Source: Candidatus Daviesbacteria bacterium (lineage in GTDB: Bacteria > Patescibacteriota > Microgenomatia > Daviesbacterales > UBA10151). From it: 64,000 bases of DNA. Position 1 is the first letter of the stretch. The number at the start of each line of letters is the position of its first letter. The DNA lies in NCBI GenBank assembly GCA_021731695.1, contig JAKFWZ010000080.1, positions 34,021 through 98,020 of the forward strand, in the 5' to 3' direction. Shown here piece by piece: positions 1 to 64,000 of the stretch. The position numbers were made by a program, and so were the translations under genes. Under the pieces are notes generated by a model. That model saw nothing but the letters and a program-made list of their open reading frames with translations. It was not told the origin of the DNA and made no database searches.

Positions 1-120
1 TCCGGCTCTGTAAATTCTGCCTGTATCAATAAACTGGTAACCTATTTTTTGAGAGAAAAGGAATCCGACGGAAGATTTTCCGGAAGAAGTAGGACCATCA
101 ATGGTTATAACATTCGGCAC
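1..120 (-). CDS. cmk: cytidylate kinase, 5' part (runs off the window)
   Basis: Not in ORF track; hand translation from GTG at 120: VPNVITIDGPTSSGKSSVGFLFSQKIGYQFIDTGRIYRA (P-loop and DTG.YR motif). Confidence 0.9.
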   Translation of the reverse strand, partial: MPNVITIDGPTSSGKSSVGFLFSQKIGYQFIDTGRIYRAG

Positions 121-172
121 TAAAGAGAGATTATATTTGTTCTGGATTAATGTATCAAGTCGAATGATTTAA

Positions 173-655
173 TTAGGGATTTCTAAGTGTAACCCTTACT
201 TGATTTACTGGACCAGTACTATTTGTATGAAACACCCTACCCGCCCCTTTTACACCGCCAGCTCTTCTTCTTTCTCTTAAAACTGCTTCTTCAATAGAAT
301 CAACATTCCACCGGATCATTCTCGCTGAATTATTAAAAGAACTCCTTAAAACTGAATGCAAAACTCCCGATTTTATGTCTCCTGCTTCCATAACCCTCCT
401 CCTTACATCTTTAGCTAACTGCTCTCGCTCTAATGATCCTTCGGGGTCATTCACATTATAAAGATAAAAATCGTTATACCTTTTATCTCCCCAATGACCC
501 CGCGTAACTTCATCTGCTTTTTGAACTAATTCCAGTGCGCCCGTCCTTATCGCATCCTGAATAGGCGCATCTAATGTTTGAAATCTATTTATAGGTTGCG
601 TGGATTTTCCCACAACCCTTGTTAAATATTCTTCTCTATCAGCCTCATTTACCAT
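173..655 (-). CDS. hypothetical protein (orphan)
   Basis: 160-aa ORF; TATAAT 6 nt upstream of ATG. Confidence 0.65.
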   Translation of the reverse strand: MVNEADREEYLTRVVGKSTQPINRFQTLDAPIQDAIRTGALELVQKADEVTRGHWGDKRYNDFYLYNVNDPEGSLEREQLAKDVRRRVMEAGDIKSGVLHSVLRSSFNNSARMIRWNVDSIEEAVLRERRRAGGVKGAGRVFHTNSTGPVNQVRVTLRNP

Positions 656-685
656 AACCAGATTATACAGAAATTATTACTATTA

Positions 686-2107
686 TCAACTTTTTTCATA
701 ATACTTTTTTCCTTTTAATTTCTCCGGCAGAAAGTCTTCATCACCATACATTTGATATCCTTTTCCATAATCCAATTCCTTCATTAATTTCGTCGGCGCA
801 TTTCTCAAATTTAGGGGAATCGGTAGATGACCGTACTGCTTTACGTCCTCTAAGGCTTTAAAATATGCATCATAAGATCTGCGGTCCTTTTTAGCTGAGG
901 CCAAATAAACTACACCGTGGGCTAAATTAATCTGGCATTCAGGTAGCCCTATTGTTTCACAAGCTCTAAATACTTCATTTGCCACAACTAAAGCAGGCTG
1001 TGCCATTCCGATATCTTCTGAGGCAAAAATGACCATTCGTCTGGCAATAAACAAAGCATCTTCACCTGCATCAACCATCCTTGCAAGATAATACAAAGCC
1101 GCGTCAATATTAGAAGCCCGCATTGATTTTATAAACGCAGAAATTGTGTTGTAGTGGTCTTCACCCGCTTTATCATAAGAAAGTGCTTTTTTCTGAATCG
1201 CTTCCTCGATCAACTCTTTCGAGATAATACCCCTCATCCTAACCTTCTCCCTTAAGGGAGAAGGAACTAATGCACTCCCCTCTCTTTTGAGGGCTGAAGC
1301 AGTGAATCCTGCTTCAGCGGGTTCGACCCTTCGAGGGTCAGGGAGAGGTGGATGCGACTCAGGATTTAAGCCCTGTGCAGCTATCTCAAGCGTATTTAAA
1401 ATCATTCTGCCGTCGCCGTTTGATATCTGGATTAAAAGTTTTTTAGCATCTGGCATAATCTTCGCTTTTAATTCTTTAAGTCCTTTAACAATCATCAAAT
1501 TTAAATCTTCTTCGGTCAATTGCTCTAAAACAAAAACTCTTGATCTTGATAAAAGCGGATTTATAATTTCAAACGACGGGTTTTCTGTCGTGGCGCCAAT
1601 TAAAATTATTGTCCCGTTTTCTACGAAAGGCAAAAATGCATCCTGTTGAGCTTTATTAAATCTGTGAATTTCATCGATAAATATCACTACCTTGTCATCG
1701 CGTAGCGAGATCGCGGAGGCGTCATTACGAGCAAACAACGTTTGCGTAGTAATCTTAAAGATCGAAGGATCGCAAGCTTTGCTTATTTCACCAAGATCGC
1801 GACGTCTACTCGAAAGTCCAATGGACTTTCTCCCTCCTCGCGATGACTCAACTTGTTCAAATATCTTTTTTAACTCTGCAATTCCGGTCGTTACCGCAGA
1901 AAATTCCATAAATTCAGCTTCAATTTCACTCGCAATAATCCGCGCTAAAGTTGTTTTACCAACTCCGGGAGGTCCCCAAAAAATCATGGAAAAAATATTG
2001 CCGGATTTGATTGCTTTATAAAGTAATTTATCTTCGCCGATAATATGCTTTTGTCCAATAAATTCTGAAAGTTTTGAAGGTCTTAACCTGTCCGCCAGTG
2101 GATTCAT
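686..2107 (-). CDS. rarA: replication-associated recombination protein RarA/MgsA with two in-frame repeat inserts
   Basis: [49 protein letters not shown] motifs. Confidence 0.95.
1230..1350. repeat. composite CCCTC..GGGAG palindromic repeat inside rarA
   Basis: cccctcatcctaaccttctcccttaagggagaagg plus an inverted partner holding nested hairpins gctgaagcag..ctgcttcagc and gaccct-tcg-agggtc; encodes HPPLPDPRR...[12 protein letters not shown]. Confidence 0.8.
1694..1847. repeat. CGTC/RPE-like palindromic element, in frame in rarA
   Basis: 27-bp unit then gtcattacgag...ctcgcgatgac; adds about 51 aa. Confidence 0.9.
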
Positions 2108-2225
2108 AATAGTCTCCTAACCATAAGCCGCGAACTCCGTGCCATACGCAATCCAATATATCCGAAAATTAAACGAATATCAAGAAATTTGATTATGAAA
2201 TTAGGATGGATTACACTTCTTAAAT

Positions 2226-2594
2226 ATGGAAAATCCATTCGCAAAAATACTTGATGCACTTGAGCAAAAAGCAGCCAAATGCCAAAAGGTAAGGCGTGCT
2301 CGGAGGGCTAACAGAATATCTTACAAATTGTTTCTTCGTCAGATGACTGAAGTAGGCAGGGACAAACTTTTAATCAAACTAACTGATCCAGTTACAGACA
2401 TACAACATGCGAGGGAAGTAGCAAAAATAATGAGGGTTGATGATCCGTCCGGTATCATGCCTGAACTTAGATGGATGCAACACAACGGATTACTAGTCAT
2501 GCACGGTCCTGAAAATCCGCCTGACTTAGACAGTATTATTATACCAACAGTTCCTGCTTTGCATCTAAGAACACTGCTTCTGCATCAAAAATGA
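2226..2594 (+). CDS. hypothetical protein (orphan)
   Basis: 122-aa ORF abutting the cysS stop. Confidence 0.6.
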   Translation: MENPFAKILDALEQKAAKCQKVRRARRANRISYKLFLRQMTEVGRDKLLIKLTDPVTDIQHAREVAKIMRVDDPSGIMPELRWMQHNGLLVMHGPENPPDLDSIIIPTVPALHLRTLLLHQK

Positions 2595-3992
2595 TCAGGA
2601 AATTATCTTCACTTTAACTCCGTTAACAAAATCCTCTATTTCATACCCCATCTTCTTAATTTCTTTCCTTAATTCATCAGATTTTTCAAAATCTTTTTCT
2701 TCTCTCGCCTTTTCTCTTTGATTTAGCAGTTTTTGAACTTCCGCAGGTATCTCAATTTTTTTACCTACGTAATCAGAAAGTCCTAATCCCAAAACTTTAT
2801 CCATTTCTAAAATTGTTGCGGCTTTTTCGCCGGATGCAAAATCAGACTTCACCATTTCCCAAACAACAGCTAATGCTTTTGAAGTATTTAAATCCTCACC
2901 CAATGCATTAAGAAATTTCTCTGAAACATCCTTCGACACCTTCGACTCCTCCGACACATTCGAATTCCAATCCCTAACAATTTCTCTTAAATTATTTAGA
3001 GCAGTTTGACCGGCTTGCAAAGAATCCCAGGAAAAGTTTAGTTCTTCCCTATAATGAGCTGTTAAAAATAAATATCTTAGCGCTAGAGGATCAAACCCTT
3101 TAGCTCTTATATCATCAATAGTATAGAGATTTTTAAGAGATTTGCTCATTTTAACTTGATCAATTCTCAGGAAATTATGATGAACCCAATATCTGACAAA
3201 TTGCTCTCCGGTCGCTGCCTCTGATTGTGCTATCTCATTAGTATGATGGACAGGAATATGGTCTATTCCACCGGTGTGAATATCTAACGTATTGCCCAAA
3301 TACTCCATGCTCATAGCAGAACACTCTATATGCCAGCCGGGAAAACCTTCTCCCCACGGAGAATTCCATCTCATGACATGATCTTTGAAATGACCCACGG
3401 TAAAAAACCAAAGAGCAAAATCCGCAGGGTTTTTCTTTTTTGGATCAACTCTAACATCCTGTCTCACGCCAACAGTTTTTTCCTCTAATTTCTGACCTGT
3501 CAATTTTCCGTAGTTGGGAAATTTGGAAACATCAAAATAAATTGCCTGCTCTGTTTGATAAATAAAGCCTTTTTTTTCTAGAATTTGTATTAACTTGATC
3601 TGTTCTTTAATGTGATCTGTGGCTTTGACTAAATTATCAGGTGGATAAATATTTAAAGCTAAGGTAGATTTTATGAAATAATCAGTGAAATATTTGGCAA
3701 CTTCCCAAACCGATTCATTTCTTTCCTTAGCACCTTTTTCTAACTTATCATCTCCTTGATCTTCATCTGAAGTTAAATGCCCAACATCAGTTATGTTCAT
3801 CACATGTTTTACTTCATAACCATAAGCGACTAAAACTCTGACCAAAATATCATCGCTTGTATATTTTCTTAAATGACCAATATGGGTGTAGCCGTAAACA
3901 GTCGGTCCGCAGGTATACATTCCGACCTTCCTAGATTCCAGGGAAATAAATTCTTCAAGTTTACGGGATAAAGTGTTGTAAATCTTTAACAT
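2595..3992 (-). CDS. cysS: cysteine--tRNA ligase
   Basis: CGPTVY, HIGH, PGWHIECSAM, KMSKS. Confidence 0.98.
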   Translation of the reverse strand: MLKIYNTLSRKLEEFISLESRKVGMYTCGPTVYGYTHIGHLRKYTSDDILVRVLVAYGYEVKHVMNITDVGHLTSDEDQGDDKLEKGAKERNESVWEVAKYFTDYFIKSTLALNIYPPDNLVKATDHIKEQIKLIQILEKKGFIYQTEQAIYFDVSKFPNYGKLTGQKLEEKTVGVRQDVRVDPKKKNPADFALWFFTVGHFKDHVMRWNSPWGEGFPGWHIECSAMSMEYLGNTLDIHTGGIDHIPVHHTNEIAQSEAATGEQFVRYWVHHNFLRIDQVKMSKSLKNLYTIDDIRAKGFDPLALRYLFLTAHYREELNFSWDSLQAGQTALNNLREIVRDWNSNVSEESKVSKDVSEKFLNALGEDLNTSKALAVVWEMVKSDFASGEKAATILEMDKVLGLGLSDYVGKKIEIPAEVQKLLNQREKAREEKDFEKSDELRKEIKKMGYEIEDFVNGVKVKIIS

Positions 3993-4037
3993 GGGATGAT
4001 TTTAGTAAATGAGGATTACTTTTACCATATGGAAAAT

Positions 4038-4117
4038 CGTCATTGCGATATCATGAAATGAAGAAGCAATCTCAGTACACTCTGGGATTGCCGCGTCGCA
4101 AGCTCCTCGCAATGACG
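4038..4117. repeat. CGTC/RPE-like palindromic element (intergenic)
   Basis: terminal inverted repeats cgtcattgcga...tcgcaatgacg, inner gcaatctcag/ctgggattgc. Confidence 0.9.
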
Positions 4118-4121
4118 CAAA

Positions 4122-4628
4122 CTAACCCCCAACTCCCAATTTTCTCTCTGCTTTTGTTTGCTCGGCTTTAATATGTTCTTCCTGAAAACTTTGCTCCTTA
4201 TCCTGCTTTTTCACTTGCTCTTCCTGCTTCTTTTGTTCTTCAACCTGAAGTGTTTCCTGTTTCTTTTGTTCTTCTTCGTGCTTCTTTTGCTTATATCTTT
4301 GCTCATCTTCAGCCATTTGATTTAGGAATTGTTTAACATTGGCTAATTTTTTCTGATCTTCTGCTTTACTCTTTGCTTCATTCATTTGCTGCTGCTGATT
4401 TTGTGCAGGGTCAGAAGACGCGGTAAAAGCCTGAGCTGCAGTTTCTAATATATTCCCCATTTCATCTTTTAGATTAAAAGTTTCCTGAGGTTTTTGCGCA
4501 GGCTGTTGAGGTTGTGCCTGAGCTTGCGGATCCAGTGTTTGTTGAGGCTGTTGAATTGGTTGATTTGTCTCAACATCTTCAAATTCATTGGACTCTTCTG
4601 TTGTTGGTGATTTTGTAGTATCAAACAT
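4122..4628 (-). CDS. Gln/Glu/Lys-rich hypothetical protein
   Basis: 168-aa low-complexity ORF, coiled-coil-like C-terminus. Confidence 0.75.
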   Translation of the reverse strand: MFDTTKSPTTEESNEFEDVETNQPIQQPQQTLDPQAQAQPQQPAQKPQETFNLKDEMGNILETAAQAFTASSDPAQNQQQQMNEAKSKAEDQKKLANVKQFLNQMAEDEQRYKQKKHEEEQKKQETLQVEEQKKQEEQVKKQDKEQSFQEEHIKAEQTKAERKLGVGG

Positions 4629-4634
4629 AATATG

Positions 4635-4857
4635 AATAAACCAATAAACAAATATAACAAATGAAGCACCACGGGCTTACGCCCGTGGTTTCTTCTAGCT
4701 TCAAGCGGCTAAGGTCGCTTGTCCTCACACTACGTGTTCGGAAAATCTTCATCCGCGAGCTAATGCTCGTGGTTTTAAGATTTGTCGCTATAAACCAATT
4801 CCCAATGTTTTTTAATTGGAAATTTGAAATTGGCTTTATTGGTTTATTGGCTTTATT
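4635..4857. repeat. AATAAACC/GGTTTATT inverted-array element interrupted by the 129-bp PATE
   Basis: same arms as copies at 12131, 34624, 39884, 60230. Confidence 0.8.
4661..4789 (-). mobile_element. 129-bp non-autonomous IS200/IS605-type element (PATE), copy 1
   Basis: identical to 46762-46890; related hairpins near both ends; inserted 3' of TTTAT; ends TTCAT; no target duplication needed to rebuild the empty site. Confidence 0.85.
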
Positions 4858-4861
4858 TTAA

Positions 4862-5458
4862 TCAGTATTCCTTTCGTCCTTCTAGGGCTCTTCTGAGCGT
4901 TGTCTCATCAGCATACTCCAAATCTCCTCCTACAGGAAGCCCGCGGGCAATTCTTGTGACCTTAATTCCAAGAGGCTTTATCAGCCTTTCAATATACATC
5001 GCCGTCGCTTCCCCTTCCATTGTCGGATTTGTGGCTACGATTATTTCAATAACTTCTTCTGATTTTAAACGGGGTAAAAGTTGTTTAATATAGAGCTCTT
5101 CCGGACCGATATTATCTAAAGGAGAAATTACGCCATGCAAGACATGATAAAGTCCTTTAAAATTTGCCCGTTCCATAGCGAGGACATCTAAGGGATCTTC
5201 AACAATCGCAATTAAAGTCCTGTCCCGACTGCCGTCTTGGTCAATTTCACAGGGATCAGTTTCTGAAATATTAAAACAAGTCTGACAAAGAACAGTTTTT
5301 TCCTTTAAAGCAATAGCAGCAGTTGCAAGCATTTCAGCTTCTTCTTTTGGTGCGTGAAGTAAATGATAAGTTAATCGTTGTGCAGATTTGGGACCAATGC
5401 CGGGGAGCCTTTCAAAAGCCTCAATTAAATCTCGAACAACTCGAGGTATAGTAGCCAT
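4862..5458 (-). CDS. recR: recombination protein RecR
   Basis: LPGIGPKSAQRL, YHVLHG, ATNPTMEGEATA, GGDLEYAD. Confidence 0.98.
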   Translation of the reverse strand: MATIPRVVRDLIEAFERLPGIGPKSAQRLTYHLLHAPKEEAEMLATAAIALKEKTVLCQTCFNISETDPCEIDQDGSRDRTLIAIVEDPLDVLAMERANFKGLYHVLHGVISPLDNIGPEELYIKQLLPRLKSEEVIEIIVATNPTMEGEATAMYIERLIKPLGIKVTRIARGLPVGGDLEYADETTLRRALEGRKEY

Positions 5459-5509
5459 AACAAAATGTATTATGTATCAGGTATTATGTATTATGCAATC
5501 ATGCTACCA

Positions 5510-5938
5510 CGATTAAAGATTAATGATTTATGATTAAAGAATGAAGAACGGCAAGATCGAAACTTTTACAGATTTGAATGTCTGGAGAGAGGGGCATAAA
5601 TTAGTAATCATGATTTATGCAATTACAAAAGGATTTCCCAGAGAAGAAGTTTATTCGTTAGTAGATCAGATGCGTAGAGCAGCAGCTTCAATTACTGCAA
5701 ATATAGCAGAGGGTTTCGGGAGACAAGGCTATAAAGAAAAAGTTCAGTTTTATTATCTGTCAAAAGGATCTTTAGCGGAATTAAAAAATTTCATTCTAAT
5801 CTCAAAGGATGTAGGGTATCTATCAGAAAAAGATTTTAATTTACTTGTAAGTCAAGCAAATTTGGTAGATCAAATCCTTTCGGGCTTTATCAGAAAAAGC
5901 AAAACATTCATTAATCGTTAATCTATAATCATTAATCG
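5510..5938. mobile_element. candidate element: four-helix-bundle gene within 34-bp inverted heptamer arms
   Basis: arms 5510-5543 and 5905-5938 built of NGATTAA units; sits antisense between ybaB and recR. Confidence 0.6.
5541..5921 (+). CDS. four helix bundle protein (23S rRNA IVP / Avd-like family)
   Basis: F.DL.VW, FP.EE.Y.L.DQMRRAA.SI.ANIAEG.GR, GSL.E signature. Confidence 0.93.
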   Translation: MKNGKIETFTDLNVWREGHKLVIMIYAITKGFPREEVYSLVDQMRRAAASITANIAEGFGRQGYKEKVQFYYLSKGSLAELKNFILISKDVGYLSEKDFNLLVSQANLVDQILSGFIRKSKTFINR

Positions 5939-5942
5939 ACGA

Positions 5943-6221
5943 TTACATTCCCGGCAAACCCATACCGCCCATTAACCCGCGCATTTCTTCAGCTGCAATT
6001 TTTTGAGATTGTTTCAATGCCTCATTAACTGCTTCAGTAACTTTTGAAGGCTCCATATCGCCATCGATTGAAACAACTTTTTGATCTGCTGTTAAAACAA
6101 CTGTCACACCTTTATGCTCAACTGTGATTTTTATTGCAGATAGTTTTTTCTGAACTTCCATGGCCTGATCTCTCATCTTTTTGAGATCGCCCATTTGTTT
6201 CATTGAATCCATGAATCCCAT
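5943..6221 (-). CDS. ybaB: YbaB/EbfC family nucleoid-associated protein
   Basis: size, sequence pattern and position next to recR. Confidence 0.85.
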   Translation of the reverse strand: MGFMDSMKQMGDLKKMRDQAMEVQKKLSAIKITVEHKGVTVVLTADQKVVSIDGDMEPSKVTEAVNEALKQSQKIAAEEMRGLMGGMGLPGM

Positions 6222-6280
6222 ATGAAAAGTATTATAAACAAATCATCCGCAAAAAGCGAGCCTGTTTCTGTTTTAAAACT

Positions 6281-6452
6281 GCGAGCTTAGAAACAAAGAC
6301 CGTAAAGATTTTGCGAAGGAGCTATCAGGGGAAAAGCGGACTCTGACGATTAGTCAGATGTCCGAAGGGGCAACCTCCCCGATTAGCGACTGAGAAAAAT
6401 TAGGCCGACTTTCCAGCGAGCAGAGTTTTGGTACTTTTGCGGTCAAAAGTAC
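6281..6452 (+). repeat. structured ~170-230 bp repeat, copy A
   Basis: homologous to 9988, 10201, 27355, 42476; ends gtacttttg-cggt-caaaagtac. Confidence 0.85.
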
Positions 6453-6493
6453 AAAGAAAGAATTTTGCCATCAAAAGTGGCTAAAAAATATAA

Positions 6494-6521
6494 CTGGATC
6501 CCAGATCAAGTCTGGGATGAC
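6494..6521. repeat. CGTC-family half element overlapping the purN stop
   Basis: ctggatcccagatcaagtctgggatgac. Confidence 0.8.
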
Positions 6522-7186
6522 AAAGTTATTGCCTCTGCTTTCACTTCATCCAATATCCCAAACTCTTCTTCTCTGATAACTCTCTCCGTTCTTTGAATCG
6601 GCACAAGCTCCCCAGATCTCTCAACCCCAGCCCAAAACTCTGCATTCACATTCCGCTCTATTTCTTTTGCTCTTTCTTGCAAACTTTCTGGTGTGTCATC
6701 TTTTAAAATATCAAATGGTTTGTATATGACTAAATCTCCTTTGTCAAACTCTGGCGAAACTAAATGAATACATATTTCACTATTGAATTCACGGTTTACT
6801 CTTTTAGAAAAATTGAGCACTGCAACATGAACCGCTAGACCTTTCATCCCTTTGCCCCCAAAGTCTGGATGACCGGGATCCAGAGGAGCAGAATGACTAT
6901 TCGTCATTTTGCCTTGATATTTATTCACAACATTTAAAGGAGTCAACAATTCCCAGCCATTATGAGAAATAAAGTCAACCTTATATTTATTAAAGATTGT
7001 AAGTAGCTCCTCACCAAATGCTTCAGATTCCTTACCCTGCCGCAGAACAATTTCGACCGGTACTCCTGCATTTTTTGCTCTTTGAATTATTCCTGCCTGA
7101 GGATTATTCGTTACAACAACCGCCGCATATTTAAACAGAACTTCTGCAGTTGTTCCCTGACCTGATGCTAAAATTGCTAATTTCAT
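6506..7186 (-). CDS. purN: phosphoribosylglycinamide formyltransferase family protein
   Basis: KLAILASGQGT, NSHSA, FGGKGM.G..VH, HLV...D.G. Confidence 0.8.
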   Translation of the reverse strand: MKLAILASGQGTTAEVLFKYAAVVVTNNPQAGIIQRAKNAGVPVEIVLRQGKESEAFGEELLTIFNKYKVDFISHNGWELLTPLNVVNKYQGKMTNSHSAPLDPGHPDFGGKGMKGLAVHVAVLNFSKRVNREFNSEICIHLVSPEFDKGDLVIYKPFDILKDDTPESLQERAKEIERNVNAEFWAGVERSGELVPIQRTERVIREEEFGILDEVKAEAITLSSQT

Positions 7187-7190
7187 ATGA

Positions 7191-7271
7191 CGTCATTCCC
7201 GCGGAGGCGGGAATCCAATAAATAATACTTGGTCGGAATAATCAAGATTGCGACGCTTCGCTCGCAATGAC
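7191..7271. repeat. CGTC-family element with ATTCCC-N8-GGGAAT arm
   Basis: cgtcattcccgcggaggcgggaatcca...gattgcgacgcttcgctcgcaatgac. Confidence 0.85.
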
Positions 7272-7300
7272 ATGCTTTAGCAATAAAACAATTTAGCAAT

Positions 7301-8224
7301 TTAACCATTTTTTGACGCCTCCAGTATATTTTCCATCAAAGAATAAATAGTCATTGGTCCGACTCCGCCGAATTTAGGGGTATACATTTTAGCTTTTTCA
7401 TAAGTACTGGGGTCAAAATCCCCTAGGCCTACATCTATTAATATTGCACCCTCTTTTATCATTTCGGAATTAACCAGACTCTGAACTCCGGTGCAGGAAA
7501 TAACCACATCTGCTTCCTGCAAATCATCAAAATTGCAGTCAGGATTTCTTTTATCGAGGCGCAGGATTTTATGGGCATTTTTCATACTTAATTGCTCAAC
7601 TAAAGGTTTTCCCACTTCGCCTTCTGAACCGACAACCCCAAAAACTGTTTCTTTATACCAATTTTCGTCATCGCGAAGCGAGATCGCGGAGGCGTCATCG
7701 CGAAGCGAGATCGCGGAGGCGTCATCGCGAGGTGCTTTCTCCGAAGCAATCTCAGAGCTTACGGGGATTGCTTCTTCACTTCGTGATATCGCAATGACTT
7801 CTTCCAGAATCTTCATAACACCCAAAACAGTCGCTGAGACAAATGGGCTGTCTTCTTTCATTCCGTCAATATCTTTTTTCGAATCAATTAAATTAATCAA
7901 ATCCCATTTTGTTTTATCTTTCAAAAAGTCTCTGCTCAGAGGAAGTTGAATCATTATCCCCTTAACCTCGTCGGTTTCGTTTAAACTCCGAATCTTTTTA
8001 GCAACATTTTCAAAGGAAGTATTAACAGAAAATTTCATAGGCAAAAAGTCGATGTAAAATTCATCGGCTTTTTTCTGCTTCATTTGGGTATATAAAAGAG
8101 AATTGGGATCACTGCCGATTAAAATGCTCACTACAAGAGGCCGTTCCTTTAAGGCACCTAATTTAGTTTTTAATTTGTCACCCAGCCTATCAGCTAAAGC
8201 TTTTCCGTCAATAATTTGAGACAT
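7301..8224 (-). CDS. folD: methylenetetrahydrofolate dehydrogenase/cyclohydrolase with in-frame repeat insert
   Basis: IIDGK, GIMIQLPL, KDIDG, VGKP, TPKFGGVGPMT. Confidence 0.93.
   Translation of the reverse strand: MSQIIDGKALADRLGDKLKTKLGALKERPLVVSILIGSDPNSLLYTQMKQKKADEFYIDFLPMKFSVNTSFENVAKKIRSLNETDEVKGIMIQLPLSRDFLKDKTKWDLINLIDSKKDIDGMKEDSPFVSATVLGVMKILEEVIAISRSEEAIPVSSEIASEKAPRDDASAISLRDDASAISLRDDENWYKETVFGVVGSEGEVGKPLVEQLSMKNAHKILRLDKRNPDCNFDDLQEADVVISCTGVQSLVNSEMIKEGAILIDVGLGDFDPSTYEKAKMYTPKFGGVGPMTIYSLMENILEASKNG
7666..7798. repeat. CGTC/RPE-like element with two tandem 27-bp units, in frame in folD
   Basis: cgtcatcgcgaagcgagatcgcggagg x2 then core element; encodes VIAISRSEEAIPVSSEIASEKAPRD(DASAISLRD)x2. 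Confidence 0.92.
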
Positions 8225-8278
8225 TACTATTAGTATATCTTATTGACACAGGAAAATTAAGCCTTATAATATTATATT

Positions 8279-8551
8279 ATGTCAAAAGAAAGCCCTGAGG
8301 GGAATAAAATCGTTAAGAGAATGGTTTCAAGCGGTCTTGCGATTTTCTTATTAACTCTTGCAACCTATACAGTGGATTCCGAAGTGAATTACAGGGAGAA
8401 TCCTAATGCAGGCTTTGCTAAAGGTGACAGATTAACAGGTCACCCCCAGTCTTATTTATTCGGATTATATGGAGGTTTGGGACTTGCAACTCTTGGTGTT
8501 GCAGCAGGAATTGCTGAATCAAGAAGAAGAATTGTTAGGGCTGCCGGTTAG
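8279..8551 (+). CDS. small hypothetical membrane protein
   Basis: two hydrophobic segments; TTGACA..TATAAT directly upstream. Confidence 0.65.
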   Translation: MSKESPEGNKIVKRMVSSGLAIFLLTLATYTVDSEVNYRENPNAGFAKGDRLTGHPQSYLFGLYGGLGLATLGVAAGIAESRRRIVRAAG

Positions 8552-9873
8552 TCTATCCCGGGAACCGGGAACTTCTCTGTAAATTTCGCAATTTCCTTTT
8601 TAATTCTCAAAAGTTTTTTATTTCCGGCAATTTCCTTTTTAAAATTCCTAATATATTCAGCTCTTTGCTCTTTTTCTTTTGGAGTATCATGTCCTCTAAT
8701 CTCTTCCAAAGCCTCTTTAATCCAGGCTGCAATTTGCACCATTTCTTTTTCTTTCATTCCTCTTGTAGTCAGCGCCGGAGTACCGAGCCTTATTCCTGAA
8801 GGATAAAAAGGTGAAACCGGCTCGTTTGGAATGCTGTTTTTATTAACAGTAATTCCTGCAGTCTCAAGCGCGTACTGCCCCTGATAACCCATTCCGTAGC
8901 CATAATCTGTAAGACTCAAAAGTACAAGGTGAGTTTCGGAAATCGTTCCTAATTCTTTTGCCAGAACCGCAGCATTCTTTGCAATTTGTTCACCGTATTT
9001 CTTAAACGATGGCTTTAGCGCTTCCTCCAAACAAACTGCAATCGCAGCTGTTGTATGGTTATGAGGACCACCCTGCGCGCCCGGAATTAACGCCCTTTCG
9101 AGTTTGGTTTTAAGTTCAGGATCTTTTTTCATTCCGCGATCCGTAACCATAATCATCGCGCCTCTTGGACCTCTTAGCGTTTTATGCGTCGTAGTCATAA
9201 TAATGTCAACATATGGAACAGGTGATTCGTGTGCGCCGGCAATAATTAAACCGGTTATATGCGAACAATCTGCAACTAAAACTGCTCCGACTTTATCAGC
9301 AATTTTTCTGAATTTTTTATAATCAAGCTTAAAAGGGTATGCAGTTGTTCCGGCCCAAATTAACTTTGGCTTATGTTTAATCGCTAATTTTTCAAGTGCA
9401 TCAAAATCAATCTTCCAGTCCTTTCCAACCTCATAGTTCACGGCCTTATAAAAAATGCTTGAAAAACTTAAGTTCGCACCATGGGTTAAGTGGCCTCCAG
9501 ATGCAAGCGAAAGCCCCATAACCACATCTTTTGGTTCGCAAACTGCCATAGTGATGATTAAATTAGCCGGAGAACCTGAATATGGCTGAACAATTGCCGC
9601 GGGAACACTAAATAACTTCTTTGCTAAATCAATCGCATAATTTTCAATTTCATCAATAACCTCATTTCCGCCGTAATATCTTCTTCCCGGGAATCCTTCA
9701 GAATATTTATTAGTTAGAATTGAGCCTAAAGCCTGTAAGACTTCCGCTGAAACATAATTTTCAGAAGGTATCATTTCCAAGCCTTCTTTCTGACGGATTT
9801 CTTCTTTTTTGATAAGCGAATAGATCTTTGGGGAATTTTTCTTTAAAGCCGAATAGTTTATCGGGTTAGCCAT
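8548..9873 (-). CDS. glyA: serine hydroxymethyltransferase
   Basis: SENY, NKYSEG.PGRRYYGG, GGHLTHG, TTTHKTLRGPRG. Confidence 0.98.
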   Translation of the reverse strand: MANPINYSALKKNSPKIYSLIKKEEIRQKEGLEMIPSENYVSAEVLQALGSILTNKYSEGFPGRRYYGGNEVIDEIENYAIDLAKKLFSVPAAIVQPYSGSPANLIITMAVCEPKDVVMGLSLASGGHLTHGANLSFSSIFYKAVNYEVGKDWKIDFDALEKLAIKHKPKLIWAGTTAYPFKLDYKKFRKIADKVGAVLVADCSHITGLIIAGAHESPVPYVDIIMTTTHKTLRGPRGAMIMVTDRGMKKDPELKTKLERALIPGAQGGPHNHTTAAIAVCLEEALKPSFKKYGEQIAKNAAVLAKELGTISETHLVLLSLTDYGYGMGYQGQYALETAGITVNKNSIPNEPVSPFYPSGIRLGTPALTTRGMKEKEMVQIAAWIKEALEEIRGHDTPKEKEQRAEYIRNFKKEIAGNKKLLRIKKEIAKFTEKFPVPGID

Positions 9874-9987
9874 TATGACTAGTGTAATTTACATTGAAGT
9901 TGATAAAGTGTCAATATGCGAGATAAGAGATACGTAAAACGAGATACGCTAACTCAAAGATGAATAGAATTTCCAAATAATTTTCCT

Positions 9988-10159
9988 TCCACTTTTGACG
10001 CAAAAGTGGAGCAAAACATACTCGCTGGAAAGTCGACCTAATTTTATTCAGTCGCTAATCGGGGAACCTTACCCCTTCGGCTTTTTTGCTAATCACAAAA
10101 AACCGAAATCCCCTGATAGCTCCTTCATAAAATCTTCACGGTCTTTGTTTCTAAGCTCG
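9988..10159 (-). repeat. structured repeat, copy B
   Basis: reverse complement of the copy A/D layout. Confidence 0.85.
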
Positions 10160-10200
10160 TCTTTAAAAGGCTTTGATTTATTTGAACACAAAAATAAATT

Positions 10201-10429
10201 GCGAGCATGAACGCAGCACCGTTGCTTTGCGAAGCAAAGGGCGTATTAGAATTCTTGAGTGAGCTGTCAGGGAGTGTCGGCTTCAGTTTACTGAAGACCG
10301 AAGTGGGCTCTGCACGAAGTGCGAGCGGGAGTCTAAATGACTCCCCGGAATGTCCCGACAAGTGAACGAAAGAATTTAGGCGACCGTTCCTGTCTCGCAG
10401 AGTTTTGCTTCTTTTGCGGTCAAAAGAAG
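10201..10429 (+). repeat. structured repeat, copy C
   Basis: longer variant ending cttcttttg-cggt-caaaagaag. Confidence 0.8.
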
Positions 10430-10466
10430 AAAGAAAGAATTTTGTGATCAAAGTAACAAGTAAGAA

Positions 10467-12122
10467 TTAACTATTAAAAATTTCTGAAGCTATTTTTATA
10501 ATTTCATCATCAGCTGCAACTTCCACATTCGCCACTTCCTCAATCCCAACCAATCTTTTGCCCAACCTTGTTGAAACTTTCACAGGCTTTCCTAAGACTT
10601 CAGCTAAAATTGACTCAAGTAAATTTCTTGATTTAGGCGCCTCCAGAATCCTTTGATGAAATGAATAGGGAACTTCGAGAATAACATTCGAACCATCACA
10701 ATTTACAACTTTTGTTTGTTTTAAAAGAGCCTCAAGCGAATAATTATAAGGCTTAATTGTTTCCAATATATAGGTCCATTTATCACTGATTACAATTACA
10801 TCGTCAGTCGACTGCATATCATCAACTGAAGGAATTGGCTCGGATTTGGACGATGGAGGATTGATGATAGAAAATGGGTTTTTGGGAATAGAAGGCTGAG
10901 AATAGACTTCTTTTTCTATTCTTCCAACTTCTACCTTCAAAACACTATCTTCCATCCTACTATATTCGACCTTCGGTTGTTCCTTTGATATGCTTTTCAC
11001 AACCGCAACTTCCAGAGGTAAAACTGCAAGAGTTGTGTACTTAAGTTGTTCTAAAACAGCCTGGAAATTTTCAATGTATGAAACAATTTGTCCGATCTCA
11101 GATTTATCCGCAAAACCCTTAACTTCTTCCCACTTTGCAGTTCCAAGTTCAGATTTAATTGGTTCAACAACTCCATTTTTAGTAAGCATCACAGACCTTA
11201 AAGTCTTCAAAACCAGGTTCGTGAATTCCTTTATATTCGCACCCTTTTCGCTCAAGCTATTAATCAATACTAAGCATTCAGTAGATTTTTTTTGCTGAAT
11301 TAAATTAAGTAAGTTCATAATCTCAGAAAAATCATTTGCTTTAAGCAATGCGCGAACTTCTTCCGGAGTTTTAACGCCTGATGAAGCTATCTGATCAAGA
11401 TTTTTAACAGCATCCCTGAAACTGCCTTCACTTCTTTCGGATATTAAGCTTAAGATTTCATCATTCAATTCCAATTTTTCTTTTTCTGCAATATCTTTAA
11501 GCACTGATTTAATTTGATCACCGGAAGCTAAATTGAAATCAAATCTTTGCACACGGGATAAAATTGTCTGAGGGATTTTTCGATCCTCAGTTGTGGCTAA
11601 AATAAACAAAACGTGTGCAGGCGGTTCTTCTAAAGTTTTCAGAAGCGCATTGAATGCTTCAGGAGTAAGCATATGAACTTCATCGATAATATAAACTTTC
11701 ATCCTCGCTGAGCTCGGAGAAAGTTTGATCTTTTCGCGCAAGTCACGGATATCATCAATTCCCCGGTTTGAAGCGGCATCAATTTCGATCAAGTCCATGT
11801 TAGAACCGTCGGTTATTGAGATGCAGGCTGAGCATTTATTGCAGGGAATCTTTAAGTCGCTAGAATCTAGAGTCGAGAGTCTAGGGGTTTCCTTTTTTTC
11901 ACTAGATTCTAGACTCTGGCGACTAGACTCCTGCGCTTCACAATTTACAAGCTTTGCCAGAATCCGGGCTGTTGAAGTTTTTCCTGATCCTCTTGGGCCG
12001 ACAAATAAGTATGCATGTCCTAATTTTCCCAGGCTAAATGCATTTAAAAGAGTTTTTTTAACATGATCCTGCCCGATAAGTTGTTCAAAATTTTGAGGTC
12101 GGTACTTGCGATAAAAAACCAT
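10467..12122 (-). CDS. dnaX: DNA polymerase III subunit gamma/tau with two in-frame repeat inserts
   Basis: YRKYRPQ, GPRGSGKTS, EIDAASNRG, IIDEVHML; start moved to ATG at 12122 because the extension is repeat sequence. Confidence 0.97.
   Translation of the reverse strand: MVFYRKYRPQNFEQLIGQDHVKKTLLNAFSLGKLGHAYLFVGPRGSGKTSTARILAKLVNCEAQESSRQSLESSEKKETPRLSTLDSSDLKIPCNKCSACISITDGSNMDLIEIDAASNRGIDDIRDLREKIKLSPSSARMKVYIIDEVHMLTPEAFNALLKTLEEPPAHVLFILATTEDRKIPQTILSRVQRFDFNLASGDQIKSVLKDIAEKEKLELNDEILSLISERSEGSFRDAVKNLDQIASSGVKTPEEVRALLKANDFSEIMNLLNLIQQKKSTECLVLINSLSEKGANIKEFTNLVLKTLRSVMLTKNGVVEPIKSELGTAKWEEVKGFADKSEIGQIVSYIENFQAVLEQLKYTTLAVLPLEVAVVKSISKEQPKVEYSRMEDSVLKVEVGRIEKEVYSQPSIPKNPFSIINPPSSKSEPIPSVDDMQSTDDVIVISDKWTYILETIKPYNYSLEALLKQTKVVNCDGSNVILEVPYSFHQRILEAPKSRNLLESILAEVLGKPVKVSTRLGKRLVGIEEVANVEVAADDEIIKIASEIFNS
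10849..10974. repeat. GATAGAA/TTCTATC-type inverted array, in frame in dnaX
   Basis: homologous to the topA insert at 31508-31634. Confidence 0.75.
11855..11930. repeat. AGAGTCT/AGACTCT inverted heptamer array in the dnaX zinc module
   Basis: agtcgctagaatctagagtc...ctagattctagactctggcgact. Confidence 0.8.
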
Positions 12123-12130
12123 AAGTTGGA

Positions 12131-12227
12131 AATAAAACCAATTCCCAATATAACAAATAAAACCAATTCCCAATAATCGTTTTCATTGGGCATTTGGCAT
12201 TGGTTTATTGGATTTATTGGTTTATTA
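12131..12227. repeat. AATAAACC/GGTTTATT inverted-array element
   Basis: ccaattcccaat...attgggcatttggcattgg core. Confidence 0.85.
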
Positions 12228-12238
12228 AGTTAAAGAGA

Positions 12239-12655
12239 TTAGTCATGATGGATGCCTAGGAGATGACGGGTTCCGTGTTCAACCAAAAACCTTAATTCCT
12301 CTTCAATTGAAACTCCTTCGATCGCTGCATCTTTGATGATTTGAGGATATGAAATCAAAATATCTCCAAGCCTTAAAACTTTATCCGGCGCTTTTACGAA
12401 TCCTACTTTTGGAATATGTTGAAGGCTTGATGTTGTTGAAGGATCTTCGAGCGGAAAAGATAAAATATTTGTGGTTGCATCCTGACCGCGGAATTTTTTA
12501 TTGATCTCATGCATTTTGCGGTCGCCAACAACTGCGACACCTATTTCTAGATTTCCATGAACATGATGCTGTTTTAAAATCTCTAAAACTGTTGCCTGAA
12601 TTCCTAATTTATTAACCGGATACTTTGGATCTGAATTAACGACGATATTAATCAT
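12239..12655 (-). CDS. ybeY: rRNA maturation RNase YbeY
   Basis: N..FRG.D..T.ILSF, LGDI.IS, HG..HLLG.HH. Confidence 0.9.
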   Translation of the reverse strand: MINIVVNSDPKYPVNKLGIQATVLEILKQHHVHGNLEIGVAVVGDRKMHEINKKFRGQDATTNILSFPLEDPSTTSSLQHIPKVGFVKAPDKVLRLGDILISYPQIIKDAAIEGVSIEEELRFLVEHGTRHLLGIHHD

Positions 12656-12664
12656 ATATAAAAG

Positions 12665-12744
12665 CGTCATTGCGAGGAGTGAAACGACGTGGCAATCTTG
12701 ATTAAATCAGGATTCCTACGCGCATTTCATGCGCTCTGAATGAC
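12665..12744. repeat. CGTC-family element (hybrid arms)
   Basis: cgtcattgcgagg..ggcaatc / ggattcctacgcgc..gcgctctgaatgac. Confidence 0.85.
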
Positions 12745-12750
12745 AAAACA

Positions 12751-13194
12751 CTAACTCTGTAACTTCCCCCTTACCATTGAACTAACCCTTGCGCCTTCAA
12801 CACGTTGACCGGCCTTCTCCATTACTAAACCTATTACCTTACCCATATCTGCCAAAGACGCAGCCCCTGTCTCAGTTATAGACTCCTCAACAATTTTAGT
12901 CAACTCCTCATCTGAGATCTGTTCTGGCAAGTAAGTTTCCAAGATCTTAAGTTCAGCCTCTTCTTTCGAAGCGAGTTCAGGCCTGTTACCCTTTGTAAAG
13001 CTTTCAATTGACTCTTTCCGTTTTTTAGCTTCTTTTTGAATAGCAGAAATTACATCTTCATCAGACAAATTTTCTGTTTGTTTAGCAACCTTCGCGTAAG
13101 TGAGTTCGGATATCAAAAGTCGCAAGGTCGCAACTTTAACTTCATCTTTTGCAAGTTGAGCCTGTTTTAAATCTTCGCGTAATTTATTTTCCAT
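12751..13194 (-). CDS. GatB/YqeY domain protein
   Basis: K.RKESIE.F..GNR.ELA.KE..E..IL..YLP.Q, DMGKV. Confidence 0.92.
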   Translation of the reverse strand: MENKLREDLKQAQLAKDEVKVATLRLLISELTYAKVAKQTENLSDEDVISAIQKEAKKRKESIESFTKGNRPELASKEEAELKILETYLPEQISDEELTKIVEESITETGAASLADMGKVIGLVMEKAGQRVEGARVSSMVRGKLQS

Positions 13195-13202
13195 TTTATA
13201 AG

Positions 13203-13308
13203 CGTCATTGCGAGGAACGACCTGCCTACCGTCAGGCAGGAGTGACGTGGCAATCTTGATTAAAGCAAAATCAGGATTCCTACGCGCACTCTGTGCGCTC
13301 TGAATGAC
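13203..13308. repeat. CGTC-family element containing a nested 20-bp CCTGCC..GGCAGG palindrome
   Basis: insert cctgcctaccgtcaggcagg at 13221-13240. Confidence 0.85.
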
Positions 13309-13313
13309 AAACC

Positions 13314-13517
13314 TTAAGCATTAGCTAAACGTTTTGCTCTCCTGATTTTTCGGTCTCTTTCAGCAAGCTTTTCTTTTCTTTTCTCTGAGTTCTTTTTATG
13401 GAACATCATATCGCGGTATTCCTGAACAACTTTATCCATAACAACCCTTTTTTGGAATTTACGGATTACAGCGTCAGAATTATCATTTGGTCCGGCTTTT
13501 ACTATAATTGATGACAT
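13314..13517 (-). CDS. rpsU: 30S ribosomal protein S21
   Basis: basic 67-aa protein, IRKFQKRV, next to yqeY. Confidence 0.85.
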   Translation of the reverse strand: MSSIIVKAGPNDNSDAVIRKFQKRVVMDKVVQEYRDMMFHKKNSEKRKEKLAERDRKIRRAKRLANA

Positions 13518-13523
13518 TTGGTT

Positions 13524-13606
13524 GGGTTATGAGTAATGAGTTCGGAGTTATGAGAATTAAACTCATAACAAATAACTCAAGCAGCTTTGCTGCGTACTCA
13601 TAACTT
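13524..13606. repeat. GTTATGA/TCATAAC inverted heptamer array in the rpsU 5' region
   Basis: gggttatgagta...tactcataactt. Confidence 0.8.
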
Positions 13607-13690
13607 AAATAACACCTCCTTTAAGACTAGTTATTATATTACATTTAAAGACCGACCGCAATTTAGGGAAAATATATAGAAGTAGATCAA

Positions 13691-14200
13691 TTAATAGGCC
13701 GGTTTTTCTGTTGACAATCTGGATGCAACTCTGAAGACTCTTTGTAGTTTATCTCTATCAACTCCATAACTAGCGAATTGATTCAAAATCGGATTTTGCT
13801 CTTGATTAACTAAAAGACCAAGCATTAAATGACTAGTATTAAAAAACGCTACACCCGCGCGAGCTCTCCGGGCTATTTGTATTCCGTTTCTGACCGCACC
13901 TTTTGCTCTGGCAGTAAAAGGAACTCCATCGATTTGTTCCCAATCGCCTTCATTAATCGGTTTATGCACAATAACAGAATCTAAGCTTAGTCTCATTTTA
14001 TCTGGATCAATACCTAAGCCCACAACCAATGCTCGCACATTCGCGTTATTGTCCAAAGCAGCTCGTGCGATATCAACTGTAGTAACGGGTTTTCCCGTAT
14101 CTCTTAATCTGGCAATTTCGGCTGTAGTATCCAATACACGAATTACTTCGAAAGTTGGTGCTTTACTGTAAGCTCGAGAAAAATGCTCTAAGGTAATCAT
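13691..14200 (-). CDS. Clp protease N-terminal (repeat) domain protein
   Basis: PFTARAK.....A...A......T.HL.LGLL. Confidence 0.65.
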   Translation of the reverse strand: MITLEHFSRAYSKAPTFEVIRVLDTTAEIARLRDTGKPVTTVDIARAALDNNANVRALVVGLGIDPDKMRLSLDSVIVHKPINEGDWEQIDGVPFTARAKGAVRNGIQIARRARAGVAFFNTSHLMLGLLVNQEQNPILNQFASYGVDRDKLQRVFRVASRLSTEKPAY

Positions 14201-14237
14201 GGTGGATATTATCTAATATTTAATACTATAAGTCAAA

Positions 14238-15287
14238 TTACTTAACTATAGTTTTGAGGAGATTTAGAGTCTTTGTTTGTCTTAATGCATGTCTTAAATG
14301 CATCTGTGGTTCTTGCTGGGTAAATTGCTGCTTTACTTTATTATCTTGAATTTTATCAATCTCAGCTTGTAACTCAGCATCATTTATATTCACATTCTCC
14401 TGTCGCGCAACTTCAGATAATCCAAGCTCCATGCGCACATTTCTCTCAGCCTGCGGCCTCCATTCAGCTTTTAACTGATCAATCGTTTTTTTCTGTCCTT
14501 TTAAATATTCCTCCATTAAGAGTCCGCGGTCTGAAACATTTCTTTGTAAAGATAAAAGCATTCGGGCAAGCTCATCTGCAACTAAAACTTCTGGAATATC
14601 TACCTGAGTTATTTTTTCAACTTCCTGCAAAATCGATTCTTCGTAATCCAGTTCATTATTATATTTTGCGTCAGCTTCTAAATCTGCCTGTATTTTTGTG
14701 CGCAGTTCTGAAAGAGATCCAACCCCCATTTGTTTTGCGAATTCATCATTCGGAACTGCAGTTTGCGGCACTTGCGGCATTGCCGGATTTGCAGGATTTC
14801 CCGCAGTATTACCGGGCTGAACCGGCTGTCTTAATTTCCATCTGTTAAAAAGATCAGCTACAACTTTATTAACATCATCTTCAGTTGCTGTTTTTATTTG
14901 AGGTCTTTTTGCATTTAGGATTTTATAATTTCCAACTTTAACTTCCGGCTTAACAGTAACTCTGGCATTAAATTTTAATTCTCCACCCTGTGCAAAAGCG
15001 GTTACATTATATTGAGGATAATCGATTGGAACATATGTTGATCCCTGAAGAGCCTGGATTAACGCAGCAGGCATAATCTGCTTTAGAGCTTCCTGCTGAA
15101 CCTGAGGCAATATTCTTGGTCCAACAATATTTGCCGGTGCCTGACCTTTTCTAAATCCTGGAATTTCAACTTCTGAAGCTAAATGATTGTAAACCTCATC
15201 CCATTTAGGCTGTAAATCCGCCCATTGCAAAGTAATCTGGATATCAATCTGGGATTTAGGTAATTTAACAATATTCTTAGTTAGCAT
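14238..15287 (-). CDS. tig: trigger factor (apparently lacking the PPIase domain)
   Basis: IPGFRKGQAP ribosome-binding motif, C-terminal domain. Confidence 0.9.
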   Translation of the reverse strand: MLTKNIVKLPKSQIDIQITLQWADLQPKWDEVYNHLASEVEIPGFRKGQAPANIVGPRILPQVQQEALKQIMPAALIQALQGSTYVPIDYPQYNVTAFAQGGELKFNARVTVKPEVKVGNYKILNAKRPQIKTATEDDVNKVVADLFNRWKLRQPVQPGNTAGNPANPAMPQVPQTAVPNDEFAKQMGVGSLSELRTKIQADLEADAKYNNELDYEESILQEVEKITQVDIPEVLVADELARMLLSLQRNVSDRGLLMEEYLKGQKKTIDQLKAEWRPQAERNVRMELGLSEVARQENVNINDAELQAEIDKIQDNKVKQQFTQQEPQMHLRHALRQTKTLNLLKTIVK

Positions 15288-15339
15288 ATATTTTTATCGG
15301 GCAATGGGTAAGGATACCAAATTTGAGCGTGTAAATCAA

Positions 15340-15636
15340 TTAATCAGATCGCGGGGGACGGTTGGCATCACGCCGCTTTTCAAATCTTATTATTGATTCA
15401 ATATTTTGCCATAAGAATGGAGAAGGTGTCATAGGAGGAATACCGCTTAAGAGTGCTTTCATTAAAGGGAATTCAATAACTGAACCTCTTTCTTCGCAAG
15501 ACCATTTTCTTTCAACCGGTTTAGCAGATCGCCTGACTTCTCCCATCGTCCAAATTTTTGTAGAGCCACAAGACCCTTTTAACATCCTTTCCCGATATCC
15601 TTCACCCTCACCTTCCAAAAATTTTATTATAGCCAT
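15340..15636 (-). CDS. hypothetical protein
   Basis: 98-aa ORF overlapping the proS stop by 1 nt. Confidence 0.5.
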   Translation of the reverse strand: MAIIKFLEGEGEGYRERMLKGSCGSTKIWTMGEVRRSAKPVERKWSCEERGSVIEFPLMKALLSGIPPMTPSPFLWQNIESIIRFEKRRDANRPPRSD

Positions 15637-16862
15637 TATTTTATTTTAGCCAGGAGAGTTTTTAAACTCATGAACTCAGTTTCTTTTTCATTTCTTTTTT
15701 TAACTTCAATCTTCTCCCCTGTTTTTTTGGAGACAACAATACGAGTTGGAATTCCGATTAAATCTGCATCTGCGAATTTTTCTCCAGCGCGGGCGTCGCG
15801 ATCATCATATAAAACTTCTATTCCTGCAGCCTGTAACTGATTATAAACATCCTCAACTTTGGCCTTAATTTCTTTATCCTCGAGATCTAAGCCAACTAAA
15901 TGAACTTGATATGGCGCCACCGTTTCAGGCCAAATAATCCCCTTTTCATCATTAAACACTTCAACAATCGTACCCATAACTCGTGAGATTCCTAAACCAT
16001 AACAGCCTGCAGAAACAATTTGTTCTTCGCCTTTTTCATCCTGAAAAGTTAATTTAAAAGTTTCGGCAAAGGCAGATTTTAAAGGGAAAATATTTGCAAC
16101 TTCAATTGCTTTTTCCTCATCCACTTCCCCTCCGCATTCAGGGCATTTTCCGGAATTGTCGTAGATTTCAGTATTTATTGCATGAGAGCATTTTTTGCAG
16201 ATATAAACTATATCTTCCCCGCTAGGAGTCAGCGTCTGGAATTCTTGGGAAATATCTGAGAATGTTCCACCTCCAGCTTTAGTTTCTACTACAGGGAGTC
16301 CGATTCTCTTAAAAATTTTCAAGTATGCTTCGCGGACTTTTTCATAATATTTATTTCTGTCTTCATCGCTAGTATGAAATGAATACAAATCCTTCATTAA
16401 AAACTCTCTTCCACGAAGCAATCCAGCTTTCGCTCTTAGTTCATTTCTGAATTTGATTTGAATCTGATATAGAGCGAGCGGCAAATCTCTATATGAAGAA
16501 ACGAATTCTGCAGCTAAAGGATAAATAATTTCCTCGTGCGTTGGACCTAAAACAAAATCAGAATCCTGCGCGCCTTTTAATTTAAATAAAACATCAAATG
16601 AATCAAATCTGCCTGTCTTTTTCCAGTTATCTCCAGGATGAAGCGCAGGCATAACAATTTCCTGTCCTCCTACTGCAGTCATTTCCTCCCTAACAATATC
16701 TGATATTTTATTCAAAACTCTCCAGCCTAAAGGCAAAAATGAATAAACTCCAGCCATCTCCTGATGAATAAAACCGGCTCTTGTTAAAAGCTGCGAGTTT
16801 ACAGACTCCGCACCTGCCGGCGATGCTTTTTGAGTTTTTGGAAATAATTTACTATATTTCAT
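15636..16862 (-). CDS. proS: proline--tRNA ligase (short form)
   Basis: LGPTHEE, SYRDLP..LYQIQ.KFRNE.R, REFLMKDLYSFH, GCYGLG.SR. Confidence 0.97.
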   Translation of the reverse strand: MKYSKLFPKTQKASPAGAESVNSQLLTRAGFIHQEMAGVYSFLPLGWRVLNKISDIVREEMTAVGGQEIVMPALHPGDNWKKTGRFDSFDVLFKLKGAQDSDFVLGPTHEEIIYPLAAEFVSSYRDLPLALYQIQIKFRNELRAKAGLLRGREFLMKDLYSFHTSDEDRNKYYEKVREAYLKIFKRIGLPVVETKAGGGTFSDISQEFQTLTPSGEDIVYICKKCSHAINTEIYDNSGKCPECGGEVDEEKAIEVANIFPLKSAFAETFKLTFQDEKGEEQIVSAGCYGLGISRVMGTIVEVFNDEKGIIWPETVAPYQVHLVGLDLEDKEIKAKVEDVYNQLQAAGIEVLYDDRDARAGEKFADADLIGIPTRIVVSKKTGEKIEVKKRNEKETEFMSLKTLLAKIK

Positions 16863-16930
16863 ATTTATTACTATTCAAGATTATATATCATTTGTTTGGG
16901 TAAGTACTTTTTAATTTAAAACCCAAACAT

Positions 16931-17488
16931 TTAGTTATTTTGTGCTCTTTCAATTAAAGCAACTAATCCGTGCTTAATTACCTCATTACCCAATTGCTTT
17001 CTAATTCCATAGTAATTATGTTTACTTCCATGATGCACATAATACCTTCTGCATAATCGTCTATCCCTTAAAATTGCCAAATCCACTAAAGATTTTAATG
17101 AGTCAGCTTCAGATCGTAATACTCCACTATAAAACGACCCATCTTCATAGGTAAAATCGCCAGCTAAGTATTTCACTGCAACTATTGAAGAACGTTGTCT
17201 TTCCTCTCTTCTTTCTTGTTGGTAAGCTGCTTGCATCTCCGATTCAGTTAAACCACTCCACATATAGTCATATAAAAAGTGCAGCCGTTTCCAATTAAAT
17301 TCTAATTTAACTTTTACTCTTCTATCCTGAGCTCTTTCTGCAGTACCATTCAGCCAATGATTCATAATCATTGCTAAATGATTTCTTTGTTGTGCCATAA
17401 CTTGTTCATAGGTTTGGTGCTCGTCTTTCCATCGTAGCGTCTGCAACATTCCCTTCTGTGTTTCCTGTTCATATAATCTATCTAACAT
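16931..17488 (-). CDS. hypothetical protein directly behind the T-box leader
   Basis: 185-aa ORF with strong AGGAGGTG ribosome site. Confidence 0.75.
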   Translation of the reverse strand: MLDRLYEQETQKGMLQTLRWKDEHQTYEQVMAQQRNHLAMIMNHWLNGTAERAQDRRVKVKLEFNWKRLHFLYDYMWSGLTESEMQAAYQQERREERQRSSIVAVKYLAGDFTYEDGSFYSGVLRSEADSLKSLVDLAILRDRRLCRRYYVHHGSKHNYYGIRKQLGNEVIKHGLVALIERAQNN

Positions 17489-17510
17489 ATTCTCACCTCC
17501 TTTCGGGCAT

Positions 17511-17812
17511 AAAAAAGCCCTTGCAAGCTCACTATTTATCTGGATTCCAGATCAAGTCTGGAATGACAATAGTAAACTCACAAGGGCCTTGAATAGGCGG
17601 TACCACCTTGTACTAATTATCTATGAATGCTAATCGCAATTCTTGCTTTTAGCAATAAAAAACCACCTCGCGGTGGAAGACTCAAAGATAATTCTCATTG
17701 AGCGCTCCGTTACCGACACGCTTTGCAGTACTTTTACGGTTAGCTCCCGTCATAGTTATTAGCTATGCAGCTTGTTTGGTAGGATGCCAAACTCAAATGC
17801 TTTTCTAAACTT
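17511..17812 (-). promoter_or_regulatory. T-box riboswitch leader (antiterminator/terminator)
   Basis: AAGG-TGGTACC-GCC..GGC-CCTT antiterminator overlapping terminator GCCCTTG..CAAGGGC-TTTTTT; upstream of proS. Confidence 0.8.
17540..17567. repeat. CGTC-family half element in the T-box terminator loop
   Basis: ctggattccagatcaagtctggaatgac. Confidence 0.85.
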
Positions 17813-17817
17813 AATAA

Positions 17818-17845
17818 ATTATAGCAAAATTAGCGGAAAAGTCAA
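17818..17845 (-). promoter_or_regulatory. sigma70 promoter for the T-box leader
   Basis: TTGACT-N16-TATAAT with extended TGn. Confidence 0.7.
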
Positions 17846-17848
17846 AAT

Positions 17849-19006
17849 TTAGTGCGGGAGTAATTTCGCGATGTCGGAAATTGAGATCAAAATAATTAAT
17901 GCAATCAGGAAAAATAATCCGAATGTATGAATATATCTTTCAACATTCGCATGAGTCTTCTTTCTGGTTACAGCTTCGATTGCTAAAAACAGGAAGCGTC
18001 CTCCGTCTAAACCGGGGAAAGGCAAAATGTTTACAATGGCAAGATTTAGCGAGAGAGCTGCAACAAAGTCTAAATATTTGAGGACAGGATTCTCTCCTCC
18101 CAAAATTTGATTCGCAACCGCAACGATACCTATTGGACCGGCTACGGCCTGACTAACAGGTTCTATATTTCTTTCTTTAACTGAAATATCGATCAGTTGT
18201 CCCAAAACAACTCCTGAGTATCCCAGTAAGTTATAACTATAAATTGGGCCGGCAAAAAATCTTTGTATTGGAGTGTCAAAACCTAAGTAAGCATCCCTAA
18301 CAAAGCCCAATGAAACCCCCAGAGCTCCTTGATCTTTAGGTGGATTTATACGAGGAATCATTGTTACTTTCCTGCTGTTATCTCCTTGTATGTCCGTTAC
18401 ATCAAGCGTAACAGGTGTTCCTGCACTTTTTTTAATATCGTCAATAAATTTCTGACTGTCGGCTATTTGCTGACCATTCAAGGTAATTAATCTGTCTCCG
18501 TCTTTTAAACCAGCCTGTGCTGCAGGAGAATCTGGCTGTATATTGCCTACAATGATGGCAGATTTAACAGTCTCATTAACTCCCACAAAATCATAATCAA
18601 AATAGAGAGGTAACTTTGTCTTAAATCCCTGAACTCCTAAAACGATATAAAACAATCCCCAGGCCAAAAGAAGATTCATTACAACACCGGCAACAACAAC
18701 TGAGATCCTTTGCCAGACTGGCTTTGCAGCGAAAGATCTTTTGTTATCTAAAACATTTTTATCAACCTCATCTTCACCTAAAAGACGCACAAATCCTCCT
18801 AAAGGCAACCAGTTTAAGCTCCAGATTGTTTCTCCGATTTTTTTACCCCAGGCTCTCGGTGGAATTCCGAAACCAAATTCTAAAACCTTGATATCGAATT
18901 TTTTGGCCGCGAAGAAATGACCGAATTCGTGAATAACAACGAGAACCAGAAGGGTGATGATGAAGACTATGATGACAAATACGAGGAAAAGGAAATCATT
19001 AAACAT
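17849..19006 (-). CDS. rseP: RseP-like M50 metalloprotease with PDZ domain
   Basis: HEFGH, NWLPLGGFV, NILPFPGLDGG. Confidence 0.95.
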   Translation of the reverse strand: MFNDFLFLVFVIIVFIITLLVLVVIHEFGHFFAAKKFDIKVLEFGFGIPPRAWGKKIGETIWSLNWLPLGGFVRLLGEDEVDKNVLDNKRSFAAKPVWQRISVVVAGVVMNLLLAWGLFYIVLGVQGFKTKLPLYFDYDFVGVNETVKSAIIVGNIQPDSPAAQAGLKDGDRLITLNGQQIADSQKFIDDIKKSAGTPVTLDVTDIQGDNSRKVTMIPRINPPKDQGALGVSLGFVRDAYLGFDTPIQRFFAGPIYSYNLLGYSGVVLGQLIDISVKERNIEPVSQAVAGPIGIVAVANQILGGENPVLKYLDFVAALSLNLAIVNILPFPGLDGGRFLFLAIEAVTRKKTHANVERYIHTFGLFFLIALIILISISDIAKLLPH

Positions 19007-19099
19007 GAATTAAGATTTTATAGGAAATTCATCAAAAAAGCGAGTATGTCTTCATTATCTAATCTAGACAAAACTATAGGATTATTATATAATACCCAC

Positions 19100-19693
19100 A
19101 TGTTACCTACGTTTGATAGAGCCAATGTACTTGTAAATCATGCACTTAATAACGGTGAATTCCAGAGGTGGCTTACTGGTGTTAATTTAAGTACACCACA
19201 CCCGCTCCTTGAGCGGGCAACCGAATTGCTTCAAGCATTATCATTAACAGATGAGCAACGTGAAATTTTGAATGCATGGGGTGTGGGAAAGTTGACAACA
19301 ACCAGAAGACTAGCTCAGATCACTTATGGATCCACAGAACCTTACTTTTTAGGTCGAATCCATGACACAAGCTCGCAAATTCGAAGAAAGTTAGGAAAAT
19401 ACGATCCTAAAGCGAAACCATTGTTTAAGTTTCAAGGGGTGATCAAAGGAATTGGCGTAACCACCCGTTTACAACCTAATCAACTCGCAGCGATATTTGA
19501 GTTGAGAAGAGCTAATGAAAAATTTTATCCGAAAGAATTATTATCTGAAAAATTAACTGGTCGCCAGGATAAGACAGGAATCCATCATACAGTTGCTGTG
19601 ATTTGCCGAGCTCAGGCTATTTTACCTCCAAACCTAAAAATTGAGTCAGCAACTCATTTTTCAGCCTATAGACTGGTTAGTATCGGATCTTAA
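19100..19693 (+). CDS. hypothetical protein, possible winged-helix DNA-binding domain
   Basis: start moved to ATG 19100 (TATAAT 6 nt upstream); C-terminus resembles OmpR-type wHTH. Confidence 0.5.
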   Translation: MLPTFDRANVLVNHALNNGEFQRWLTGVNLSTPHPLLERATELLQALSLTDEQREILNAWGVGKLTTTRRLAQITYGSTEPYFLGRIHDTSSQIRRKLGKYDPKAKPLFKFQGVIKGIGVTTRLQPNQLAAIFELRRANEKFYPKELLSEKLTGRQDKTGIHHTVAVICRAQAILPPNLKIESATHFSAYRLVSIGS

Positions 19694-20244
19694 ATCTGCA
19701 TCAGATCTTCCTGCTTCTGTTTAACTAAAGAATCAAACTCCAGATTAGCTTTATCAACAATTTCCTGCATTAATTTTTCTCTTCTATACAATTCATCTTC
19801 CCCTATTTCCCCGGCAGTTTTTTCCTTTGCCCATTCATCTTTTTGATCCTGACGATGCTGCCTTATTGAAATTTTTGCTTCCTCGCCTTTAGTATGCGCA
19901 ACTTTTACAAATTCCTGGCGTCTTTCCTCAGTTAGGGGCGGAATCGGAACCCGTACAACTTGTCCTTCTGTTGAAGGAGTTAAACCTAAATTTGCACTCA
20001 TAATCGCTTTCTCAACATCACGGGTTAAGCCACCATCCCAAACTTGAATAGTTAAAAGTGCTGGTTGAGGTGTTGTAATAGTTCCAACTTCCATAAGTTT
20101 CATCTGGGCACCATAAGCATTAATCGGAATGTTTTCTATGAGTGAAGGGTTTGCACGGCCTGCACGAATTGCAGACAATTCTTTTTGAAGGTGTTCTAAC
20201 GAATCCTGAATTTTTTGTGAAAAGGTTAAAAGATTTGGGTCCAT
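19690..20244 (-). CDS. frr: ribosome recycling factor
   Basis: IRAGRANP, PPLTEERR. Confidence 0.97.
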   Translation of the reverse strand: MDPNLLTFSQKIQDSLEHLQKELSAIRAGRANPSLIENIPINAYGAQMKLMEVGTITTPQPALLTIQVWDGGLTRDVEKAIMSANLGLTPSTEGQVVRVPIPPLTEERRQEFVKVAHTKGEEAKISIRQHRQDQKDEWAKEKTAGEIGEDELYRREKLMQEIVDKANLEFDSLVKQKQEDLMQI

Positions 20245-20257
20245 TTTGAATTAAGTT

Positions 20258-20435
20258 TCCAAGAAATAAGCAGAGCTTGCGATTCTACGAATCTAAAGCA
20301 TAGCTTGCGAGCTTGCGCTCTTAAGATACAAGTATTCCAAACAATAATCAATATTAAAACTTTCAAATCTAAAATATTTGATTATTGAAAATTGTTATTT
20401 GGAGCTTGTTTGTTTCTTGCGTCTTGGACACTTGG
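20258..20435. repeat. CAAGAAA/TTTCTTG inverted heptamer array with nested AAGCANAGCTTGCG units
   Basis: similar to 54894-54993. Confidence 0.7.
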
Positions 20436-20891
20436 TTATTGACCTAAGGCTATTCTTGAGAATTTGCCGATTTTAATATTTTCACCAAGCTTGGCAATTG
20501 CTGATTTAATTAAATCACCAACTTTTTGAGAAGGATCACGGACATAATCCTGGTCCATTAATTCATCAGCATCTTTAGGATTCATGGAAGCGATTTGCAA
20601 AGCGAGTTCGTGTGCTAAAGTTTTAAAATCTTCAGTTTTTGCAACAAAATCTGTTTCGCATAAAACTTCAACCAAAACTCCAACTCTTCCGCTGTGAGAA
20701 TAGGTTTCAACAACACCAGCACCAGTTTCTCTGTCTGATTTTTCGCCTGCTTTATCTAAACCTTTTTTATGGAGAATTTCTTTTGCTTTTTCGATATCAC
20801 CTTTGGATTCTTCAAGTGCATTTCTGCAGGCTGCAATTCCTGCGCCTGTTTGATTTCTAAGCTCTTTAACTAAATCAACTGATATTGTCAT
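20436..20891 (-). CDS. tsf: elongation factor Ts (short form)
   Basis: VKELR..TGAG, CETDFVA, GENIKI. Confidence 0.96.
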   Translation of the reverse strand: MTISVDLVKELRNQTGAGIAACRNALEESKGDIEKAKEILHKKGLDKAGEKSDRETGAGVVETYSHSGRVGVLVEVLCETDFVAKTEDFKTLAHELALQIASMNPKDADELMDQDYVRDPSQKVGDLIKSAIAKLGENIKIGKFSRIALGQ

Positions 20892-20998
20892 AATTTGAAA
20901 TTCGAAATTTTAAATTTGAATTCAATATCAAATATTTTAAAATTTAAATTTTAAAATTAGTATTTGATTTAAAATTTCAAACTGAAAATTTAAAATTA
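20892..20998. repeat. AT-rich AAATTTN inverted heptamer array
   Basis: aatttgaaattcgaaattttaaatttg...aaatttcaaactgaaaatttaaaatt. Confidence 0.7.
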
Positions 20999-21000
20999 TT

Positions 21001-21861
21001 CTACCTTTCTCGAGCTCTCTTCAACAACTTTTTCTCAACTTCTTCCTCAATAGCTGCAGCTTCCTGCGCCAATTCTTCATCTAAAACCTCTTCTTTTGCG
21101 CTTGTCTCAGTTTCCTTAGTCGCTTTAGTTGCCTTAGTCTCCTTAGTTACCACTTCTCCTACCTTTATTCCGGCATCTTTTTTGCCCTGAGCATAAGCTC
21201 TTAAAACTGTTTCACAAATTATCTTAATAGCTTTAATACCATCATCGTTTGAGGCAACCGGCCAGTCAAACCATGTCGGATCAGCGTTTGTATCGCAAAG
21301 GCCAAAAACTTTAACTCCGGTTTTGTTTGCTTCTCTAACGGCAATATTATCTCCGACTGCATCAACTACGAAAATCGCATCAGGCATCTTAGCCATATCG
21401 ACGATTCCACCCATATCCTTATCGAATTTGATAAGTTTTTTACCTATCAGCATCTGTTCTCTTTTGGTGTATCGGGAAAGTGTGCCTTTTTCCTGTTCAG
21501 TTTTTAACTCTGAGAGTTTTTTGATATTTTTTCTGATTTCGTCAAAGTTAGTTAAAATTCCACCAGCCCATTTGTGCGCAAGAAAATAAGTATCAGCTTC
21601 TTTTGCTAAGGATTCAACTAATTCCTGAGCCTGTTTTTTAGTTCCTACGATTAACATGACTCCACCTGCTTTTCCTAAATCGTAGGCCGCCTGAGTTGCT
21701 TCTTTAAGTTGAGATTCTGAAACTGCGAGGTCAATAATATGAACTCCATCTCTCGCGCCGAAGATATACCTTTTCATTTTAGGATGACCACGGGAGATCT
21801 TGTGTCCGAAGTGGACACCAGCTCCGAGTAATTCCTGCATATCAGGTGTTTTAATTGTCAT
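21001..21861 (-). CDS. rpsB: 30S ribosomal protein S2
   Basis: AGVHFGH, HIIDL, W.GG.LTN, DTN.DP, NDD. Confidence 0.98.
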   Translation of the reverse strand: MTIKTPDMQELLGAGVHFGHKISRGHPKMKRYIFGARDGVHIIDLAVSESQLKEATQAAYDLGKAGGVMLIVGTKKQAQELVESLAKEADTYFLAHKWAGGILTNFDEIRKNIKKLSELKTEQEKGTLSRYTKREQMLIGKKLIKFDKDMGGIVDMAKMPDAIFVVDAVGDNIAVREANKTGVKVFGLCDTNADPTWFDWPVASNDDGIKAIKIICETVLRAYAQGKKDAGIKVGEVVTKETKATKATKETETSAKEEVLDEELAQEAAAIEEEVEKKLLKRARER

Positions 21862-21865
21862 AAAT

Positions 21866-21954
21866 GTTATTGGTTAGTTGGTTATTGGTTCATAGTACCC
21901 CAAACAAAAATATGTTTTAGTTGGCGATGAACCAACTAACTATGAACAAATCAC
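21866..21954. repeat. GGTTANT/ANTAACC inverted heptamer array in the rpsB leader
   Basis: gttattggttagttggttattggttcatag...gatgaaccaactaactatgaac. Confidence 0.75.
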
Positions 21955-22140
21955 AAAAAAGGAAAAAACCTAATGATTCCTTAACCTCTTCAGTACTAGT
22001 GAATTCAGGAATCTAAAGTACTGAATGTGTGATTTGGGTAGTTTATATTAATCTGAGCCTAAAAGTCAACCACAATCATGCGAACTGATTGTGGTCAACG
22101 ATCTTTATTAATTTAATAATTTTGTTATTATGGGATCTTA

Positions 22141-22608
22141 ATGATAGACAGAGCAGCCAACTCAGGAATCAACCCACTTCAGGAACGGGTAATTGTGCCT
22201 GTTGAAAAAGTTAACGGTTCCGCAAATCTGTATTTCAAAGACGAGGATTATCCGGTTTTAAAAACAGCACTTCATGCACGATCCGGAGGATGCGAACACC
22301 CTGAAGGATGTCCCATATCGAGCATGGACAGACTCACAATTGATCATTTCACACCCAGATGTATCGCTGCGATATTGGGTTGGACTTACGAAGAAGCTAA
22401 TCGTTTAGATAACTTGCAGTTGCTTTGCGTACCTCATCATATGGAAAAAGATGAGACAACTGAATCAAGACTAAGACAGCTCATGCGACAAACTGGGGGT
22501 GGTTTTGTGGGAAGAGATTTCTTCGACATAATGGAAGAAAAATATGGAATTACAAGACCTAAGGCTTTTTTTCAAACAATCCCCCAGCCACAGTTAACTC
22601 GCCCTTAA
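22141..22608 (+). CDS. HNH endonuclease family protein
   Basis: CEHPEGC...LTIDHFTP...NRLDNLQLLCVPHH..K. Confidence 0.75.
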   Translation: MIDRAANSGINPLQERVIVPVEKVNGSANLYFKDEDYPVLKTALHARSGGCEHPEGCPISSMDRLTIDHFTPRCIAAILGWTYEEANRLDNLQLLCVPHHMEKDETTESRLRQLMRQTGGGFVGRDFFDIMEEKYGITRPKAFFQTIPQPQLTRP

Positions 22609-23527
22609 GTCCCGGATGCGGATCGTAGCCGATAAGCTCAACGGAATCAGCCTTAAAATCATCAATGTCTTTAACTGTTTTATCAATCTTTACCTCAGGA
22701 AACTTTTTCGGTTTTCTTTTTAATTGCTCCTTAACCTGATCAATATGATTTTCATAAATATGCGCGTCACCGAATGTATGCACGAATTCTCCGGGCTTCA
22801 CTTTCAGGATTTGAGCCAGAACAATAGTTAACAATGCATAAGAAGCAATGTTAAACGGAACTCCTAAGAATAAATCAGCGCTTCTTTGATAAAGCTGGAG
22901 ATATAATTTCCCGTCTTTAATCGACATCTGGAACATGTTGTGGCAAATCGGGAAACGCGAAGCATCATCAAGCCGCGCCATGTTATATAAATATTCAGGA
23001 TTCCATGAATTGACTATCGCGTTGCGGGCATAAGGATCCTCGCGAAGTTCAGAAACTGCCCATTTTAACTGGTCAATTCCCTTACCATACCTCGTAGGCC
23101 AACTTCTCCACATCTCCCCGTAAATCCTGGGTAATTCCCCCCATTTTTTAGCAAACTTCGGATCCCCCGCAATCTTTTCAATAAACTCCTCTTTTGTGAT
23201 TATTTGTTTCTTGTTACTTGTATCTTGTTTCTTAGCGAAGATCTTATAAGGATAATCGTCCCAAATATGGACATTATTATCGACGAGATATTTTATATTT
23301 GTGTCCCCTTTCATGAACCAGACAAGCTCATGAATCACCCCTTTCCAGTAAACCTTTTTTGTAGTGAGAATAGGGAAGCCTTTTGAAAGATCATAACGGG
23401 TTTGACGGCCGAATAAAGAAAGTGATCTCACGCCCGTTCCACGATCAATATTCCAAACCCCGTCCTTTAAAACTTCTTTGAGTAAATCGAGGTATTGATA
23501 TTCGGGGTGTTTAGTAGATTGCTTCAT
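22559..23527 (-). CDS. thyA: thymidylate synthase
   Basis: DRGTG, GFPILTTKK, PICH, YQRSADLFLGVPFNIASY. Confidence 0.97.
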   Translation of the reverse strand: MKQSTKHPEYQYLDLLKEVLKDGVWNIDRGTGVRSLSLFGRQTRYDLSKGFPILTTKKVYWKGVIHELVWFMKGDTNIKYLVDNNVHIWDDYPYKIFAKKQDTSNKKQIITKEEFIEKIAGDPKFAKKWGELPRIYGEMWRSWPTRYGKGIDQLKWAVSELREDPYARNAIVNSWNPEYLYNMARLDDASRFPICHNMFQMSIKDGKLYLQLYQRSADLFLGVPFNIASYALLTIVLAQILKVKPGEFVHTFGDAHIYENHIDQVKEQLKRKPKKFPEVKIDKTVKDIDDFKADSVELIGYDPHPGLKGELTVAGGLFEKKP

Positions 23528-23550
23528 TGCTGAATTGCTAAATTGTTATT

Positions 23551-23650
23551 CGTCATTGCGATATCACGTAGTGAAGAAGCAATCTCAGTCTCTCTGGGAT
23601 TGCCGCGTCAGCCAGAGGCTTCCTCGCAATGACGCTTCGCTCGCAATGAC
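23551..23650. repeat. CGTC/RPE-like element with duplicated right end
   Basis: cgtcattgcgatatc...ctcgcaatgacgcttcgctcgcaatgac. Confidence 0.9.
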
Positions 23651-23741
23651 AGAAACGGAACAATCATTATATGAGCTATTTTGAAGTAAGTGTCAAGAAG
23701 GAAAAATTGACTATATTTCAATGCGTTGGTAAAGTTTCTTT

Positions 23742-23924
23742 ATGTTTACCATAACAAGATCCCAAATAAAAGTTCTTTCTACAATCTCATCTAATTTTGC
23801 AGTTGTTTGGATTGTGGCTTCTTTCGCTTCACCCGGTATTTTTTCGTTGATCTTAAATCTTTTATCGGCTATAATATCATTAATTATTGCAGTAAAATCA
23901 GAAGAAATCTTGGAGGAACTATGA
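23742..23924 (+). CDS. small hypothetical membrane protein
   Basis: 60 aa, two hydrophobic segments. Confidence 0.6.
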   Translation: MFTITRSQIKVLSTISSNFAVVWIVASFASPGIFSLILNLLSAIISLIIAVKSEEILEEL

Positions 23925-24031
23925 CTAATCTTGAACAAATTTTCACACTGGGTAATATTGCTACAGCTCTCTTCGCAATTGCATTCTTTTTAGCATACTT
24001 GTCTTTTCGCAAAAAACCCCGCAAACACTAA
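23921..24031 (+). CDS. small single-pass membrane peptide
   Basis: MTNLEQIFTLGNIATALFAIAFFLAYLSFRKKPRKH; GGAGG site and ATGA overlap. Confidence 0.6.
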   Translation: MTNLEQIFTLGNIATALFAIAFFLAYLSFRKKPRKH

Positions 24032-24161
24032 TAATTCTAGTCCAGATTTCCGCAGGTTTATGGCGGATTTACACAGAAATTCTTATCCGCGGACATCAGT
24101 AATAAATCCGTGATTATCTTGCGATTTTTAGAAGTAAGTGTCAAGAAGGAAAAATTAAGCT

Positions 24162-25010
24162 TTAATTCGTTTCTGTAAATTCATGCACAACAGAACTAGC
24201 ATCCATAAATTCAATTAGTCGTTCCCCAAACTCTGTTATAAACTGAACAGTACCACTACCACCATTAAATGTTCCGATCGCAGGATCATTGCCCTGTTTA
24301 AATATTCCGCGTGAGTTATATTCAGCCCAATATTCGCCGAACTGAAATCTTTTTTTCTCTTCTTCTGCACCGAATAAATCAAACGCTTTTCTGCTTTCTT
24401 CGTTTTTATTTCTATTAAACTCTTTTTCCACCCTCTGCTTTTCTTGTTGATACCAAGAATTGTAGTCATGACTAATTGGACTAGTTTTTTTAAGAAAGCC
24501 TCTGTATTCCGTATCTGTAAAACCCAGTTTTTGAGATTTTTCTGGCTTACCCCTTAAATTCAATTCTCTAATAGGAAAAATTTCTGTTTTTATAAAGGCT
24601 AAATGCTGAATCGCAGGCAACGACATAGCTAATGCAGTCTCCTGCAATCTTTCCAAATTATCTTTTGCGTATTCATCAGCATTTAAATAGGCACCAATAA
24701 AAGCTTTTTTGATTACTTCTTGCCGCTCGCTCTCTTTAGCATAGATTAGGTTCATTAACGTTGATCCTAAAGCCTGCTGAAATTCAGCACTCTGTATAAC
24801 TTTCTGAGTAACTTTATCAAATTCAAAAACTTCTTTAGCAAATTTCTCTGTTTCCGAAGGAACTAATTCTAGCAACATATAGTATGGAACTTTGACTGCC
24901 AGTGATGCTGTTGAAAGGTAAACTCTTAGCCCTGGATCTGGAATCTGAGCAATAGCATGATCAATAAGGGAAATTGCTGCCCCCGCCATCGCTTTTTTTA
25001 ACTTGCCCAT
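24162..25010 (-). CDS. hypothetical protein
   Basis: 282-aa ORF directly after dcd. Confidence 0.75.
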   Translation of the reverse strand: MGKLKKAMAGAAISLIDHAIAQIPDPGLRVYLSTASLAVKVPYYMLLELVPSETEKFAKEVFEFDKVTQKVIQSAEFQQALGSTLMNLIYAKESERQEVIKKAFIGAYLNADEYAKDNLERLQETALAMSLPAIQHLAFIKTEIFPIRELNLRGKPEKSQKLGFTDTEYRGFLKKTSPISHDYNSWYQQEKQRVEKEFNRNKNEESRKAFDLFGAEEEKKRFQFGEYWAEYNSRGIFKQGNDPAIGTFNGGSGTVQFITEFGERLIEFMDASSVVHEFTETN

Positions 25011-25013
25011 ATG

Positions 25014-25583
25014 TTAAACTTGCTTCTCAACTTTTTCTGCTGTGACTCTTCCACCCTGGTTCTGACCCCTGTACATTACCGTCTCACCTTCTATTTTAAA
25101 GAAAACCATATTGCAGATTCTCGCACCCATTTGGAGCTTTACGGGAAACGGGGATAAATTAACCATTCCGAAAATTAATTTCCCTTTATAACCAGGATCA
25201 GTTTTTGAATTGAGCATTAATATTCCGGCTCTGAAAAGTGAGGAGCGGGGATAAACCACAGGCATTAAATCGTGAGGAGTGTTAACTGTTTCAACGGTTT
25301 GAGCTAAGTAATACTGCCCAGGCTTCAGACTCACACTCTTTTGTGTGACAGCTGACGACTGATAGCTCGCAATCTCCTTTGTCTCCACCCCTTTTCTTTT
25401 TCCTAATCCAGCTTCCCCGTCAGCTTCAATAAACGCCCCACCTTTTTTAATTTGAAAAAGCGCTCCTAATCTAAAATCAACTCCAACACCTTCAGGGTTT
25501 TTAAGCTCACGCTCGCCAAGGTCTTCGATCAAACCTTCTTCCTGAATACGTATCAATATTTGATTAATTCCTAAAACAGGCAT
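25014..25583 (-). CDS. dCTP deaminase/dUTPase family protein
   Basis: PRSSLFRAG, DPGYKG.L, GARIC. Confidence 0.88.
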   Translation of the reverse strand: MPVLGINQILIRIQEEGLIEDLGERELKNPEGVGVDFRLGALFQIKKGGAFIEADGEAGLGKRKGVETKEIASYQSSAVTQKSVSLKPGQYYLAQTVETVNTPHDLMPVVYPRSSLFRAGILMLNSKTDPGYKGKLIFGMVNLSPFPVKLQMGARICNMVFFKIEGETVMYRGQNQGGRVTAEKVEKQV

Positions 25584-25591
25584 AGATTTTT

Positions 25592-25826
25592 GTCATTACG
25601 AGGAACGACCTGCCTGACGGCAGGCAGGAGCGACGTAGTAATCTTGATTCTGTCATTCCGGTGAAAACCTGCCTGACGGCAGACAGGCCGGAATCCAGGC
25701 AAAAACATCTGGATCCCAGATCTCCCCTTGTCAAAATGCTTTGCATTTTGCAAGCGACCTCCTGGCTACGCCAGTCCGGTAGTCTGGGATGACAATCGAG
25801 ATTGCGACGCTAACGCTCGCAATGAC
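25592..25826. repeat. nested composite of CGTC elements and three smaller inserts
   Basis: outer gtcattacgag..ctcgcaatgac, inner gtcattccgg..ctgggatgac (25652-25793). Confidence 0.9.
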
Positions 25827-25832
25827 ACAGCG

Positions 25833-26468
25833 TTACTTTTTCTTTTTATTCTTAACAGCTTTTTTGCCCATAATATTCGAAACATCTGGTCTATCAGACC
25901 CGCCATACCTATTATTCGGATTATCATCATAAGATCTCTCAACAGGCGCCGGAAGTTTTTCAAAAGAAAACGCGCAAATCGGCGCTCCTTCATAAATAAT
26001 AATTTTTTTGCCTCTTAAAAAGGTTCCGAATTCGAGCACTGGACAACCATCCCATCCCGGATCAAATCTCGCAGCTGTTGAATGAACAACAACTCCGATA
26101 CGGGCGAGTGATGATTTTCCGTGAAGATGACCGATCATATCATCAGGCAATGTTAAGCGCTCAGCTGTTGTAGCAATCACAAATTGATCATCAGTCAAAA
26201 TAAACGGCTGGCCGGGTTTAAGTTCAACATATTCCATCATCGACTCCATTTCCTCTTTTGAAGTATGCAAAGTATCAATCGTTTCCCAGCCCTGTTTCTT
26301 AAAAACCTTTAAGTGTTTACCGAGATGGAAATCAATCGTAACTTCATCAACAACAGAATCTAAATCTACAGGCATTGGATCGATTTTAATTTCCCCGCTT
26401 TTAATTGCTTCCTTAATCGCCCAATCCGGAAGTGTTCCTATCATGCCTTGTATATTTCTTTTAGCCAT
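25833..26468 (-). CDS. dcd: dCTP deaminase
   Basis: GKSSLARIG..VH.TA..FDPGW.G...LE. Confidence 0.92.
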   Translation of the reverse strand: MAKRNIQGMIGTLPDWAIKEAIKSGEIKIDPMPVDLDSVVDEVTIDFHLGKHLKVFKKQGWETIDTLHTSKEEMESMMEYVELKPGQPFILTDDQFVIATTAERLTLPDDMIGHLHGKSSLARIGVVVHSTAARFDPGWDGCPVLEFGTFLRGKKIIIYEGAPICAFSFEKLPAPVERSYDDNPNNRYGGSDRPDVSNIMGKKAVKNKKKK

Positions 26469-26475
26469 ATGCTTA

Positions 26476-26643
26476 GTCATTCAGAGCGCATGTAATGCGC
26501 GTAGGAATCCTGATTATTTTTGTCATTCCGGTGAAAACCGGAATCCAGGCTTTGTTTTTCTGGATCCCGAATCAAGTTCGGGATGACAACAATCAAGATT
26601 GCTCTTTCGAAAGTCGTTCAGACTTTCTCACGCTCGCAATGAC
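26476..26643. repeat. nested CGTC-family composite
   Basis: gtcattcagagcgc..[gtcattccgg..cgggatgac]..ctcgcaatgac. Confidence 0.88.
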
Positions 26644-26675
26644 AGCTAATAACTTATCCGAAAAGGGTGTTTTTA

Positions 26676-27314
26676 TCAAGAGGGAGATTGCAAAAGCTTT
26701 GTTTCAACTTCTTTCCAAATCTCAGCCTGGATTTCTTCCCTAGTTTTAGCTCCATCCATAATCACAGCATCATCCATTTCCTCAAACACTTCCAAAAACC
26801 CTTCTCGCCGAGTTCGCAAAACATCAATTTCAAAACTGTTGTAGGCATGAATTTCAGTTCCCCTTCCTTCGTTTTCGCGTTTTAAAATCTCCTCTGCAGG
26901 AACATCAATCAAAATCGAAAGATCTGGTTTTAAATGCTGCGAGGCTTTTTCGCCCTGAGTTTTGATCATATTTTTATCAAGCCCTTCCTGATAGCCCTGA
27001 TAAACGATAGCTGAAGCTATAAATCTCGTTAAAATAATCCATTTTCCTGAGGCTAAAGATGGGATTATTAATTCATCAACAAGAGATTTAAGAGCTTTAA
27101 ACAAAAAATCCAATTCCTCATCAGGTGTTAAAACTCCGGCTTCTTTTTTCTCCAAAAGCTGCTGACGCATTTTCTCTGCAAAATCAGTCCCTCCGGGATG
27201 TCTTAAAGAAATCGTCTCAATGCCTTTCTCGTTTAAAACCTGGGCTAACATATTAGCCTGCGTAGTTTTACCCGTAAACCCCTGCCCTTCAATAACGATG
27301 AAACGTCCGTTCAT
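26676..27314 (-). CDS. tmk: thymidylate kinase
   Basis: FIVIEG...TGKTTQ, PGGT, YQG, PDL...DV. Confidence 0.88.
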   Translation of the reverse strand: MNGRFIVIEGQGFTGKTTQANMLAQVLNEKGIETISLRHPGGTDFAEKMRQQLLEKKEAGVLTPDEELDFLFKALKSLVDELIIPSLASGKWIILTRFIASAIVYQGYQEGLDKNMIKTQGEKASQHLKPDLSILIDVPAEEILKRENEGRGTEIHAYNSFEIDVLRTRREGFLEVFEEMDDAVIMDGAKTREEIQAEIWKEVETKLLQSPS

Positions 27315-27354
27315 AATAACCAACATACAAGTTTTCCAAGTAAATCACAATATT

Positions 27355-27524
27355 GCGAGCTTGAAACAAAGCGCGTATAGAATTTTTGAGCGAGTTATCA
27401 GGGGATTTCGGTTTTTTGCGATTAGCAAAAAAGCCGAAGGGGTAAGGTTCCCCGATTAGCGAACGAAAAAATTTAGCGCGACTTTCCGCGAGTAGAGTTT
27501 TGCTACTTTTGCGGTCAAAAGTAG
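27355..27524 (+). repeat. structured repeat, copy D
   Basis: ends ctacttttg-cggt-caaaagtag. Confidence 0.85.
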
Positions 27525-27540
27525 GAAGAAAAATAAACAA

Positions 27541-27579
27541 AATCAAGATTGCCACGCCACTTCGTGGTCTCGCAATGAC
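27541..27579. repeat. CGTC-family right half element
   Basis: aagattgccacgccacttcgtggtctcgcaatgac. Confidence 0.8.
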
Positions 27580-27581
27580 AA

Positions 27582-29216
27582 CTATTTGGATTTCTGAGAG
27601 GATGCTTCTATGAAGCCTAAGAACATTGGGTGTGGATTTAAAGGCCTTGATTTTAACTCCGGATGGAACTGAGAACCCGCAAAGAACGGATGATCCGCGA
27701 GCTCGATCACTTCAACTAATTTTCCATCAGGCGATGTACCAACAATATTAAATCCATTTTTCTCAAAATCAGCTCTGAAATTATTATTAAACTCATATCT
27801 GTGTCTGTGACGCTCTGAAGTCTGCCTGCCGGCAGGCAGGTTTCCCCATTTTTTATAAAGTTCTCCAACTTTCGATCCTTCTTTTAGAACACAATCCCAG
27901 GCTCCAAGTCTCATTGATGCACCGTAATCTTTATCCAAAAGCTTTTTAATTTGATCTGGCATAATATGAATTATCGGATTTTTAGTTTTCTCATCAACCT
28001 CAGTTGTATGAGCATCTTTCAAGCCTAAAACATTGCGGGCAAATTCAATCGAAGCCAGCTGCATTCCGTAACATAATCCAAGATATGGAATTTTATTTTC
28101 CCGTACATATCGAACAGCTTTAATTTTTCCTTCAACATCTCTTGAACCAAATCCTCCCGGGACAATAATTCCGTCAAATTTCGAAAGCTGCTCGACACTA
28201 TGTTCAAGCTTAGAGGCATCAATCCAGGTTATCTCAGGCTTAACCTTTAGCTTATAGGAGGCATGTTTTATCGCCTCAATAACCGAAATATACGAATCCA
28301 TTAATGTAAAATCACCGGTAGTGAAATATTTGCCTACAATTCCAATTTTGACGGGCCTGTCAGTAGTTTCACTAGAATCAACAAACGCTCTCCATTCTTT
28401 TAAATCAGTATTTTTTCTCTCAAGTCCAAGTTTACCCAGGATTCTATCCGTTAAACCCTGATCCTCGAACTTTAATGGAACAGAGTAAACATTTTTAACA
28501 TCCGGAGCGGAGATTATATACTCAGGCTCAAGACCTGTTGAAATTGACAGCTTTTTAATTCTTGATTGATCTAAAGGTCTTTCTGCACGGGCCAATATAA
28601 TATCAGGTTGAATTCCTACAGCATTTAAGTCACGCACTGACATTTGTGCAGGTTTTGACTTCATCTCACCGAGCGAACCGGGGATTGGTAAATAAGTTAC
28701 GTGAATATGGAGCACATCATCGTGTTTCTTAAGTTTTAACTGACGATTAGCCTCGAGAAACAGAACATTTTGATATTCTCCTGCAGTTCCACCAATTTCA
28801 ATTAAAACTATATCTGCATTTTTACTTTTTCCGGCTTCTTTTATTCTGCCGATAATTTCTTCGGTGATATAAGTTACGACGTCAATTGATGCTCCGTCAT
28901 ATTCTAAATTTCTTTCTTTTTGAATAACAGATAAATAAATTGAACCTTGAGTAGCGATATTCGAATTATTTAAAGATTCTCCTAAATATCTTTCATAATG
29001 TCCGAGGTCTTGGTCTGTTTCCGTTCCGTCATCAAGCACGAAAACTTCTCCGTGTTCTATCGGATTCATAGTTCCAGCATCGACATTAAGATAAGGGTCC
29101 ATTTTCATGGGGGAAACTTTATATCCCGCAGCTTTTAAGAGGAGAGCAATCGAGGCAGTTGCAATGCCTTTTCCAATTCCTGATATAACACCACCGCTAA
29201 CAAATATGTACTTCAC
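27582..29216 (-). CDS. pyrG: CTP synthase
   Basis: GGVISGIGKG, DPYLNVDAGTM, GLCYGMQ, ERHRHRYE, QFHPE. Confidence 0.98.
   Translation of the reverse strand: MKYIFVSGGVISGIGKGIATASIALLLKAAGYKVSPMKMDPYLNVDAGTMNPIEHGEVFVLDDGTETDQDLGHYERYLGESLNNSNIATQGSIYLSVIQKERNLEYDGASIDVVTYITEEIIGRIKEAGKSKNADIVLIEIGGTAGEYQNVLFLEANRQLKLKKHDDVLHIHVTYLPIPGSLGEMKSKPAQMSVRDLNAVGIQPDIILARAERPLDQSRIKKLSISTGLEPEYIISAPDVKNVYSVPLKFEDQGLTDRILGKLGLERKNTDLKEWRAFVDSSETTDRPVKIGIVGKYFTTGDFTLMDSYISVIEAIKHASYKLKVKPEITWIDASKLEHSVEQLSKFDGIIVPGGFGSRDVEGKIKAVRYVRENKIPYLGLCYGMQLASIEFARNVLGLKDAHTTEVDEKTKNPIIHIMPDQIKKLLDKDYGASMRLGAWDCVLKEGSKVGELYKKWGNLPAGRQTSERHRHRYEFNNNFRADFEKNGFNIVGTSPDGKLVEVIELADHPFFAGSQFHPELKSRPLNPHPMFLGFIEASSQKSK
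27822..27839. repeat. 18-bp perfect palindrome in frame in pyrG (LPAGRQ)
   Basis: ctgcctgccggcaggcag; relatives at 13221, 25609, 25668. Confidence 0.8.
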
Positions 29217-29422
29217 TTTTTTAAACTTTCTTTACGCAGTTAGGCAAGCTTAAAAAAGCATGATTTTTAAACTTCTAACCGCTCGCTATCAATAATTAAC
29301 TTTTTTACCAAAAGAGTCAATATCGAAAATTACTACAGGGGGTTTTCTAAACTTCGGCCTACGAAGGTATTTTAAGGCCCTCAATATAATACCAAATCAG
29401 GCGTAAATTTGCAAGAAATTAA

Positions 29423-29689
29423 TTATTTTTCAGATGATGGCGGAGTATTAATGCTAGATAATAAGTTTTGCGCCTCAACCCCTTTGCCTAAGGCAACCAA
29501 ATCACGATATGTGAGCTCTAAAGCATAGTCCAGTAACTTAGAGTGCGGAGGATTATCGCTCCTGAATTGTTGACCTAAAGTGCGTCTTTGTTTTATAAAT
29601 CTTGCCATTCTGGCTTCAAAAAAATCCGCTTTCACCGTACCCCGATCCAACGGTTCATTATTCCCACTTGGTTCTTTATTAACGGCCAT
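29423..29689 (-). CDS. hypothetical protein
   Basis: 88-aa ORF. Confidence 0.55.
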   Translation of the reverse strand: MAVNKEPSGNNEPLDRGTVKADFFEARMARFIKQRRTLGQQFRSDNPPHSKLLDYALELTYRDLVALGKGVEAQNLLSSINTPPSSEK

Positions 29690-29713
29690 ATTAAAATTGA
29701 TTTTACTCTTTTT

Positions 29714-31921
29714 TTATGCGTTGGCAATAGCCGGATCTTTAGGTTTGGTCCACGAAGCATATTTGCAATTAGGATAATTTTTACATCCGAAAAATGTCTT
29801 GCCTCTTTTAGTTTTTCTTACTACAACGTCCCCTCCGTCATCCGGACATTTTACATCAAGTATTTGTTCAATTCGCTCGGTGTGTTTGCAATCGGGGAAT
29901 CCTGAACAGGCAAGGAATTTACCAAATTTTCCAGTTCTAACAATTAATTGCTTTCCGCATTTTGGACAATTTTTATCAACAGTTTCAACTTCAAGCACTA
30001 CCCTTTCTGCAGTTTCTTCAATAGTTCCGAGCTTTGCTGAAAGAGGCTTAAAATAAGTTGCTACAGTTTCTTTCCATTCCTTTTCTCCTCTTGAAATATC
30101 ATCCAATGAATCCTCCATTTGAGCCGTAAATTGATAATCAAATAGTTCAGGAAAATGCTTCATTAAGAAATCATTAACGGTCATTCCGAGAGAAGTCGGA
30201 TTAAATTTACGCTCAGTTTTTTCAACATAATACCGATCCTGAATTGTTGAAAGAATCGGAGCATAAGTCGATGGGCGACCAATTCCCAGTTCTTCAAGTT
30301 TTTTAACAAGTGAGGCTTCGGTAAATCTGGGAGGAGGTTGAGTGAAATGCTGAAGTGGCTTAATTTCTTTTTGTTCTAAAGCTTCACCTTCTGTTAAATT
30401 AGGAATCTTTTGATCTTCAGCTTTATTTTTTTCTTCGCCTTCAACCTTTTCCTCTTCCTCTTCTTCTTTATCAATTCCGTAAACTTTAAGCCATCCGGGA
30501 AATTTTAATTGTGAACCAGTTGCTCTTAAATTGTATTCGTCATCGCGAAGCGAGATCGCGGAGGCGTCATTGCGAGCCGCAGGCGAAGCAATCTCAGAGC
30601 TTACTGGGATTGCTTCTCCACTTCGTGGTATCGCAATGACGTCAACTGAAGTTTGATCAAATACCGCATCATTAACTTGCGAAGCAACTGTTCTCTTGAA
30701 TATGAGGTCATAAAGTCTTTTGTGATCACGGGTAAAATTATCTCCTTTTAGCTTTTCAGAATTTAAATTCACATCTGTAGGCCTGATTGCTTCGTGAGCT
30801 TCCTGTGCATTTTTTGATTTAGCTTTGTAGAAGCGCGCTTGAGCTGGCAAATATTCTGCCCCTAAATTTGCAGAAATATAATCTCGTGCCATTCCCAAAG
30901 CTAAAGTTGAAAGATTGACGGAATCAGTTCTCATGTAGGTTATATATCCCTGCTCATAAAGGTTTTGAGCAATCATCATAGTTTTTTTCGCAGACATACC
31001 TAGTTTATTGCCTGAAGTTTGCTGCAAGGTTGAAGTGGTAAATGGCGGAGCAGGAGACCGTTTAACTTCTTTTTTAGTAATGGCTCTAACTGAATAAGCA
31101 CTTTGCTTAAGGTTTCCAACGATTTTTTCAGCCTCATCACTATTGTTTATAACTGCCTTTTCCCTGTTGATTTCCGTAAGTTGGGCTGTAAAAACCTTCG
31201 ACTCTTTCGACCCCTCCGACTCCTTCGAATCTAGCAATACTTCTATACTCCAATATTCGTTAGCTTTAAACGCTTCGATCTCGCGCTCACGCTCTACGAT
31301 TAAACGCAAAGCCACAGATTGTACACGACCCGCAGACAGACCTCTTTTTATTTTTTTCCATAATACCGGAGAAAGTTTATAACCGACTAAACGATCCAAA
31401 ACTCTGCGTGCTTGTTGAGCATCGACCAGCTGCAGATTAATTTCGCGCGGATGCTCAAAAGCTTCCATAATTGCGTTCTTTGTAATTTCATGGAATTCAA
31501 CACGCCGAATGGACGGTAGATGACCGATGATAGAAGATGGTTTTTTGAGAGTAGAAGATTGAGAATTGATTTTCTTATCTACTTTCAATCCTCCATTTTC
31601 CGCCCCTACCTTCAATTTTCTATTTTCCATCGTCATAATCTGAGCTAAATGCCAGGCAATTGCTTCTCCTTCACGATCAGGGTCGGTGGCCAGATATAAA
31701 ACATCTGCACCCTCCATCATCTTTTTTAATTCATTAACTTTCTTCTTTTTATCTCGCGGGATTATATATTTAGGCTCAAATGTTTCCTCGTCAACTCCGA
31801 TTTCAGCTTTTGGCAGATCACGGATATGACCCATCGAAGCTTCGATTTTATAATTCTTACCTAAAAATTTTGAAAGTGTTCTCGCTTTTGTAGGCGATTC
31901 GACGATTACAACGTTTTGCAT
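29714..31921 (-). CDS. topA: DNA topoisomerase I with three repeat-derived segments
   Basis: VESPTKA, DPDREGEAI, SAGRVQS, ITYMRTDS, C-terminal zinc ribbons. Confidence 0.98.
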   Translation of the reverse strand: MQNVVIVESPTKARTLSKFLGKNYKIEASMGHIRDLPKAEIGVDEETFEPKYIIPRDKKKKVNELKKMMEGADVLYLATDPDREGEAIAWHLAQIMTMENRKLKVGAENGGLKVDKKINSQSSTLKKPSSIIGHLPSIRRVEFHEITKNAIMEAFEHPREINLQLVDAQQARRVLDRLVGYKLSPVLWKKIKRGLSAGRVQSVALRLIVEREREIEAFKANEYWSIEVLLDSKESEGSKESKVFTAQLTEINREKAVINNSDEAEKIVGNLKQSAYSVRAITKKEVKRSPAPPFTTSTLQQTSGNKLGMSAKKTMMIAQNLYEQGYITYMRTDSVNLSTLALGMARDYISANLGAEYLPAQARFYKAKSKNAQEAHEAIRPTDVNLNSEKLKGDNFTRDHKRLYDLIFKRTVASQVNDAVFDQTSVDVIAIPRSGEAIPVSSEIASPAARNDASAISLRDDEYNLRATGSQLKFPGWLKVYGIDKEEEEEEKVEGEEKNKAEDQKIPNLTEGEALEQKEIKPLQHFTQPPPRFTEASLVKKLEELGIGRPSTYAPILSTIQDRYYVEKTERKFNPTSLGMTVNDFLMKHFPELFDYQFTAQMEDSLDDISRGEKEWKETVATYFKPLSAKLGTIEETAERVVLEVETVDKNCPKCGKQLIVRTGKFGKFLACSGFPDCKHTERIEQILDVKCPDDGGDVVVRKTKRGKTFFGCKNYPNCKYASWTKPKDPAIANA
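30538..30641. repeat. CGTC/RPE-like element plus 27-bp unit, in frame in topA
   Basis: encodes [34 protein letters not shown]. Confidence 0.92.
31508..31634. repeat. GATAGAA/TTCTATC-type inverted array, in frame in topA
   Basis: homologous to dnaX 10849-10974. Confidence 0.78.
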
Positions 31922-31982
31922 GTTTTTATATAGTACCAGACAAATTGTGGCCTAGGAATTCTACACTAGCTGTCAAGTGTCG

Positions 31983-32074
31983 GATTGTTAAATTGCTCAA
32001 TTGTTAGATTGTTGAATTGTTAAAAAACAATTGAACAATGAGTGAGCGTAGCGAACGATAACAATGAAACAATT
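31983..32074. repeat. ATTGTT/AACAAT inverted array
   Basis: gattgttaaattgctcaattgttagattgttgaattgtt...aacaattgaacaatg..aacaatgaaacaat. Confidence 0.75.
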
Positions 32075-34617
32075 TAATCTAAGTAGCTTTCGTCAATAGA
32101 AATCGGCTCGCCTTTGGGCATACTTCCTTCAAGAATTTTTTTAGATAATTTAGCCTCAAGCGTATCCTGCATAACTCTCTTTAAAGGACGCGCGCCAAGC
32201 ATCGGATCATATCCTTTTTCAGCTAATTTTGAAACTAAGCCTTCATTAAACTCAATCAAATAGCCTTCTTTTTTCATCACCTGTTTTAACCATTCCAATT
32301 TCAAACGAACTATTTTTTCCAAATCTTCCTCACTTAAAGGCTTAAAGGCGACAACTGCATCAAAACGATTAACAAGTTCCGGCCTATACACCCTTAATAA
32401 TTCTTCACGAATATCTTTATCAAGATCCTCGATACTCTTACCGGATTTCAAACCATCAGCAATCAAAAGCGAACCCGCATTTGAAGTTGCAATGATAATT
32501 GTTTGTGTGAAATCAGTTGTTACACCGTCTGCATCTGTTAAGCGACCATCATCAAGAACCTGAAGGAATAAATTCAGAATCTTAGGCTCCGCCTTTTCAA
32601 ATTCATCAAGAAGCAGCAAACAATATGGTCTGTTACGCACAGATTCCGTTAACTCACCAGGGTTTTCACTTGTTCCGATCAACCGGTCAATTGAGCTTAA
32701 AGTCTGATATTCAGACATATCAAACCTAATAAATGCGTCTGCATTACTAAAATATACTTCAGCTAAAGTTTTCGCCAGTTCTGTTTTACCTACACCTGTT
32801 GGCCCGACAAAAAGAAATGATCCAATCGGACGGTTTTTATCACGTATCTGAGCTGAAGCCCGTCTTAAAGTATCTGAAACTTTTTTAACAGCTTCTTCCT
32901 GATCAATCATTCTTTCGTGAATTTTTCCTTCAAGATTGAGAAGCGTTTGTTTCTGCTCACCCTCGAATTCCCCCACAGGCATTTTGATATCCCTCGAAAG
33001 AACTTCTTTTATAATCGCGGAATTCACAGCCGGATTTGCTCCGCGGGATACAGCCTCAGTCAAACACTCTTCATAAACCATCAGCGCACTATCAGGCAAA
33101 ACCCTCGTATGTATAAGTTCAGAGCATTTTTCAACAAGAAATTTTATTGCGAGGTAAGTAGTTGAAATATGATTAAAACGTGCCTCATCGATCGCGTGAT
33201 TAATCAAAATCTTTACAGTATCATTGATTTTGGCCGGACCTAATTCAATTTTATGGAAAATTCGCGCAAAGCTACTATTTTTTTCGATAATTTTTGCATA
33301 ATTTCTGGGTTCAGTTGTGGCGATAAACTGGAAACGGTCTGATTCTAAATAAGGCAAAAGTAGGGAATATAAATTAAAACTTTTTCCGGCATCGCCAATT
33401 CCTAATTCGTGAATTTCATCAATGAAAATAATAATATCTTCAACAAATTCAACTTCTTCAAAGGCTTTCTTAATTTTTTCAGCTAACTCCCCCTCCGTCC
33501 TAACGGCGGACAAAAGACGCGCAGCCTCGAGCTTCACCACCCTTTTTGTAGCCAGCGAATCAGGCGCATCACCTCTTAAAATCATTTTCGCCAGATAACT
33601 TACTAATGTAGATTTACCGGCCCCGGGCTCACCAACAAGCATTACATTCCTATCACGAGCCTGCGATAAAACAGTAATCACTTCCGTCACAATATCCTGC
33701 CTACCTGCAAATTCCGCTGTTCTTGATCTGCTTATTTCTCTTGTAACATCAACCGAAATCGCATCAAGATCAGGTGTTGGCGCGCCTAACCAACCTCTGT
33801 TTATTCCGCTTAAGTGTCTGATCCCGAAATCTTCATCCCAAATATAAATGCGTCTCCAGCGGTTTCTGTTTGTTTCTAAATAAAGAAGTGCTCCTTCGAA
33901 ATCTTCTTTTTTAAGATTTATTTTCATCAGCTCATTATCAATCCCGCTTAGATCCTCCAGCATTGCTACCCAAAAGTAAGCTTCAGTTAAAAATCTGGCT
34001 TCTGAATTTTTTGCCAGTTCAAATGCCCTTACAGCTATTTCATTAGTTAGTAAAACATCCTGATTCGAGAAATTTTTGGTCTCAAGTTCTAAACTCGCTA
34101 AGTACATTTTTAATTCTTCGCTTTCCAAAAGATCTTTCCACCGCACATCATTTTTATTCAAAGGCGTAGCTTTCCAAATTTCTTCAGCTGAATTCACTTT
34201 CCAGACAGGTTTAATGTTTTTATGCAACTCACGATTTAGAAAAATCGCCAGCCCTAAAAGTATTATTGTGATGTTACTAATCAGGAAAAAGTCAAAATAA
34301 GGCAAAACTAAAACATTAAAAATAAGTAAAAATATCGTTATTGGTGCGCTAAACCAAATCAAAGCCACAAAAAATATCAAAACAACCGCGCATAAAAATC
34401 CAAAAATTCCGATTAAAACTCTACTTAATCTAAAAAGGAAGCTTAAAACCCGTCCGACAATACTGGAATCATGAAATAGAGGAACAAACAATAGTTTGAA
34501 CATTAATCCGACAGCCAAATCTTCCTCTAAAATTAGCAGGATATTTTTTAATGAGCGCTCAAAAACAACAGCAGCTGTTGGATACCAGAATAATAGTAGA
34601 TGTAATGGAAGTAACAT
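32074..34617 (-). CDS. ClpA/B-family double AAA+ ATPase with N-terminal membrane segments
   Basis: GEPGAGKS and GPTGVGKTELAK, DMSEYQ, LLDEFEKA, RPELVNRFD. Confidence 0.9.
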   Translation of the reverse strand: MLLPLHLLLFWYPTAAVVFERSLKNILLILEEDLAVGLMFKLLFVPLFHDSSIVGRVLSFLFRLSRVLIGIFGFLCAVVLIFFVALIWFSAPITIFLLIFNVLVLPYFDFFLISNITIILLGLAIFLNRELHKNIKPVWKVNSAEEIWKATPLNKNDVRWKDLLESEELKMYLASLELETKNFSNQDVLLTNEIAVRAFELAKNSEARFLTEAYFWVAMLEDLSGIDNELMKINLKKEDFEGALLYLETNRNRWRRIYIWDEDFGIRHLSGINRGWLGAPTPDLDAISVDVTREISRSRTAEFAGRQDIVTEVITVLSQARDRNVMLVGEPGAGKSTLVSYLAKMILRGDAPDSLATKRVVKLEAARLLSAVRTEGELAEKIKKAFEEVEFVEDIIIFIDEIHELGIGDAGKSFNLYSLLLPYLESDRFQFIATTEPRNYAKIIEKNSSFARIFHKIELGPAKINDTVKILINHAIDEARFNHISTTYLAIKFLVEKCSELIHTRVLPDSALMVYEECLTEAVSRGANPAVNSAIIKEVLSRDIKMPVGEFEGEQKQTLLNLEGKIHERMIDQEEAVKKVSDTLRRASAQIRDKNRPIGSFLFVGPTGVGKTELAKTLAEVYFSNADAFIRFDMSEYQTLSSIDRLIGTSENPGELTESVRNRPYCLLLLDEFEKAEPKILNLFLQVLDDGRLTDADGVTTDFTQTIIIATSNAGSLLIADGLKSGKSIEDLDKDIREELLRVYRPELVNRFDAVVAFKPLSEEDLEKIVRLKLEWLKQVMKKEGYLIEFNEGLVSKLAEKGYDPMLGARPLKRVMQDTLEAKLSKKILEGSMPKGEPISIDESYLD

Positions 34618-34623
34618 GATTTA

Positions 34624-34762
34624 AATAAACCAATAACCCAATATACAAATAAACCAATTCCCAATGGAATTGTCTTGGGACGTTGTCTAAAACCAATTCC
34701 CAATTTTACTTTTTAAATTTTATTGGGCATTTGGCATTGGGTTATTTGTTTATTGGTTTATT
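34624..34762. repeat. AATAAACC/GGTTTATT inverted-array element
   Basis: aataaaccaataacccaat...attgggttatttgtttattggtttatt. Confidence 0.85.
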
Positions 34763-35151
34763 CATTTGACTCTAATAACTTCTCCCTCTAAATCAAGTTC
34801 AACAAAATGGGTCGCCCTTCCTTCTATAAAAGCCGGACATTGATTTTCAGGAAAATCGTCTAAATCCTGTCTCGGATTATGAGCCAAATCTGCAACCCAA
34901 TCCTGATCTAAATCATTTGTTAAACAGGGACCCGTTGAAAAATCTATTCCAATTGCTTTTCGATCCCCGTAAAGTTTTTGCGCCCGGCCAACCATATTAT
35001 CAATTTCATCCGAAAGTCCGGGTTTATATGTTCCTCTTACTGCAGAATTAAATGGATTTGTTTCGTGAACGTAAACAATTAATAGAGAAACAATAGCAAT
35101 TACAGAAAGCACTAATATAAGTAGCTTAGCCCTTGAAACCATATAGACCAA
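34762..35151 (-). CDS. hypothetical protein with N-terminal membrane anchor
   Basis: 129 aa, GPCL..W..D..H.P..C pattern. Confidence 0.75.
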   Translation of the reverse strand: MVYMVSRAKLLILVLSVIAIVSLLIVYVHETNPFNSAVRGTYKPGLSDEIDNMVGRAQKLYGDRKAIGIDFSTGPCLTNDLDQDWVADLAHNPRQDLDDFPENQCPAFIEGRATHFVELDLEGEVIRVK

Positions 35152-35226
35152 TTATCGGTGATCAGTTAACAATTATCAATTGTATCTGGCTTCGCAAAAA
35201 GCCCATTATTAATCTCAAATAACATT

Positions 35227-36306
35227 TCAGATTCTCGTGTAATTTCCCCCACCCAAATTTTTTACGATTCCGGCAATTTCAAGTTTTAATAATAATCCAG
35301 AGATTTCAGCTACAGGTGTTTTAAAATTTCTCGCAATTTCATCAATATGTTTTGGTTCATTTTTAATAAAATCCAAAATTTCTTTTTCAGATTCCGAAAG
35401 ATTTGATGTTGTAACAGGATCTGACACAACAGTTTTTACACCTAATTCATCTAAAATATCAGAAGCATTCATAACCAATTTTGCACCTTCCTTAAGCAAT
35501 GACGAAGTCCCCATAGACATATCAGAGGTTATCGGTCCCGGGACTGCAAAAACTTCTCTGTTTTGTTCTAAAGCAAGCCTTGCAGTAATTAAAGAACCTG
35601 AATCTTCTGCTGCTTCTGTGACCAAAATTCCTTTTGATAAACCAGAAATTATTCTATTTCTCGCGGGGAAATTACCTGCAAGGTGAGGATAATTTGGAGG
35701 GAATTCAGTAATTACGGCGCCGAATCCCGAAGCAATTTTTTCTGCTAAGTGAATATTTTCTGGAGGAAATATTTTAGAAAGTCCTCCGCCTAAAACTGCA
35801 ATCGTTTTTCCATTTTCTTCAATAGTTGTTGCATGCGCGATTGTGTCGACACCACGGGCTAAACCTGAAACTATTGTTAACCCGGCGCAGGCCAGTTCTC
35901 TTGTCAATTTTTCAGTTACGAGTCTTCCGTAACCCGTTGGCATTCTTGTCCCGACTACCCCGAAACATTTTTCTAAAATTTCATCATTCAAATTCCCTTT
36001 GTAATAAAGAATCATCGGAGCGCCGTGAATTTCTTTTAAAAGCTCAGGATAATTTTCATCAAAAATTGTTAAAACACTAATTCCTTTTTTGATTAGGGTT
36101 TCATAATAATCTTGCGGATCCAGTTCTTTCTTCGCGGTTTTAAAATTATCTAACGCTTTTGGCAAAGGCTTAAATTTTGCAATTTCATTAATCGGCGCAT
36201 TCCAAATTGCCTCAAAACTTCCATAATAATCAAAGAGTTTTTGTAACGCCGAGGGACCGAGATATTCAACAGAATGAAGAGCCAAAAGATAATGAAGATC
36301 TTTCAT
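35227..36306 (-). CDS. dprA: DNA-processing protein DprA
   Basis: VVGTR, IVSGLARGVD..AH, FPARNRIISGLS, SGSLITA. Confidence 0.97.
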   Translation of the reverse strand: MKDLHYLLALHSVEYLGPSALQKLFDYYGSFEAIWNAPINEIAKFKPLPKALDNFKTAKKELDPQDYYETLIKKGISVLTIFDENYPELLKEIHGAPMILYYKGNLNDEILEKCFGVVGTRMPTGYGRLVTEKLTRELACAGLTIVSGLARGVDTIAHATTIEENGKTIAVLGGGLSKIFPPENIHLAEKIASGFGAVITEFPPNYPHLAGNFPARNRIISGLSKGILVTEAAEDSGSLITARLALEQNREVFAVPGPITSDMSMGTSSLLKEGAKLVMNASDILDELGVKTVVSDPVTTSNLSESEKEILDFIKNEPKHIDEIARNFKTPVAEISGLLLKLEIAGIVKNLGGGNYTRI

Positions 36307-36313
36307 ATGCTGA

Positions 36314-36655
36314 TTACTTTAGTTTTATACCATCTTTTGAATAAATCGCAACAAATGGTTTTTTCTTTCTTTTTAAACCTTTGATTGCCGAAATAATTGC
36401 ATCCAAGAAAGGGAAAATTTCTTTGAAATTTGTGTTAGGAAAATCTATGATCATCACACTTACTGATTCCTGGCTTTCAGCAATAAAACCCTTATCAAAA
36501 GTGACAATGACTCTGTTTTCTTTTTGCGCAAGTTCCCGAACTTTGTTGTCAGTCACGCTTTTTGAAGACAATTGGATTTTCTTAATATTAAGTTTCTTTT
36601 TCTGCCAGTAAGAGGCAAGCGGCTGAGGAAAATTTTCATCTATAAGCAGTTTCAC
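36314..36655 (-). CDS. DUF5615 PIN-like toxin
   Basis: KLLIDEN, D..V...A..ENRVIVTFDKGF. Confidence 0.85.
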   Translation of the reverse strand: MKLLIDENFPQPLASYWQKKKLNIKKIQLSSKSVTDNKVRELAQKENRVIVTFDKGFIAESQESVSVMIIDFPNTNFKEIFPFLDAIISAIKGLKRKKKPFVAIYSKDGIKLK

Positions 36656-36915
36656 TAAGTTGGATTAATAAAAGAAATATTTCCATCTTCATCTGAAACC
36701 GGACGAATTTTGGCCTTTGAAACCATTTTTGCTGCGTATGATATAGCAGCCTGAATTTCCTCTCTCTCGAGTTCAGGATATCCCTCGTTTATCTCCTCAA
36801 TAGACATTCCTGCGGCTATAAAATTCATAATTACTTCAACCGAAATTCTGGTGCCTTTTATCACCGGTTTTCCTCCAAGTATTTCAGGATCGGAAATTAT
36901 TTTATACTTTGCCAT
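36655..36915 (-). CDS. DUF433 antitoxin
   Basis: DPEILGGKPVIKGTRISV, YPEL. Confidence 0.92.
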   Translation of the reverse strand: MAKYKIISDPEILGGKPVIKGTRISVEVIMNFIAAGMSIEEINEGYPELEREEIQAAISYAAKMVSKAKIRPVSDEDGNISFINPT

Positions 36916-37027
36916 AAATTGATTATATCACCCCGAAAAAGCCCGTAGCATCATTAGATATTCAACAGAATGAAGAGCAAGAAGATAAGCTAAGTTATTT
37001 TTTGGGAGGTCAGTTCCCATATATTAT

Positions 37028-37513
37028 TTATACTCTCATTGCAGGCAATGAGGACATTGGTCTTCTGAGATCTTCTCTGAACCTAGCAAGCTTAGTATGT
37101 AGCGAGTATAAACTATCACTAATAGGCTCTGCTAAGTTCATTAAACCAACTAAATACTGCACATCATCTAGCACAATCGCTCTCCCTTGTTGCGAGGGTA
37201 TAGTTACAGAACTATGTAAATCATCAGGATTAATATGAGCAACTACTAGAGGGTATTTAGCTGGTTGAAGATACTGAGAAATCCATAAATCATAATTTGA
37301 TTCAGGCCTATCAATATTATTGGTAGCAATAGACATAACAACTCCATCATCTCTTGAAGAAAAAGTTGTAAAGGCACGCAAGCCTCTCTCTACACCACTC
37401 TGATTAAATCTTGCCATAGCTTCAGTTGCTGCAGATCTGATTCTAAGGGAATCTGCTGTACCTAATAATACATTTGTAGCTCTGGACTGTGCTAATCTTT
37501 CACTTAATAACAT
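37028..37513 (-). CDS. hypothetical protein (orphan)
   Basis: 161-aa ORF; TTGACT..TATAAT upstream. Confidence 0.6.
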   Translation of the reverse strand: MLLSERLAQSRATNVLLGTADSLRIRSAATEAMARFNQSGVERGLRAFTTFSSRDDGVVMSIATNNIDRPESNYDLWISQYLQPAKYPLVVAHINPDDLHSSVTIPSQQGRAIVLDDVQYLVGLMNLAEPISDSLYSLHTKLARFREDLRRPMSSLPAMRV

Positions 37514-37554
37514 CTTAAATGAATTATATTTTATGAAATCTCATAGTCAATATA

Positions 37555-39399
37555 CTATTCTCCTAAAGTCCTTGCCGATTCAGTTGCCACAAAACCAATA
37601 TCCTTAAGTAAGTTAGACTTATCCTCAGAGAAATACCATCTAAAAATTTCTTTAACTACAGGTGAGGCGTTTGTTGAACCCTCCCCTCCTCCTTCAAGTA
37701 ATACTGTTGCAGTGATCTTAGGATTATCAGCCGGCGCGTAGGCCGTATACCATGCATGCGTTTTATTTGGTTCCCCATATTCCGCAGTTCCTGTTTTTCC
37801 TGCAGTTTTAATTGGGAAGGTGAAGAACGGCCAGGCGGTTCCGCCGTCTTTCGGCACTTCTTCTAAACCAACCTTAATTAAATTAATAAATTGAGGATCT
37901 GCTCCCTGATTCAGTGGATCATATTTAAATTCCTTAACAGCTCCTTTTCTAGAGTCTTCAATCGCGAGACCTAAATGAGGGGGGAATTGTTTTCCGTTTG
38001 AAGCTATATATGAAATTAAATTGGAAACCTGAAGTGGAGTTGCAAGTAAAAATCCCTGACCAATTGACATATGCAGCGTGTCTCCCGGATACCAGACTTC
38101 GCCTATTTCTTTATCTTTCCAATCGGGAGTAGGAACCAAACCTGCTTCCTCTCCTAAAATATCAATTCCTATTTTTTTACCAAAACCTAATTTAGTAGCC
38201 TCATTAGCAATTGCTTTTTCTCCGACTAAAGCGCCGAGCTGATAAAAATAAATATCATTTGATCGTTTTAAAGCCCGAACCAAATCAACCGGTTCAGGTT
38301 CTTTCCTTCCATACTGAGTAAAATACCAATTCGCAAAAGAATACGGACCTAAATTCATCACACCTGTGTCTTCAAATTTTGTTTCAGGAGTAATTTTTCC
38401 GGATTCTAAACCAGCAAGCCCTGAGGCAATTTTAAAAGTTGAAGCCGGTGGATAAACACCTGCAATTGCTCTGTTTAAAAGCGGAGAATTCAGTGCAGTT
38501 AATGCTTCTGCTAAATTATCAGGATTATACGAAGGTATAGAAACCATAGCCAAAACTTCACCATTATTTGGGTCAGTTACAACCGCAGCCCCGCAGCAAC
38601 TGCCTGATTTTTGAAGAGTCTCCAGTAGTTTTTGATATGTCACTTCCTGTAGCGCAATATCAATTGTCAGTCTTAAATTTTGCCCTGGAACAGCCTCCTT
38701 TTTACGCAATGTTCGTAATTTCCTACCCGAAGCATCTACTTCAATAATTTCTCCGCCATCAATGCCTCTTAACGTTTTTTCGTAGGCTTCCTCAACTCCA
38801 CCTCTGCCGATTTTATCTCCACCTTTGTAGTTTATATATTTTTCACTGGTAAGTTCCTCTTCCGTTATTTCCCCCATATATCCTAAAACATGACTGGATT
38901 TTTCTTTGTGTGGGTATGTTCTGAGCGAGTCTATTTCAAGATTTGCGAGTCTCGGATCATTATTTACTTCCATATTTATCGCTTCCTCCCTTGTTATATA
39001 CAAAGCTTTCGCAGATCCGCTGGCGTTTAGCATTCGAAATCCCGGAGCATTTGCTGCAACTATTTTTCCGTTTCGATCATAGATAACTCCACGGGGTGCA
39101 TGAATAACTTTAATCTGAATTCGATTTGAATCAGCCAATTCGAGGTTTTCTTTTCCGCGGGCAATTTGAAGATGAAATGCCCTTCCAAAAAGCAAAGCAA
39201 AACCCGTAATAAAAACCAAAACAAGAATTGTTTTTATCCACGGACTCATCTGATGAGTGACAATTTCTTCAGTATCAGAAAAGAACAAATTATCAGAGAT
39301 ATTAAAAGTGTTTAATTTTTTATTATGGAAATGACCCGAGGCACGGGCAGTTTTTTTTAGTTCATCATTAAATGCTTTGCCAAATTTAAGTTTAGCCAT
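37555..39399 (-). CDS. mrdA: penicillin-binding protein 2
   Basis: APRG.IYDRNG, STFK, S.D, KTGTA. Confidence 0.93.
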   Translation of the reverse strand: MAKLKFGKAFNDELKKTARASGHFHNKKLNTFNISDNLFFSDTEEIVTHQMSPWIKTILVLVFITGFALLFGRAFHLQIARGKENLELADSNRIQIKVIHAPRGVIYDRNGKIVAANAPGFRMLNASGSAKALYITREEAINMEVNNDPRLANLEIDSLRTYPHKEKSSHVLGYMGEITEEELTSEKYINYKGGDKIGRGGVEEAYEKTLRGIDGGEIIEVDASGRKLRTLRKKEAVPGQNLRLTIDIALQEVTYQKLLETLQKSGSCCGAAVVTDPNNGEVLAMVSIPSYNPDNLAEALTALNSPLLNRAIAGVYPPASTFKIASGLAGLESGKITPETKFEDTGVMNLGPYSFANWYFTQYGRKEPEPVDLVRALKRSNDIYFYQLGALVGEKAIANEATKLGFGKKIGIDILGEEAGLVPTPDWKDKEIGEVWYPGDTLHMSIGQGFLLATPLQVSNLISYIASNGKQFPPHLGLAIEDSRKGAVKEFKYDPLNQGADPQFINLIKVGLEEVPKDGGTAWPFFTFPIKTAGKTGTAEYGEPNKTHAWYTAYAPADNPKITATVLLEGGGEGSTNASPVVKEIFRWYFSEDKSNLLKDIGFVATESARTLGE

Positions 39400-39434
39400 T
39401 TTAAACGCAGTTTTTAAAAGAGGCGTTGCCTCAT

Positions 39435-39878
39435 CTAAATCTTAAGCTTAATATTTCTTTTAACAATAAATCTTCCCTCCCAGACTCTAATTAAATAAAA
39501 CGCCGGAATAATAAGTAGTGTTTCAATTAAAGCCGGAACGAATTCAAAATTTGTGTGCATAAAAATCATATTTAAAAATTCAAGGGAAAAAATAATAATT
39601 CCCGCCCAAAGGGTTACAGTAAAAGGCGTCAAAGATATCGGCAGCTTAGAAATCATATAGCAAATTTTAACAGTCAAAAGTAAAATCAGAGGCCAATAAC
39701 CCATATTATCCTGAGTCAAAAAAGACAAGATTAAACCACCAAAAAATGCCAGATAATAATTAGAACTATCCTGAATAAGTAAGCTCCTTGCGATAAGACA
39801 AATTAAAATAAGATTAACCGGCAAAAATGCACTTTGTAAAAAGGCAAAAAGTATTAGCACTAATAAAAATATCTTCAT
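39435..39878 (-). CDS. mreD: MreD-like membrane protein
   Basis: hydrophobic; lies between mreC and mrdA. Confidence 0.6.
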   Translation of the reverse strand: MKIFLLVLILFAFLQSAFLPVNLILICLIARSLLIQDSSNYYLAFFGGLILSFLTQDNMGYWPLILLLTVKICYMISKLPISLTPFTVTLWAGIIIFSLEFLNMIFMHTNFEFVPALIETLLIIPAFYLIRVWEGRFIVKRNIKLKI

Positions 39879-39883
39879 TATTT

Positions 39884-39989
39884 AATAAAACCAATAAACA
39901 AATAACCCAATAAAACCAATTCCCAATTTATTTTTCCTGCCTTTTATTTGGCATTGGTTTTATTTGCATATTGGCTTCATTGGTTTATT
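39884..39989. repeat. AATAAACC/GGTTTATT inverted-array element
   Basis: same arms as 12131 and 34624. Confidence 0.8.
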
Positions 39990-39995
39990 CCTTAT

Positions 39996-40787
39996 TTACT
40001 CACCCACAATAAACACTAAATCCAAGTCTCCTATATTAAAAACTGGCTTAACCTTTGCCTGCTTGAATGCCTCCTCGTCTTTTTCAATAATTTCTGTCAC
40101 CTGACCTAAAACTAAACCTCTCGGGATTTCAATTTCCTGACCTTCTGAATAAACTAAATTATTTACCTCAATCGGCTCTTCGTGCAAAATTTTATCGAGT
40201 AACATTTCAGAACCAAACTGTCCGACTAGTAGTCCCTTTGCTCTGCCTGCATCAGATTGAGAAAAGGCAGTTAGCCTGGAGTCGGGGTCTGATGCTAAAA
40301 CTACTTTTGATCTTTTTGGATCAACCTCGAACACTTTTCCAATATAGCTATCTTTAAAAACAACAGCCTGATTAACTTTTATTCCATCATCGCTGCCTTT
40401 ATCTATAAGAAGAAATCTTGAAAATCCAATCGGCCGTGCCGGAATTAAATTAAAAACCTCATCACTCAAAGCTTTGTCCTGATCCAAAAACGCTTGTGTT
40501 TCGGCAAGTTTTTTTCTTAAACTCGCATTTTCAGAAAGCACCAGCGCAAGCTGTTCGCTCAATGCTTTATTTTCCTGACTCGCTTTTCTGGCGTTAACAA
40601 TATATCCAAACTGACCGGAAACATTTAAATAGCTCCTAAAAAGACCATATTGAATCGGAACTGTGACATTTTGGACCAAAGATTTTGGCAGATTCAGGAA
40701 TTTAAAACTGTCTAAAAAAATCAACACAACTGCGATAAAAAGCAACAATCCATATACTTTTATATCTTCAAGGATTAGCTTCACCAT
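39996..40787 (-). CDS. mreC: rod shape-determining protein MreC
   Basis: coiled coil (ENASLR), IDKGS.DG, P.GL.LG.V; start moved to ATG 40787. Confidence 0.92.
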   Translation of the reverse strand: MVKLILEDIKVYGLLLFIAVVLIFLDSFKFLNLPKSLVQNVTVPIQYGLFRSYLNVSGQFGYIVNARKASQENKALSEQLALVLSENASLRKKLAETQAFLDQDKALSDEVFNLIPARPIGFSRFLLIDKGSDDGIKVNQAVVFKDSYIGKVFEVDPKRSKVVLASDPDSRLTAFSQSDAGRAKGLLVGQFGSEMLLDKILHEEPIEVNNLVYSEGQEIEIPRGLVLGQVTEIIEKDEEAFKQAKVKPVFNIGDLDLVFIVGE

Positions 40788-40833
40788 TAGGTTGTTAATG
40801 TAGCATAAATATGGTACTCTTTGACAGGACAAA

Positions 40834-41664
40834 ATGGCCGATTCATTCATAGAAAAGCTAAAACAAAAATGGAATGAAGACCGTTTTATTTGTATCGGCT
40901 TAGATTCAGATTTCTCCAAAATCCCTCAAAGTTTCAAAGATCAAAGTTCAGATTCAGAAGTTCCAATCGAAGGAGCCATTTATGAGTTCAATAAATCAAT
41001 CATTGATTCAACTCATGACCTAGTCTGCGCCTATAAAATCAACAGTGCATTTTATGAAGCAGATGCTCAAACCTGGGAAGCAATGCTAAATACCTTTTAT
41101 TACATCCAAAGAACATATCCTGAAATTCCGGTTATCTTAGATGCAAAACGCGGAGATATCGGAAATACGAATCAGGGTTACGTAAAAATGGCTTTTGAAA
41201 CTATAAAAGCTGATGCAATTACAATTCACCCATATTTAGGACAGGAAGCAAATCAGCCGTTTTTAGATCAAAAAGACAAAGGCATAATTGTTTTAGTTAG
41301 AACTTCGAATGAAGGCGCAGGAGAATTTCAGGACCTTCCAGTTAGTGGTCGCCCGCTTTATGAGATAGTTGCAGAAAATGTTGCAACGAAGTGGAATACA
41401 AACGGAAACTGCGCAGTTGTTGTTGGAGCAACTTATCCGGAAGAGTTAAAGAAAGTTAGGGAAATTGTCGGAGATATGCCTATTTTAGTGCCTGGAATTG
41501 GAGCCCAAGGCGGAGATTTAGAAGGAGTTTTAGCAAATGGACTTAATAAAGAAAAGCAGGGATTGATAATAAGTTCCTCAAGGGCAATAATCTACGCAGA
41601 TGATCCGAGAATGGCTGCGCAGGATTTGGACCAGAAAATTTCGTCATTCCACCGGACCAAGTGA
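40834..41664 (+). CDS. pyrF: orotidine-5'-phosphate decarboxylase
   Basis: CIGLD, ILDAKRGDIGNT, VVGAT, LVPGIGAQGG. Confidence 0.97.
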   Translation: MADSFIEKLKQKWNEDRFICIGLDSDFSKIPQSFKDQSSDSEVPIEGAIYEFNKSIIDSTHDLVCAYKINSAFYEADAQTWEAMLNTFYYIQRTYPEIPVILDAKRGDIGNTNQGYVKMAFETIKADAITIHPYLGQEANQPFLDQKDKGIIVLVRTSNEGAGEFQDLPVSGRPLYEIVAENVATKWNTNGNCAVVVGATYPEELKKVREIVGDMPILVPGIGAQGGDLEGVLANGLNKEKQGLIISSSRAIIYADDPRMAAQDLDQKISSFHRTK

Positions 41665-41773
41665 AACTTGGGAGGTCGCTTGCAAAAAATGTCTAAACGA
41701 CAATTTTTGACAAGGGGGCGAAGTCTGGAATCCAGGCAAATCACACTGGATCCCAAATCAAGTTTGGGATGAC
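41642..41773. repeat. CGTC-family element with nested ACCGGA..GACAAGGGG insert; supplies the pyrF stop
   Basis: cgtcattcc[accgg..ggaggtcgcttgcaaaa..ttttgacaagggg]..ggaatccagg..ctggatccc..gggatgac. Confidence 0.85.
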
Positions 41774-41783
41774 AGGAGAAAAT

Positions 41784-42434
41784 ATGAACACAGAAACATC
41801 TAAACAAGTTGCAAAAATATTACTTGAACTTAAAGCTATAACGCTTAAGCCAAACGAGCCTTTTAAATATGCTTCAGGAATTTTATCGCCTGTTTATACA
41901 GACTGCAGAGTGATTATTGCCTATCCTGAAAAAAGAAAAGAAATCAGGGATTTATATATAGAAGCTATTGAGGAATCAGGTGTTGAATTTGATATCGTCG
42001 CAGGAACTGCCACTGCCGGAATTCCTCATGCCGCCTGGATTGCAGATAAATTAGAGTTGCCGATGATTTATGTTCGGGGCAAAGCGAAAGATCACGGTAA
42101 AGGAAATACTGTCGAAGGAATAATCGAAGAAGGGCAATCAGCAGTAGTTATTGAGGATTTAGTTTCAACCGGAGAAAGTTCGATCAATAGTGTTAAAGCA
42201 ATCGAAGAAGCCGGCGGAAAAGTCTCGCACGTTTTTTCAATCATTCAATATGGTTTAGATAAAGGAAAAAATAATTTTAGCGAGAATAATATAGAACTTA
42301 TATCGCTGACAGATTTCAAAACAGTTGTCGAAGAAGCGCAAAAAATGGGTTATATAAATGAAGAGGAAATTGAAGTGGTTATGGATTGGATCGCGGATCC
42401 CGAAGGCTGGGGCAAAAAACACGGGTTTGAATAG
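41784..42434 (+). CDS. pyrE: orotate phosphoribosyltransferase
   Basis: ASGI.SP.Y.DCR, VR...KDHG, IEDLVSTGES. Confidence 0.97.
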   Translation: MNTETSKQVAKILLELKAITLKPNEPFKYASGILSPVYTDCRVIIAYPEKRKEIRDLYIEAIEESGVEFDIVAGTATAGIPHAAWIADKLELPMIYVRGKAKDHGKGNTVEGIIEEGQSAVVIEDLVSTGESSINSVKAIEEAGGKVSHVFSIIQYGLDKGKNNFSENNIELISLTDFKTVVEEAQKMGYINEEEIEVVMDWIADPEGWGKKHGFE

Positions 42435-42475
42435 ATTTAATGAAGCGAGCTATGAAAGCAGCTCTCTTTTAGTAG

Positions 42476-42682
42476 GCGAGTCCTGAACGCAGCGCCGTTT
42501 GAGTTTAAAGTTTTTGTCTAAGAACAAAGCGCGTTTAGAATTTTTGAGTGAGTTGTCAGGGGATTTCGGTTTTTTGTGATTAGCAAAAAAGCCGAAGGGG
42601 CAGCCTCCCCGACTAACGAACAAAAAAATTTAGCGCGACTTCTCGACAAAAAGAGTTTTGCTACTTTTGCGGTCAAAAGTAG
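42476..42682 (+). repeat. structured repeat, copy E
   Basis: close to copy D; 5' part shared with copy C. Confidence 0.85.
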
Positions 42683-42700
42683 AAGAAAGAAAAGAAAAAA

Positions 42701-42739
42701 ATCGAGATTGCCACGTCGCCTTTGGCTCCTCGCAATGAC
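42701..42739. repeat. CGTC-family right half element
   Basis: gagattgccacgtcgcctttggctcctcgcaatgac. Confidence 0.8.
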
Positions 42740-42747
42740 AAACATTT

Positions 42748-43959
42748 ATGACTAACATTATTAAACTTCCTGGACTAATCGATACTCACGTCCATTTACG
42801 CGAACCCGGTCTTACGCATAAAGAAGACTTTGAGTCAGGCACAAAAGCTGCAATTGCAGGCGGATACACAGTTGTTTTAGATATGCCCAACAACCCAAAC
42901 CCAATTACCAATCCCGAAGCTTTAGCTGAGAAAATAAAATTAGCTGAGGGCGTCATTGCGATATCACGCAATGAAGAAGCAATCCCAGCAAGCTCTGAGA
43001 TTGCCGCGTCGCCACGTTCAGTTAACATGAATGTGGCTCCTCGCAATGACGATACAAATACCCTCGCCCTCAAGGGAGAGGGCCAGGGTGAGGGGTATTC
43101 CAGAATCTACTGTGACTTAGGTTTTCATTTCGGCGCCTCAGAAGAAGCAATTAAATATTTCGGGGATGTTCAGGAAAAAGTCTTTGGTTTAAAGGTTTAT
43201 ATGAACCACACAACCGGTGAACTATTGATAGAAGACAAAAAATTACTTAATGAGATATTTGAAGCCTGGCCCAAAGATAAAGTATTAATGGTTCATGCAG
43301 AAACAGAAACTTTAGCTATGGCTATAGAACTGGCGAAAAAACATGGCAACACTCTTCACGTTTGCCACGTTGCGAGGAAAATTGAACTGGAATTAATTAA
43401 GCAGGCAAAATCAGAAGGGCTTCCAATCACTTGCGAAGTTTCTCTTCATCATCTTTATTTAACCCACGAAGATGAGGAAAGACTCAGGCATTTCGGAATG
43501 ATGCGCCCACCCTTAGCCTCGCCTGAAGATGTGCAATATCTTTGGGATAATATTGATTCAATCGATACGATAGCTTCGGATCACGCACCTCACACAAAGG
43601 AAGAAAAGGAAAGCGAGAAAGTTGTAAATGGTGTGCCAGGATTAGAAACCAGTCTTCCTCTATTACTTAACGCGATTAATGATGAAAGATTAACGATTAA
43701 TGATTTAATCAGACTAACTTCTGAAAATCCCAGAAAGATATTTAATATCCCTAAACAGCAGGATACATATGTAGAGGTTGATCTCGACGCAGAATGGACA
43801 ATTTCTAATGACGGATTATTTACAAAAGCGGGCTGGACACCTTTCGCAGGAATGAAAATAAAAGGAAAAATCCTAAAAACAGTTTTAAGAGGAGAGACAG
43901 TTTTTGAGAATGGTGAAATTAAAAATGCTCCTTCAGGAAAAGTTATTTTCCCAAAATGA
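42748..43959 (+). CDS. pyrC: dihydroorotase with in-frame repeat insert
   Basis: DTHVHLREPG, DMPN, HAE, SDHAPH, GWTPF.G. Confidence 0.95.
   Translation: MTNIIKLPGLIDTHVHLREPGLTHKEDFESGTKAAIAGGYTVVLDMPNNPNPITNPEALAEKIKLAEGVIAISRNEEAIPASSEIAASPRSVNMNVAPRNDDTNTLALKGEGQGEGYSRIYCDLGFHFGASEEAIKYFGDVQEKVFGLKVYMNHTTGELLIEDKKLLNEIFEAWPKDKVLMVHAETETLAMAIELAKKHGNTLHVCHVARKIELELIKQAKSEGLPITCEVSLHHLYLTHEDEERLRHFGMMRPPLASPEDVQYLWDNIDSIDTIASDHAPHTKEEKESEKVVNGVPGLETSLPLLLNAINDERLTINDLIRLTSENPRKIFNIPKQQDTYVEVDLDAEWTISNDGLFTKAGWTPFAGMKIKGKILKTVLRGETVFENGEIKNAPSGKVIFPK
42951..43095. repeat. CGTC/RPE-like element followed by a CCCTC..GAGGG element, in frame in pyrC
   Basis: cgtcattgcg..cgcaatgacg (42951-43051) and ccctcgccctcaagggagagggccagggtgagggg (43061-43095). 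Confidence 0.9.
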
Positions 43960-44111
43960 AAACAAGCACAGAAGATATAACAGATAAAATAGTTGATAAA
44001 CTTAACCGAATACTTACCGAGCTCAGGGAAGCCCGCCTGGAGATGGCAGAATCGAACAGGAAGTATCAGGAATCTAAAAGATTGAGAGATTACGACAAAC
44101 TCAATATTTAA
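43956..44111 (+). CDS. small hypothetical protein (51 aa)
   Basis: ATGA overlap with pyrC; MKTSTEDITDKIVDKLNRIL... Confidence 0.45.
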   Translation: MKTSTEDITDKIVDKLNRILTELREARLEMAESNRKYQESKRLRDYDKLNI

Positions 44112-44160
44112 CGGGCAAAGTAATTTATCCTAAATCTTAAATCAATAAATTTATCTAATT

Positions 44161-44789
44161 TTACTTGGGTGGTTGTTTTGCAAAAGAAGCTTTCGCTAAT
44201 TCTCTACCTAATACTACTCCTTGGTTAAAAAAGTTCTTATACACTCCGATTGGAAACAATCTGGTTGATGCTTTACCTACTAAGGATTTAAGCACTGGCA
44301 AAGTATCCGGAAGTCTTGGGATATTAAGAGCAAGAGACAGCGAATCGGCATCACCAGACACACGAGTTTCTGTTAAACCTGAATTTTCAAAGATTAAACT
44401 AAAATCTTGCTCTGCTAATGCGCCTGTTCCAGAAACAACATCCCGGTCGTGCTCCCTATCATACACCTCAAGCACTAAAGCTGCCCCCTCAAGTAACGGT
44501 TGCTTATAAGCTTTCACCTTATTAGTATAACTGTCAATTCTATCATTAAGTGCTCGAGCTAAAACAGGGTTGGCTTCAACTAAACTGATCATTACCTGGT
44601 TAGTTAGTTCTGTGCTGGCGTGGTGCGGGTTTTTTGAAGCTTCAGCAGATGCGTTAATTCCCATTATCACTGATCGGGTACCATCATTCACATCAATATT
44701 TAGCTCACTTGTCAGTTGCCGCAAAGATTCCTCACTGATATCTCCTAGAGATGGGGGGGAGTAGGTTCACCTTCTGGACTTCCAAACAT
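44161..44789 (-). pseudogene. orphan gene with a probable frameshift in a G7 tract
   Basis: ATG at 44789 joins ORF 44161-44724 if the run at 44753-44759 gains 1 nt. Confidence 0.5.
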
Positions 44790-44812
44790 GATTTAATTAT
44801 CTAGAAAAACCT

Positions 44813-45883
44813 TCATCCTGTCAATCCTTCTTTTATTTCTTTCACTAAATCTGGATTCCACATTGCGCCTGTTGCAGACATTACCACATCCGCTCCTGCA
44901 TCCCTATATTCTTTATAATCTTCAGGCGTCATTACTCCGCCTACACCCGTTATCGAAAACTTATAACCCTTTTTATCTCTAATCTTTTTCATCCTTTTTA
45001 CAAAATCAATTCCCGCCCATTTTATCCCCGCTCCGCAAATTCCGCTTCTTAATCTGTTTTCCCCAGGCAAAGCCTGCAGACCCTGAGCATCAACCACAGT
45101 TGCCTGCAGAGTATTAATCCCTGCTATATCATCAACAACTGCGTTTGCAATCGAGGCTAATCGCTCCATGTCCTTATCGTCTTGATAGTAACCAACCTTG
45201 ATAATAAAGGGAGTGTCGCCAATAACCTCACGGATTCCTTTAATAATCTTTTCTGTTACTTCAAGGTTATAGCAAACCAATCCTTCATTCCCGATATTTG
45301 GGCATGAAAGGTTGGCTTCAAGAACTTTTGCACCAGTTTCTTTGGCAAGCTTCCCGGCCAATATAAAATCTTTTATAAATTCCTCCTGAGTCTGACCCTT
45401 CCAAACGGTACCCATAAAAGATAAAACCATAACCTGTCCCTTTCCTGCATAAGACATCGCCTTTTTTACATCAGTCTGCCAGACATCAGGGATTTTCGAA
45501 GGCACTCCGAAGGAATTGGTAATTGATAAAGGTTCTTTATAATCGCTAGATGCAGTCAATGGACTTTGGAGTTTTTCAGGCGTTAAATCACCCTCAACTT
45601 CTACAGCTAAAACATTCGGGAAAGGATGCGAAGGATAGGAATTTGCCCTGACTGTTTTATAAACCACAATATCAAACCCCGCCTTAAACGCGGCTTCACA
45701 ATATTTTGAATTTAAAAGGGGACCTGCAGGAATACCGAAAGGCGCGTAAACTTTCTGGCCTAGAAAATCGATTTCAGGCTCGCCTGTTTGTTCAAATTTT
45801 TCTTTACCAAGTTCCCCGGACGGACCTTTTTCATAATTTTCCTCGTAGCTTAGCAGCGGATCGTAAAATGGAGTCTTGAGCAC
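44813..45883 (-). CDS. pyrD: dihydroorotate dehydrogenase family protein
   Basis: PFGIPAGP, ITNSFGVPS, EANLSCPN, INT, GVGGV; near pyrFEC. Confidence 0.8.
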   Translation of the reverse strand: MLKTPFYDPLLSYEENYEKGPSGELGKEKFEQTGEPEIDFLGQKVYAPFGIPAGPLLNSKYCEAAFKAGFDIVVYKTVRANSYPSHPFPNVLAVEVEGDLTPEKLQSPLTASSDYKEPLSITNSFGVPSKIPDVWQTDVKKAMSYAGKGQVMVLSFMGTVWKGQTQEEFIKDFILAGKLAKETGAKVLEANLSCPNIGNEGLVCYNLEVTEKIIKGIREVIGDTPFIIKVGYYQDDKDMERLASIANAVVDDIAGINTLQATVVDAQGLQALPGENRLRSGICGAGIKWAGIDFVKRMKKIRDKKGYKFSITGVGGVMTPEDYKEYRDAGADVVMSATGAMWNPDLVKEIKEGLTG

Positions 45884-45928
45884 GACGTAATGATAGCAAA
45901 ACAGGTTCTAAGAAACAATTTGGGTATC

Positions 45929-46327
45929 TTACCTAGGCAATCCACTACGGTATCTTTCGGGTTTTAACAAAGCATTTCTAAAGTTCCCGGGTAGTGATAC
46001 ATAAGGCACTTTCCATGGTGTTACTCTATTATAATTAATAATTACACCCGTACTCATTTCACCCTGCGGTTCTCCGTATCCTATTACAACTTCTTCTTCC
46101 CTAAACTCAGCAGCAGCTCCGGCAAGGGATTTCATTTCTCCAGATTCTAAATTCACGGTAAAATCCGAACCTCTTTTAGAACTGCTCCATACAATTACAA
46201 ATCTTGGATACCTTACTATCTCTAGCCCTTCTTTATGAATGGGTGGTTCGTGATTTGTGGAGTAAGCAATCTGCAGTGGATTGACCTCACTCCAGGGCAA
46301 CACCTTACGTCTTTCAATACCAAACAT
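45929..46327 (-). CDS. hypothetical protein (orphan)
   Basis: 132-aa ORF; TAGAAT 6 nt upstream. Confidence 0.6.
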   Translation of the reverse strand: MFGIERRKVLPWSEVNPLQIAYSTNHEPPIHKEGLEIVRYPRFVIVWSSSKRGSDFTVNLESGEMKSLAGAAAEFREEEVVIGYGEPQGEMSTGVIINYNRVTPWKVPYVSLPGNFRNALLKPERYRSGLPR

Positions 46328-46403
46328 ATGTAAATTCTAATCCTCTTTATTTTTTAAATCAAATTTCATAGCTTCTCTTCGTTAAATTAATCCCTACACC
46401 TAT

Positions 46404-46439
46404 GTTTCAATAATCAAACGATCGTCTGTTTTTTGAAAC
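46404..46439. repeat. 36-bp palindrome downstream of the PaaX-like gene
   Basis: GTTTCAA-taatcaaaCGATCGtctgtttt-TTGAAAC; partner at 47105-47140. Confidence 0.65.
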
Positions 46440-46471
46440 GTTAATGTAGTTAAAACGAATACATACCTTCG

Positions 46472-47104
46472 CTACAAATCTACCTCACCAGATTCAATCA
46501 CCATCACCCAATCTTTTATTCCCAACTGCTTAATGTATTTTCTTAGCGGATCTTTACAATCCCTCTTTGATGCCCAAAGACTTTTCTGCCAAGGTACGAA
46601 CCCCCATTCCCTAAGTCTAAATCTAAGTAAATTCCTGGCTTCTTTCCTTTTTTCCGGAATATCAAACGAAACCAAAGTCCACTTGCCATTCCACTCTTTA
46701 TCGTCTACTTCTTTTAGTTTTGCCCAAATCGCCTTGTCTAAACCTGTATCGCTTAACTTTAATGAAGCACCACGGGCTTACGCCCGTGGTTTCTTCTAGC
46801 TTCAAGCGGCTAAGGTCGCTTGTCCTCACACTACGTGTTCGGAAAATCTTCATCCGCGAGCTAATGCTCGTGGTTTTAAGATTTGTCGCTATAAAAGCTT
46901 TTCTTCGTCAATAAAATCAACTAAACCTTTTTCCCTTAGCCTCTTCAGCGCCTGAGCAAGGAGGGGTTTCTTAATCATTTTGGGATAACCATACAAATAC
47001 TTGTGTGGATGATTGATAAAATCTTCAAATTTTACATAGCCGTCAACAGATTTCTCAAGTGCCAATAAGATTGTATTCGTTAAAGGTTTTTTTGTTCCGC
47101 CCAT
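46472..47104 (-). pseudogene. PaaX-like wHTH + Cas2-like domain gene disrupted by the PATE
   Basis: removing 46762-46890 restores a 167-aa frame ..DEEKLLLKLSDTG..WNGKWTLVSFDIPEKRK..QKSLW. Confidence 0.88.
46762..46890 (-). mobile_element. 129-bp IS200/IS605-type PATE, copy 2
   Basis: identical to 4661-4789; TTTAT target. Confidence 0.88.
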
Positions 47105-47140
47105 ATTTCATTTATACAGCGATCGTTGGAATTTTGAAAC
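47105..47140. repeat. 36-bp palindrome upstream of the PaaX-like gene
   Basis: ATTTCA..CGATCG..TTGAAAC; 26/36 identical to 46404-46439. Confidence 0.6.
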
Positions 47141-47198
47141 AAAGTTCATCCAGGACCCACATCCGTGGTTTTTCGTATGAATTTGAAAGAGTAATTTT

Positions 47199-47241
47199 AA
47201 AAACCCCCGCGTAAGTTTTATCTCACGCGGGGATATTTTTT
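47199..47241. terminator. probable intrinsic terminator
   Basis: aaaaa-ccccgcgt..acgcgggg-atattttttt. Confidence 0.55.
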
Positions 47242-47372
47242 CCGCAAGCCAAATACAAATAGCCTTTGGTTTAATTTTTTGGAGGGAACAAGGAAACTGC
47301 TGCAGATTAAAGGATCGCTTTAAAAAGTTGTTGCAACAAATTACAACAGCTCCGTCCTCACGCTTCCACTAT

Positions 47373-47678
47373 CTAGCGCTTCGGACTAATTCTTCCTCCA
47401 TCTACACTTCTCCCTCGCGGAGCTCCATCATTAACTGATATCTTAGAAGCCCTGCTACTGCCTTCACCAACAGCTGCCAGCAACCTACTTCTATCAATCA
47501 CAACTCCGTCCGGACCCACTACGCCTGAGAATCTTGGTTTTTGTACCATTCTCAACTCATTTGTAACTGATTGAGCTTCCATCTGAACCGGCCCTTCATT
47601 ATTACTGACTCCGGTATAATCTTCCTGGGTCACTACTTCCGGTACAAGTTCAAAACCTTCTTTTCTGTCTATTGCCAT
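47373..47678 (-). CDS. hypothetical protein
   Basis: AGGAGGTG site 6 nt upstream of ATG 47678. Confidence 0.6.
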   Translation of the reverse strand: MAIDRKEGFELVPEVVTQEDYTGVSNNEGPVQMEAQSVTNELRMVQKPRFSGVVGPDGVVIDRSRLLAAVGEGSSRASKISVNDGAPRGRSVDGGRISPKR

Positions 47679-47788
47679 TTTTATCACCTCCTTTCTTTAC
47701 TGGTTTCAAAATATCACATCAATTTAATCAATTTCAACACCCCCCATTTGACTCTATAGTTTAAAAGTAATAAAATTATAGGCCTAAA

Positions 47789-48436
47789 ATGAATATTGAC
47801 GCAGAAAGAAGCCGGATGATAGCTCAAATATTGGTAAGGCCTGATCCCGGTAATCCACGGGTAACCGCTATCAGTTACCCAAGCAAAGGTCCAGGAGATT
47901 TATTCCCTATTCAGCCTAGATTTAAAGTTCTTGATAGTTACCCGAAGGCAAAGGAAACGATAGTTGACGCATTATTACAAGAAACTACAACTGCACCTAG
48001 CCCGACACTTCTGGTAGCTACAAGACCGTTTGGGGAAAGATTTGCTCTCGATCTGGCCAGGATTCGACAGATGCCTGAAGTTGGCTATGACACTACGGAA
48101 GAAAGATTTCACGATGCAGATATTTTATATGATATGCCGAACAGTAAAGCTGTTGTTGTCGTTGATAGTCTGGGAGGCGGCGGATCGGCAAAAACTATTA
48201 TCAGTCGTCTTGAGGCAGATTACGGCATCAAAACTCCCCTTTTGCTTTGTGTAATGATCAGTGCAATGTCCAAAAGTATGAAAGAGATAGAAGCAATGGG
48301 GACAGAAGTCAGGCCGCTGACCACCGATGAGGAGATTATGCGAAATCTTGATTTTCTTGCTTACGGAAATAACAAAGCGAGAGTCGGGAAAAGAAGGCGA
48401 TACCTTCATGCACACGCAGGTCAACTACCTGGTTAA
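47789..48436 (+). CDS. divergent type I phosphoribosyltransferase-like protein
   Basis: VVVVDSLGGGGSA PRPP-loop-like motif. Confidence 0.55.
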   Translation: MNIDAERSRMIAQILVRPDPGNPRVTAISYPSKGPGDLFPIQPRFKVLDSYPKAKETIVDALLQETTTAPSPTLLVATRPFGERFALDLARIRQMPEVGYDTTEERFHDADILYDMPNSKAVVVVDSLGGGGSAKTIISRLEADYGIKTPLLLCVMISAMSKSMKEIEAMGTEVRPLTTDEEIMRNLDFLAYGNNKARVGKRRRYLHAHAGQLPG

Positions 48437-49474
48437 TCCCCCCGTAACCCTAACCTTTGCCAATAAATCCAAATCATCTAATAACTTGTAGCAGCCTCTT
48501 ACCACCGTTGTTAATGGATCGTCCGCGACCCAAACCGGAATTTTCGTTTCTTCAGAAATTCTTTTATCAAGCCCGCGGATTAACGCACCTCCGCCGGTAA
48601 TAATAATTCCACGCTCCAAAATATCCGCCAAAAGCTCCGGAGGCGTTTCCTCTAAAACTTCCTGTATTGCGTTGATTATTTGCGCGATTGTCGAAGACAA
48701 CGCTTCCCTTATTTCAACTGAAGTAACTCTAATTGATTTTGGCAAACCTGTAGCTAACTCCCGCCCTCTAACAACCGCTTCTTTTTCTTTAACTAGTTGG
48801 GTCGCTGATCCAAGTTCAATTTTTAAATCCTCTGCAGTTCTCTCACCAATCAACATTCCATATCTCATTCTCATATACGAAATTATGTCTTCGTCGAGTT
48901 CATCGCCTGCAATCCTCAGACTTCGATTTAAAACCATTCCTCCTAAAGAAATAACTGCAATTTCAGTCGTCCCTCCACCAATATCAACAACCATATTCCC
49001 TTCGGGCTCTTCAATATTCATATTAGAACCTATCGCATCAGCCATCGGCTCTTCAATTAAATAAGCTTCGCGCGCGCCTGCAGACATTGCCGCATCCTGA
49101 ACTGCTCTTCGTTCCACTTCTGTGACACCTGAAGGGATTCCAATGACCACACGGGGACGCGGAATTTTGGGAAAACGACTGGGAAGTTGGTGAACTTTTT
49201 GGATAAAATGACGGAGCATTGCTTCTGTAGTATCAAAATCCGATATAACACCATCGCGTAAAGGACGGATTGCCTCAATAATTTGTGGTGTTCTGCCGAT
49301 CATCCTTTTAGCTTCAGTACCGATTGCGAGGACTTGTTTTGTTTTTTTGTGAATTGCTACAACTGAGGGTTCACGGATTAATATTCCCTTACCCCGGACA
49401 GCAACAAGAGTATTAACAGTTCCCAAATCGATACCAATATCATGAGAAATAAGTTGCCAGAGGCGGCTTAGCAT
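48425..49474 (-). CDS. mreB: rod shape-determining protein MreB
   Basis: DIGIDLGT, EPSVVA, DIGGGTTE, TGGGAL. Confidence 0.98.
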   Translation of the reverse strand: MLSRLWQLISHDIGIDLGTVNTLVAVRGKGILIREPSVVAIHKKTKQVLAIGTEAKRMIGRTPQIIEAIRPLRDGVISDFDTTEAMLRHFIQKVHQLPSRFPKIPRPRVVIGIPSGVTEVERRAVQDAAMSAGAREAYLIEEPMADAIGSNMNIEEPEGNMVVDIGGGTTEIAVISLGGMVLNRSLRIAGDELDEDIISYMRMRYGMLIGERTAEDLKIELGSATQLVKEKEAVVRGRELATGLPKSIRVTSVEIREALSSTIAQIINAIQEVLEETPPELLADILERGIIITGGGALIRGLDKRISEETKIPVWVADDPLTTVVRGCYKLLDDLDLLAKVRVTGGLTR

Positions 49475-49543
49475 AATGGGTTTGAGTTTAAGGTTTCCCG
49501 GCTAAAAAGGCAAGGATGCCAGAATACTCAAGTTGAATTTAAA

Positions 49544-50962
49544 CTACTGTGAGCAGGTAAACGGGTGATTTAAATCATTTTTTATCATCCCTCCCCACTC
49601 AACTAGTGTAAATCCCTTACGCAAAGGAGTAATTACTTCAGGCGGAGTTGCAGTTCTTGGTTTTTCAAGTTTTTCAAAATATAAACTAAACCTGATTGAG
49701 GAGTCGGGTTTAGGAATAACTGTTAAAGGCTCGATATAATCTTTCATTTTTTGATCTACAATTCCTACGAAATAATAGGGGGAATCAGGCAAATGCTTCG
49801 TCCAATATTCTATAAAATCAGCTTCTTCTTTAGAATTTAAACCCAGCTTCGGCAAAATCTCTTTATAGAAAATAGGCAGATCTTTATATTTCAAAACCCA
49901 ACCTTTTTCAGGCTTTTTAAATGCATCATCACGAATCTTACTTTCGTAATACAAATAATCATATGTGTTAATTGATAATTGATAACTGCTAACTGTTAAC
50001 TGCCCTCCGGGCTCAGCCCAAACTGTCCAACCCTTTTCCATATCATACGGCGGATCAACATATATCAACTCCCCTTTTGGCTTAACCTTAACATTCACAA
50101 GTTGAGTGGTTTGGGGATAAAGATATACCGCGGGCTTACAATGAACGCTGAAGAATGCCCCGCCCGGATTGGTAAATTCAAACCATTCCAGCTGAAGCTG
50201 ACTACTGTCTGTACTAAATTCCTGAGGCGGAACCACAACACTGGCACCTTTACTAAAACCCTCGGCTGTCGGATAAACATCGGCTATAAATCTGGCATTC
50301 GGTGAACACTCGTAGGCCTCCGCATTATCATCATAACTCCGCGCAGGATCATCGTGGATCGATTTCATTTGGTATAAATCCGCAACCTCACCATAAGGCG
50401 GTTCACCGCTATCCGGGTTCGTTGGGTCAAAATCGACTATTATCGGAGATCCCGTATCGGTTAAGTGTTGGGCGAACAAAAAACCTTCCTTATATAAGTT
50501 ATAGACTCTATTACCCCCACCCTGATTACCATCCTCATCAAAATTATAATATCCGGCCACAGCCTGAGAGAACTCATCCCTCAAGCCAAATTCACCCCAA
50601 TCGGTGGCAAAAAGCGGTCGATATAACTTTGTTACACCATCGGGCTTTGTTATCGGCACAGAGGGAGTATTCGGAATTTGTTCCGCGTGCTCCAGAGATC
50701 TGAACATTAATTCCCGTCCCCCAATAATCACATTCTCCCTAACCAAAATATAGTCCACCGTATTTTGTCTATTCCCGGCATTCTCGGGGAATTGCACGAT
50801 AAACTCTTCACCGTAATCCGGAGCATTTCCAACAATCGGACAATCAGACTGCGTTTTTTTAGGAGGCTGGTGGTTATAAGGGTAGAGAACTGCAGAAAGA
50901 AAAATCATGAAGACTAAAATGGTTTCGGCAATATAACCATGTTGGGAAAGTTTAGGCAGCAT
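49544..50962 (-). CDS. exported hypothetical protein with KP.VYLYP..EWGG C-terminal domain
   Basis: N-terminal hydrophobic segment; 472 aa. Confidence 0.8.
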   Translation of the reverse strand: MLPKLSQHGYIAETILVFMIFLSAVLYPYNHQPPKKTQSDCPIVGNAPDYGEEFIVQFPENAGNRQNTVDYILVRENVIIGGRELMFRSLEHAEQIPNTPSVPITKPDGVTKLYRPLFATDWGEFGLRDEFSQAVAGYYNFDEDGNQGGGNRVYNLYKEGFLFAQHLTDTGSPIIVDFDPTNPDSGEPPYGEVADLYQMKSIHDDPARSYDDNAEAYECSPNARFIADVYPTAEGFSKGASVVVPPQEFSTDSSQLQLEWFEFTNPGGAFFSVHCKPAVYLYPQTTQLVNVKVKPKGELIYVDPPYDMEKGWTVWAEPGGQLTVSSYQLSINTYDYLYYESKIRDDAFKKPEKGWVLKYKDLPIFYKEILPKLGLNSKEEADFIEYWTKHLPDSPYYFVGIVDQKMKDYIEPLTVIPKPDSSIRFSLYFEKLEKPRTATPPEVITPLRKGFTLVEWGGMIKNDLNHPFTCSQ

Positions 50963-51032
50963 AAGTATATTTTAATATACAGTAGATACACTTGCTTTGC
51001 TAACCCCTAAACCTTTAATATTGAAGCTGATT

Positions 51033-53174
51033 ATGCTTCTTAAAATTTTGAAGGCGGGTTTTATTCTCCTTTTTTGCTTAACACCATTTGTATTCACAAA
51101 ATTTAACTCCGAGCTTTTTGAGTACAACAAAATGATGCTGGTCTACTTATTAACCGTTATTACGGCGGGAACCTGGATATTAAGAATGATTTCCGAAAAA
51201 AGATTGATCTGGAAGAGGACTATCCTGGACATTCCTTTAGCTTTATTCCTAATAAGCCAACTTATCTCAACTATTATCTCAATCGATATTCACACTTCAA
51301 TTTGGGGCTATTACTCGCGCTCAAACGGCGGACTTCTTTCGGTAATTTCTTTTATTGTTTTGTATTTTGCATTCGTTTCGAATTTTGAAAGCAAAGATGT
51401 TTTGAAGTTTTTAAAAGCTTCGGTTGTAGCCGGAGCATTTGTTGCTTTATATGCAATTCCGGAACACTTCGGTGCCTCCTTTTCCTGTTTAATTTTGGAA
51501 CAAGGACTAACTGTAAGCTGCTGGGTTCAGGATGTTCAGGCAAGAGTTTTCGGAACTCTCGGCCAGCCGAATTGGTTAGCTGCATATCTCTCCATGTTAA
51601 TCTTTCCGGCAATATACTTTTTCATAACAGCCAAAACTGTTTCTAAACGTATCTCGTATTTCGTATTGCTTATTGCGTATTACCTGGCCTTCACTTTCAC
51701 CTACTCAAGAGGCGCAACTTTAGGTTTAATCGCCGGAGCGGCAGTAATGGGACTTGGCGTTTTATATTCTGGAGTAAGATCAAACGATTATAAAAACTTT
51801 AAACTTTACACCATCGTTATCATTGTTCTTTTATTTTTGAGCATGGTTTACGGAACAGCGATCAGCGAATACAGACTATTAAACGATCCTTCAGTTCCTT
51901 TGCGTCCTACACTATCAGAATCAGGCTCAAGCGGAACACAACTGGAAAATGGCGGAACTGAATCAGGAAAAATCAGGCTAATTGTATGGAACGGCGCTTT
52001 AGATATTTTTAGAGCTTTTCCAATATTTGGCTCAGGCGTTGAAACCTTTGCTTATGCTTATTATCAATTCAGACCACCCGAGCATAACATGGTTTCAGAG
52101 TGGGACTTTTTATATAACAAGGCTCATAATGAGTATCTTAATTATTTAGCCACAACAGGAGCTTTTGGGTTTTTAAGTTATATTGCGGTTATTATTGTTT
52201 TTTTGTTATGGGTTATGCGTTATGTGCTGCTCATAAAACCCAAAGAACTCATAACTCATAACTCACTACTCAAGAGCGAAAGCTCGCAAGCTCTGCTTAT
52301 AACGTCCCTTGCTGCAGGTTATATCAGCTTCTTGGTTCAAAATTTCTTCCTTTTCTCCGTAGTTACAGGCTCCTTATTTTTCTATATGTTTCCCGCAATT
52401 CTTTTCGTTTACTTTGACGAAGTCAAAGAGCTTTCGCCTAAAAATATCCTGTCCAGGTCTTTAGAAAAGCTTTTCATATTAATCAGCCGTAATAAGATCT
52501 CTTTGTGGATTGTGCGAATCTTGATTGTTCTCATTATCTTAATTTTTCTGAATAACCTTTTATCACTTTGGGAAGCTGATAAAGCGTATAAAGACGGCTC
52601 TGCGTATAATGACTATGGAAATCCCGGAAGAGCTTACAATTTTTTAATTGAAGCAGTTGGTTTAAACCCAGGTGAACCTCTATATTTAGTAGAACTTGGA
52701 AACGCAGCCGGATCATCAGCAATTGCATTAGCAGAAGAAGATGCAACAACTTCAGCTGAACTTATTGGCGATTCGGAATTTTTTACAGATTTAGGAATAT
52801 CAATCAGTCCAGTTAATACTTCAGTCCTACGAACTGCAATAAGAACTTACTTTCAATTAAGTTTACTCGACCCAAAATATAAAGATAAAACGCTCGAAAT
52901 CGTTAACCAGACAATAGAACTTGCACCAACTGATCCAAAACTTTTAGTTAATAAGGCAGTTATATTAACGCAATTCGAGCAGATTCCTGAGGCAATTGAA
53001 GCGTATAAAAAAGCTGTTGAATTAAAACCCGATTATCGGGAAGCCAGATTGCAGTTGGGGGATTTGTATGTAAAAACAAATCAGAAGGATTTGGCAAAGC
53101 AACAGGCGGATTATGTTTTGGAAAAAATTCCCAATGATCCTGATGCTTTAAAACTTCAGGAAGCGGCAAAATAA
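51033..53174 (+). CDS. O-antigen ligase family membrane protein with TPR repeats
   Basis: GTLGQPNWLAAYL, T.SRG, R..W, AHNEYL; TPR C-terminus. Confidence 0.88.
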   Translation: MLLKILKAGFILLFCLTPFVFTKFNSELFEYNKMMLVYLLTVITAGTWILRMISEKRLIWKRTILDIPLALFLISQLISTIISIDIHTSIWGYYSRSNGGLLSVISFIVLYFAFVSNFESKDVLKFLKASVVAGAFVALYAIPEHFGASFSCLILEQGLTVSCWVQDVQARVFGTLGQPNWLAAYLSMLIFPAIYFFITAKTVSKRISYFVLLIAYYLAFTFTYSRGATLGLIAGAAVMGLGVLYSGVRSNDYKNFKLYTIVIIVLLFLSMVYGTAISEYRLLNDPSVPLRPTLSESGSSGTQLENGGTESGKIRLIVWNGALDIFRAFPIFGSGVETFAYAYYQFRPPEHNMVSEWDFLYNKAHNEYLNYLATTGAFGFLSYIAVIIVFLLWVMRYVLLIKPKELITHNSLLKSESSQALLITSLAAGYISFLVQNFFLFSVVTGSLFFYMFPAILFVYFDEVKELSPKNILSRSLEKLFILISRNKISLWIVRILIVLIILIFLNNLLSLWEADKAYKDGSAYNDYGNPGRAYNFLIEAVGLNPGEPLYLVELGNAAGSSAIALAEEDATTSAELIGDSEFFTDLGISISPVNTSVLRTAIRTYFQLSLLDPKYKDKTLEIVNQTIELAPTDPKLLVNKAVILTQFEQIPEAIEAYKKAVELKPDYREARLQLGDLYVKTNQKDLAKQQADYVLEKIPNDPDALKLQEAAK
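52205..52299. repeat. GTTATGN/ACTCATA inverted array plus GCAAGCTCTGCTT unit, in frame
   Basis: encodes LWVMRYV..ELITHNSLLKSESSQALL. Confidence 0.7.
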
Positions 53175-53177
53175 AAT

Positions 53178-53306
53178 GTCATTCCCACCGGACCATCAAA
53201 GCTGGGAGGTCGCTTGCAAAAATTGTCATTCAGAGCCCCGAAGGGGCGTGGAATCCTGATTTAAATATAATCAAGATTGCGACGTCACTTTGTTCCTCGC
53301 AATGAC
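53178..53306. repeat. CGTC-family composite
   Basis: gtcattccc-accgga..ggaggtcgcttgcaaaa then gtcattcagagc..ctcgcaatgac. Confidence 0.85.
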
Positions 53307-53315
53307 ATCAATTTT

Positions 53316-53579
53316 ATGAAATCAATATCAGCTATTCTTGATAAAACCAAGGAAACTAAAAGACCCAAGAACATCTCGCAGGAATTTCAATCATATGGAG
53401 TTTATGTAGCTGATACTTTAGGAGACTCGAAACATTATTCACTTTATATAAAACTTGCAAAAACAATGCCGAGAAAAATTTTAGACGAAGCGTTAAGTTA
53501 TGTAAAAGATTATCCAAATCCAAAATCCAAACCTAAGCTGTTTATGTGGAAAATTAAACAGTTGAAAAATCCTACCTGA
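53316..53579 (+). CDS. hypothetical protein
   Basis: basic 87-aa ORF; start moved past the repeat. Confidence 0.7.
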   Translation: MKSISAILDKTKETKRPKNISQEFQSYGVYVADTLGDSKHYSLYIKLAKTMPRKILDEALSYVKDYPNPKSKPKLFMWKIKQLKNPT

Positions 53580-53581
53580 TT

Positions 53582-54283
53582 TCATTTATCCCCTAAAAAA
53601 GTAACTGGTGCTCCGGGATAAGATTGCGAAAGCCTCACTCTTAAAGATTGAAGATTTACTAATTTACGGGGAATAAATTTACCAGTTTGAACATCATGAA
53701 CTGTAGCATCGACAAATAAACCTCCTGCTACAGACATTTCTAGCCTACTAACACTAACTTCAGTACCTTGATATTCATCTGGCACGACGATGATCGGATC
53801 CATTATTGGACATATCCTATCCCGATTAGTTGAATAAAAGATTTCCAAACTCAGATCGGCTCTATATGGATCTAACTCCGGTATATGAGGAATACCTAGG
53901 GGATTTAAAGCTATACCTCCATACCTGGAACTGACATGGGTTATCCTTGTGTCTTTAACTAATCTTAGGTCTGATGGATCAATAACCAAGACTATATCAC
54001 CCAATAATTCTGTTCCTTTGGCGTCCCTGCCTTCATACTTCCTTACTTGAATTTCAGGTGTTTCATTTATACTTCTGCCTACCGAAATTCTATGTCCTAA
54101 AGCACATAATTTATCTAGACTAGGGGAGAAAAATTCCCTACTTCTCCTATAATTAGGATCATCAGTATAAAAATGGCCTCTGTTGAACTGAATATTTCTT
54201 GGACTTGAGCTTTGTAATATTCTGCTTGCATCGGATACATATTCAGGGGTTACTTTTACCATACCAGTTTCAAATTCCGTCAT
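53582..54283 (-). CDS. hypothetical protein (orphan)
   Basis: 233-aa ORF; TATAAT 9 nt upstream. Confidence 0.65.
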   Translation of the reverse strand: MTEFETGMVKVTPEYVSDASRILQSSSPRNIQFNRGHFYTDDPNYRRSREFFSPSLDKLCALGHRISVGRSINETPEIQVRKYEGRDAKGTELLGDIVLVIDPSDLRLVKDTRITHVSSRYGGIALNPLGIPHIPELDPYRADLSLEIFYSTNRDRICPIMDPIIVVPDEYQGTEVSVSRLEMSVAGGLFVDATVHDVQTGKFIPRKLVNLQSLRVRLSQSYPGAPVTFLGDK

Positions 54284-54358
54284 AATGTCGGGATTATAGG
54301 ACTGATTTGAGAGTAAAGCAAGTAGTGTTTTGCGAAATAAAATGCTAAAATTTCACCC

Positions 54359-54877
54359 ATGATACTGGTAATTGCGCCCGATAATAAATTAAGGGTTCAG
54401 ACAAAGCATATAAAAAAATTCTCGCCCAAATATCAACAGACTATTAAAGATATGGTAAAGCTGACTAAAACTTTCGTTGATCCGGAAGGTGTTGGACTGG
54501 CTTCAACTCAAGTTGGTTTAGACGAGCAATATTTCGTTGCCAAAAAAGACGACGGTAAATTTAAAGCCTACTTTAATCCTAAAATATTAAAGAGTTCAAA
54601 GGTTACAAAAGTTTATACTGAAGGCTGCTTATCGATTCCAAATTATTGGGGTGAAGTTTCAAGACACTTATGGGTTGATGTTGAATATCAGGATATTAAT
54701 GGCAATAAAATTAAAGAAAGATTGAAGGGTTTAGAGGCACATATTTATCAGCATGAATGCGATCATTTAAAAGGCGTTTTATTTATGGATCATATTTTAG
54801 AGAAGAAAACTAAACTGTATAAAGTTGTCGGAAAAGATCAAACAGGAGCGGATGTTTATGAGCAAGTGCCGCTCTAG
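54359..54877 (+). CDS. def: peptide deformylase
   Basis: GVGLA..QVG, EGCLS, QHECDHL.G. Confidence 0.97.
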   Translation: MILVIAPDNKLRVQTKHIKKFSPKYQQTIKDMVKLTKTFVDPEGVGLASTQVGLDEQYFVAKKDDGKFKAYFNPKILKSSKVTKVYTEGCLSIPNYWGEVSRHLWVDVEYQDINGNKIKERLKGLEAHIYQHECDHLKGVLFMDHILEKKTKLYKVVGKDQTGADVYEQVPL

Positions 54878-54893
54878 CTTCGCTAGAGAAATT

Positions 54894-54993
54894 TCAAGAA
54901 ACAAGTTACAAGTGTCCAATTAATGACCAAATAATAATTTTCAATTTGAATATTTGAATTTGTGATTTGTTTGTTTCTTGTTTCTTGTTTCTT
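54894..54993. repeat. CAAGAAA/TTTCTTG inverted heptamer array
   Basis: tcaagaaacaagttacaag...ttgtttcttgtttcttgtttctt. Confidence 0.8.
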
Positions 54994-55860
54994 ATGAAAA
55001 TTATATTCCTTGGCACTCCTGATTACGTTGATCCAATAATCCAAACTCTTGATGAAAACTTCGAGCTCGTCAAAGTCATTCGCTCTTCCTCCGACTCTTT
55101 CGACTCATTCGACTCTTTGCAGCCTGACCTTTTAGTTGTCGCTTCATTTGGAAAAATAATTCCTCAATCAATTCTGGAAATTCCAAAGTTCGGAGCAATA
55201 AATATTCACCCTTCACTTTTGCCTAAGTACCGCGGTCCTTCACCTCTTCAAAATCAGATTTTAGACGGAGTTACTGATTCTGCAATTTCGTTTATTTTAA
55301 TGGACAGCGAAATGGATCACGGACCGATATTAAAACAAGTGCCTTTTCAGATTTCAGAAAATGACACGTTCCAGAGTCTTTGCGAAAAAATGTTTGCCGA
55401 GTCTGCAAAATATATTTCAGAAGTTGTTCAGAGTTTAGCTGATGGCAGTATTCAAAAAACAGCGCAAAATGAAGAAGACGCAACTGTTACTAAATTAGTT
55501 GAAAAAGAAGACGGATACTTCGATATCGATAACCCTCCGGCTCCAGAAAAATTACAAAAAATGATCCGCGCATATTATCCTTGGCCAGGAACCTGGACAA
55601 AATGGAATGGGAAAATTGTGAAGTTTTTACCTAACCCCTCCGTCATCGCGAAGCGAGATCGCGAAGGCGTCATTGCGAGACCACGAAGTGGCGAAGCAAT
55701 CTCAGAAAGCGAATCCAATAAATCTATCAGCACTGGGATTGCTTCGGAGAAAGCACCTCGCAATGACGCACCTTTCTTAGTGCAAATGGAAGGGAAAAAA
55801 GCCACAGACTTTAAATCATTCCTAAACGGCTACCCTGATTTTCCTCTCAAATCTATTTGA
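54994..55860 (+). CDS. fmt: methionyl-tRNA formyltransferase with in-frame repeat insert
   Basis: KIIFLGTP, INIHPSLLPKYRG.SP, D.GPI, PWPG. Confidence 0.95.
   Translation: MKIIFLGTPDYVDPIIQTLDENFELVKVIRSSSDSFDSFDSLQPDLLVVASFGKIIPQSILEIPKFGAINIHPSLLPKYRGPSPLQNQILDGVTDSAISFILMDSEMDHGPILKQVPFQISENDTFQSLCEKMFAESAKYISEVVQSLADGSIQKTAQNEEDATVTKLVEKEDGYFDIDNPPAPEKLQKMIRAYYPWPGTWTKWNGKIVKFLPNPSVIAKRDREGVIARPRSGEAISESESNKSISTGIASEKAPRNDAPFLVQMEGKKATDFKSFLNGYPDFPLKSI
55641..55768. repeat. 27-bp unit plus CGTC/RPE-like element, in frame in fmt
   Basis: encodes VIAKRDREGVIARPRSGEAIS..GIASEKAPRND. Confidence 0.92.
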
Positions 55861-55934
55861 CTTTAATTATCAAACCGTTATAATTCTAATGTAGAATTAA
55901 TGAGTATAACTTGTTATACGAATATAATTATATT

Positions 55935-56225
55935 ATGAGTAATACTATTTTGCAGGTACCTATGAGCAAAGACTTACGTGATCAGGCAGCTTCTGCTGCT
56001 TCAAAAATGGGCTTTTCCTCCCTGCAGGAAACTGTCCGGGTTTTCTTAAGCCAGTTGGCTTCTAAAGAGGTACGGATTAATTTCGAGACAAATACTGTTA
56101 GGCTTTCTGCTAAAAATGAGAAAAGATATTCAAAAATGATTGAAGATATCGAATCAGGCAAGGCCAAAACTAAAACTTTTACTACTGTAGAGGCTCTAAT
56201 GCAGGATTTAAATAGTGAAGATTGA
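55935..56225 (+). CDS. RelB/DinJ-like antitoxin
   Basis: ribbon-helix-helix-like N-terminus; overlaps the toxin gene; palindrome gtataacttgttatac upstream. Confidence 0.75.
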   Translation: MSNTILQVPMSKDLRDQAASAASKMGFSSLQETVRVFLSQLASKEVRINFETNTVRLSAKNEKRYSKMIEDIESGKAKTKTFTTVEALMQDLNSED

Positions 56226-56481
56226 ACGGCACCTAAGCTTTAAAAGATCCTATCAGAAAAGGATTGCTCAAAATCCGAAGCTTTCTGCTCAAACAATTCT
56301 AAGAATTAAACTTTTCTCAGAAAACCCTACCAATCCAGCCTTAAAAGACCATTCACTAAAAGGCAGAAAGTTAGGCTTAAGGGCATTTTCTGTATCCGGA
56401 GATATCAGGATTGTATACATAAAAATTTCAGAAAACCATGTACTATTTCTTGATATCGGAAGCCACAACCAGGTTTACTAA
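56215..56481 (+). CDS. RelE/YafQ family mRNA interferase toxin
   Basis: F.RSY, LKDHSLKG, DIRIVY, DIGSH. Confidence 0.88.
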   Translation: MKIERHLSFKRSYQKRIAQNPKLSAQTILRIKLFSENPTNPALKDHSLKGRKLGLRAFSVSGDIRIVYIKISENHVLFLDIGSHNQVY

Positions 56482-56555
56482 CGTCTACCCAATTTTCCTC
56501 TGAAAAATATAGTCCTATAGTTGATGTTTGGGCTTAAATTTGATACACTACAGGC

Positions 56556-57389
56556 ATGATTAGCCTAGATAGAGGTGAGTATTTTGCAGACCACTTTGGC
56601 ATGGTCACTGAACCTCATTTTCAACTTTACTCCCGATTTTTAAATAATTCAGGCCCCGAAAGAGTTGGTGCCAGACTAGCCTTTATGGAAACTCCTTTAG
56701 CTGTTACAAAATTAAAGACCTTATATCGCAAACTTTCTAATACAGTGTGGGATGAATTGGGCCAAGACGTACTGCGACCATGGCGTGAATTTAAAGGTGC
56801 CGCAATCGAAGTGCTTTTAGGAGACTTTATGACTGAAAAAGTTGCGAGAGAAGGAAAACAAATTGTGACCGGAGAAGAGTTGATTAGAGGAATCAGAAAC
56901 AGCATAATGCTGTATTCCGATGTCGAAAGGAACGGACAGCATCTTCACAGTAAGGGTAAGATTTACTCCTGTCCCGATGCCGTAGGAGTGGCAGTAATAC
57001 CAAGAGAAATGGCAATACTTTCGAGCGTATATGAATTTAAAGCAGCAGACGAACAACATGAAAGACAAATTAAACAGGCTGGTATTTTAAGAAGAGACTT
57101 AGAAGACCCCGATTTTGTAACAATTCTTAAAGAGGCCGTTGCGGAACATTTTTTAATTGATGACAGCCGTAATATGTTAGTTGAATCCAGACTAAGTGCT
57201 GAATTAGTTACCGCATCCAACAAAGCCAAAAGAGGCGAAAGACTTTCAGTCTTATATGACAAAGTACATTCACCTGAAATAAACCCTGAATTATTCAGTT
57301 TTTTTGTGCTTAAAATAATGGCCGGAGTAATTCAAAAGCCTGGATTTACATGGGACAATCTTTTTATACCTGTAAAGTCGAAGAAGTAG
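56556..57389 (+). CDS. hypothetical protein, possible PD-(D/E)XK nuclease
   Basis: CPDAV...VYEFKA....Q motif. Confidence 0.5.
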   Translation: MISLDRGEYFADHFGMVTEPHFQLYSRFLNNSGPERVGARLAFMETPLAVTKLKTLYRKLSNTVWDELGQDVLRPWREFKGAAIEVLLGDFMTEKVAREGKQIVTGEELIRGIRNSIMLYSDVERNGQHLHSKGKIYSCPDAVGVAVIPREMAILSSVYEFKAADEQHERQIKQAGILRRDLEDPDFVTILKEAVAEHFLIDDSRNMLVESRLSAELVTASNKAKRGERLSVLYDKVHSPEINPELFSFFVLKIMAGVIQKPGFTWDNLFIPVKSKK

Positions 57390-57398
57390 AAAATTAGC

Positions 57399-57647
57399 TT
57401 AAACGGAAGCTGGTGCAGGGGTTGCAATAGTTTTTACTTCAATAGCTTTTGGAGTCCACTTTGGCTTAACCATTCTTAAACATTTTGTGCAATACATATT
57501 ACCCTGATATTTATGCAGATTTGGTTTTTGAAGTTTTTTAACAATTTGCGCACGTAAGGGCCACTCGGAAGCGCCTGAAGAGCCCTTCTGGTGTCTTGAC
57601 CAGGTTCTTATATGTGTTTTTTTACTACAAAGTGCACAACTAGACAT
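57399..57647 (-). CDS. rpmB: 50S ribosomal protein L28
   Basis: CALC.K..SRH..KPNL..CTKCLR. Confidence 0.8.
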   Translation of the reverse strand: MSSCALCSKKTHIRTWSRHQKGSSGASEWPLRAQIVKKLQKPNLHKYQGNMYCTKCLRMVKPKWTPKAIEVKTIATPAPASV

Positions 57648-57731
57648 AATTTTTAACTCCTGCAAACAAGAATACTAAATGTATTTTTAATCTGCATTGC
57701 GGTAGAATACCATTTATTAGTAGCAATTTCA

Positions 57732-58370
57732 ATGGAAGCACAAGTACTGGCGCTCGCTATAGTCATATTAGTTTTCTCGGTCATCGTTCATGAAGTTATG
57801 CATGGATACGTGGCTTTAATGTTCGGCGATCATACTGCCGAAAGAGCTGGCAGATTAACCTTAAATCCAATTCCGCATATTGATCCAATCGGCACAATTT
57901 TAGTCCCCGGACTTTTAATCGTTACCAGTTTGATTACCGGAGGAGCCGGATTTTTAATTGGCTGGGCAAAACCTGTACCTGTAAATCCTTTGAACTTTCA
58001 TGATCTTAGACGTGGAGAAATCATGGTTTCTTTAGCAGGCGTTGGCGCAAATTTTGTTTTAGCCTTACTATTCGCAGTTCTGTATCATATCAGCGGAGCC
58101 TTTTTCCCAAACAGGCTTTTAATACTGGTTTTTGAATTTGCAGTCCAAATTAATTTAGTCTTAGCAGTTTTTAACCTTTTACCGGTTCCTCCTTTGGACG
58201 GCTCGAAAGTTTTAATCGCATTGTTACCATACCAAGCCGCCAAAGCTTTTGAGCAAATTTCATTTCAGTATGGTCTTTTTATCCTTTTGATTCTTTTATA
58301 CTTTAATATCATCGGATTTATCTTTGATTTAGTTATTCCACCTTTAATGCAAATTCTCCAGGTTGGTTGA
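57732..58370 (+). CDS. site-2 protease family (M50) protein
   Basis: HEVMH, GRLTLNP..HID..G, GWAKPVP, FNLLPVPPLDG. Confidence 0.95.
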   Translation: MEAQVLALAIVILVFSVIVHEVMHGYVALMFGDHTAERAGRLTLNPIPHIDPIGTILVPGLLIVTSLITGGAGFLIGWAKPVPVNPLNFHDLRRGEIMVSLAGVGANFVLALLFAVLYHISGAFFPNRLLILVFEFAVQINLVLAVFNLLPVPPLDGSKVLIALLPYQAAKAFEQISFQYGLFILLILLYFNIIGFIFDLVIPPLMQILQVG

Positions 58371-58451
58371 CCACATTCAGATGACGTTAACGCGTTTGAT
58401 TTTAGCCTCAAAATAGCATGATTAATCCAGTGCCAAAAGCCTTTCTGTAGT

Positions 58452-58480
58452 TTGACACTTTTCTCTAAAGTTGTTAGTCT
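58452..58480 (+). promoter_or_regulatory. sigma70 promoter
   Basis: TTGACA-N17-TAGTCT with TGn. Confidence 0.6.
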
Positions 58481-58485
58481 TTAGG

Positions 58486-58793
58486 TGTTTCCGAAAGGAA
58501 ACAAAGATGGCTAAAAGCCGCCCAAAGGGGCACTTGCCTACTTAGCACGTTTGAAATCTTAAGTTGCATTTTTCTCCACATATTGCAACCTGATAAGGGA
58601 ATACCTTTTAAAAAGAGGTTTTGCTCAAGTTTTCAGGATCTTTGGATCGTGAGGCAGAGCTCCCGTCTTAAAATTTATCGGGGGAAAACGCTTAAGACAC
58701 GGCCGAGTAGGCAGAAATTATCTTTATAAAAGGTAAACAAATTTAAATATGGAAGATTAGTTAAACCAGTTGCTGAAAAGTAGCTGGTTTTTT
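58486..58793 (+). ncRNA. candidate structured non-coding RNA (6S-like rod possible)
   Basis: no ORF in the track; short 5' hairpins, long-range stem 58535-58546/58702-58713, terminator 58763-58793. Confidence 0.5.
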
Positions 58794-58855
58794 ATACCCT
58801 GAGCTCGTGGTGGATTTTTCAAGCCTGTTAGTTTAAAATTTAACTTCAGTCTTAA

Positions 58856-58929
58856 GCCGATGTAGCTCAGTTGGTTAGAGCGCCACTTTTGTAAAGTGGA
58901 TGTCACGGGTTCGAATCCTGTCATCGGCT
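58856..58929 (+). tRNA. tRNA-Thr(UGU)
   Basis: cloverleaf; ccact-tttgtaa-agtgg; GGTTCGAATCC. Confidence 0.95.
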
Positions 58930-58971
58930 CCTTACGACAATCTAATCTATATATAAAAACATTTCATCTAT

Positions 58972-59007
58972 AGAGACATTTTTCTGCTATTGCAAGATTT
59001 TGTATCA
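58972..59007. repeat. 36-bp degenerate palindrome upstream of the PaaX-like gene
   Basis: 28/36 identical to 59589-59624. Confidence 0.65.
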
Positions 59008-59024
59008 AGTAATATTCTGTTCTC

Positions 59025-59570
59025 GTGAACCCAAAGGTTAAGGATATTTTACAGATTCTGGGAATTACAGGCTTTATTGCCGCATCAATATTAATGCCTG
59101 GTCTGCCTAAAGTCCTGACTCCATTCTATAAGAAACAATATAAACGCTGGGGTCATTTTAATAAGCGAATTCTTAAAGCCAATTTAAGAAGGCTTCAAAA
59201 AAGCGGCGTTATTGAGGAGTCAGAAAATGCAGGCGAAATAATTTATAAAATCTCAGAAAAAGGGAAATTTAAGTTATTTAAATATCGGCTTGATGATATG
59301 AATCTAAACAGAACTAGTTGGGATAAAAAGTGGAGGCTTGTTGCATATGATATTCCAAAGGGAAAGAAAAACCAGGCTGAAGCTTTCAGAACACTACTCA
59401 AGAAAATGAATTTTATGCAACTTCAAAAAAGTCTATGGTTAACACCATATTCCTGTAATAATGAGATTGAATTCTTAAAACAAATCTATTACTTAGACAA
59501 TCATGTTTCGATATTAACTGTTTCTGAAATTGAAGGCGAGTCTGAATACAGAAAATATTTCGGAATTTAG
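59025..59570 (+). CDS. PaaX-like wHTH + Cas2-like domain protein
   Basis: WDKKWRLVAYDIPK..FR.LLK..F.QLQKSLW.TPY.C. Confidence 0.88.
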   Translation: MNPKVKDILQILGITGFIAASILMPGLPKVLTPFYKKQYKRWGHFNKRILKANLRRLQKSGVIEESENAGEIIYKISEKGKFKLFKYRLDDMNLNRTSWDKKWRLVAYDIPKGKKNQAEAFRTLLKKMNFMQLQKSLWLTPYSCNNEIEFLKQIYYLDNHVSILTVSEIEGESEYRKYFGI

Positions 59571-59588
59571 TTGTTACTAGTCATTCAT

Positions 59589-59624
59589 TGATACAATTCC
59601 TTGCAATGGCAAGATTTTGTATCA
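59589..59624. repeat. 36-bp palindrome downstream of the PaaX-like gene
   Basis: TGATACAAttccTTGC-aatg-GCAAgattTTGTATCA. Confidence 0.7.
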
Positions 59625-59746
59625 TGTGAGTGTCTTCCTTGATCTAGTCCTAAATTAAATTTTTTGGTAAAATGCTGCAACGAGTGCCGACATGGCTCAG
59701 GAAGAGCACGTCAGATTAGGTAGGTGTGTTTTTGAAAGTTTAGATT

Positions 59747-59818
59747 GCCGACATGGCTCAGTGGTAGAGCACCTTCTTGGTAAGAAGGACGTCATGGGTC
59801 CGATTCCCATTGTCGGCT
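59747..59818 (+). tRNA. tRNA-Thr(GGU)
   Basis: cloverleaf; ccttc-ttggtaa-gaagg; T-loop reads TCCGATT. Confidence 0.9.
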
Positions 59819-59870
59819 CCGAACGAAGTGAGGAGACAACAAGAGCTTTGCTCATTGTCGGCTCATTCAT

Positions 59871-59903
59871 AAAAAATCCGACCCTTGTGGTCGGTATTTT
59901 TTT
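59871..59903 (+). terminator. probable intrinsic terminator after the tRNA
   Basis: aaaaaat-ccgacc-cttgt-ggtcgg-tattttttt. Confidence 0.6.
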
Positions 59904-60063
59904 GAATTAGTCATCAAGGTAGGAATAAGTAAATTCAGCTGATAACCTAACAATTTAGCCTCGTTGGAATTATCGTTAATAGAATCTATGAATCCGACCC
60001 TAACACCGGCTCCCACTCAATTCCTTGCAAATGGACGCCTGCTTAGTGTAAAATTCCAAAGTT

Positions 60064-60234
60064 ATGGCAAAGAAAGACGCAAGAGCAGCAATTGGTTTAG
60101 AATGCACAGAGTGCAAAAGCCGGAATTATGTTACTCAAAAAAACTCAACAAACACCAAGGACAAATTGTCTTTGCAAAAATACTGCAAAAAATGCCGCAA
60201 ATCCACACTTCATCAGGAATACAAACTGAAATAA
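60064..60234 (+). CDS. rpmG: 50S ribosomal protein L33
   Basis: Not in ORF track; [41 protein letters not shown]. Confidence 0.95.
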
Positions 60235-60377
60235 ACCAATAAAGCCAATAACCCAATATACAAATGCCCAATGAGCACACGAGCTTCGCTCGTAAAACTT
60301 TAAAGCAAAAAATTGGGAATTGGTTTTAAACAAAGTTGCAAGCTTTGCTTATTTGTATATTTGTTTATTGGTTTATT
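60230..60377. repeat. AATAAACC/GGTTTATT inverted-array element (opposite orientation)
   Basis: caaatgcccaatg...attgggaattgg. Confidence 0.8.
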
Positions 60378-60394
60378 CAATGTATATTGTAGTT

Positions 60395-60664
60395 ATGGAT
60401 TTTAAATCCCTGTCCGATCCTGTAGTTATTGTTGGAGATAATGAAAACAAGCCTTCATTTTTAAGCAAAATCCGTCCCCCTAAAACTGATCCTAAAAAAT
60501 TTATGGGTGCAGGGCTCACTGTACTTTTACTTTTTGCGGTTGGGATAGGGGTTTATGTTGCACAAAGACCTACGAATATAGTTCCGCGCGCGGATGAAGT
60601 TCAGCCTTCCTCTGATTTAAGGACTGCTTCCCCATCTGCTTCACTAAATCCGATTAACGATTAA
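60395..60664 (+). CDS. small single-pass membrane protein
   Basis: transmembrane segment followed by QRPT..PRA. Confidence 0.65.
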   Translation: MDFKSLSDPVVIVGDNENKPSFLSKIRPPKTDPKKFMGAGLTVLLLFAVGIGVYVAQRPTNIVPRADEVQPSSDLRTASPSASLNPIND

Positions 60665-60738
60665 GCAAAGCTTGCGAGCTTGCGCTCTAAACGACTAACA
60701 ATCACACACCCCTCCTTCGGAGGCAACGATTTTTTATG

Positions 60739-60811
60739 CACGGGTGGTAGGAATCGAACCTACAACCTACGGTTTTGGAGACCGTTGCGCTACCAATTGC
60801 GCCACACCCGT
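60739..60811 (-). tRNA. tRNA-Trp(CCA)
   Basis: reverse strand acggt-ctccaaa-accgt; GGTTCGATTCC. Confidence 0.95.
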
Positions 60812-61046
60812 ATTTAAACACCCCGTGATTCCTGGGTTAACAATCTATTATATTCCTGCATTCGCAGGTAAAAGGAAGTTAACCCGCTTTGCTTGCATTT
60901 AGCAACCAAAGCCCATTTCACCATACACGTATGAAGCAAATTCTACCTTTTGCAAAGCAAACAGGCAAGACTTGCTTACATTGTCAAGCGCGCCTGCGCG
61001 AGCTTAGCTCATTCTAAATTGTCCATTTTTATAGTATGCTAAATAT

Positions 61047-61715
61047 ATGTCTGTCCCTGAAATCATTCATCGTTTTTCGTTCATCGTTGGTCAGAAAAAA
61101 CAAAAAATATCTTCAGAAAATAACGAACAGCGAACTACGAACCGATCCGGTTTTACTTTAATAAACCGTGGGACTATTAAAGCTAGCCCTACAGGCTTCA
61201 CTTTAATTGAATTAATGATTGCAATTACTATTATTGCCGTCCTTTCAACTGTGGCATTCGTTTCCTATTCTAAAGCCCAGCAGCTTGGTCGGGATGCAAA
61301 AAGAAAACAGGATTTAAGAACCATAGCAATATCATTGGAACTCTATAAACAAAGAAACGGCAGATATCCATGCGCAGAACCATGGCAGGATAGTAATGAT
61401 ACTCAACCCTGGATAAGAGACTCATTACTATCGCCAAATACAATTTGTGATAACTTAAAGCCCGCTTTTGATACTAACTATATAAGCGCCCTACCTAAAG
61501 ATCCTAGGAGCACAGGTTCGAGTCCATCCGCTGGTGGAAATTTTGTTTACGGATATAGAGCTTTCGAGTGCGGAACGGACGGTTCGCATTATATTCTTAT
61601 AGCTGAACTTGAAAATACTAGTGATCCTGACAGAGCTATTTTAACTACACCATGGTGCGGAGGAACCTATGCCGATATCACTAGTGCCACTAATAAATTC
61701 ATCATTGCCAATTAA
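61047..61715 (+). CDS. type IV pilin / GspG-like prepilin
   Basis: GFTLIELMIAITIIAVL, RDAKRK.DL, LPKDP. Confidence 0.9.
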   Translation: MSVPEIIHRFSFIVGQKKQKISSENNEQRTTNRSGFTLINRGTIKASPTGFTLIELMIAITIIAVLSTVAFVSYSKAQQLGRDAKRKQDLRTIAISLELYKQRNGRYPCAEPWQDSNDTQPWIRDSLLSPNTICDNLKPAFDTNYISALPKDPRSTGSSPSAGGNFVYGYRAFECGTDGSHYILIAELENTSDPDRAILTTPWCGGTYADITSATNKFIIAN

Positions 61716-61717
61716 TC

Positions 61718-63040
61718 ATGGATGAAATCCCAAAAGCAAAGCACGACCACGGCCCTTTAAAATTCCCTGAACATTTTCTGTGGGGGACTGCAACCAGCGC
61801 CCACCAGGTTGAAGGAAATAATACCAATAGTGATTGGTGGGAATGGGAACAAAGAAAGCCTTTGGATAAACAGAGCGGAAAAGCGGCGGATGAATACAAC
61901 CGTTATGATGAGGATTTTGAAATTGCAAAATCCCTTAGTTTAAACTCCCAAAGGATTTCTATTGAGTGGGCCAGAATCGAACCTGTAGAGGGACAATTCG
62001 ATCAATCAGCAATAGATCACTACAAACTAGTTTTAAAATCCCTAAAAGCAAAACATTTTAAGGTTATGTTAACTCTCTGGCATTTTACACTGCCAAAGTG
62101 GATTGCAGATATTGGCGGCTGGGAAAATGCTCAAACAACAGATTATTTTCTGAGATTTATCGAAAGAGTCGTACCGGAATTTGACGATTACGTTGATTTT
62201 TGGGTGACTTTAAACGAACCGGGTGTATACGCATTTATGTCATACCTGCAAGGTTTTTGGCCCCCTCAGAAAAAAAGCCGCTGGGCAGCTTTAAGGGTCC
62301 AGTGGAATTTAGCAAAAGCGCATCAAAAAGCTTATAAACTTTTAAAAATGCAATCCCGCCACCCGGTTGGAATCGCCCAAAATATGCAGTCATTTCACTC
62401 AAGTCATAAGCATTCTATAATAGAGCTTGCATCGGTTTACGTCAGTGATATCATCACTAATCATGCCTTCTACAAATTAACCGGCTACGACACTCATGAT
62501 TTTTTGGGAATTAACTATTACTTTCATCACAGGTTTAATAGAAGAGATAAATTTTTACCCACCGTGGAGGATGCAAGAGAGCAGCACAGAGACATTTCGG
62601 ATTTAGGCTGGGAGGTTTTTCCGGAAGGAATTTATGATGTCTTAATGGATATTTCTAATCACAAGCCAATTTATATAACTGAGTGCGGAATTGCTTCAAC
62701 CAACGATGACCGCAGAACCAGATTTCTAATTCAATACTTGTCCGAAGTTTTTCGGGCGGTAGAATCCGGAGTTAGAGTTAAAGGATTTTTCTACTGGAGC
62801 TTAATTGATAATTTCGAATGGGATAAAGGATTTGATCCGAGATTTGGGTTGGTCGCGATTGATTATAAAGATCAGCAGAGGACAGTGAGAGCTTCGGCTT
62901 ATGTTTATTCAGAAATTGCCAAACATAATCAAATGCCTCATTCGCTGCTTCGGCTTTTGGGTCATACTGTAAGAGTTGAGGAAGTATTATGCTACATGCA
63001 TGACAAGCCAAAAGCGCTTTGCCAGCATTTTAATACGTGA
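61718..63040 (+). CDS. glycoside hydrolase family 1 (beta-glucosidase)
   Basis: FLWGTATSAHQVEG, TLNEP, ITECG, WSLIDNFEW. Confidence 0.95.
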   Translation: MDEIPKAKHDHGPLKFPEHFLWGTATSAHQVEGNNTNSDWWEWEQRKPLDKQSGKAADEYNRYDEDFEIAKSLSLNSQRISIEWARIEPVEGQFDQSAIDHYKLVLKSLKAKHFKVMLTLWHFTLPKWIADIGGWENAQTTDYFLRFIERVVPEFDDYVDFWVTLNEPGVYAFMSYLQGFWPPQKKSRWAALRVQWNLAKAHQKAYKLLKMQSRHPVGIAQNMQSFHSSHKHSIIELASVYVSDIITNHAFYKLTGYDTHDFLGINYYFHHRFNRRDKFLPTVEDAREQHRDISDLGWEVFPEGIYDVLMDISNHKPIYITECGIASTNDDRRTRFLIQYLSEVFRAVESGVRVKGFFYWSLIDNFEWDKGFDPRFGLVAIDYKDQQRTVRASAYVYSEIAKHNQMPHSLLRLLGHTVRVEEVLCYMHDKPKALCQHFNT

Positions 63041-63122
63041 TATGCAAAACGTGATATGTAAAACGACTATATATTACGCAATTTTTTCCATATAACGTAT
63101 GCCGTATTACATATCACTTATA
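63033..63122. repeat. GTGATAT/ATATCAC inverted array
   Basis: acgtgatatgcaaaacgtgatatgtaaaacg...cgtattacatatcac. Confidence 0.7.
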
Positions 63123-63131
63123 ACCTAACCT

Positions 63132-64000
63132 ATGAACTATTTAGTACTTGCTACAATTGCATATCTACTTAATGCTGTCGCAATTACCATCGACAAAATT
63201 TTACTTGTCAAAAGATTGCCAAACCCTGCACTTTATGTTTTTTATATTTCTGTTTTTAGCTTAATTGTTTTTTTCGGAATTCCATTTGCAACATTTCCTG
63301 ATCAATGGGCTTTTATAAATGGCTCAATTTCTACAATACTTTGGACATTAGGCGCCTATTTTATGTTCAAAGCCCTAAAAGATGGCGAGGCGGTTCGTGT
63401 TGTTCCGATAATCGGAACTCTTATTCCGTTAATTCTATTTGCCATGGCCGCGGTTTCAGATACGATAAATTTAAACGAGATATGGGCGGTTGTATTTTTA
63501 CTTATTGGTTTAATTTTTCTAATTCTTCCTTATTTAAAAGGCAAATTTTCTAAAGTAGAAATTTACTACGAAATAATTTCAGCTCTTTTATTTGCTAATT
63601 CATATTTTCTTTTAAAGGTCGCTTATGACACCAGCAACTTTTTATCTGTCATGGTTTATTCGAGAGTTGTTTTAGTTCCGATTCTTTTAGCAATTTTAAT
63701 CATTCCGTTTTTGCGAAAAAAAGTTTTCAGCAGCGACTCCCCCCGAGAAAAAATAAATCTATGGAGCAAAACCGGTTTTATTCTTTTAATCGGCCAGGCT
63801 TGTGGAGGATTTTCAGGTTTACTCCTAACCTTTTCAATCTCTCTGGCAAATCCAGCCGTAATCAATTCAATTCAGGGAATTCAATATGTCTTCTTATTCA
63901 TTTTAGGTTTAACTGTCGCTAAAAAATTCCCCGCTGCCTTCAATGAGAAATTAACAAAGTCTCATTTCGGAGCAAAGATTATTGGAATTATTTTTATATT
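63132..64000 (+). CDS. EamA/DMT family transporter (runs off the window)
   Basis: hand translation MNYLVLATIAYLLNAVAITIDKILL..FKALKDGEAVRVVP; multiple TM helices. Confidence 0.8.
   Translation, partial: MNYLVLATIAYLLNAVAITIDKILLVKRLPNPALYVFYISVFSLIVFFGIPFATFPDQWAFINGSISTILWTLGAYFMFKALKDGEAVRVVPIIGTLIPLILFAMAAVSDTINLNEIWAVVFLLIGLIFLILPYLKGKFSKVEIYYEIISALLFANSYFLLKVAYDTSNFLSVMVYSRVVLVPILLAILIIPFLRKKVFSSDSPREKINLWSKTGFILLIGQACGGFSGLLLTFSISLANPAVINSIQGIQYVFLFILGLTVAKKFPAAFNEKLTKSHFGAKIIGIIFI

Follow-up and report, generated by a model that had tools for sequence, protein, structure and literature searches.

A four-helix-bundle gene between inverted arms of five heptamers in a Daviesbacteria genome, a candidate for a mobile cassette without a transposase

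In a contig of a Candidatus Daviesbacteria bacterium, of which a stretch of 64,000 nucleotides (the window) was analyzed, a gene for a four-helix-bundle protein is enclosed by two inverted arrays of degenerate heptamers. The gene (positions 5541 to 5921, forward strand, 126 amino acids) has its start codon in the left array and its stop codon in the right array, and the unit may be the gene-bearing representative of a family of small cassettes, which turn up at operon junctions unrelated to one another. The explanation that we favor, and to which we give an even chance, is that of a selfish cassette, in which a predicted pentamer binds the five-unit arms and, as a non-catalytic adaptor, has host enzymes copy these arms into tolerant sites. 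Specifically, one pentamer would bind each five-unit arm on single-stranded nucleic acid, one heptamer per subunit, and the bound pentamer would help host repair or recombination enzymes to copy the arms, with or without the gene. The anatomy of the cassette, the empty and refilled alleles of its junction, the many sites of its homologues, a ceiling at five units and a coupling of the unit to the protein lineage are direct observations. Sequence-specific binding to the single-stranded arms is what we infer, and the adaptor role would be comparable to that of Avd, the accessory protein of DGRs.

The two arms (5′ or left arm, 5510 to 5543, forward strand; 3′ or right arm, 5905 to 5938, reverse strand) are 34 nt long each and complementary at 28 of the 34 positions (82%), and each consists of four full heptamers and a fifth unit of 6 nt. 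The left arm, whose units have a GATT core, ends on the start codon and spans the ribosome-binding region of the gene, and the inverted right arm contains the stop codon. These positions, the 28/34 match and the inclusion of the start and stop codons had been given in the first-pass annotation and were confirmed by re-measurement and by shuffling (inverted-match score of 19, as compared to a maximum of 12.5 in 500 shuffles). The same is true of the antisense placement of the cassette between recR (4862 to 5458, reverse strand, profile match) and ybaB/ebfC (5943 to 6221, reverse strand, passing the Pfam and failing the NCBIfam cut-off), whose stop is 4 nt from the right arm. A third array had been overlooked, since an orphan outer arm with a differing, GTATTAT-type unit lies immediately outside of the left arm (5466 to 5499, forward strand).

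For the comparison of this junction, 30 of 40 recR matches were taken, one of which is this genome, leaving 29 relatives. The search for empty alleles was successful, with a short empty junction in six of the 29 (L006, L011, L013, L015, L017 and L018), and L006 is from the same genus as the window genome. L004, also of this genus, carries another family member with GTATTA-type arms at the junction, L022 an internally deleted member (42 amino acids, the one such cassette encountered) with a third unit and both arms kept, and two further genomes, L071 and L076, have GATT-type cassettes. All five cassettes at ybaB-recR (window, L004, L022, L071, L076) are antisense to the operon. The orphan arm is identical at 33 of 34 positions to the 5′ arm of the L004 cassette (genome G004), yet recR differs at 40 of 66 four-fold sites (61%), and in L005 a similar array is retained without the GTATTA-type cassette gene. 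The site thus is layered: either an older cassette was replaced, or the arm was placed first and then reused.

The junction is a hotspot for other insertions as well, with a GIY-YIG gene with palindromic ends (L019), lone palindromes (L009, L021, L024) and several unrelated ORFs. In runs X1 and X3, a contig fuses 31 bases of the right arm (5908 to 5938) to a repeat that matches window position 4099, which indicates a close copy of the right arm elsewhere in that sample. Furthermore, a multi-copy structured element and a palindrome, on which many contigs pile up, are located upstream of ybaB (6250 to 6520).

Evidence for mobility comes from 26 labelled homologues, which occupy 13 sites and whose tree, weakly supported with 6 of 33 branches starred, needs 17 site changes. 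A single clade for the GATT cassettes at the recR site is not rejected (p-AU 0.11), and this counts against the main explanation. Relative to 24 close homologues, pN/pS is 0.17–0.31 (with synonymous sites saturated), and the family gene thus is under purifying selection while its site changes.

The window genome contains 16 family genes, and the expectation that the paralogues carry arms was borne out, in that an inverted flank score of at least 12 was found for 11 of the 15 testable genes as compared to 21 of 1218 control ORFs. In a larger set of 168 distinct loci, composed of twelve own genes, the best 80 of 381 loci from a protein search and the genes of relatives of the same class (and hence biased to close kin, with short-flank loci and partial matches excluded), 134 have inverted arms with a score of at least 12. 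Mismatched pairs reached this score in 28 of 300 cases, and a comparison in direct orientation in 11 of 168. The best period at these loci is 7 in 145, 8 in 11 and 9 in 8. From 34 matches in other phyla, 12 plasmid loci were inspected by eye, and both arms were inverted in nine and a 3′ arm alone was present in two. At the remaining locus (L233, in the cas6-cas4 interval of a Pseudanabaena plasmid), both flanking arrays are long and in direct orientation.

The best-scoring control ORFs are other small genes, among them GIY-YIG-like genes with palindromic ends (named by eye) and a PF13366 GxxExxY nuclease with arms of approximately 9-base periodicity; two further small ORFs with inverted flanks look PaaX-like. 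The loci concerned are G000 C14:25158, C34:7786, C79:164, C31:12080, C10:17181 (L361), C5:6135 and C40:11258, and arms of their own seem to accompany several small-gene families. Within the four-helix-bundle family, 9-base units are found in one protein clade and in longer members with a C-terminal extension (G000 C28:9976, C4:47928, C15:5010, C25:2073; L033, L059, L146, L177, L189), and at C25:2073 9-base repeats are also present within the ORF. In one family the arms have two parts, with outer CAAG-type and inner AATT-type units and pairs of 100–150 nt (G000 C16:8049; pairs such as C4:57296, C6:6408 and C39:7279; window 20258 and 54894).

To our knowledge, no function has been established for the PF05635/TIGR02436 family in 30 years. 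The window protein belongs to it with 120.4 bits for PF05635 (23S_rRNA_IVP, cut-off 33.8) and 111.5 bits for TIGR02436 (four helix bundle protein, cut-off 24), and its closest named relatives are from Daviesbacteria, Levybacteria and Woesebacteria. Its predicted structure (pLDDT 94.6) has four helices and resembles Xcc0516 (2GSC, chain 2gsc_B; TM 0.89, sequence identity 35%), BT_0352 (2RLD; TM 0.74–0.77) and Avd (4DWL and 8UB7; TM 0.70–0.79). The entries of the homologues 2GSC and 2RLD contain five chains, and by analogy to 2GSC the window protein likely is a pentamer. The likeness to Avd, itself a pentameric nucleic-acid-binding barrel, is one of fold, whereas the protein stays below the cut-offs of the Avd profiles (22.3 vs 80 bits for NF033474, 23.3 vs 40 bits for PF22296) and, unlike in DGRs, no reverse transcriptase was found among its neighbours or in the 97%-complete genome G000 (no PF00078 match). 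In the DGR complex, all five Avd protomers hold flipped-out bases in crevices between subunits, and Avd lies approximately 40 Å from the active site and is non-catalytic (bioRxiv 10.1101/2023.10.23.563531).

One alternative, which we consider unlikely, is that the protein itself is the mobilizer, a new kind of transposase or nuclease that, as a ring, attaches to the arms and uses its invariant polar residues to cut or join DNA. Six polar residues (Q43, R46, S50, N54, E57 and E80) indeed are conserved to 96–100% in 168 family proteins, the gene is the sole cargo of the cassette and is selected through its site changes, and neither a partner enzyme beside the gene (none of the 50 flanking ORFs that were scanned encodes a transposase or nuclease) nor a reverse transcriptase in the genome was found. 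However, profile and fold comparisons of the window protein matched only four-helix-bundle families and folds and no transposase, HUH (Y1) or nuclease fold or motif, and the structural relative Avd is remote from catalysis. Furthermore, the cassettes lack a target-site duplication (mean flanking direct repeat of 2.89 nt at 71 loci vs 2.87 nt in controls, the outer ends being fuzzy) and a fixed outer end.

The selfish cassette with a non-catalytic pentamer draws on the makeup of the arms. When up to two mismatches per unit are allowed, five units are present in 105 of 232 arms, four in 51 and six in 21, and the chance of stopping rises from 0.28 at four units to 0.78 at five. This ceiling matches the pentamer of the family. 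With three mismatches allowed, the peak spans five and six units (91 and 65 arms), which counts against the main explanation. Gene-less pairs show the same limit, with five units in 29 of 80 arms and more than five in only four. In the home clade, positions 1–4 of the unit are conserved at 0.81–1.0 (the first being fixed by phasing) and the last three at 0.62–0.85. The proposal of the first-pass annotation that each paralogue has its own heptamer holds insofar as the unit follows the protein lineage: the more similar two proteins are, the more similar are their units (Mantel r 0.43, 0 of 999 permutations), and pairs sharing at least six of seven unit bases make up 2–4% below 50% protein identity and 61% at 70–80%. 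It fails in that units are common within clades and some are 8- or 9-mers. Plain co-inheritance alone could have this effect, and the residue that covaries best (K/Q82, phi 0.88) is non-significant with at most six independent pairs. Five units, a conserved core and a lineage-coupled unit are the traits expected of binding sites for a five-fold ring, to which the arms would bind, and the ceiling and the lineage-specific units together predict a code of one subunit per heptamer.

Quite unlikely, in our estimate, is an intervening element at the RNA level, in which the arms fold the cassette out of the transcript as an RNase III hairpin and the protein is a passenger or chaperone. The window cassette does fold into one long stem (z −3.28), in which the terminal inverted repeats close around the S23p-family ORF, and among cassettes with callable flanks, mostly inside operons, 31 are sense and four antisense. 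The closest precedent are the ORF-bearing intervening sequences (IVS) in the 23S rRNA of Coxiella burnetii and Leptospira, which encode S23p (PMC4990558, citing Ralph and McClelland 1993). The Coxiella IVS shares with the window cassette the gene family, a length of approximately 430 nt, stem-forming terminal inverted repeats, a sporadic distribution and even tandem heptamers (GACAGAT) before the start codon; it is cut by RNase III, and mobility through the product of its ORF is one proposed theory (PMC4990558). In view of the same gene, inverted repeats and heptamers in Coxiella (PMC4990558), calling the element class undescribed, as was done in the first-pass annotation, is too strong. However, the window cassette lies antisense between two protein genes rather than in an rRNA gene, its genome has 16 family genes with differing units and hundreds of gene-less arrays, and its arms carry no sign of selection for RNA pairing. 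Between arms, 373 mismatches are transversions, many of which break pairs, as compared to 221 others, a G-U bias is non-significant (123 vs 98, p 0.11), and a G-U excess on the gene strand is absent even at sense loci (26 vs 39), such that motif recognition fits the pattern better than pairing. Pairing also requires neither a 7-base period nor five units nor a lineage-specific unit, single arrays exceed paired ones, and cleavage of an mRNA that is not joined again would break operons apart. In the interval from 5300 to 6600, no Rfam family is matched at gathering level.

The selfish cassette reading extends to arrays that have no gene. Twelve such sites in the window had been listed in the first-pass annotation, and all of them show two opposed arrays by eye, though 31508 and 31983 are weaker and a strict genome-wide detector calls four of the twelve. 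In a joint test of inverted and period-7 scores, which is lenient in that each site's own values serve as the threshold, ten sites were not reached by any of 362 null windows, while 0.6% of them reached the values of 31508 and 2.5% those of 31983. Two pairs lie in frame in DnaX, one in the linker with a weak score (site 10849, 10857 to 10958) and one in the zinc-finger loop (11855 to 11924), where relatives have other units or a short loop; a third (52205 to 52262) is in frame in another ORF and has other units in G010 and G017. Site 13524 (13519 to 13583) is intergenic, as is site 20258 (20340 to 20396), which is the inner part of a compound pair whose gap is 188 nt here and 5 nt in G004. Site 20892 (20890 to 20999) adjoins a start codon, and sites 54894 (54896 to 54993, compound, with another unit in G017) and 63033 (63051 to 63117) precede one. 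The others are 21866 (21878 to 21957), 31508 (31554 to 31627; seven relatives have 30–66 nt and no pair there), 31983 (32004 to 32077, weak by score) and 61062 (61063 to 61143), which rests on inspection because its best inverted match is an unrelated 8-mer. A gene-less GATT-family array with four mismatches to the right arm is located at 43673 to 43706 (forward strand).

Palindromic inserts, which we take to be of the kind of the Rickettsia palindromic elements, are found in frame in MgsA/RarA-like and FolD-like ORFs (686 to 2107 and 7301 to 8224, named from translations), and in G002, G011 and G013 the DnaX linker contains similar ones instead of heptamer pairs. A second DnaX-like gene, 37% identical and possibly a contamination, is on a short contig (G000 C101:32-1495).

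The genome as a whole contains 239 period-7 arrays, where a shuffled control yields 12. Short inverted pairs without a gene number 40, with none in the control, and seven of the pairs are within ORFs. The polarity is that of gene arms in 34 of the 40, and 18 match an arm of the window genome, as opposed to none in the opposite polarity. The order of units common to loci was better than permuted orders in 113 cases and worse in 59, with 26 ties, which argues that the arms are at least partly copied as blocks. The idea that the gene-less pairs are scars of deleted genes is not supported, because their spacers resemble family genes no more than random DNA does. The spacers measure 0–78 nt, and 17 of the 40 have A/T runs (against a background of 19%). 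Single and paired gene-less arrays likely are arms brought in trans to flank short A/T-rich stretches of host or filler DNA.

That the abundance of arrays is tied to the gene family was upheld in 17 genomes (16 relatives, sampled at 59–100 kb each, and the window genome), where array density follows gene number with a rho of 0.65 (0.00 for control periods), kin being non-independent. For the window genome, 28 flanking arrays were roughly subtracted where the true number is 15, which leaves its rank unchanged. Family genes number from 0 to 16 per genome, and genomes with none or one have 0–6 arrays per 100 kb. Arrays match the genes of their own genome better than random ones in the window genome (136 of 224), G027 (28 of 31) and G017 (7 of 10); the match is unconvincing in G038 (11 of 20) and G010 (2 of 5), which counts against the main explanation, and a first, under-sampled test across ten relatives ended at 75 vs 73. 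G026, a single-contig genome with five family genes, has a better match to these than to random genes for no more than 19 of its 50 arrays, its two broken family genes carry other units, and its commonest array unit has no owner gene, which means that arrays outlive their gene or arise without it.

The DnaX zinc-finger loop illustrates the consequences. It has 5–13 residues in 14 relatives and 19–48 in eight genomes, and seven of these eight long loops contain periodic arrays, whose units differ among genomes. Mobility of this kind would alter operon junctions, and loops of essential proteins such as DnaX, time and again. At 52205, the pair in G017 makes the site only 6 nt longer than alleles that lack an array, and this points to overwriting or a compensating loss.

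Turnover of this kind also bears on a distinctly improbable third alternative, a host regulatory network in which a TRAP-like RNA-binding pentamer regulates its own gene through the arms and the gene-less arrays near start codons are kept targets. It is compatible with the left arm over the ribosome-binding region, with the preservation of the orphan arm before the far more diverged recR, and with a regulatory role as proposed by MacGregor for the TAACTGA repeats of Beggiatoaceae (PMC4679880). However, units turn over at one site between close relatives, pairs sit in frame in protein loops, gene number varies from none to 16, and the assignable arrays that end at host start codons have 3′-arm polarity in 10 of 11 cases, opposite to the autoregulatory arm. 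The least probable alternative, to which we give very little credit, is that a host process generates the arrays by slippage or template switching, with the gene hitchhiking by recombination and the protein not acting on them: some arms have grown to long perfect arrays of at least ten units, one of which breaks an assembly (G000 C4:49750, C1, C3, C4, C51; L004), G026 is rich in arrays without a matching gene and co-inheritance could explain the coupling of unit and protein, but the sharp five-unit ceiling, degenerate units with a fixed core, near-exclusive arms at family genes and the scarcity of arrays where genes number none or one speak against it.

Simple repeats that arise by slippage show a smooth decay in copy number without pairing or gene association, unlike the arms described here with their ceiling, inverted pairing and family-specific flanking. 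In REPIN-RAYT and MITE systems, a gene with inverted-repeat flanks is accompanied by many gene-less paired repeats with variable spacers, and the repeat sequence tracks the gene lineage. The cassette resembles REPIN-RAYT in its gene-less pairs, which match gene-flanking repeats (not so in G026), and IS elements and MITEs in the terminal inverted repeats at most of the 168 loci. Unlike these, it has no HUH or DDE transposase and no target-site duplication, and its arms are tandem heptamers rather than palindromic REPs. Given that it also lacks the location of an IVS, the cassette works like a REPIN-RAYT system without being one.

Cyanobacterial STRRs are short heptamer repeats. We see a wider possibility, to which we give somewhat below even odds: the four-helix-bundle family would power mobile DNA of a transposase-free class, each pentamer recognizing its 7-base word in five copies and driving the placement of such arms around itself and bits of host DNA. 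Its footprints would be the ORF-bearing rRNA IVS and the heptamer repeats of cyanobacteria, Xanthomonas and Beggiatoa, and DGR Avd would be a domesticated member, which, if true, suggests an origin for this accessory protein. Two old questions, the role of the S23/IVP family and the origin of abundant bacterial 7-base repeats, are thereby joined, and if the protein also drives the spread, DNA would here be mobile by a route that involves no known transposase.

GGGAATC and TAACTGA, two heptamers published as orphan repeats, are also found beside family genes. A four-unit GGGAATC run lies over the start codon of XCC0516, which encodes the solved pentamer, and of its counterpart in X. axonopodis, though the XCC0516 run has no inverted partner in the supplementary table (PMC4692102). 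Heptamer runs mostly have approximately four units in Xanthomonas (PMC4692102) and two to six in Beggiatoa (PMC4679880), and they often are convergent pairs or lie just before start codons (PMC4692102, PMC4679880). Most TAACTGA runs are located directly before start codons, and no mechanism was found for them (PMC4679880). The searched parts of both papers draw no link between heptamer repeats and PF05635. The family has been reported inside cas loci (PMC3936711) and in CPR rRNA insertions (bioRxiv 10.1101/2024.02.27.582315), and a general description of the arm-gene-arm architecture was not found in the open-access literature and preprint main texts covered. A scan that used DNA only, for opposed TAACTGA arrays approximately 350 nt apart, yielded 34 loci, nine of which have a family gene inside, one of them only a fragment. 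The nine enclosed proteins fall into visibly different subclades, which counts against the main explanation and means that unit and lineage are not one-to-one across phyla.

Follow-up and report, generated by a model that had tools for sequence, protein, structure and literature searches.

We describe an interspersed repeat without genes of its own, found in Microgenomatia (Patescibacteria) and approximately 180 bases long, whose copies, judging from pair covariation, keep one fold while their letters change, and whose orientation nearly always tracks replication, whatever the direction of the adjacent genes. Five copies, A to E, lie in the window (table 1), that is, the whole stretch of 64,000 nucleotides from a Candidatus Daviesbacteria contig (JAKFWZ010000080.1) that was analyzed. 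Because the fold is kept, because two triple helices are predicted within it, and because the copies nearly always face one way, this is likely a mobile single-stranded DNA (ssDNA) element. In the reading that we favor, and which we consider somewhat more probable than not, one strand of the element is predicted to fold as ssDNA into a long rod that has a purine-motif triplex cap and, behind it, a hairpin with a T·A-T triplex; the element would spread via an ssDNA intermediate at the replication fork by means of a nuclease supplied in trans.

Table 1. Copies of the element and adjoining features, in window coordinates
Feature	Position	Strand	Remark
Copy A, full element	6280..6462	+	between ybaB and purN; 3' hairpin 6431-6452
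3' remnant directly behind A	6464..6480	+	right half of another subfamily's 3' hairpin
CGTC/SRM half-arm beside A	6495..6521	-	neighbor, outside the element
Copy B	9981..10160	-	leading-strand half of a head-to-head pair, between glyA and dnaX
Copy C	10200..10437	+	with three additional hairpin inserts; variant tip triplex, GGGA / mirror TGGG / TCCC
3' remnant behind C	10441..10457	+	
Copy D, full element, reference copy	27354..27532	+	between tmk and pyrG
D, predicted purine-motif triplex	27399..27456	+	from covariation only
D, purine-motif triplex, G-tract 1	27401-27404	+	
D, purine-motif triplex, inner hairpin	27407-27438	+	
D, purine-motif triplex, G-tract 2, then loop	27439-27442	+	
D, purine-motif triplex, C-tract	27450-27453	+	
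D, predicted T·A-T triplex clamp with A-rich tail	27495..27532	+	from covariation only
D, T·A-T clamp, T-tract	27498-27501	+	
D, T·A-T clamp, hairpin with T4/A4 core	27503-27524	+	
CGTC/SRM half-arm beside D	27546..27579	-	neighbor
Two 5' remnants ahead of E	42445..42498	+	first ~15-22 nt of other subfamilies
Copy E	42510..42689	+	inside the pyrE-pyrC operon
CGTC/SRM half-arm beside E	42705..42739	-	neighbor

The original prediction had listed five copies. All five are real and span 178–237 nt, but the start it placed at 42476 belongs to a 5' remnant that immediately precedes copy E and comes from a different subfamily. The covarying variants of the 3' and inner hairpins are as it gave them, with both sides changed at 27 of 63 predicted pairs in the five copies; B and C, seen as back to back, lie head to head across a 40-nt spacer; and the lone CGTC half-arm noticed after A, D, and E is a reverse CGTC/SRM half-arm 21–43 nt downstream. 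This half-arm was rejected as a part of the element, since it adjoins 12 of 30 copies in the source genome (G000) and 1 of 152 in relatives.

G000 contains 30 copies, 28 of them full and 2 chimeric, and all lie between genes; 18 are single and the rest form six doublets, oriented head to head. Of 80 family genomes sampled, 36 carry the element, in 1–29 copies per genome; it was not found in the 44 others searched, one of which is a single-contig genome. Internally deleted and chimeric copies exist, and none of the partial copies inspected encloses a gene. As no two of the 28 full copies in G000 are more than 94% alike, there is no sign of recent movement. A first strict pattern had no matches in the genome contig collection and the family patterns had none in the viral contig collection; the tip-triplex pattern matched 14 viral loci, one with a weak partial model match, a scan of a single metagenome returned one locus, and copy D had no blastn match in plasmid and phage collections. 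Rods other than this one, in Patescibacteria at large as well as in phage contigs, appear to bear the same 3' triplex hairpin.

The copies fold better than expected by chance. For copy D, z is -3.70 when folded as RNA and -4.34 when folded as DNA, and copy C reaches z = -6.04 as DNA, 0 of 200 shuffles being as good in each case; the opposite strand of D folds too (z = -2.93). When the 28 copies are placed in a plain, unfitted MAFFT alignment, 91.3% of cells are paired versus 73.9% after shuffling, a control that ignores the relatedness of the copies, and both sides change in 28 of 40 pairs; in a model-aligned set of 112 copies this rises to 35 of 40. The earlier proposal that the structure is under selection, made from the five copies of the window, is supported, and the covariation holds in larger alignments.

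Two parts of the fold covary as triples and are predicted to form triple helices. For the rod tip we predict a G·G-C purine-motif triplex: the run length of the second G-tract equals that of the first in 66 of 78 distinct parsed cases (mean 34.9 and maximum 54 over 20,000 shuffles, relatedness ignored), and the second tract follows the first (rho 0.73) more closely than the C-tract (0.29). Tip variants are mirror images (GGGAA/GGGAA and GGGAG/GGGTG), which is what A·A-T and T·A-T triples need. The 3' hairpin is predicted to carry a T·A-T triplex clamp, in which the lengths of the 5' T-tract and the A-tract are equal in 113 of 152 distinct modules (mean 63.7 and maximum 81 over 5,000 shuffles that likewise ignore relatedness). 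The spacer between the T-tracts measures 5, 7, or 9 nt in 156 of 168, and three copies pair an AAGA tract with TTCT, that is, with a parallel third strand. This second triplex is equally compatible with RNA.

As to the folding molecule, we lean toward DNA rather than RNA because the predicted tip triplex is of the purine motif, because sheared GA pairs, like GNA mini-hairpins, occur on one strand, and because orientation follows replication and not transcription. In the 89 of 160 copies that were parsed there are 104 sheared tandem GA pairs and none of the opposite-strand type, the GCGAAGC mini-hairpin has a strand ratio of 22:0, and mismatches are purine-purine in 239 cases and pyrimidine-pyrimidine in 24. 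Among 105 apical loops there are 13 GNA triloops, 15 G-NNN-A loops, 1 GNRA, and 0 UNCG, with 62 of no special class. GCGAAGC is much more stable as DNA than as RNA according to the available part of PMC13037366. G·T is not clearly preferred over A·C in two counts (107 vs. 90 and 48 vs. 33). The original prediction of a mobile structured RNA or ssDNA element is upheld in its dispersed, mobile-like character, whereas the evidence leans away from its RNA option. Nothing suggests a ribozyme. A terminator role was dismissed, as neither of the terminal hairpins was predicted to be a terminator in a scan of 6100–10700 and the counts were no different from chance; a promoter role was likewise dismissed, -10-like sequences showing no upstream bias (80 vs. 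82 of 173).

Based on third-position GC skew, the folding strand is the lagging strand in 18 of 18 single copies of G000, one of them with a skew of just -0.003, and this includes all 6 copies that are sense to the downstream gene. Copy E is on the mRNA strand of its operon, yet on the lagging strand. Across the genome collection, the folding strand is lagging at 55 of 64 loci and leading at 9. Among relatives, 9 of 9 copies on one replichore of G017 are consistent, the element strand switches across dnaA in G062, and copies cluster 45–230 kb from dnaA in G045, G087, and G017. Leading-strand copies comprise 2 of 5 single copies in G045, directly after stop codons, and one copy retained in each of the six G000 doublets.

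Copies present in G000 are missing at orthologous slots of G001 and G005, and same-slot copies of G000 and G004 are 57–58% alike, compared with 76–91% for nearest paralogues. DNA contigs from sequencing runs, compared with 5400–13400, are fragmentary and yield no usable sign of an empty site; no RNA data set was listed among the runs, which has no bearing on expression. Of the mapped copies in relatives, 14 of 86 share a slot with G000, versus 1.8% per gene end; the same intergenic slots are reused by different subfamilies, and unrelated mini-elements also sit in them. Remnants accompany 8 (3') and 7 (5') of the 30 copies in G000, on which the patterns were tuned, and show no excess in relatives (4 vs. 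3 in the control, n = 151). We propose that the folded molecule is DNA and that the fold is the feature read by the mobilizing protein, a nuclease that would be supplied in trans and act through an ssDNA intermediate at the fork. Copy-out and paste-in would both occur on the nascent lagging strand (or the leading-strand template), and the use of the same strand type would preserve polarity. Incoming copies may often overwrite resident ones, which would yield remnants and mosaics.

Other explanations deserve consideration. We think it unlikely that the element is a structured RNA, retroposed or antisense, with its 3' end guarded by an ENE-like U·A-U triple helix and copied by a visiting reverse transcriptase. 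RNA would suit the long rod and the 3' pyrimidine-motif triple, the 3' tail is A-rich, the plus strand is the better RNA folder in 96 of 112 copies, and 12 of 18 single copies are antisense and follow closely on a stop codon. Even the polarity could be obtained, given that nascent-strand priming by group II introns can yield it. However, RNA strands are reportedly excluded from purine-motif triplexes, GNA triloops outnumber GNRA and UNCG loops, G·U pairs are scarce (48 of 1,290 pairs), and the copies have neither an upstream promoter bias, nor a target duplication, nor an Rfam match. Furthermore, reverse transcriptase occurs in 6 of 37 element-positive versus 16 of 44 element-negative genomes, and in 0 of 7 genomes with five or more copies. 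Template switching perfects inverted repeats, and correction of this kind in a neutral quasi-palindrome might mimic covariation; it cannot make mirror-repeat triples, though, and this very improbable idea is already largely refuted by the strand asymmetry of the mismatches that are retained.

The polarity could also arise if insertion took place in either direction and copies with the triplex strand as lagging-strand template stalled the fork and were purged. Triplexes can arrest polymerases. In addition, TM repeats are linked to local instability in the available part of PMC4666352. Against such purging, six doublet members survive in the "bad" orientation in G000, where neither the BoxC-like triplex motif (9:9) nor lone SRM hairpins (62:48) are biased, and we regard it as unlikely. 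A domesticated host signal acting on the leading-strand template, either a primase or restart site (ssi-like) or an origin-proximal fork-pausing signal, would fit the strictness of the polarity, the clustering near dnaA, and the slots common to several genera; mini-hairpins are moreover known in the G4 and ssiA priming sites (PMC13037366, available part). It sits poorly with the 44 genomes in which the element was not found, the variable copy number, the internally deleted and chimeric copies, and the unrelated mini-elements in the same slots, and we hold it to be improbable. There is a small chance that the element represents a widespread class of gene-less "DNA-fold" replicators, short ssDNA units with a tertiary structure, made up of sheared GA pairs, mini-hairpins, and two triple helices, that is conserved in the manner of ribozyme folds. 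They would be copied at the fork by host enzymes alone or would act as leading-strand priming sites.

The linked reverse transcriptase or HUH gene envisaged in the original prediction did not emerge from a partner search that covered Y1_Tnp, RVT_1, GIY-YIG, DUF559, and Y2_Tnp together with neighbor clustering. Y1_Tnp and RVT_1 are absent from G000, none of Y1, reverse transcriptase, or GIY-YIG tracks the element across 81 genomes, and the genes neighboring 68 loci include no recurring non-housekeeping family. For RAYT, PF01797 is absent from G000 and none lies beside any copy; no linked reverse transcriptase of a retron, group II intron, or DGR was found. A PF04986 profile search gave no match, its controls being equally silent.

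At gathering thresholds, Rfam returned only three tRNAs from the window, and E-value scans, whether of B/C and 20 family loci (best E 0.99) or of 20 distant loci, brought up no relevant family. Searches of the accessible literature likewise yielded no account of this repeat. The earlier remark that the element could not be assigned to a known family stands with regard to Rfam and must be qualified by its resemblance to BoxC/PIT triplex repeats and, in behavior, to REPIN and bcr1. The element behaves like BoxC, REPIN, and bcr1 repeats yet does not qualify as a member of any of them. The bcr1 repeats of the Bacillus cereus group have a replication-linked orientation and compensatory changes. They are described in the available parts of PMC6199540 and PMC3446304, on which the comparison rests, as ~155-nt structured intergenic repeats with mobile features, no known enzyme, and TTTAT target duplications, which are lacking here. 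The BoxC/PIT/TM_ECO repeats, as far as the available text describes them (PMC4666352, Holder et al. 2015), are intergenic, number ~20–30 copies, form a purine-motif G·G-C intrastrand triplex, include some inverted pairs of two types, cluster origin-ward, and have neither a linked mobile gene nor a demonstrated gene-expression function. The covarying mirror G-tracts give our element the same triplex potential. TM_ECO has 37 nt of highly conserved sequence and 8–9 triples, and that text reports no strand bias, its counts of 13 plus and 10 minus not being by replichore. In contrast, the present element measures ~180 nt and has a tip of 4–5 triples, ordered purine-purine-pyrimidine and linked by a hairpin. 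It also has a long covarying rod and, besides the tip triplex, one of the T·A-T type, and it shows replication polarity. The GGGNGAGGG-type 37-nt BoxC consensus with 8–9 triples is in no full copy, and a BoxC-like pattern occurs at 18 places in G000, one of them inside chimera C11.

REPINs and BIMEs with RAYT, which are GTAG-tagged palindromes of 20–40 nt, mostly in inverted doublets, are similarly non-autonomous, extragenic, hairpin-forming, and mosaic, occur as doublets, and presumably move as ssDNA (PMC3116915 and PMC3733652, available parts), whereas our element lacks a terminal GTAG in alignments, is single in 18 of 30 cases, forms head-to-head doublets, and has no RAYT in G000. SRM/NTS (CGTC) repeats with Ssn GIY-YIG nucleases are also directional ssDNA hairpins in the available part of PMC11893778, but the element is six times longer and without the CGTC motif; it flanks none of 15 GIY-YIG genes inspected, and G017, with 10 copies, has one weak GIY-YIG match and no exact GTCATTGCGAG. 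SRM/NTS repeats are present in G000, often adjoining the element. The HUH elements IS91 and IS200/IS605 share replication-linked orientation, IS91 leaning against fork movement and IS200 with it (PMC3971601, available part); the element has no transposase, and IS200/IS605 uses the lagging-strand template, the strand opposite to the one that folds here. A MITE of DDE transposons was rejected, as the two ends differ from each other without terminal inverted repeats, and the ends of 27 copies show no consistent target-site duplication. A TTGCG motif common to both ends was dropped as a recombination site because other subfamilies lack it.

The element bears on a standing question, the formation and relevance of intrastrand DNA triplexes in bacteria. 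According to the available part of PMC4666352, the TM motif of E. coli can fold in vitro but gave no in vivo footprint. That the tracts covary three ways in more than 150 natural copies is evidence from evolution for selection on such triples, and these copies supply exact compensatory mutants. The lagging-strand polarity links the element to the replication fork and departs from the IS200/IS605 rule. An enzyme that reads the fold, should there be one, would be a new ssDNA-structure-specific nuclease; without such an enzyme, the element would be spreading in a way not described so far.

All five predicted copies of the element are present in the window at about the positions originally given, between housekeeping genes (ybaB/purN, glyA/dnaX, tmk/pyrG and pyrE/pyrC). 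A profile built from these copies found 28 full copies and two chimeras in the 1.45-Mb genome containing the window (G000), every one between genes; a covariance model gave 29 matches there. Covariance-model matches were also present in 36 of 80 sampled family genomes (1–14 copies per genome), in 15 of 150 genomes at class level and in 7 of 150 at phylum level, six of the seven weakly. A pattern scan of a genome collection gave 68 loci; where titles are informative they name Ca. Daviesbacteria or Ca. Levybacteria, and many are generic; this set overlaps the family sample and hence is not independent, and identical copies were dropped wherever sets were pooled. The Rfam search returned no match to the element, and searches of open papers found no description of the family.

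The element begins 5' with a basal helix that alternates among copies between Watson-Crick and tandem-GA forms, followed by two short helices and a rod with sheared GA pairs. Next come a bulged A and a G-tract whose pairing partner is a C-tract, then an inner hairpin and a second G-tract. In the 3' part, a T-tract leads into a T/A-core hairpin, and the tail is rich in A. Additional hairpins with GNA loops occur at fixed insertion places, internally deleted copies retain only the basal stem and 3' hairpin, and in the chimeras, whose right junctions are identical, a BoxC-like insert replaces the upper rod. Predicted folding of tested copies beats all 200 shuffles, and the covariation first noticed in five copies extends to larger alignments. 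Two-sided changes occur at 28 of 40 pairs in a plain alignment of 28 copies, from which the structure was itself set by hand (slid controls 34–52%; paired cells 91.3% versus 73.9% shuffled), and at 35 of 40 in 112 model-aligned copies, an alignment that leans towards the model; the controls of both tests ignore relatedness of copies.

From covariation in these sequences we predict two triple helices. At the rod tip, the second G-tract mirrors the first: their runs are equally long in 66 of the 78 distinct cases, compared with at most 54 (mean 34.9) among shuffles, 29 of 180 sequences being unparsed. Where the first tract contains A, variants fit A·A-T and T·A-T triples; the predicted arrangement corresponds to the antiparallel purine motif of PMC4666352. 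At the 3' end we predict a parallel T·A-T clamp. Of 152 distinct modules, 113 have a free T-tract as long as the A-tract, against a mean of 63.7 and a maximum of 81 in shuffles. The T-tract spacer measures 5, 7 or 9 nt in 156 of 168, and in three copies with AAGA, probably related to each other, the third strand is TTCT. Other Patescibacteria and phage contigs have a 3' hairpin of the same kind on different rods. On phage or prophage contigs (L213, L215, L216, L218–L220, L234, L235), other rods with this T-tract and T/A hairpin at their end are present in several intergenic copies, with a weak Gut-1-like Rfam match near two of them. Another Microgenomatia family has a sister family of the element (L288, L289, L291, L302), in which the basal rod and 3' hairpin are retained but the tip is different and lacks G-tracts.

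Mismatches are far more often purine-purine than pyrimidine (239 versus 24), the 89 parsed rods contain 104 instances of tandem sheared GA, and the 105 apical loops include 13 GNA triloops, one GNRA and no UNCG loop, with 62 unclassified. GCGAAGC occurs 22 times on the strand predicted to fold and never on the other. Two features count against DNA: the 3' triplex is compatible with RNA as well, and G·T is not clearly preferred over A·C. Hairpins of the GCGAAGC type are much more stable as DNA (PMC13037366). We consider an RNA element unlikely and a folded molecule of DNA quite probable. The original prediction of a mobile structured RNA or ssDNA element is thereby narrowed towards ssDNA.

By third-position skew, the folding strand is the C-rich (lagging) strand in 18 of 18 single copies in G000, six of which run in the sense direction of the gene that follows; total skew gives 17 of 18. 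In the collection set, less three doublet loci and one without a model match, it is lagging in 55 of 64 loci, and in 14 of 17 sense cases. The count is 9 of 9 copies in genome G017, all on one side of dnaA, and in G062 the element strand switches across dnaA; exceptions are two of five singles in G045, both immediately behind a stop codon. An antisense-after-stop rule holds for 12 of 18 G000 singles, close to the leading-gene share of 0.71, and thus replication accounts for more of the orientation. Two other kinds of repeat in G000 are unbiased (lone SRM hairpins 62:48, BoxC-like motifs 9:9). Copies in near-complete genomes are concentrated 45–230 kb from dnaA, behind which there may be only one homologous region. 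Purging could also produce the polarity, and the element could instead be a host priming signal; both readings seem improbable to us, to almost the same degree, and a neutral palindrome is very improbable.

The element is absent from G001 and G005 at both slots examined, other inserts occupy the glyA-dnaX slot in G002 and G003, and G004 has copies at the ybaB/purN slot and the slot of copy C, with a deleted copy at tmk/pyrG. Same-slot copies are 57–58% identical, nearest paralogues 76–91%. Relatives share a slot with G000 in 14 of 86 mappable copies, versus 1.8% per gene end. In G000, 8 of 30 copies have a 3'-hairpin right half from another subfamily behind them and 7 of 30 have the first bases of another subfamily ahead of them, by search patterns tuned on these same data; no enrichment of remnants was seen beside copies in relatives. 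Replacement of resident copies by incoming ones, or gene conversion among copies, fits. The back-to-back placing of copies B and C is not unique, G000 having six head-to-head doublets (spacers 12–75 nt). Neither terminal inverted repeats nor target duplications were seen at the element ends. Identity between copies reaches at most 94%, which gives no sign of recent insertion.

Beside copy B lies a heptamer-repeat remnant of a four-helix-bundle cassette, and an intact-looking cassette occupies the same glyA-dnaX slot in G002 (L248), so the slot has been reused by unrelated mini-elements. A 135-nt element, with end hairpins resembling IS200/IS605-type ends, has two identical copies in the window and 15 full-length copies in G000 at 93–100%; it is far younger than the ~180-nt repeat, and despite its youth no Y1 transposase was found in G000.

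The check for a linked RT or HUH gene found none, Y1_Tnp and RVT_1 being absent from G000. Across 81 genomes, kin among them not independent, RT occurs in 6 of 37 element-positive versus 16 of 44 element-negative genomes, Y1 in 29 of 37 versus 41 of 44, and GIY-YIG in almost all of either kind. Of 15 small GIY-YIG genes inspected, none has the element at its flanks, and neighbours of the 68 loci include no recurring mobile gene family. Nor is the CGTC half-arm a regular companion, standing behind 12 of 30 copies in G000 and only 1 of 152 elsewhere. G000 has 15 four-helix-bundle genes, 14 small GIY-YIG genes, 4 Cas2-like small genes and ~330 matches to the CGTC/SRM motif. Both its DUF559 nuclease genes adjoin BoxC/TM-like triplex motifs, resembling the SRM hairpins that flank GIY-YIG genes; by analogy, DUF559 nuclease is a possible enzyme for BoxC-type repeats.

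Locations of chimeras and neighbouring features in G000 and the window
Feature	Location	Description
Chimera L034	G000 C8:29043-29264	element 5' arm and 3' hairpin around BoxC-like triplex doublet
Chimera L035	G000 C11:18827-19060	element 5' arm and 3' hairpin around BoxC-like triplex doublet
Cassette remnant	window 9915-9980	
135-nt element	window 4660-4794, 46761-46895	
CGTC and BoxC-like palindromes	window 7664-7798, 30536-30641, 42946-43099, 55639-55769	within coding sequences
DUF559 genes with BoxC/TM-like motifs	G000 C26:11794-12350, C9:18246	

The element behaves like BoxC/PIT/TM_ECO repeats, REPINs and bcr1, but failed the membership test for each. From the fold, polarity and slot reuse documented here, we lean towards a non-autonomous ssDNA element, for which we infer the DNA identity, enzyme and route: a nuclease supplied in trans would recognise the fold, and the element would move at the replication fork, using either the nascent lagging strand or the template of the leading strand.
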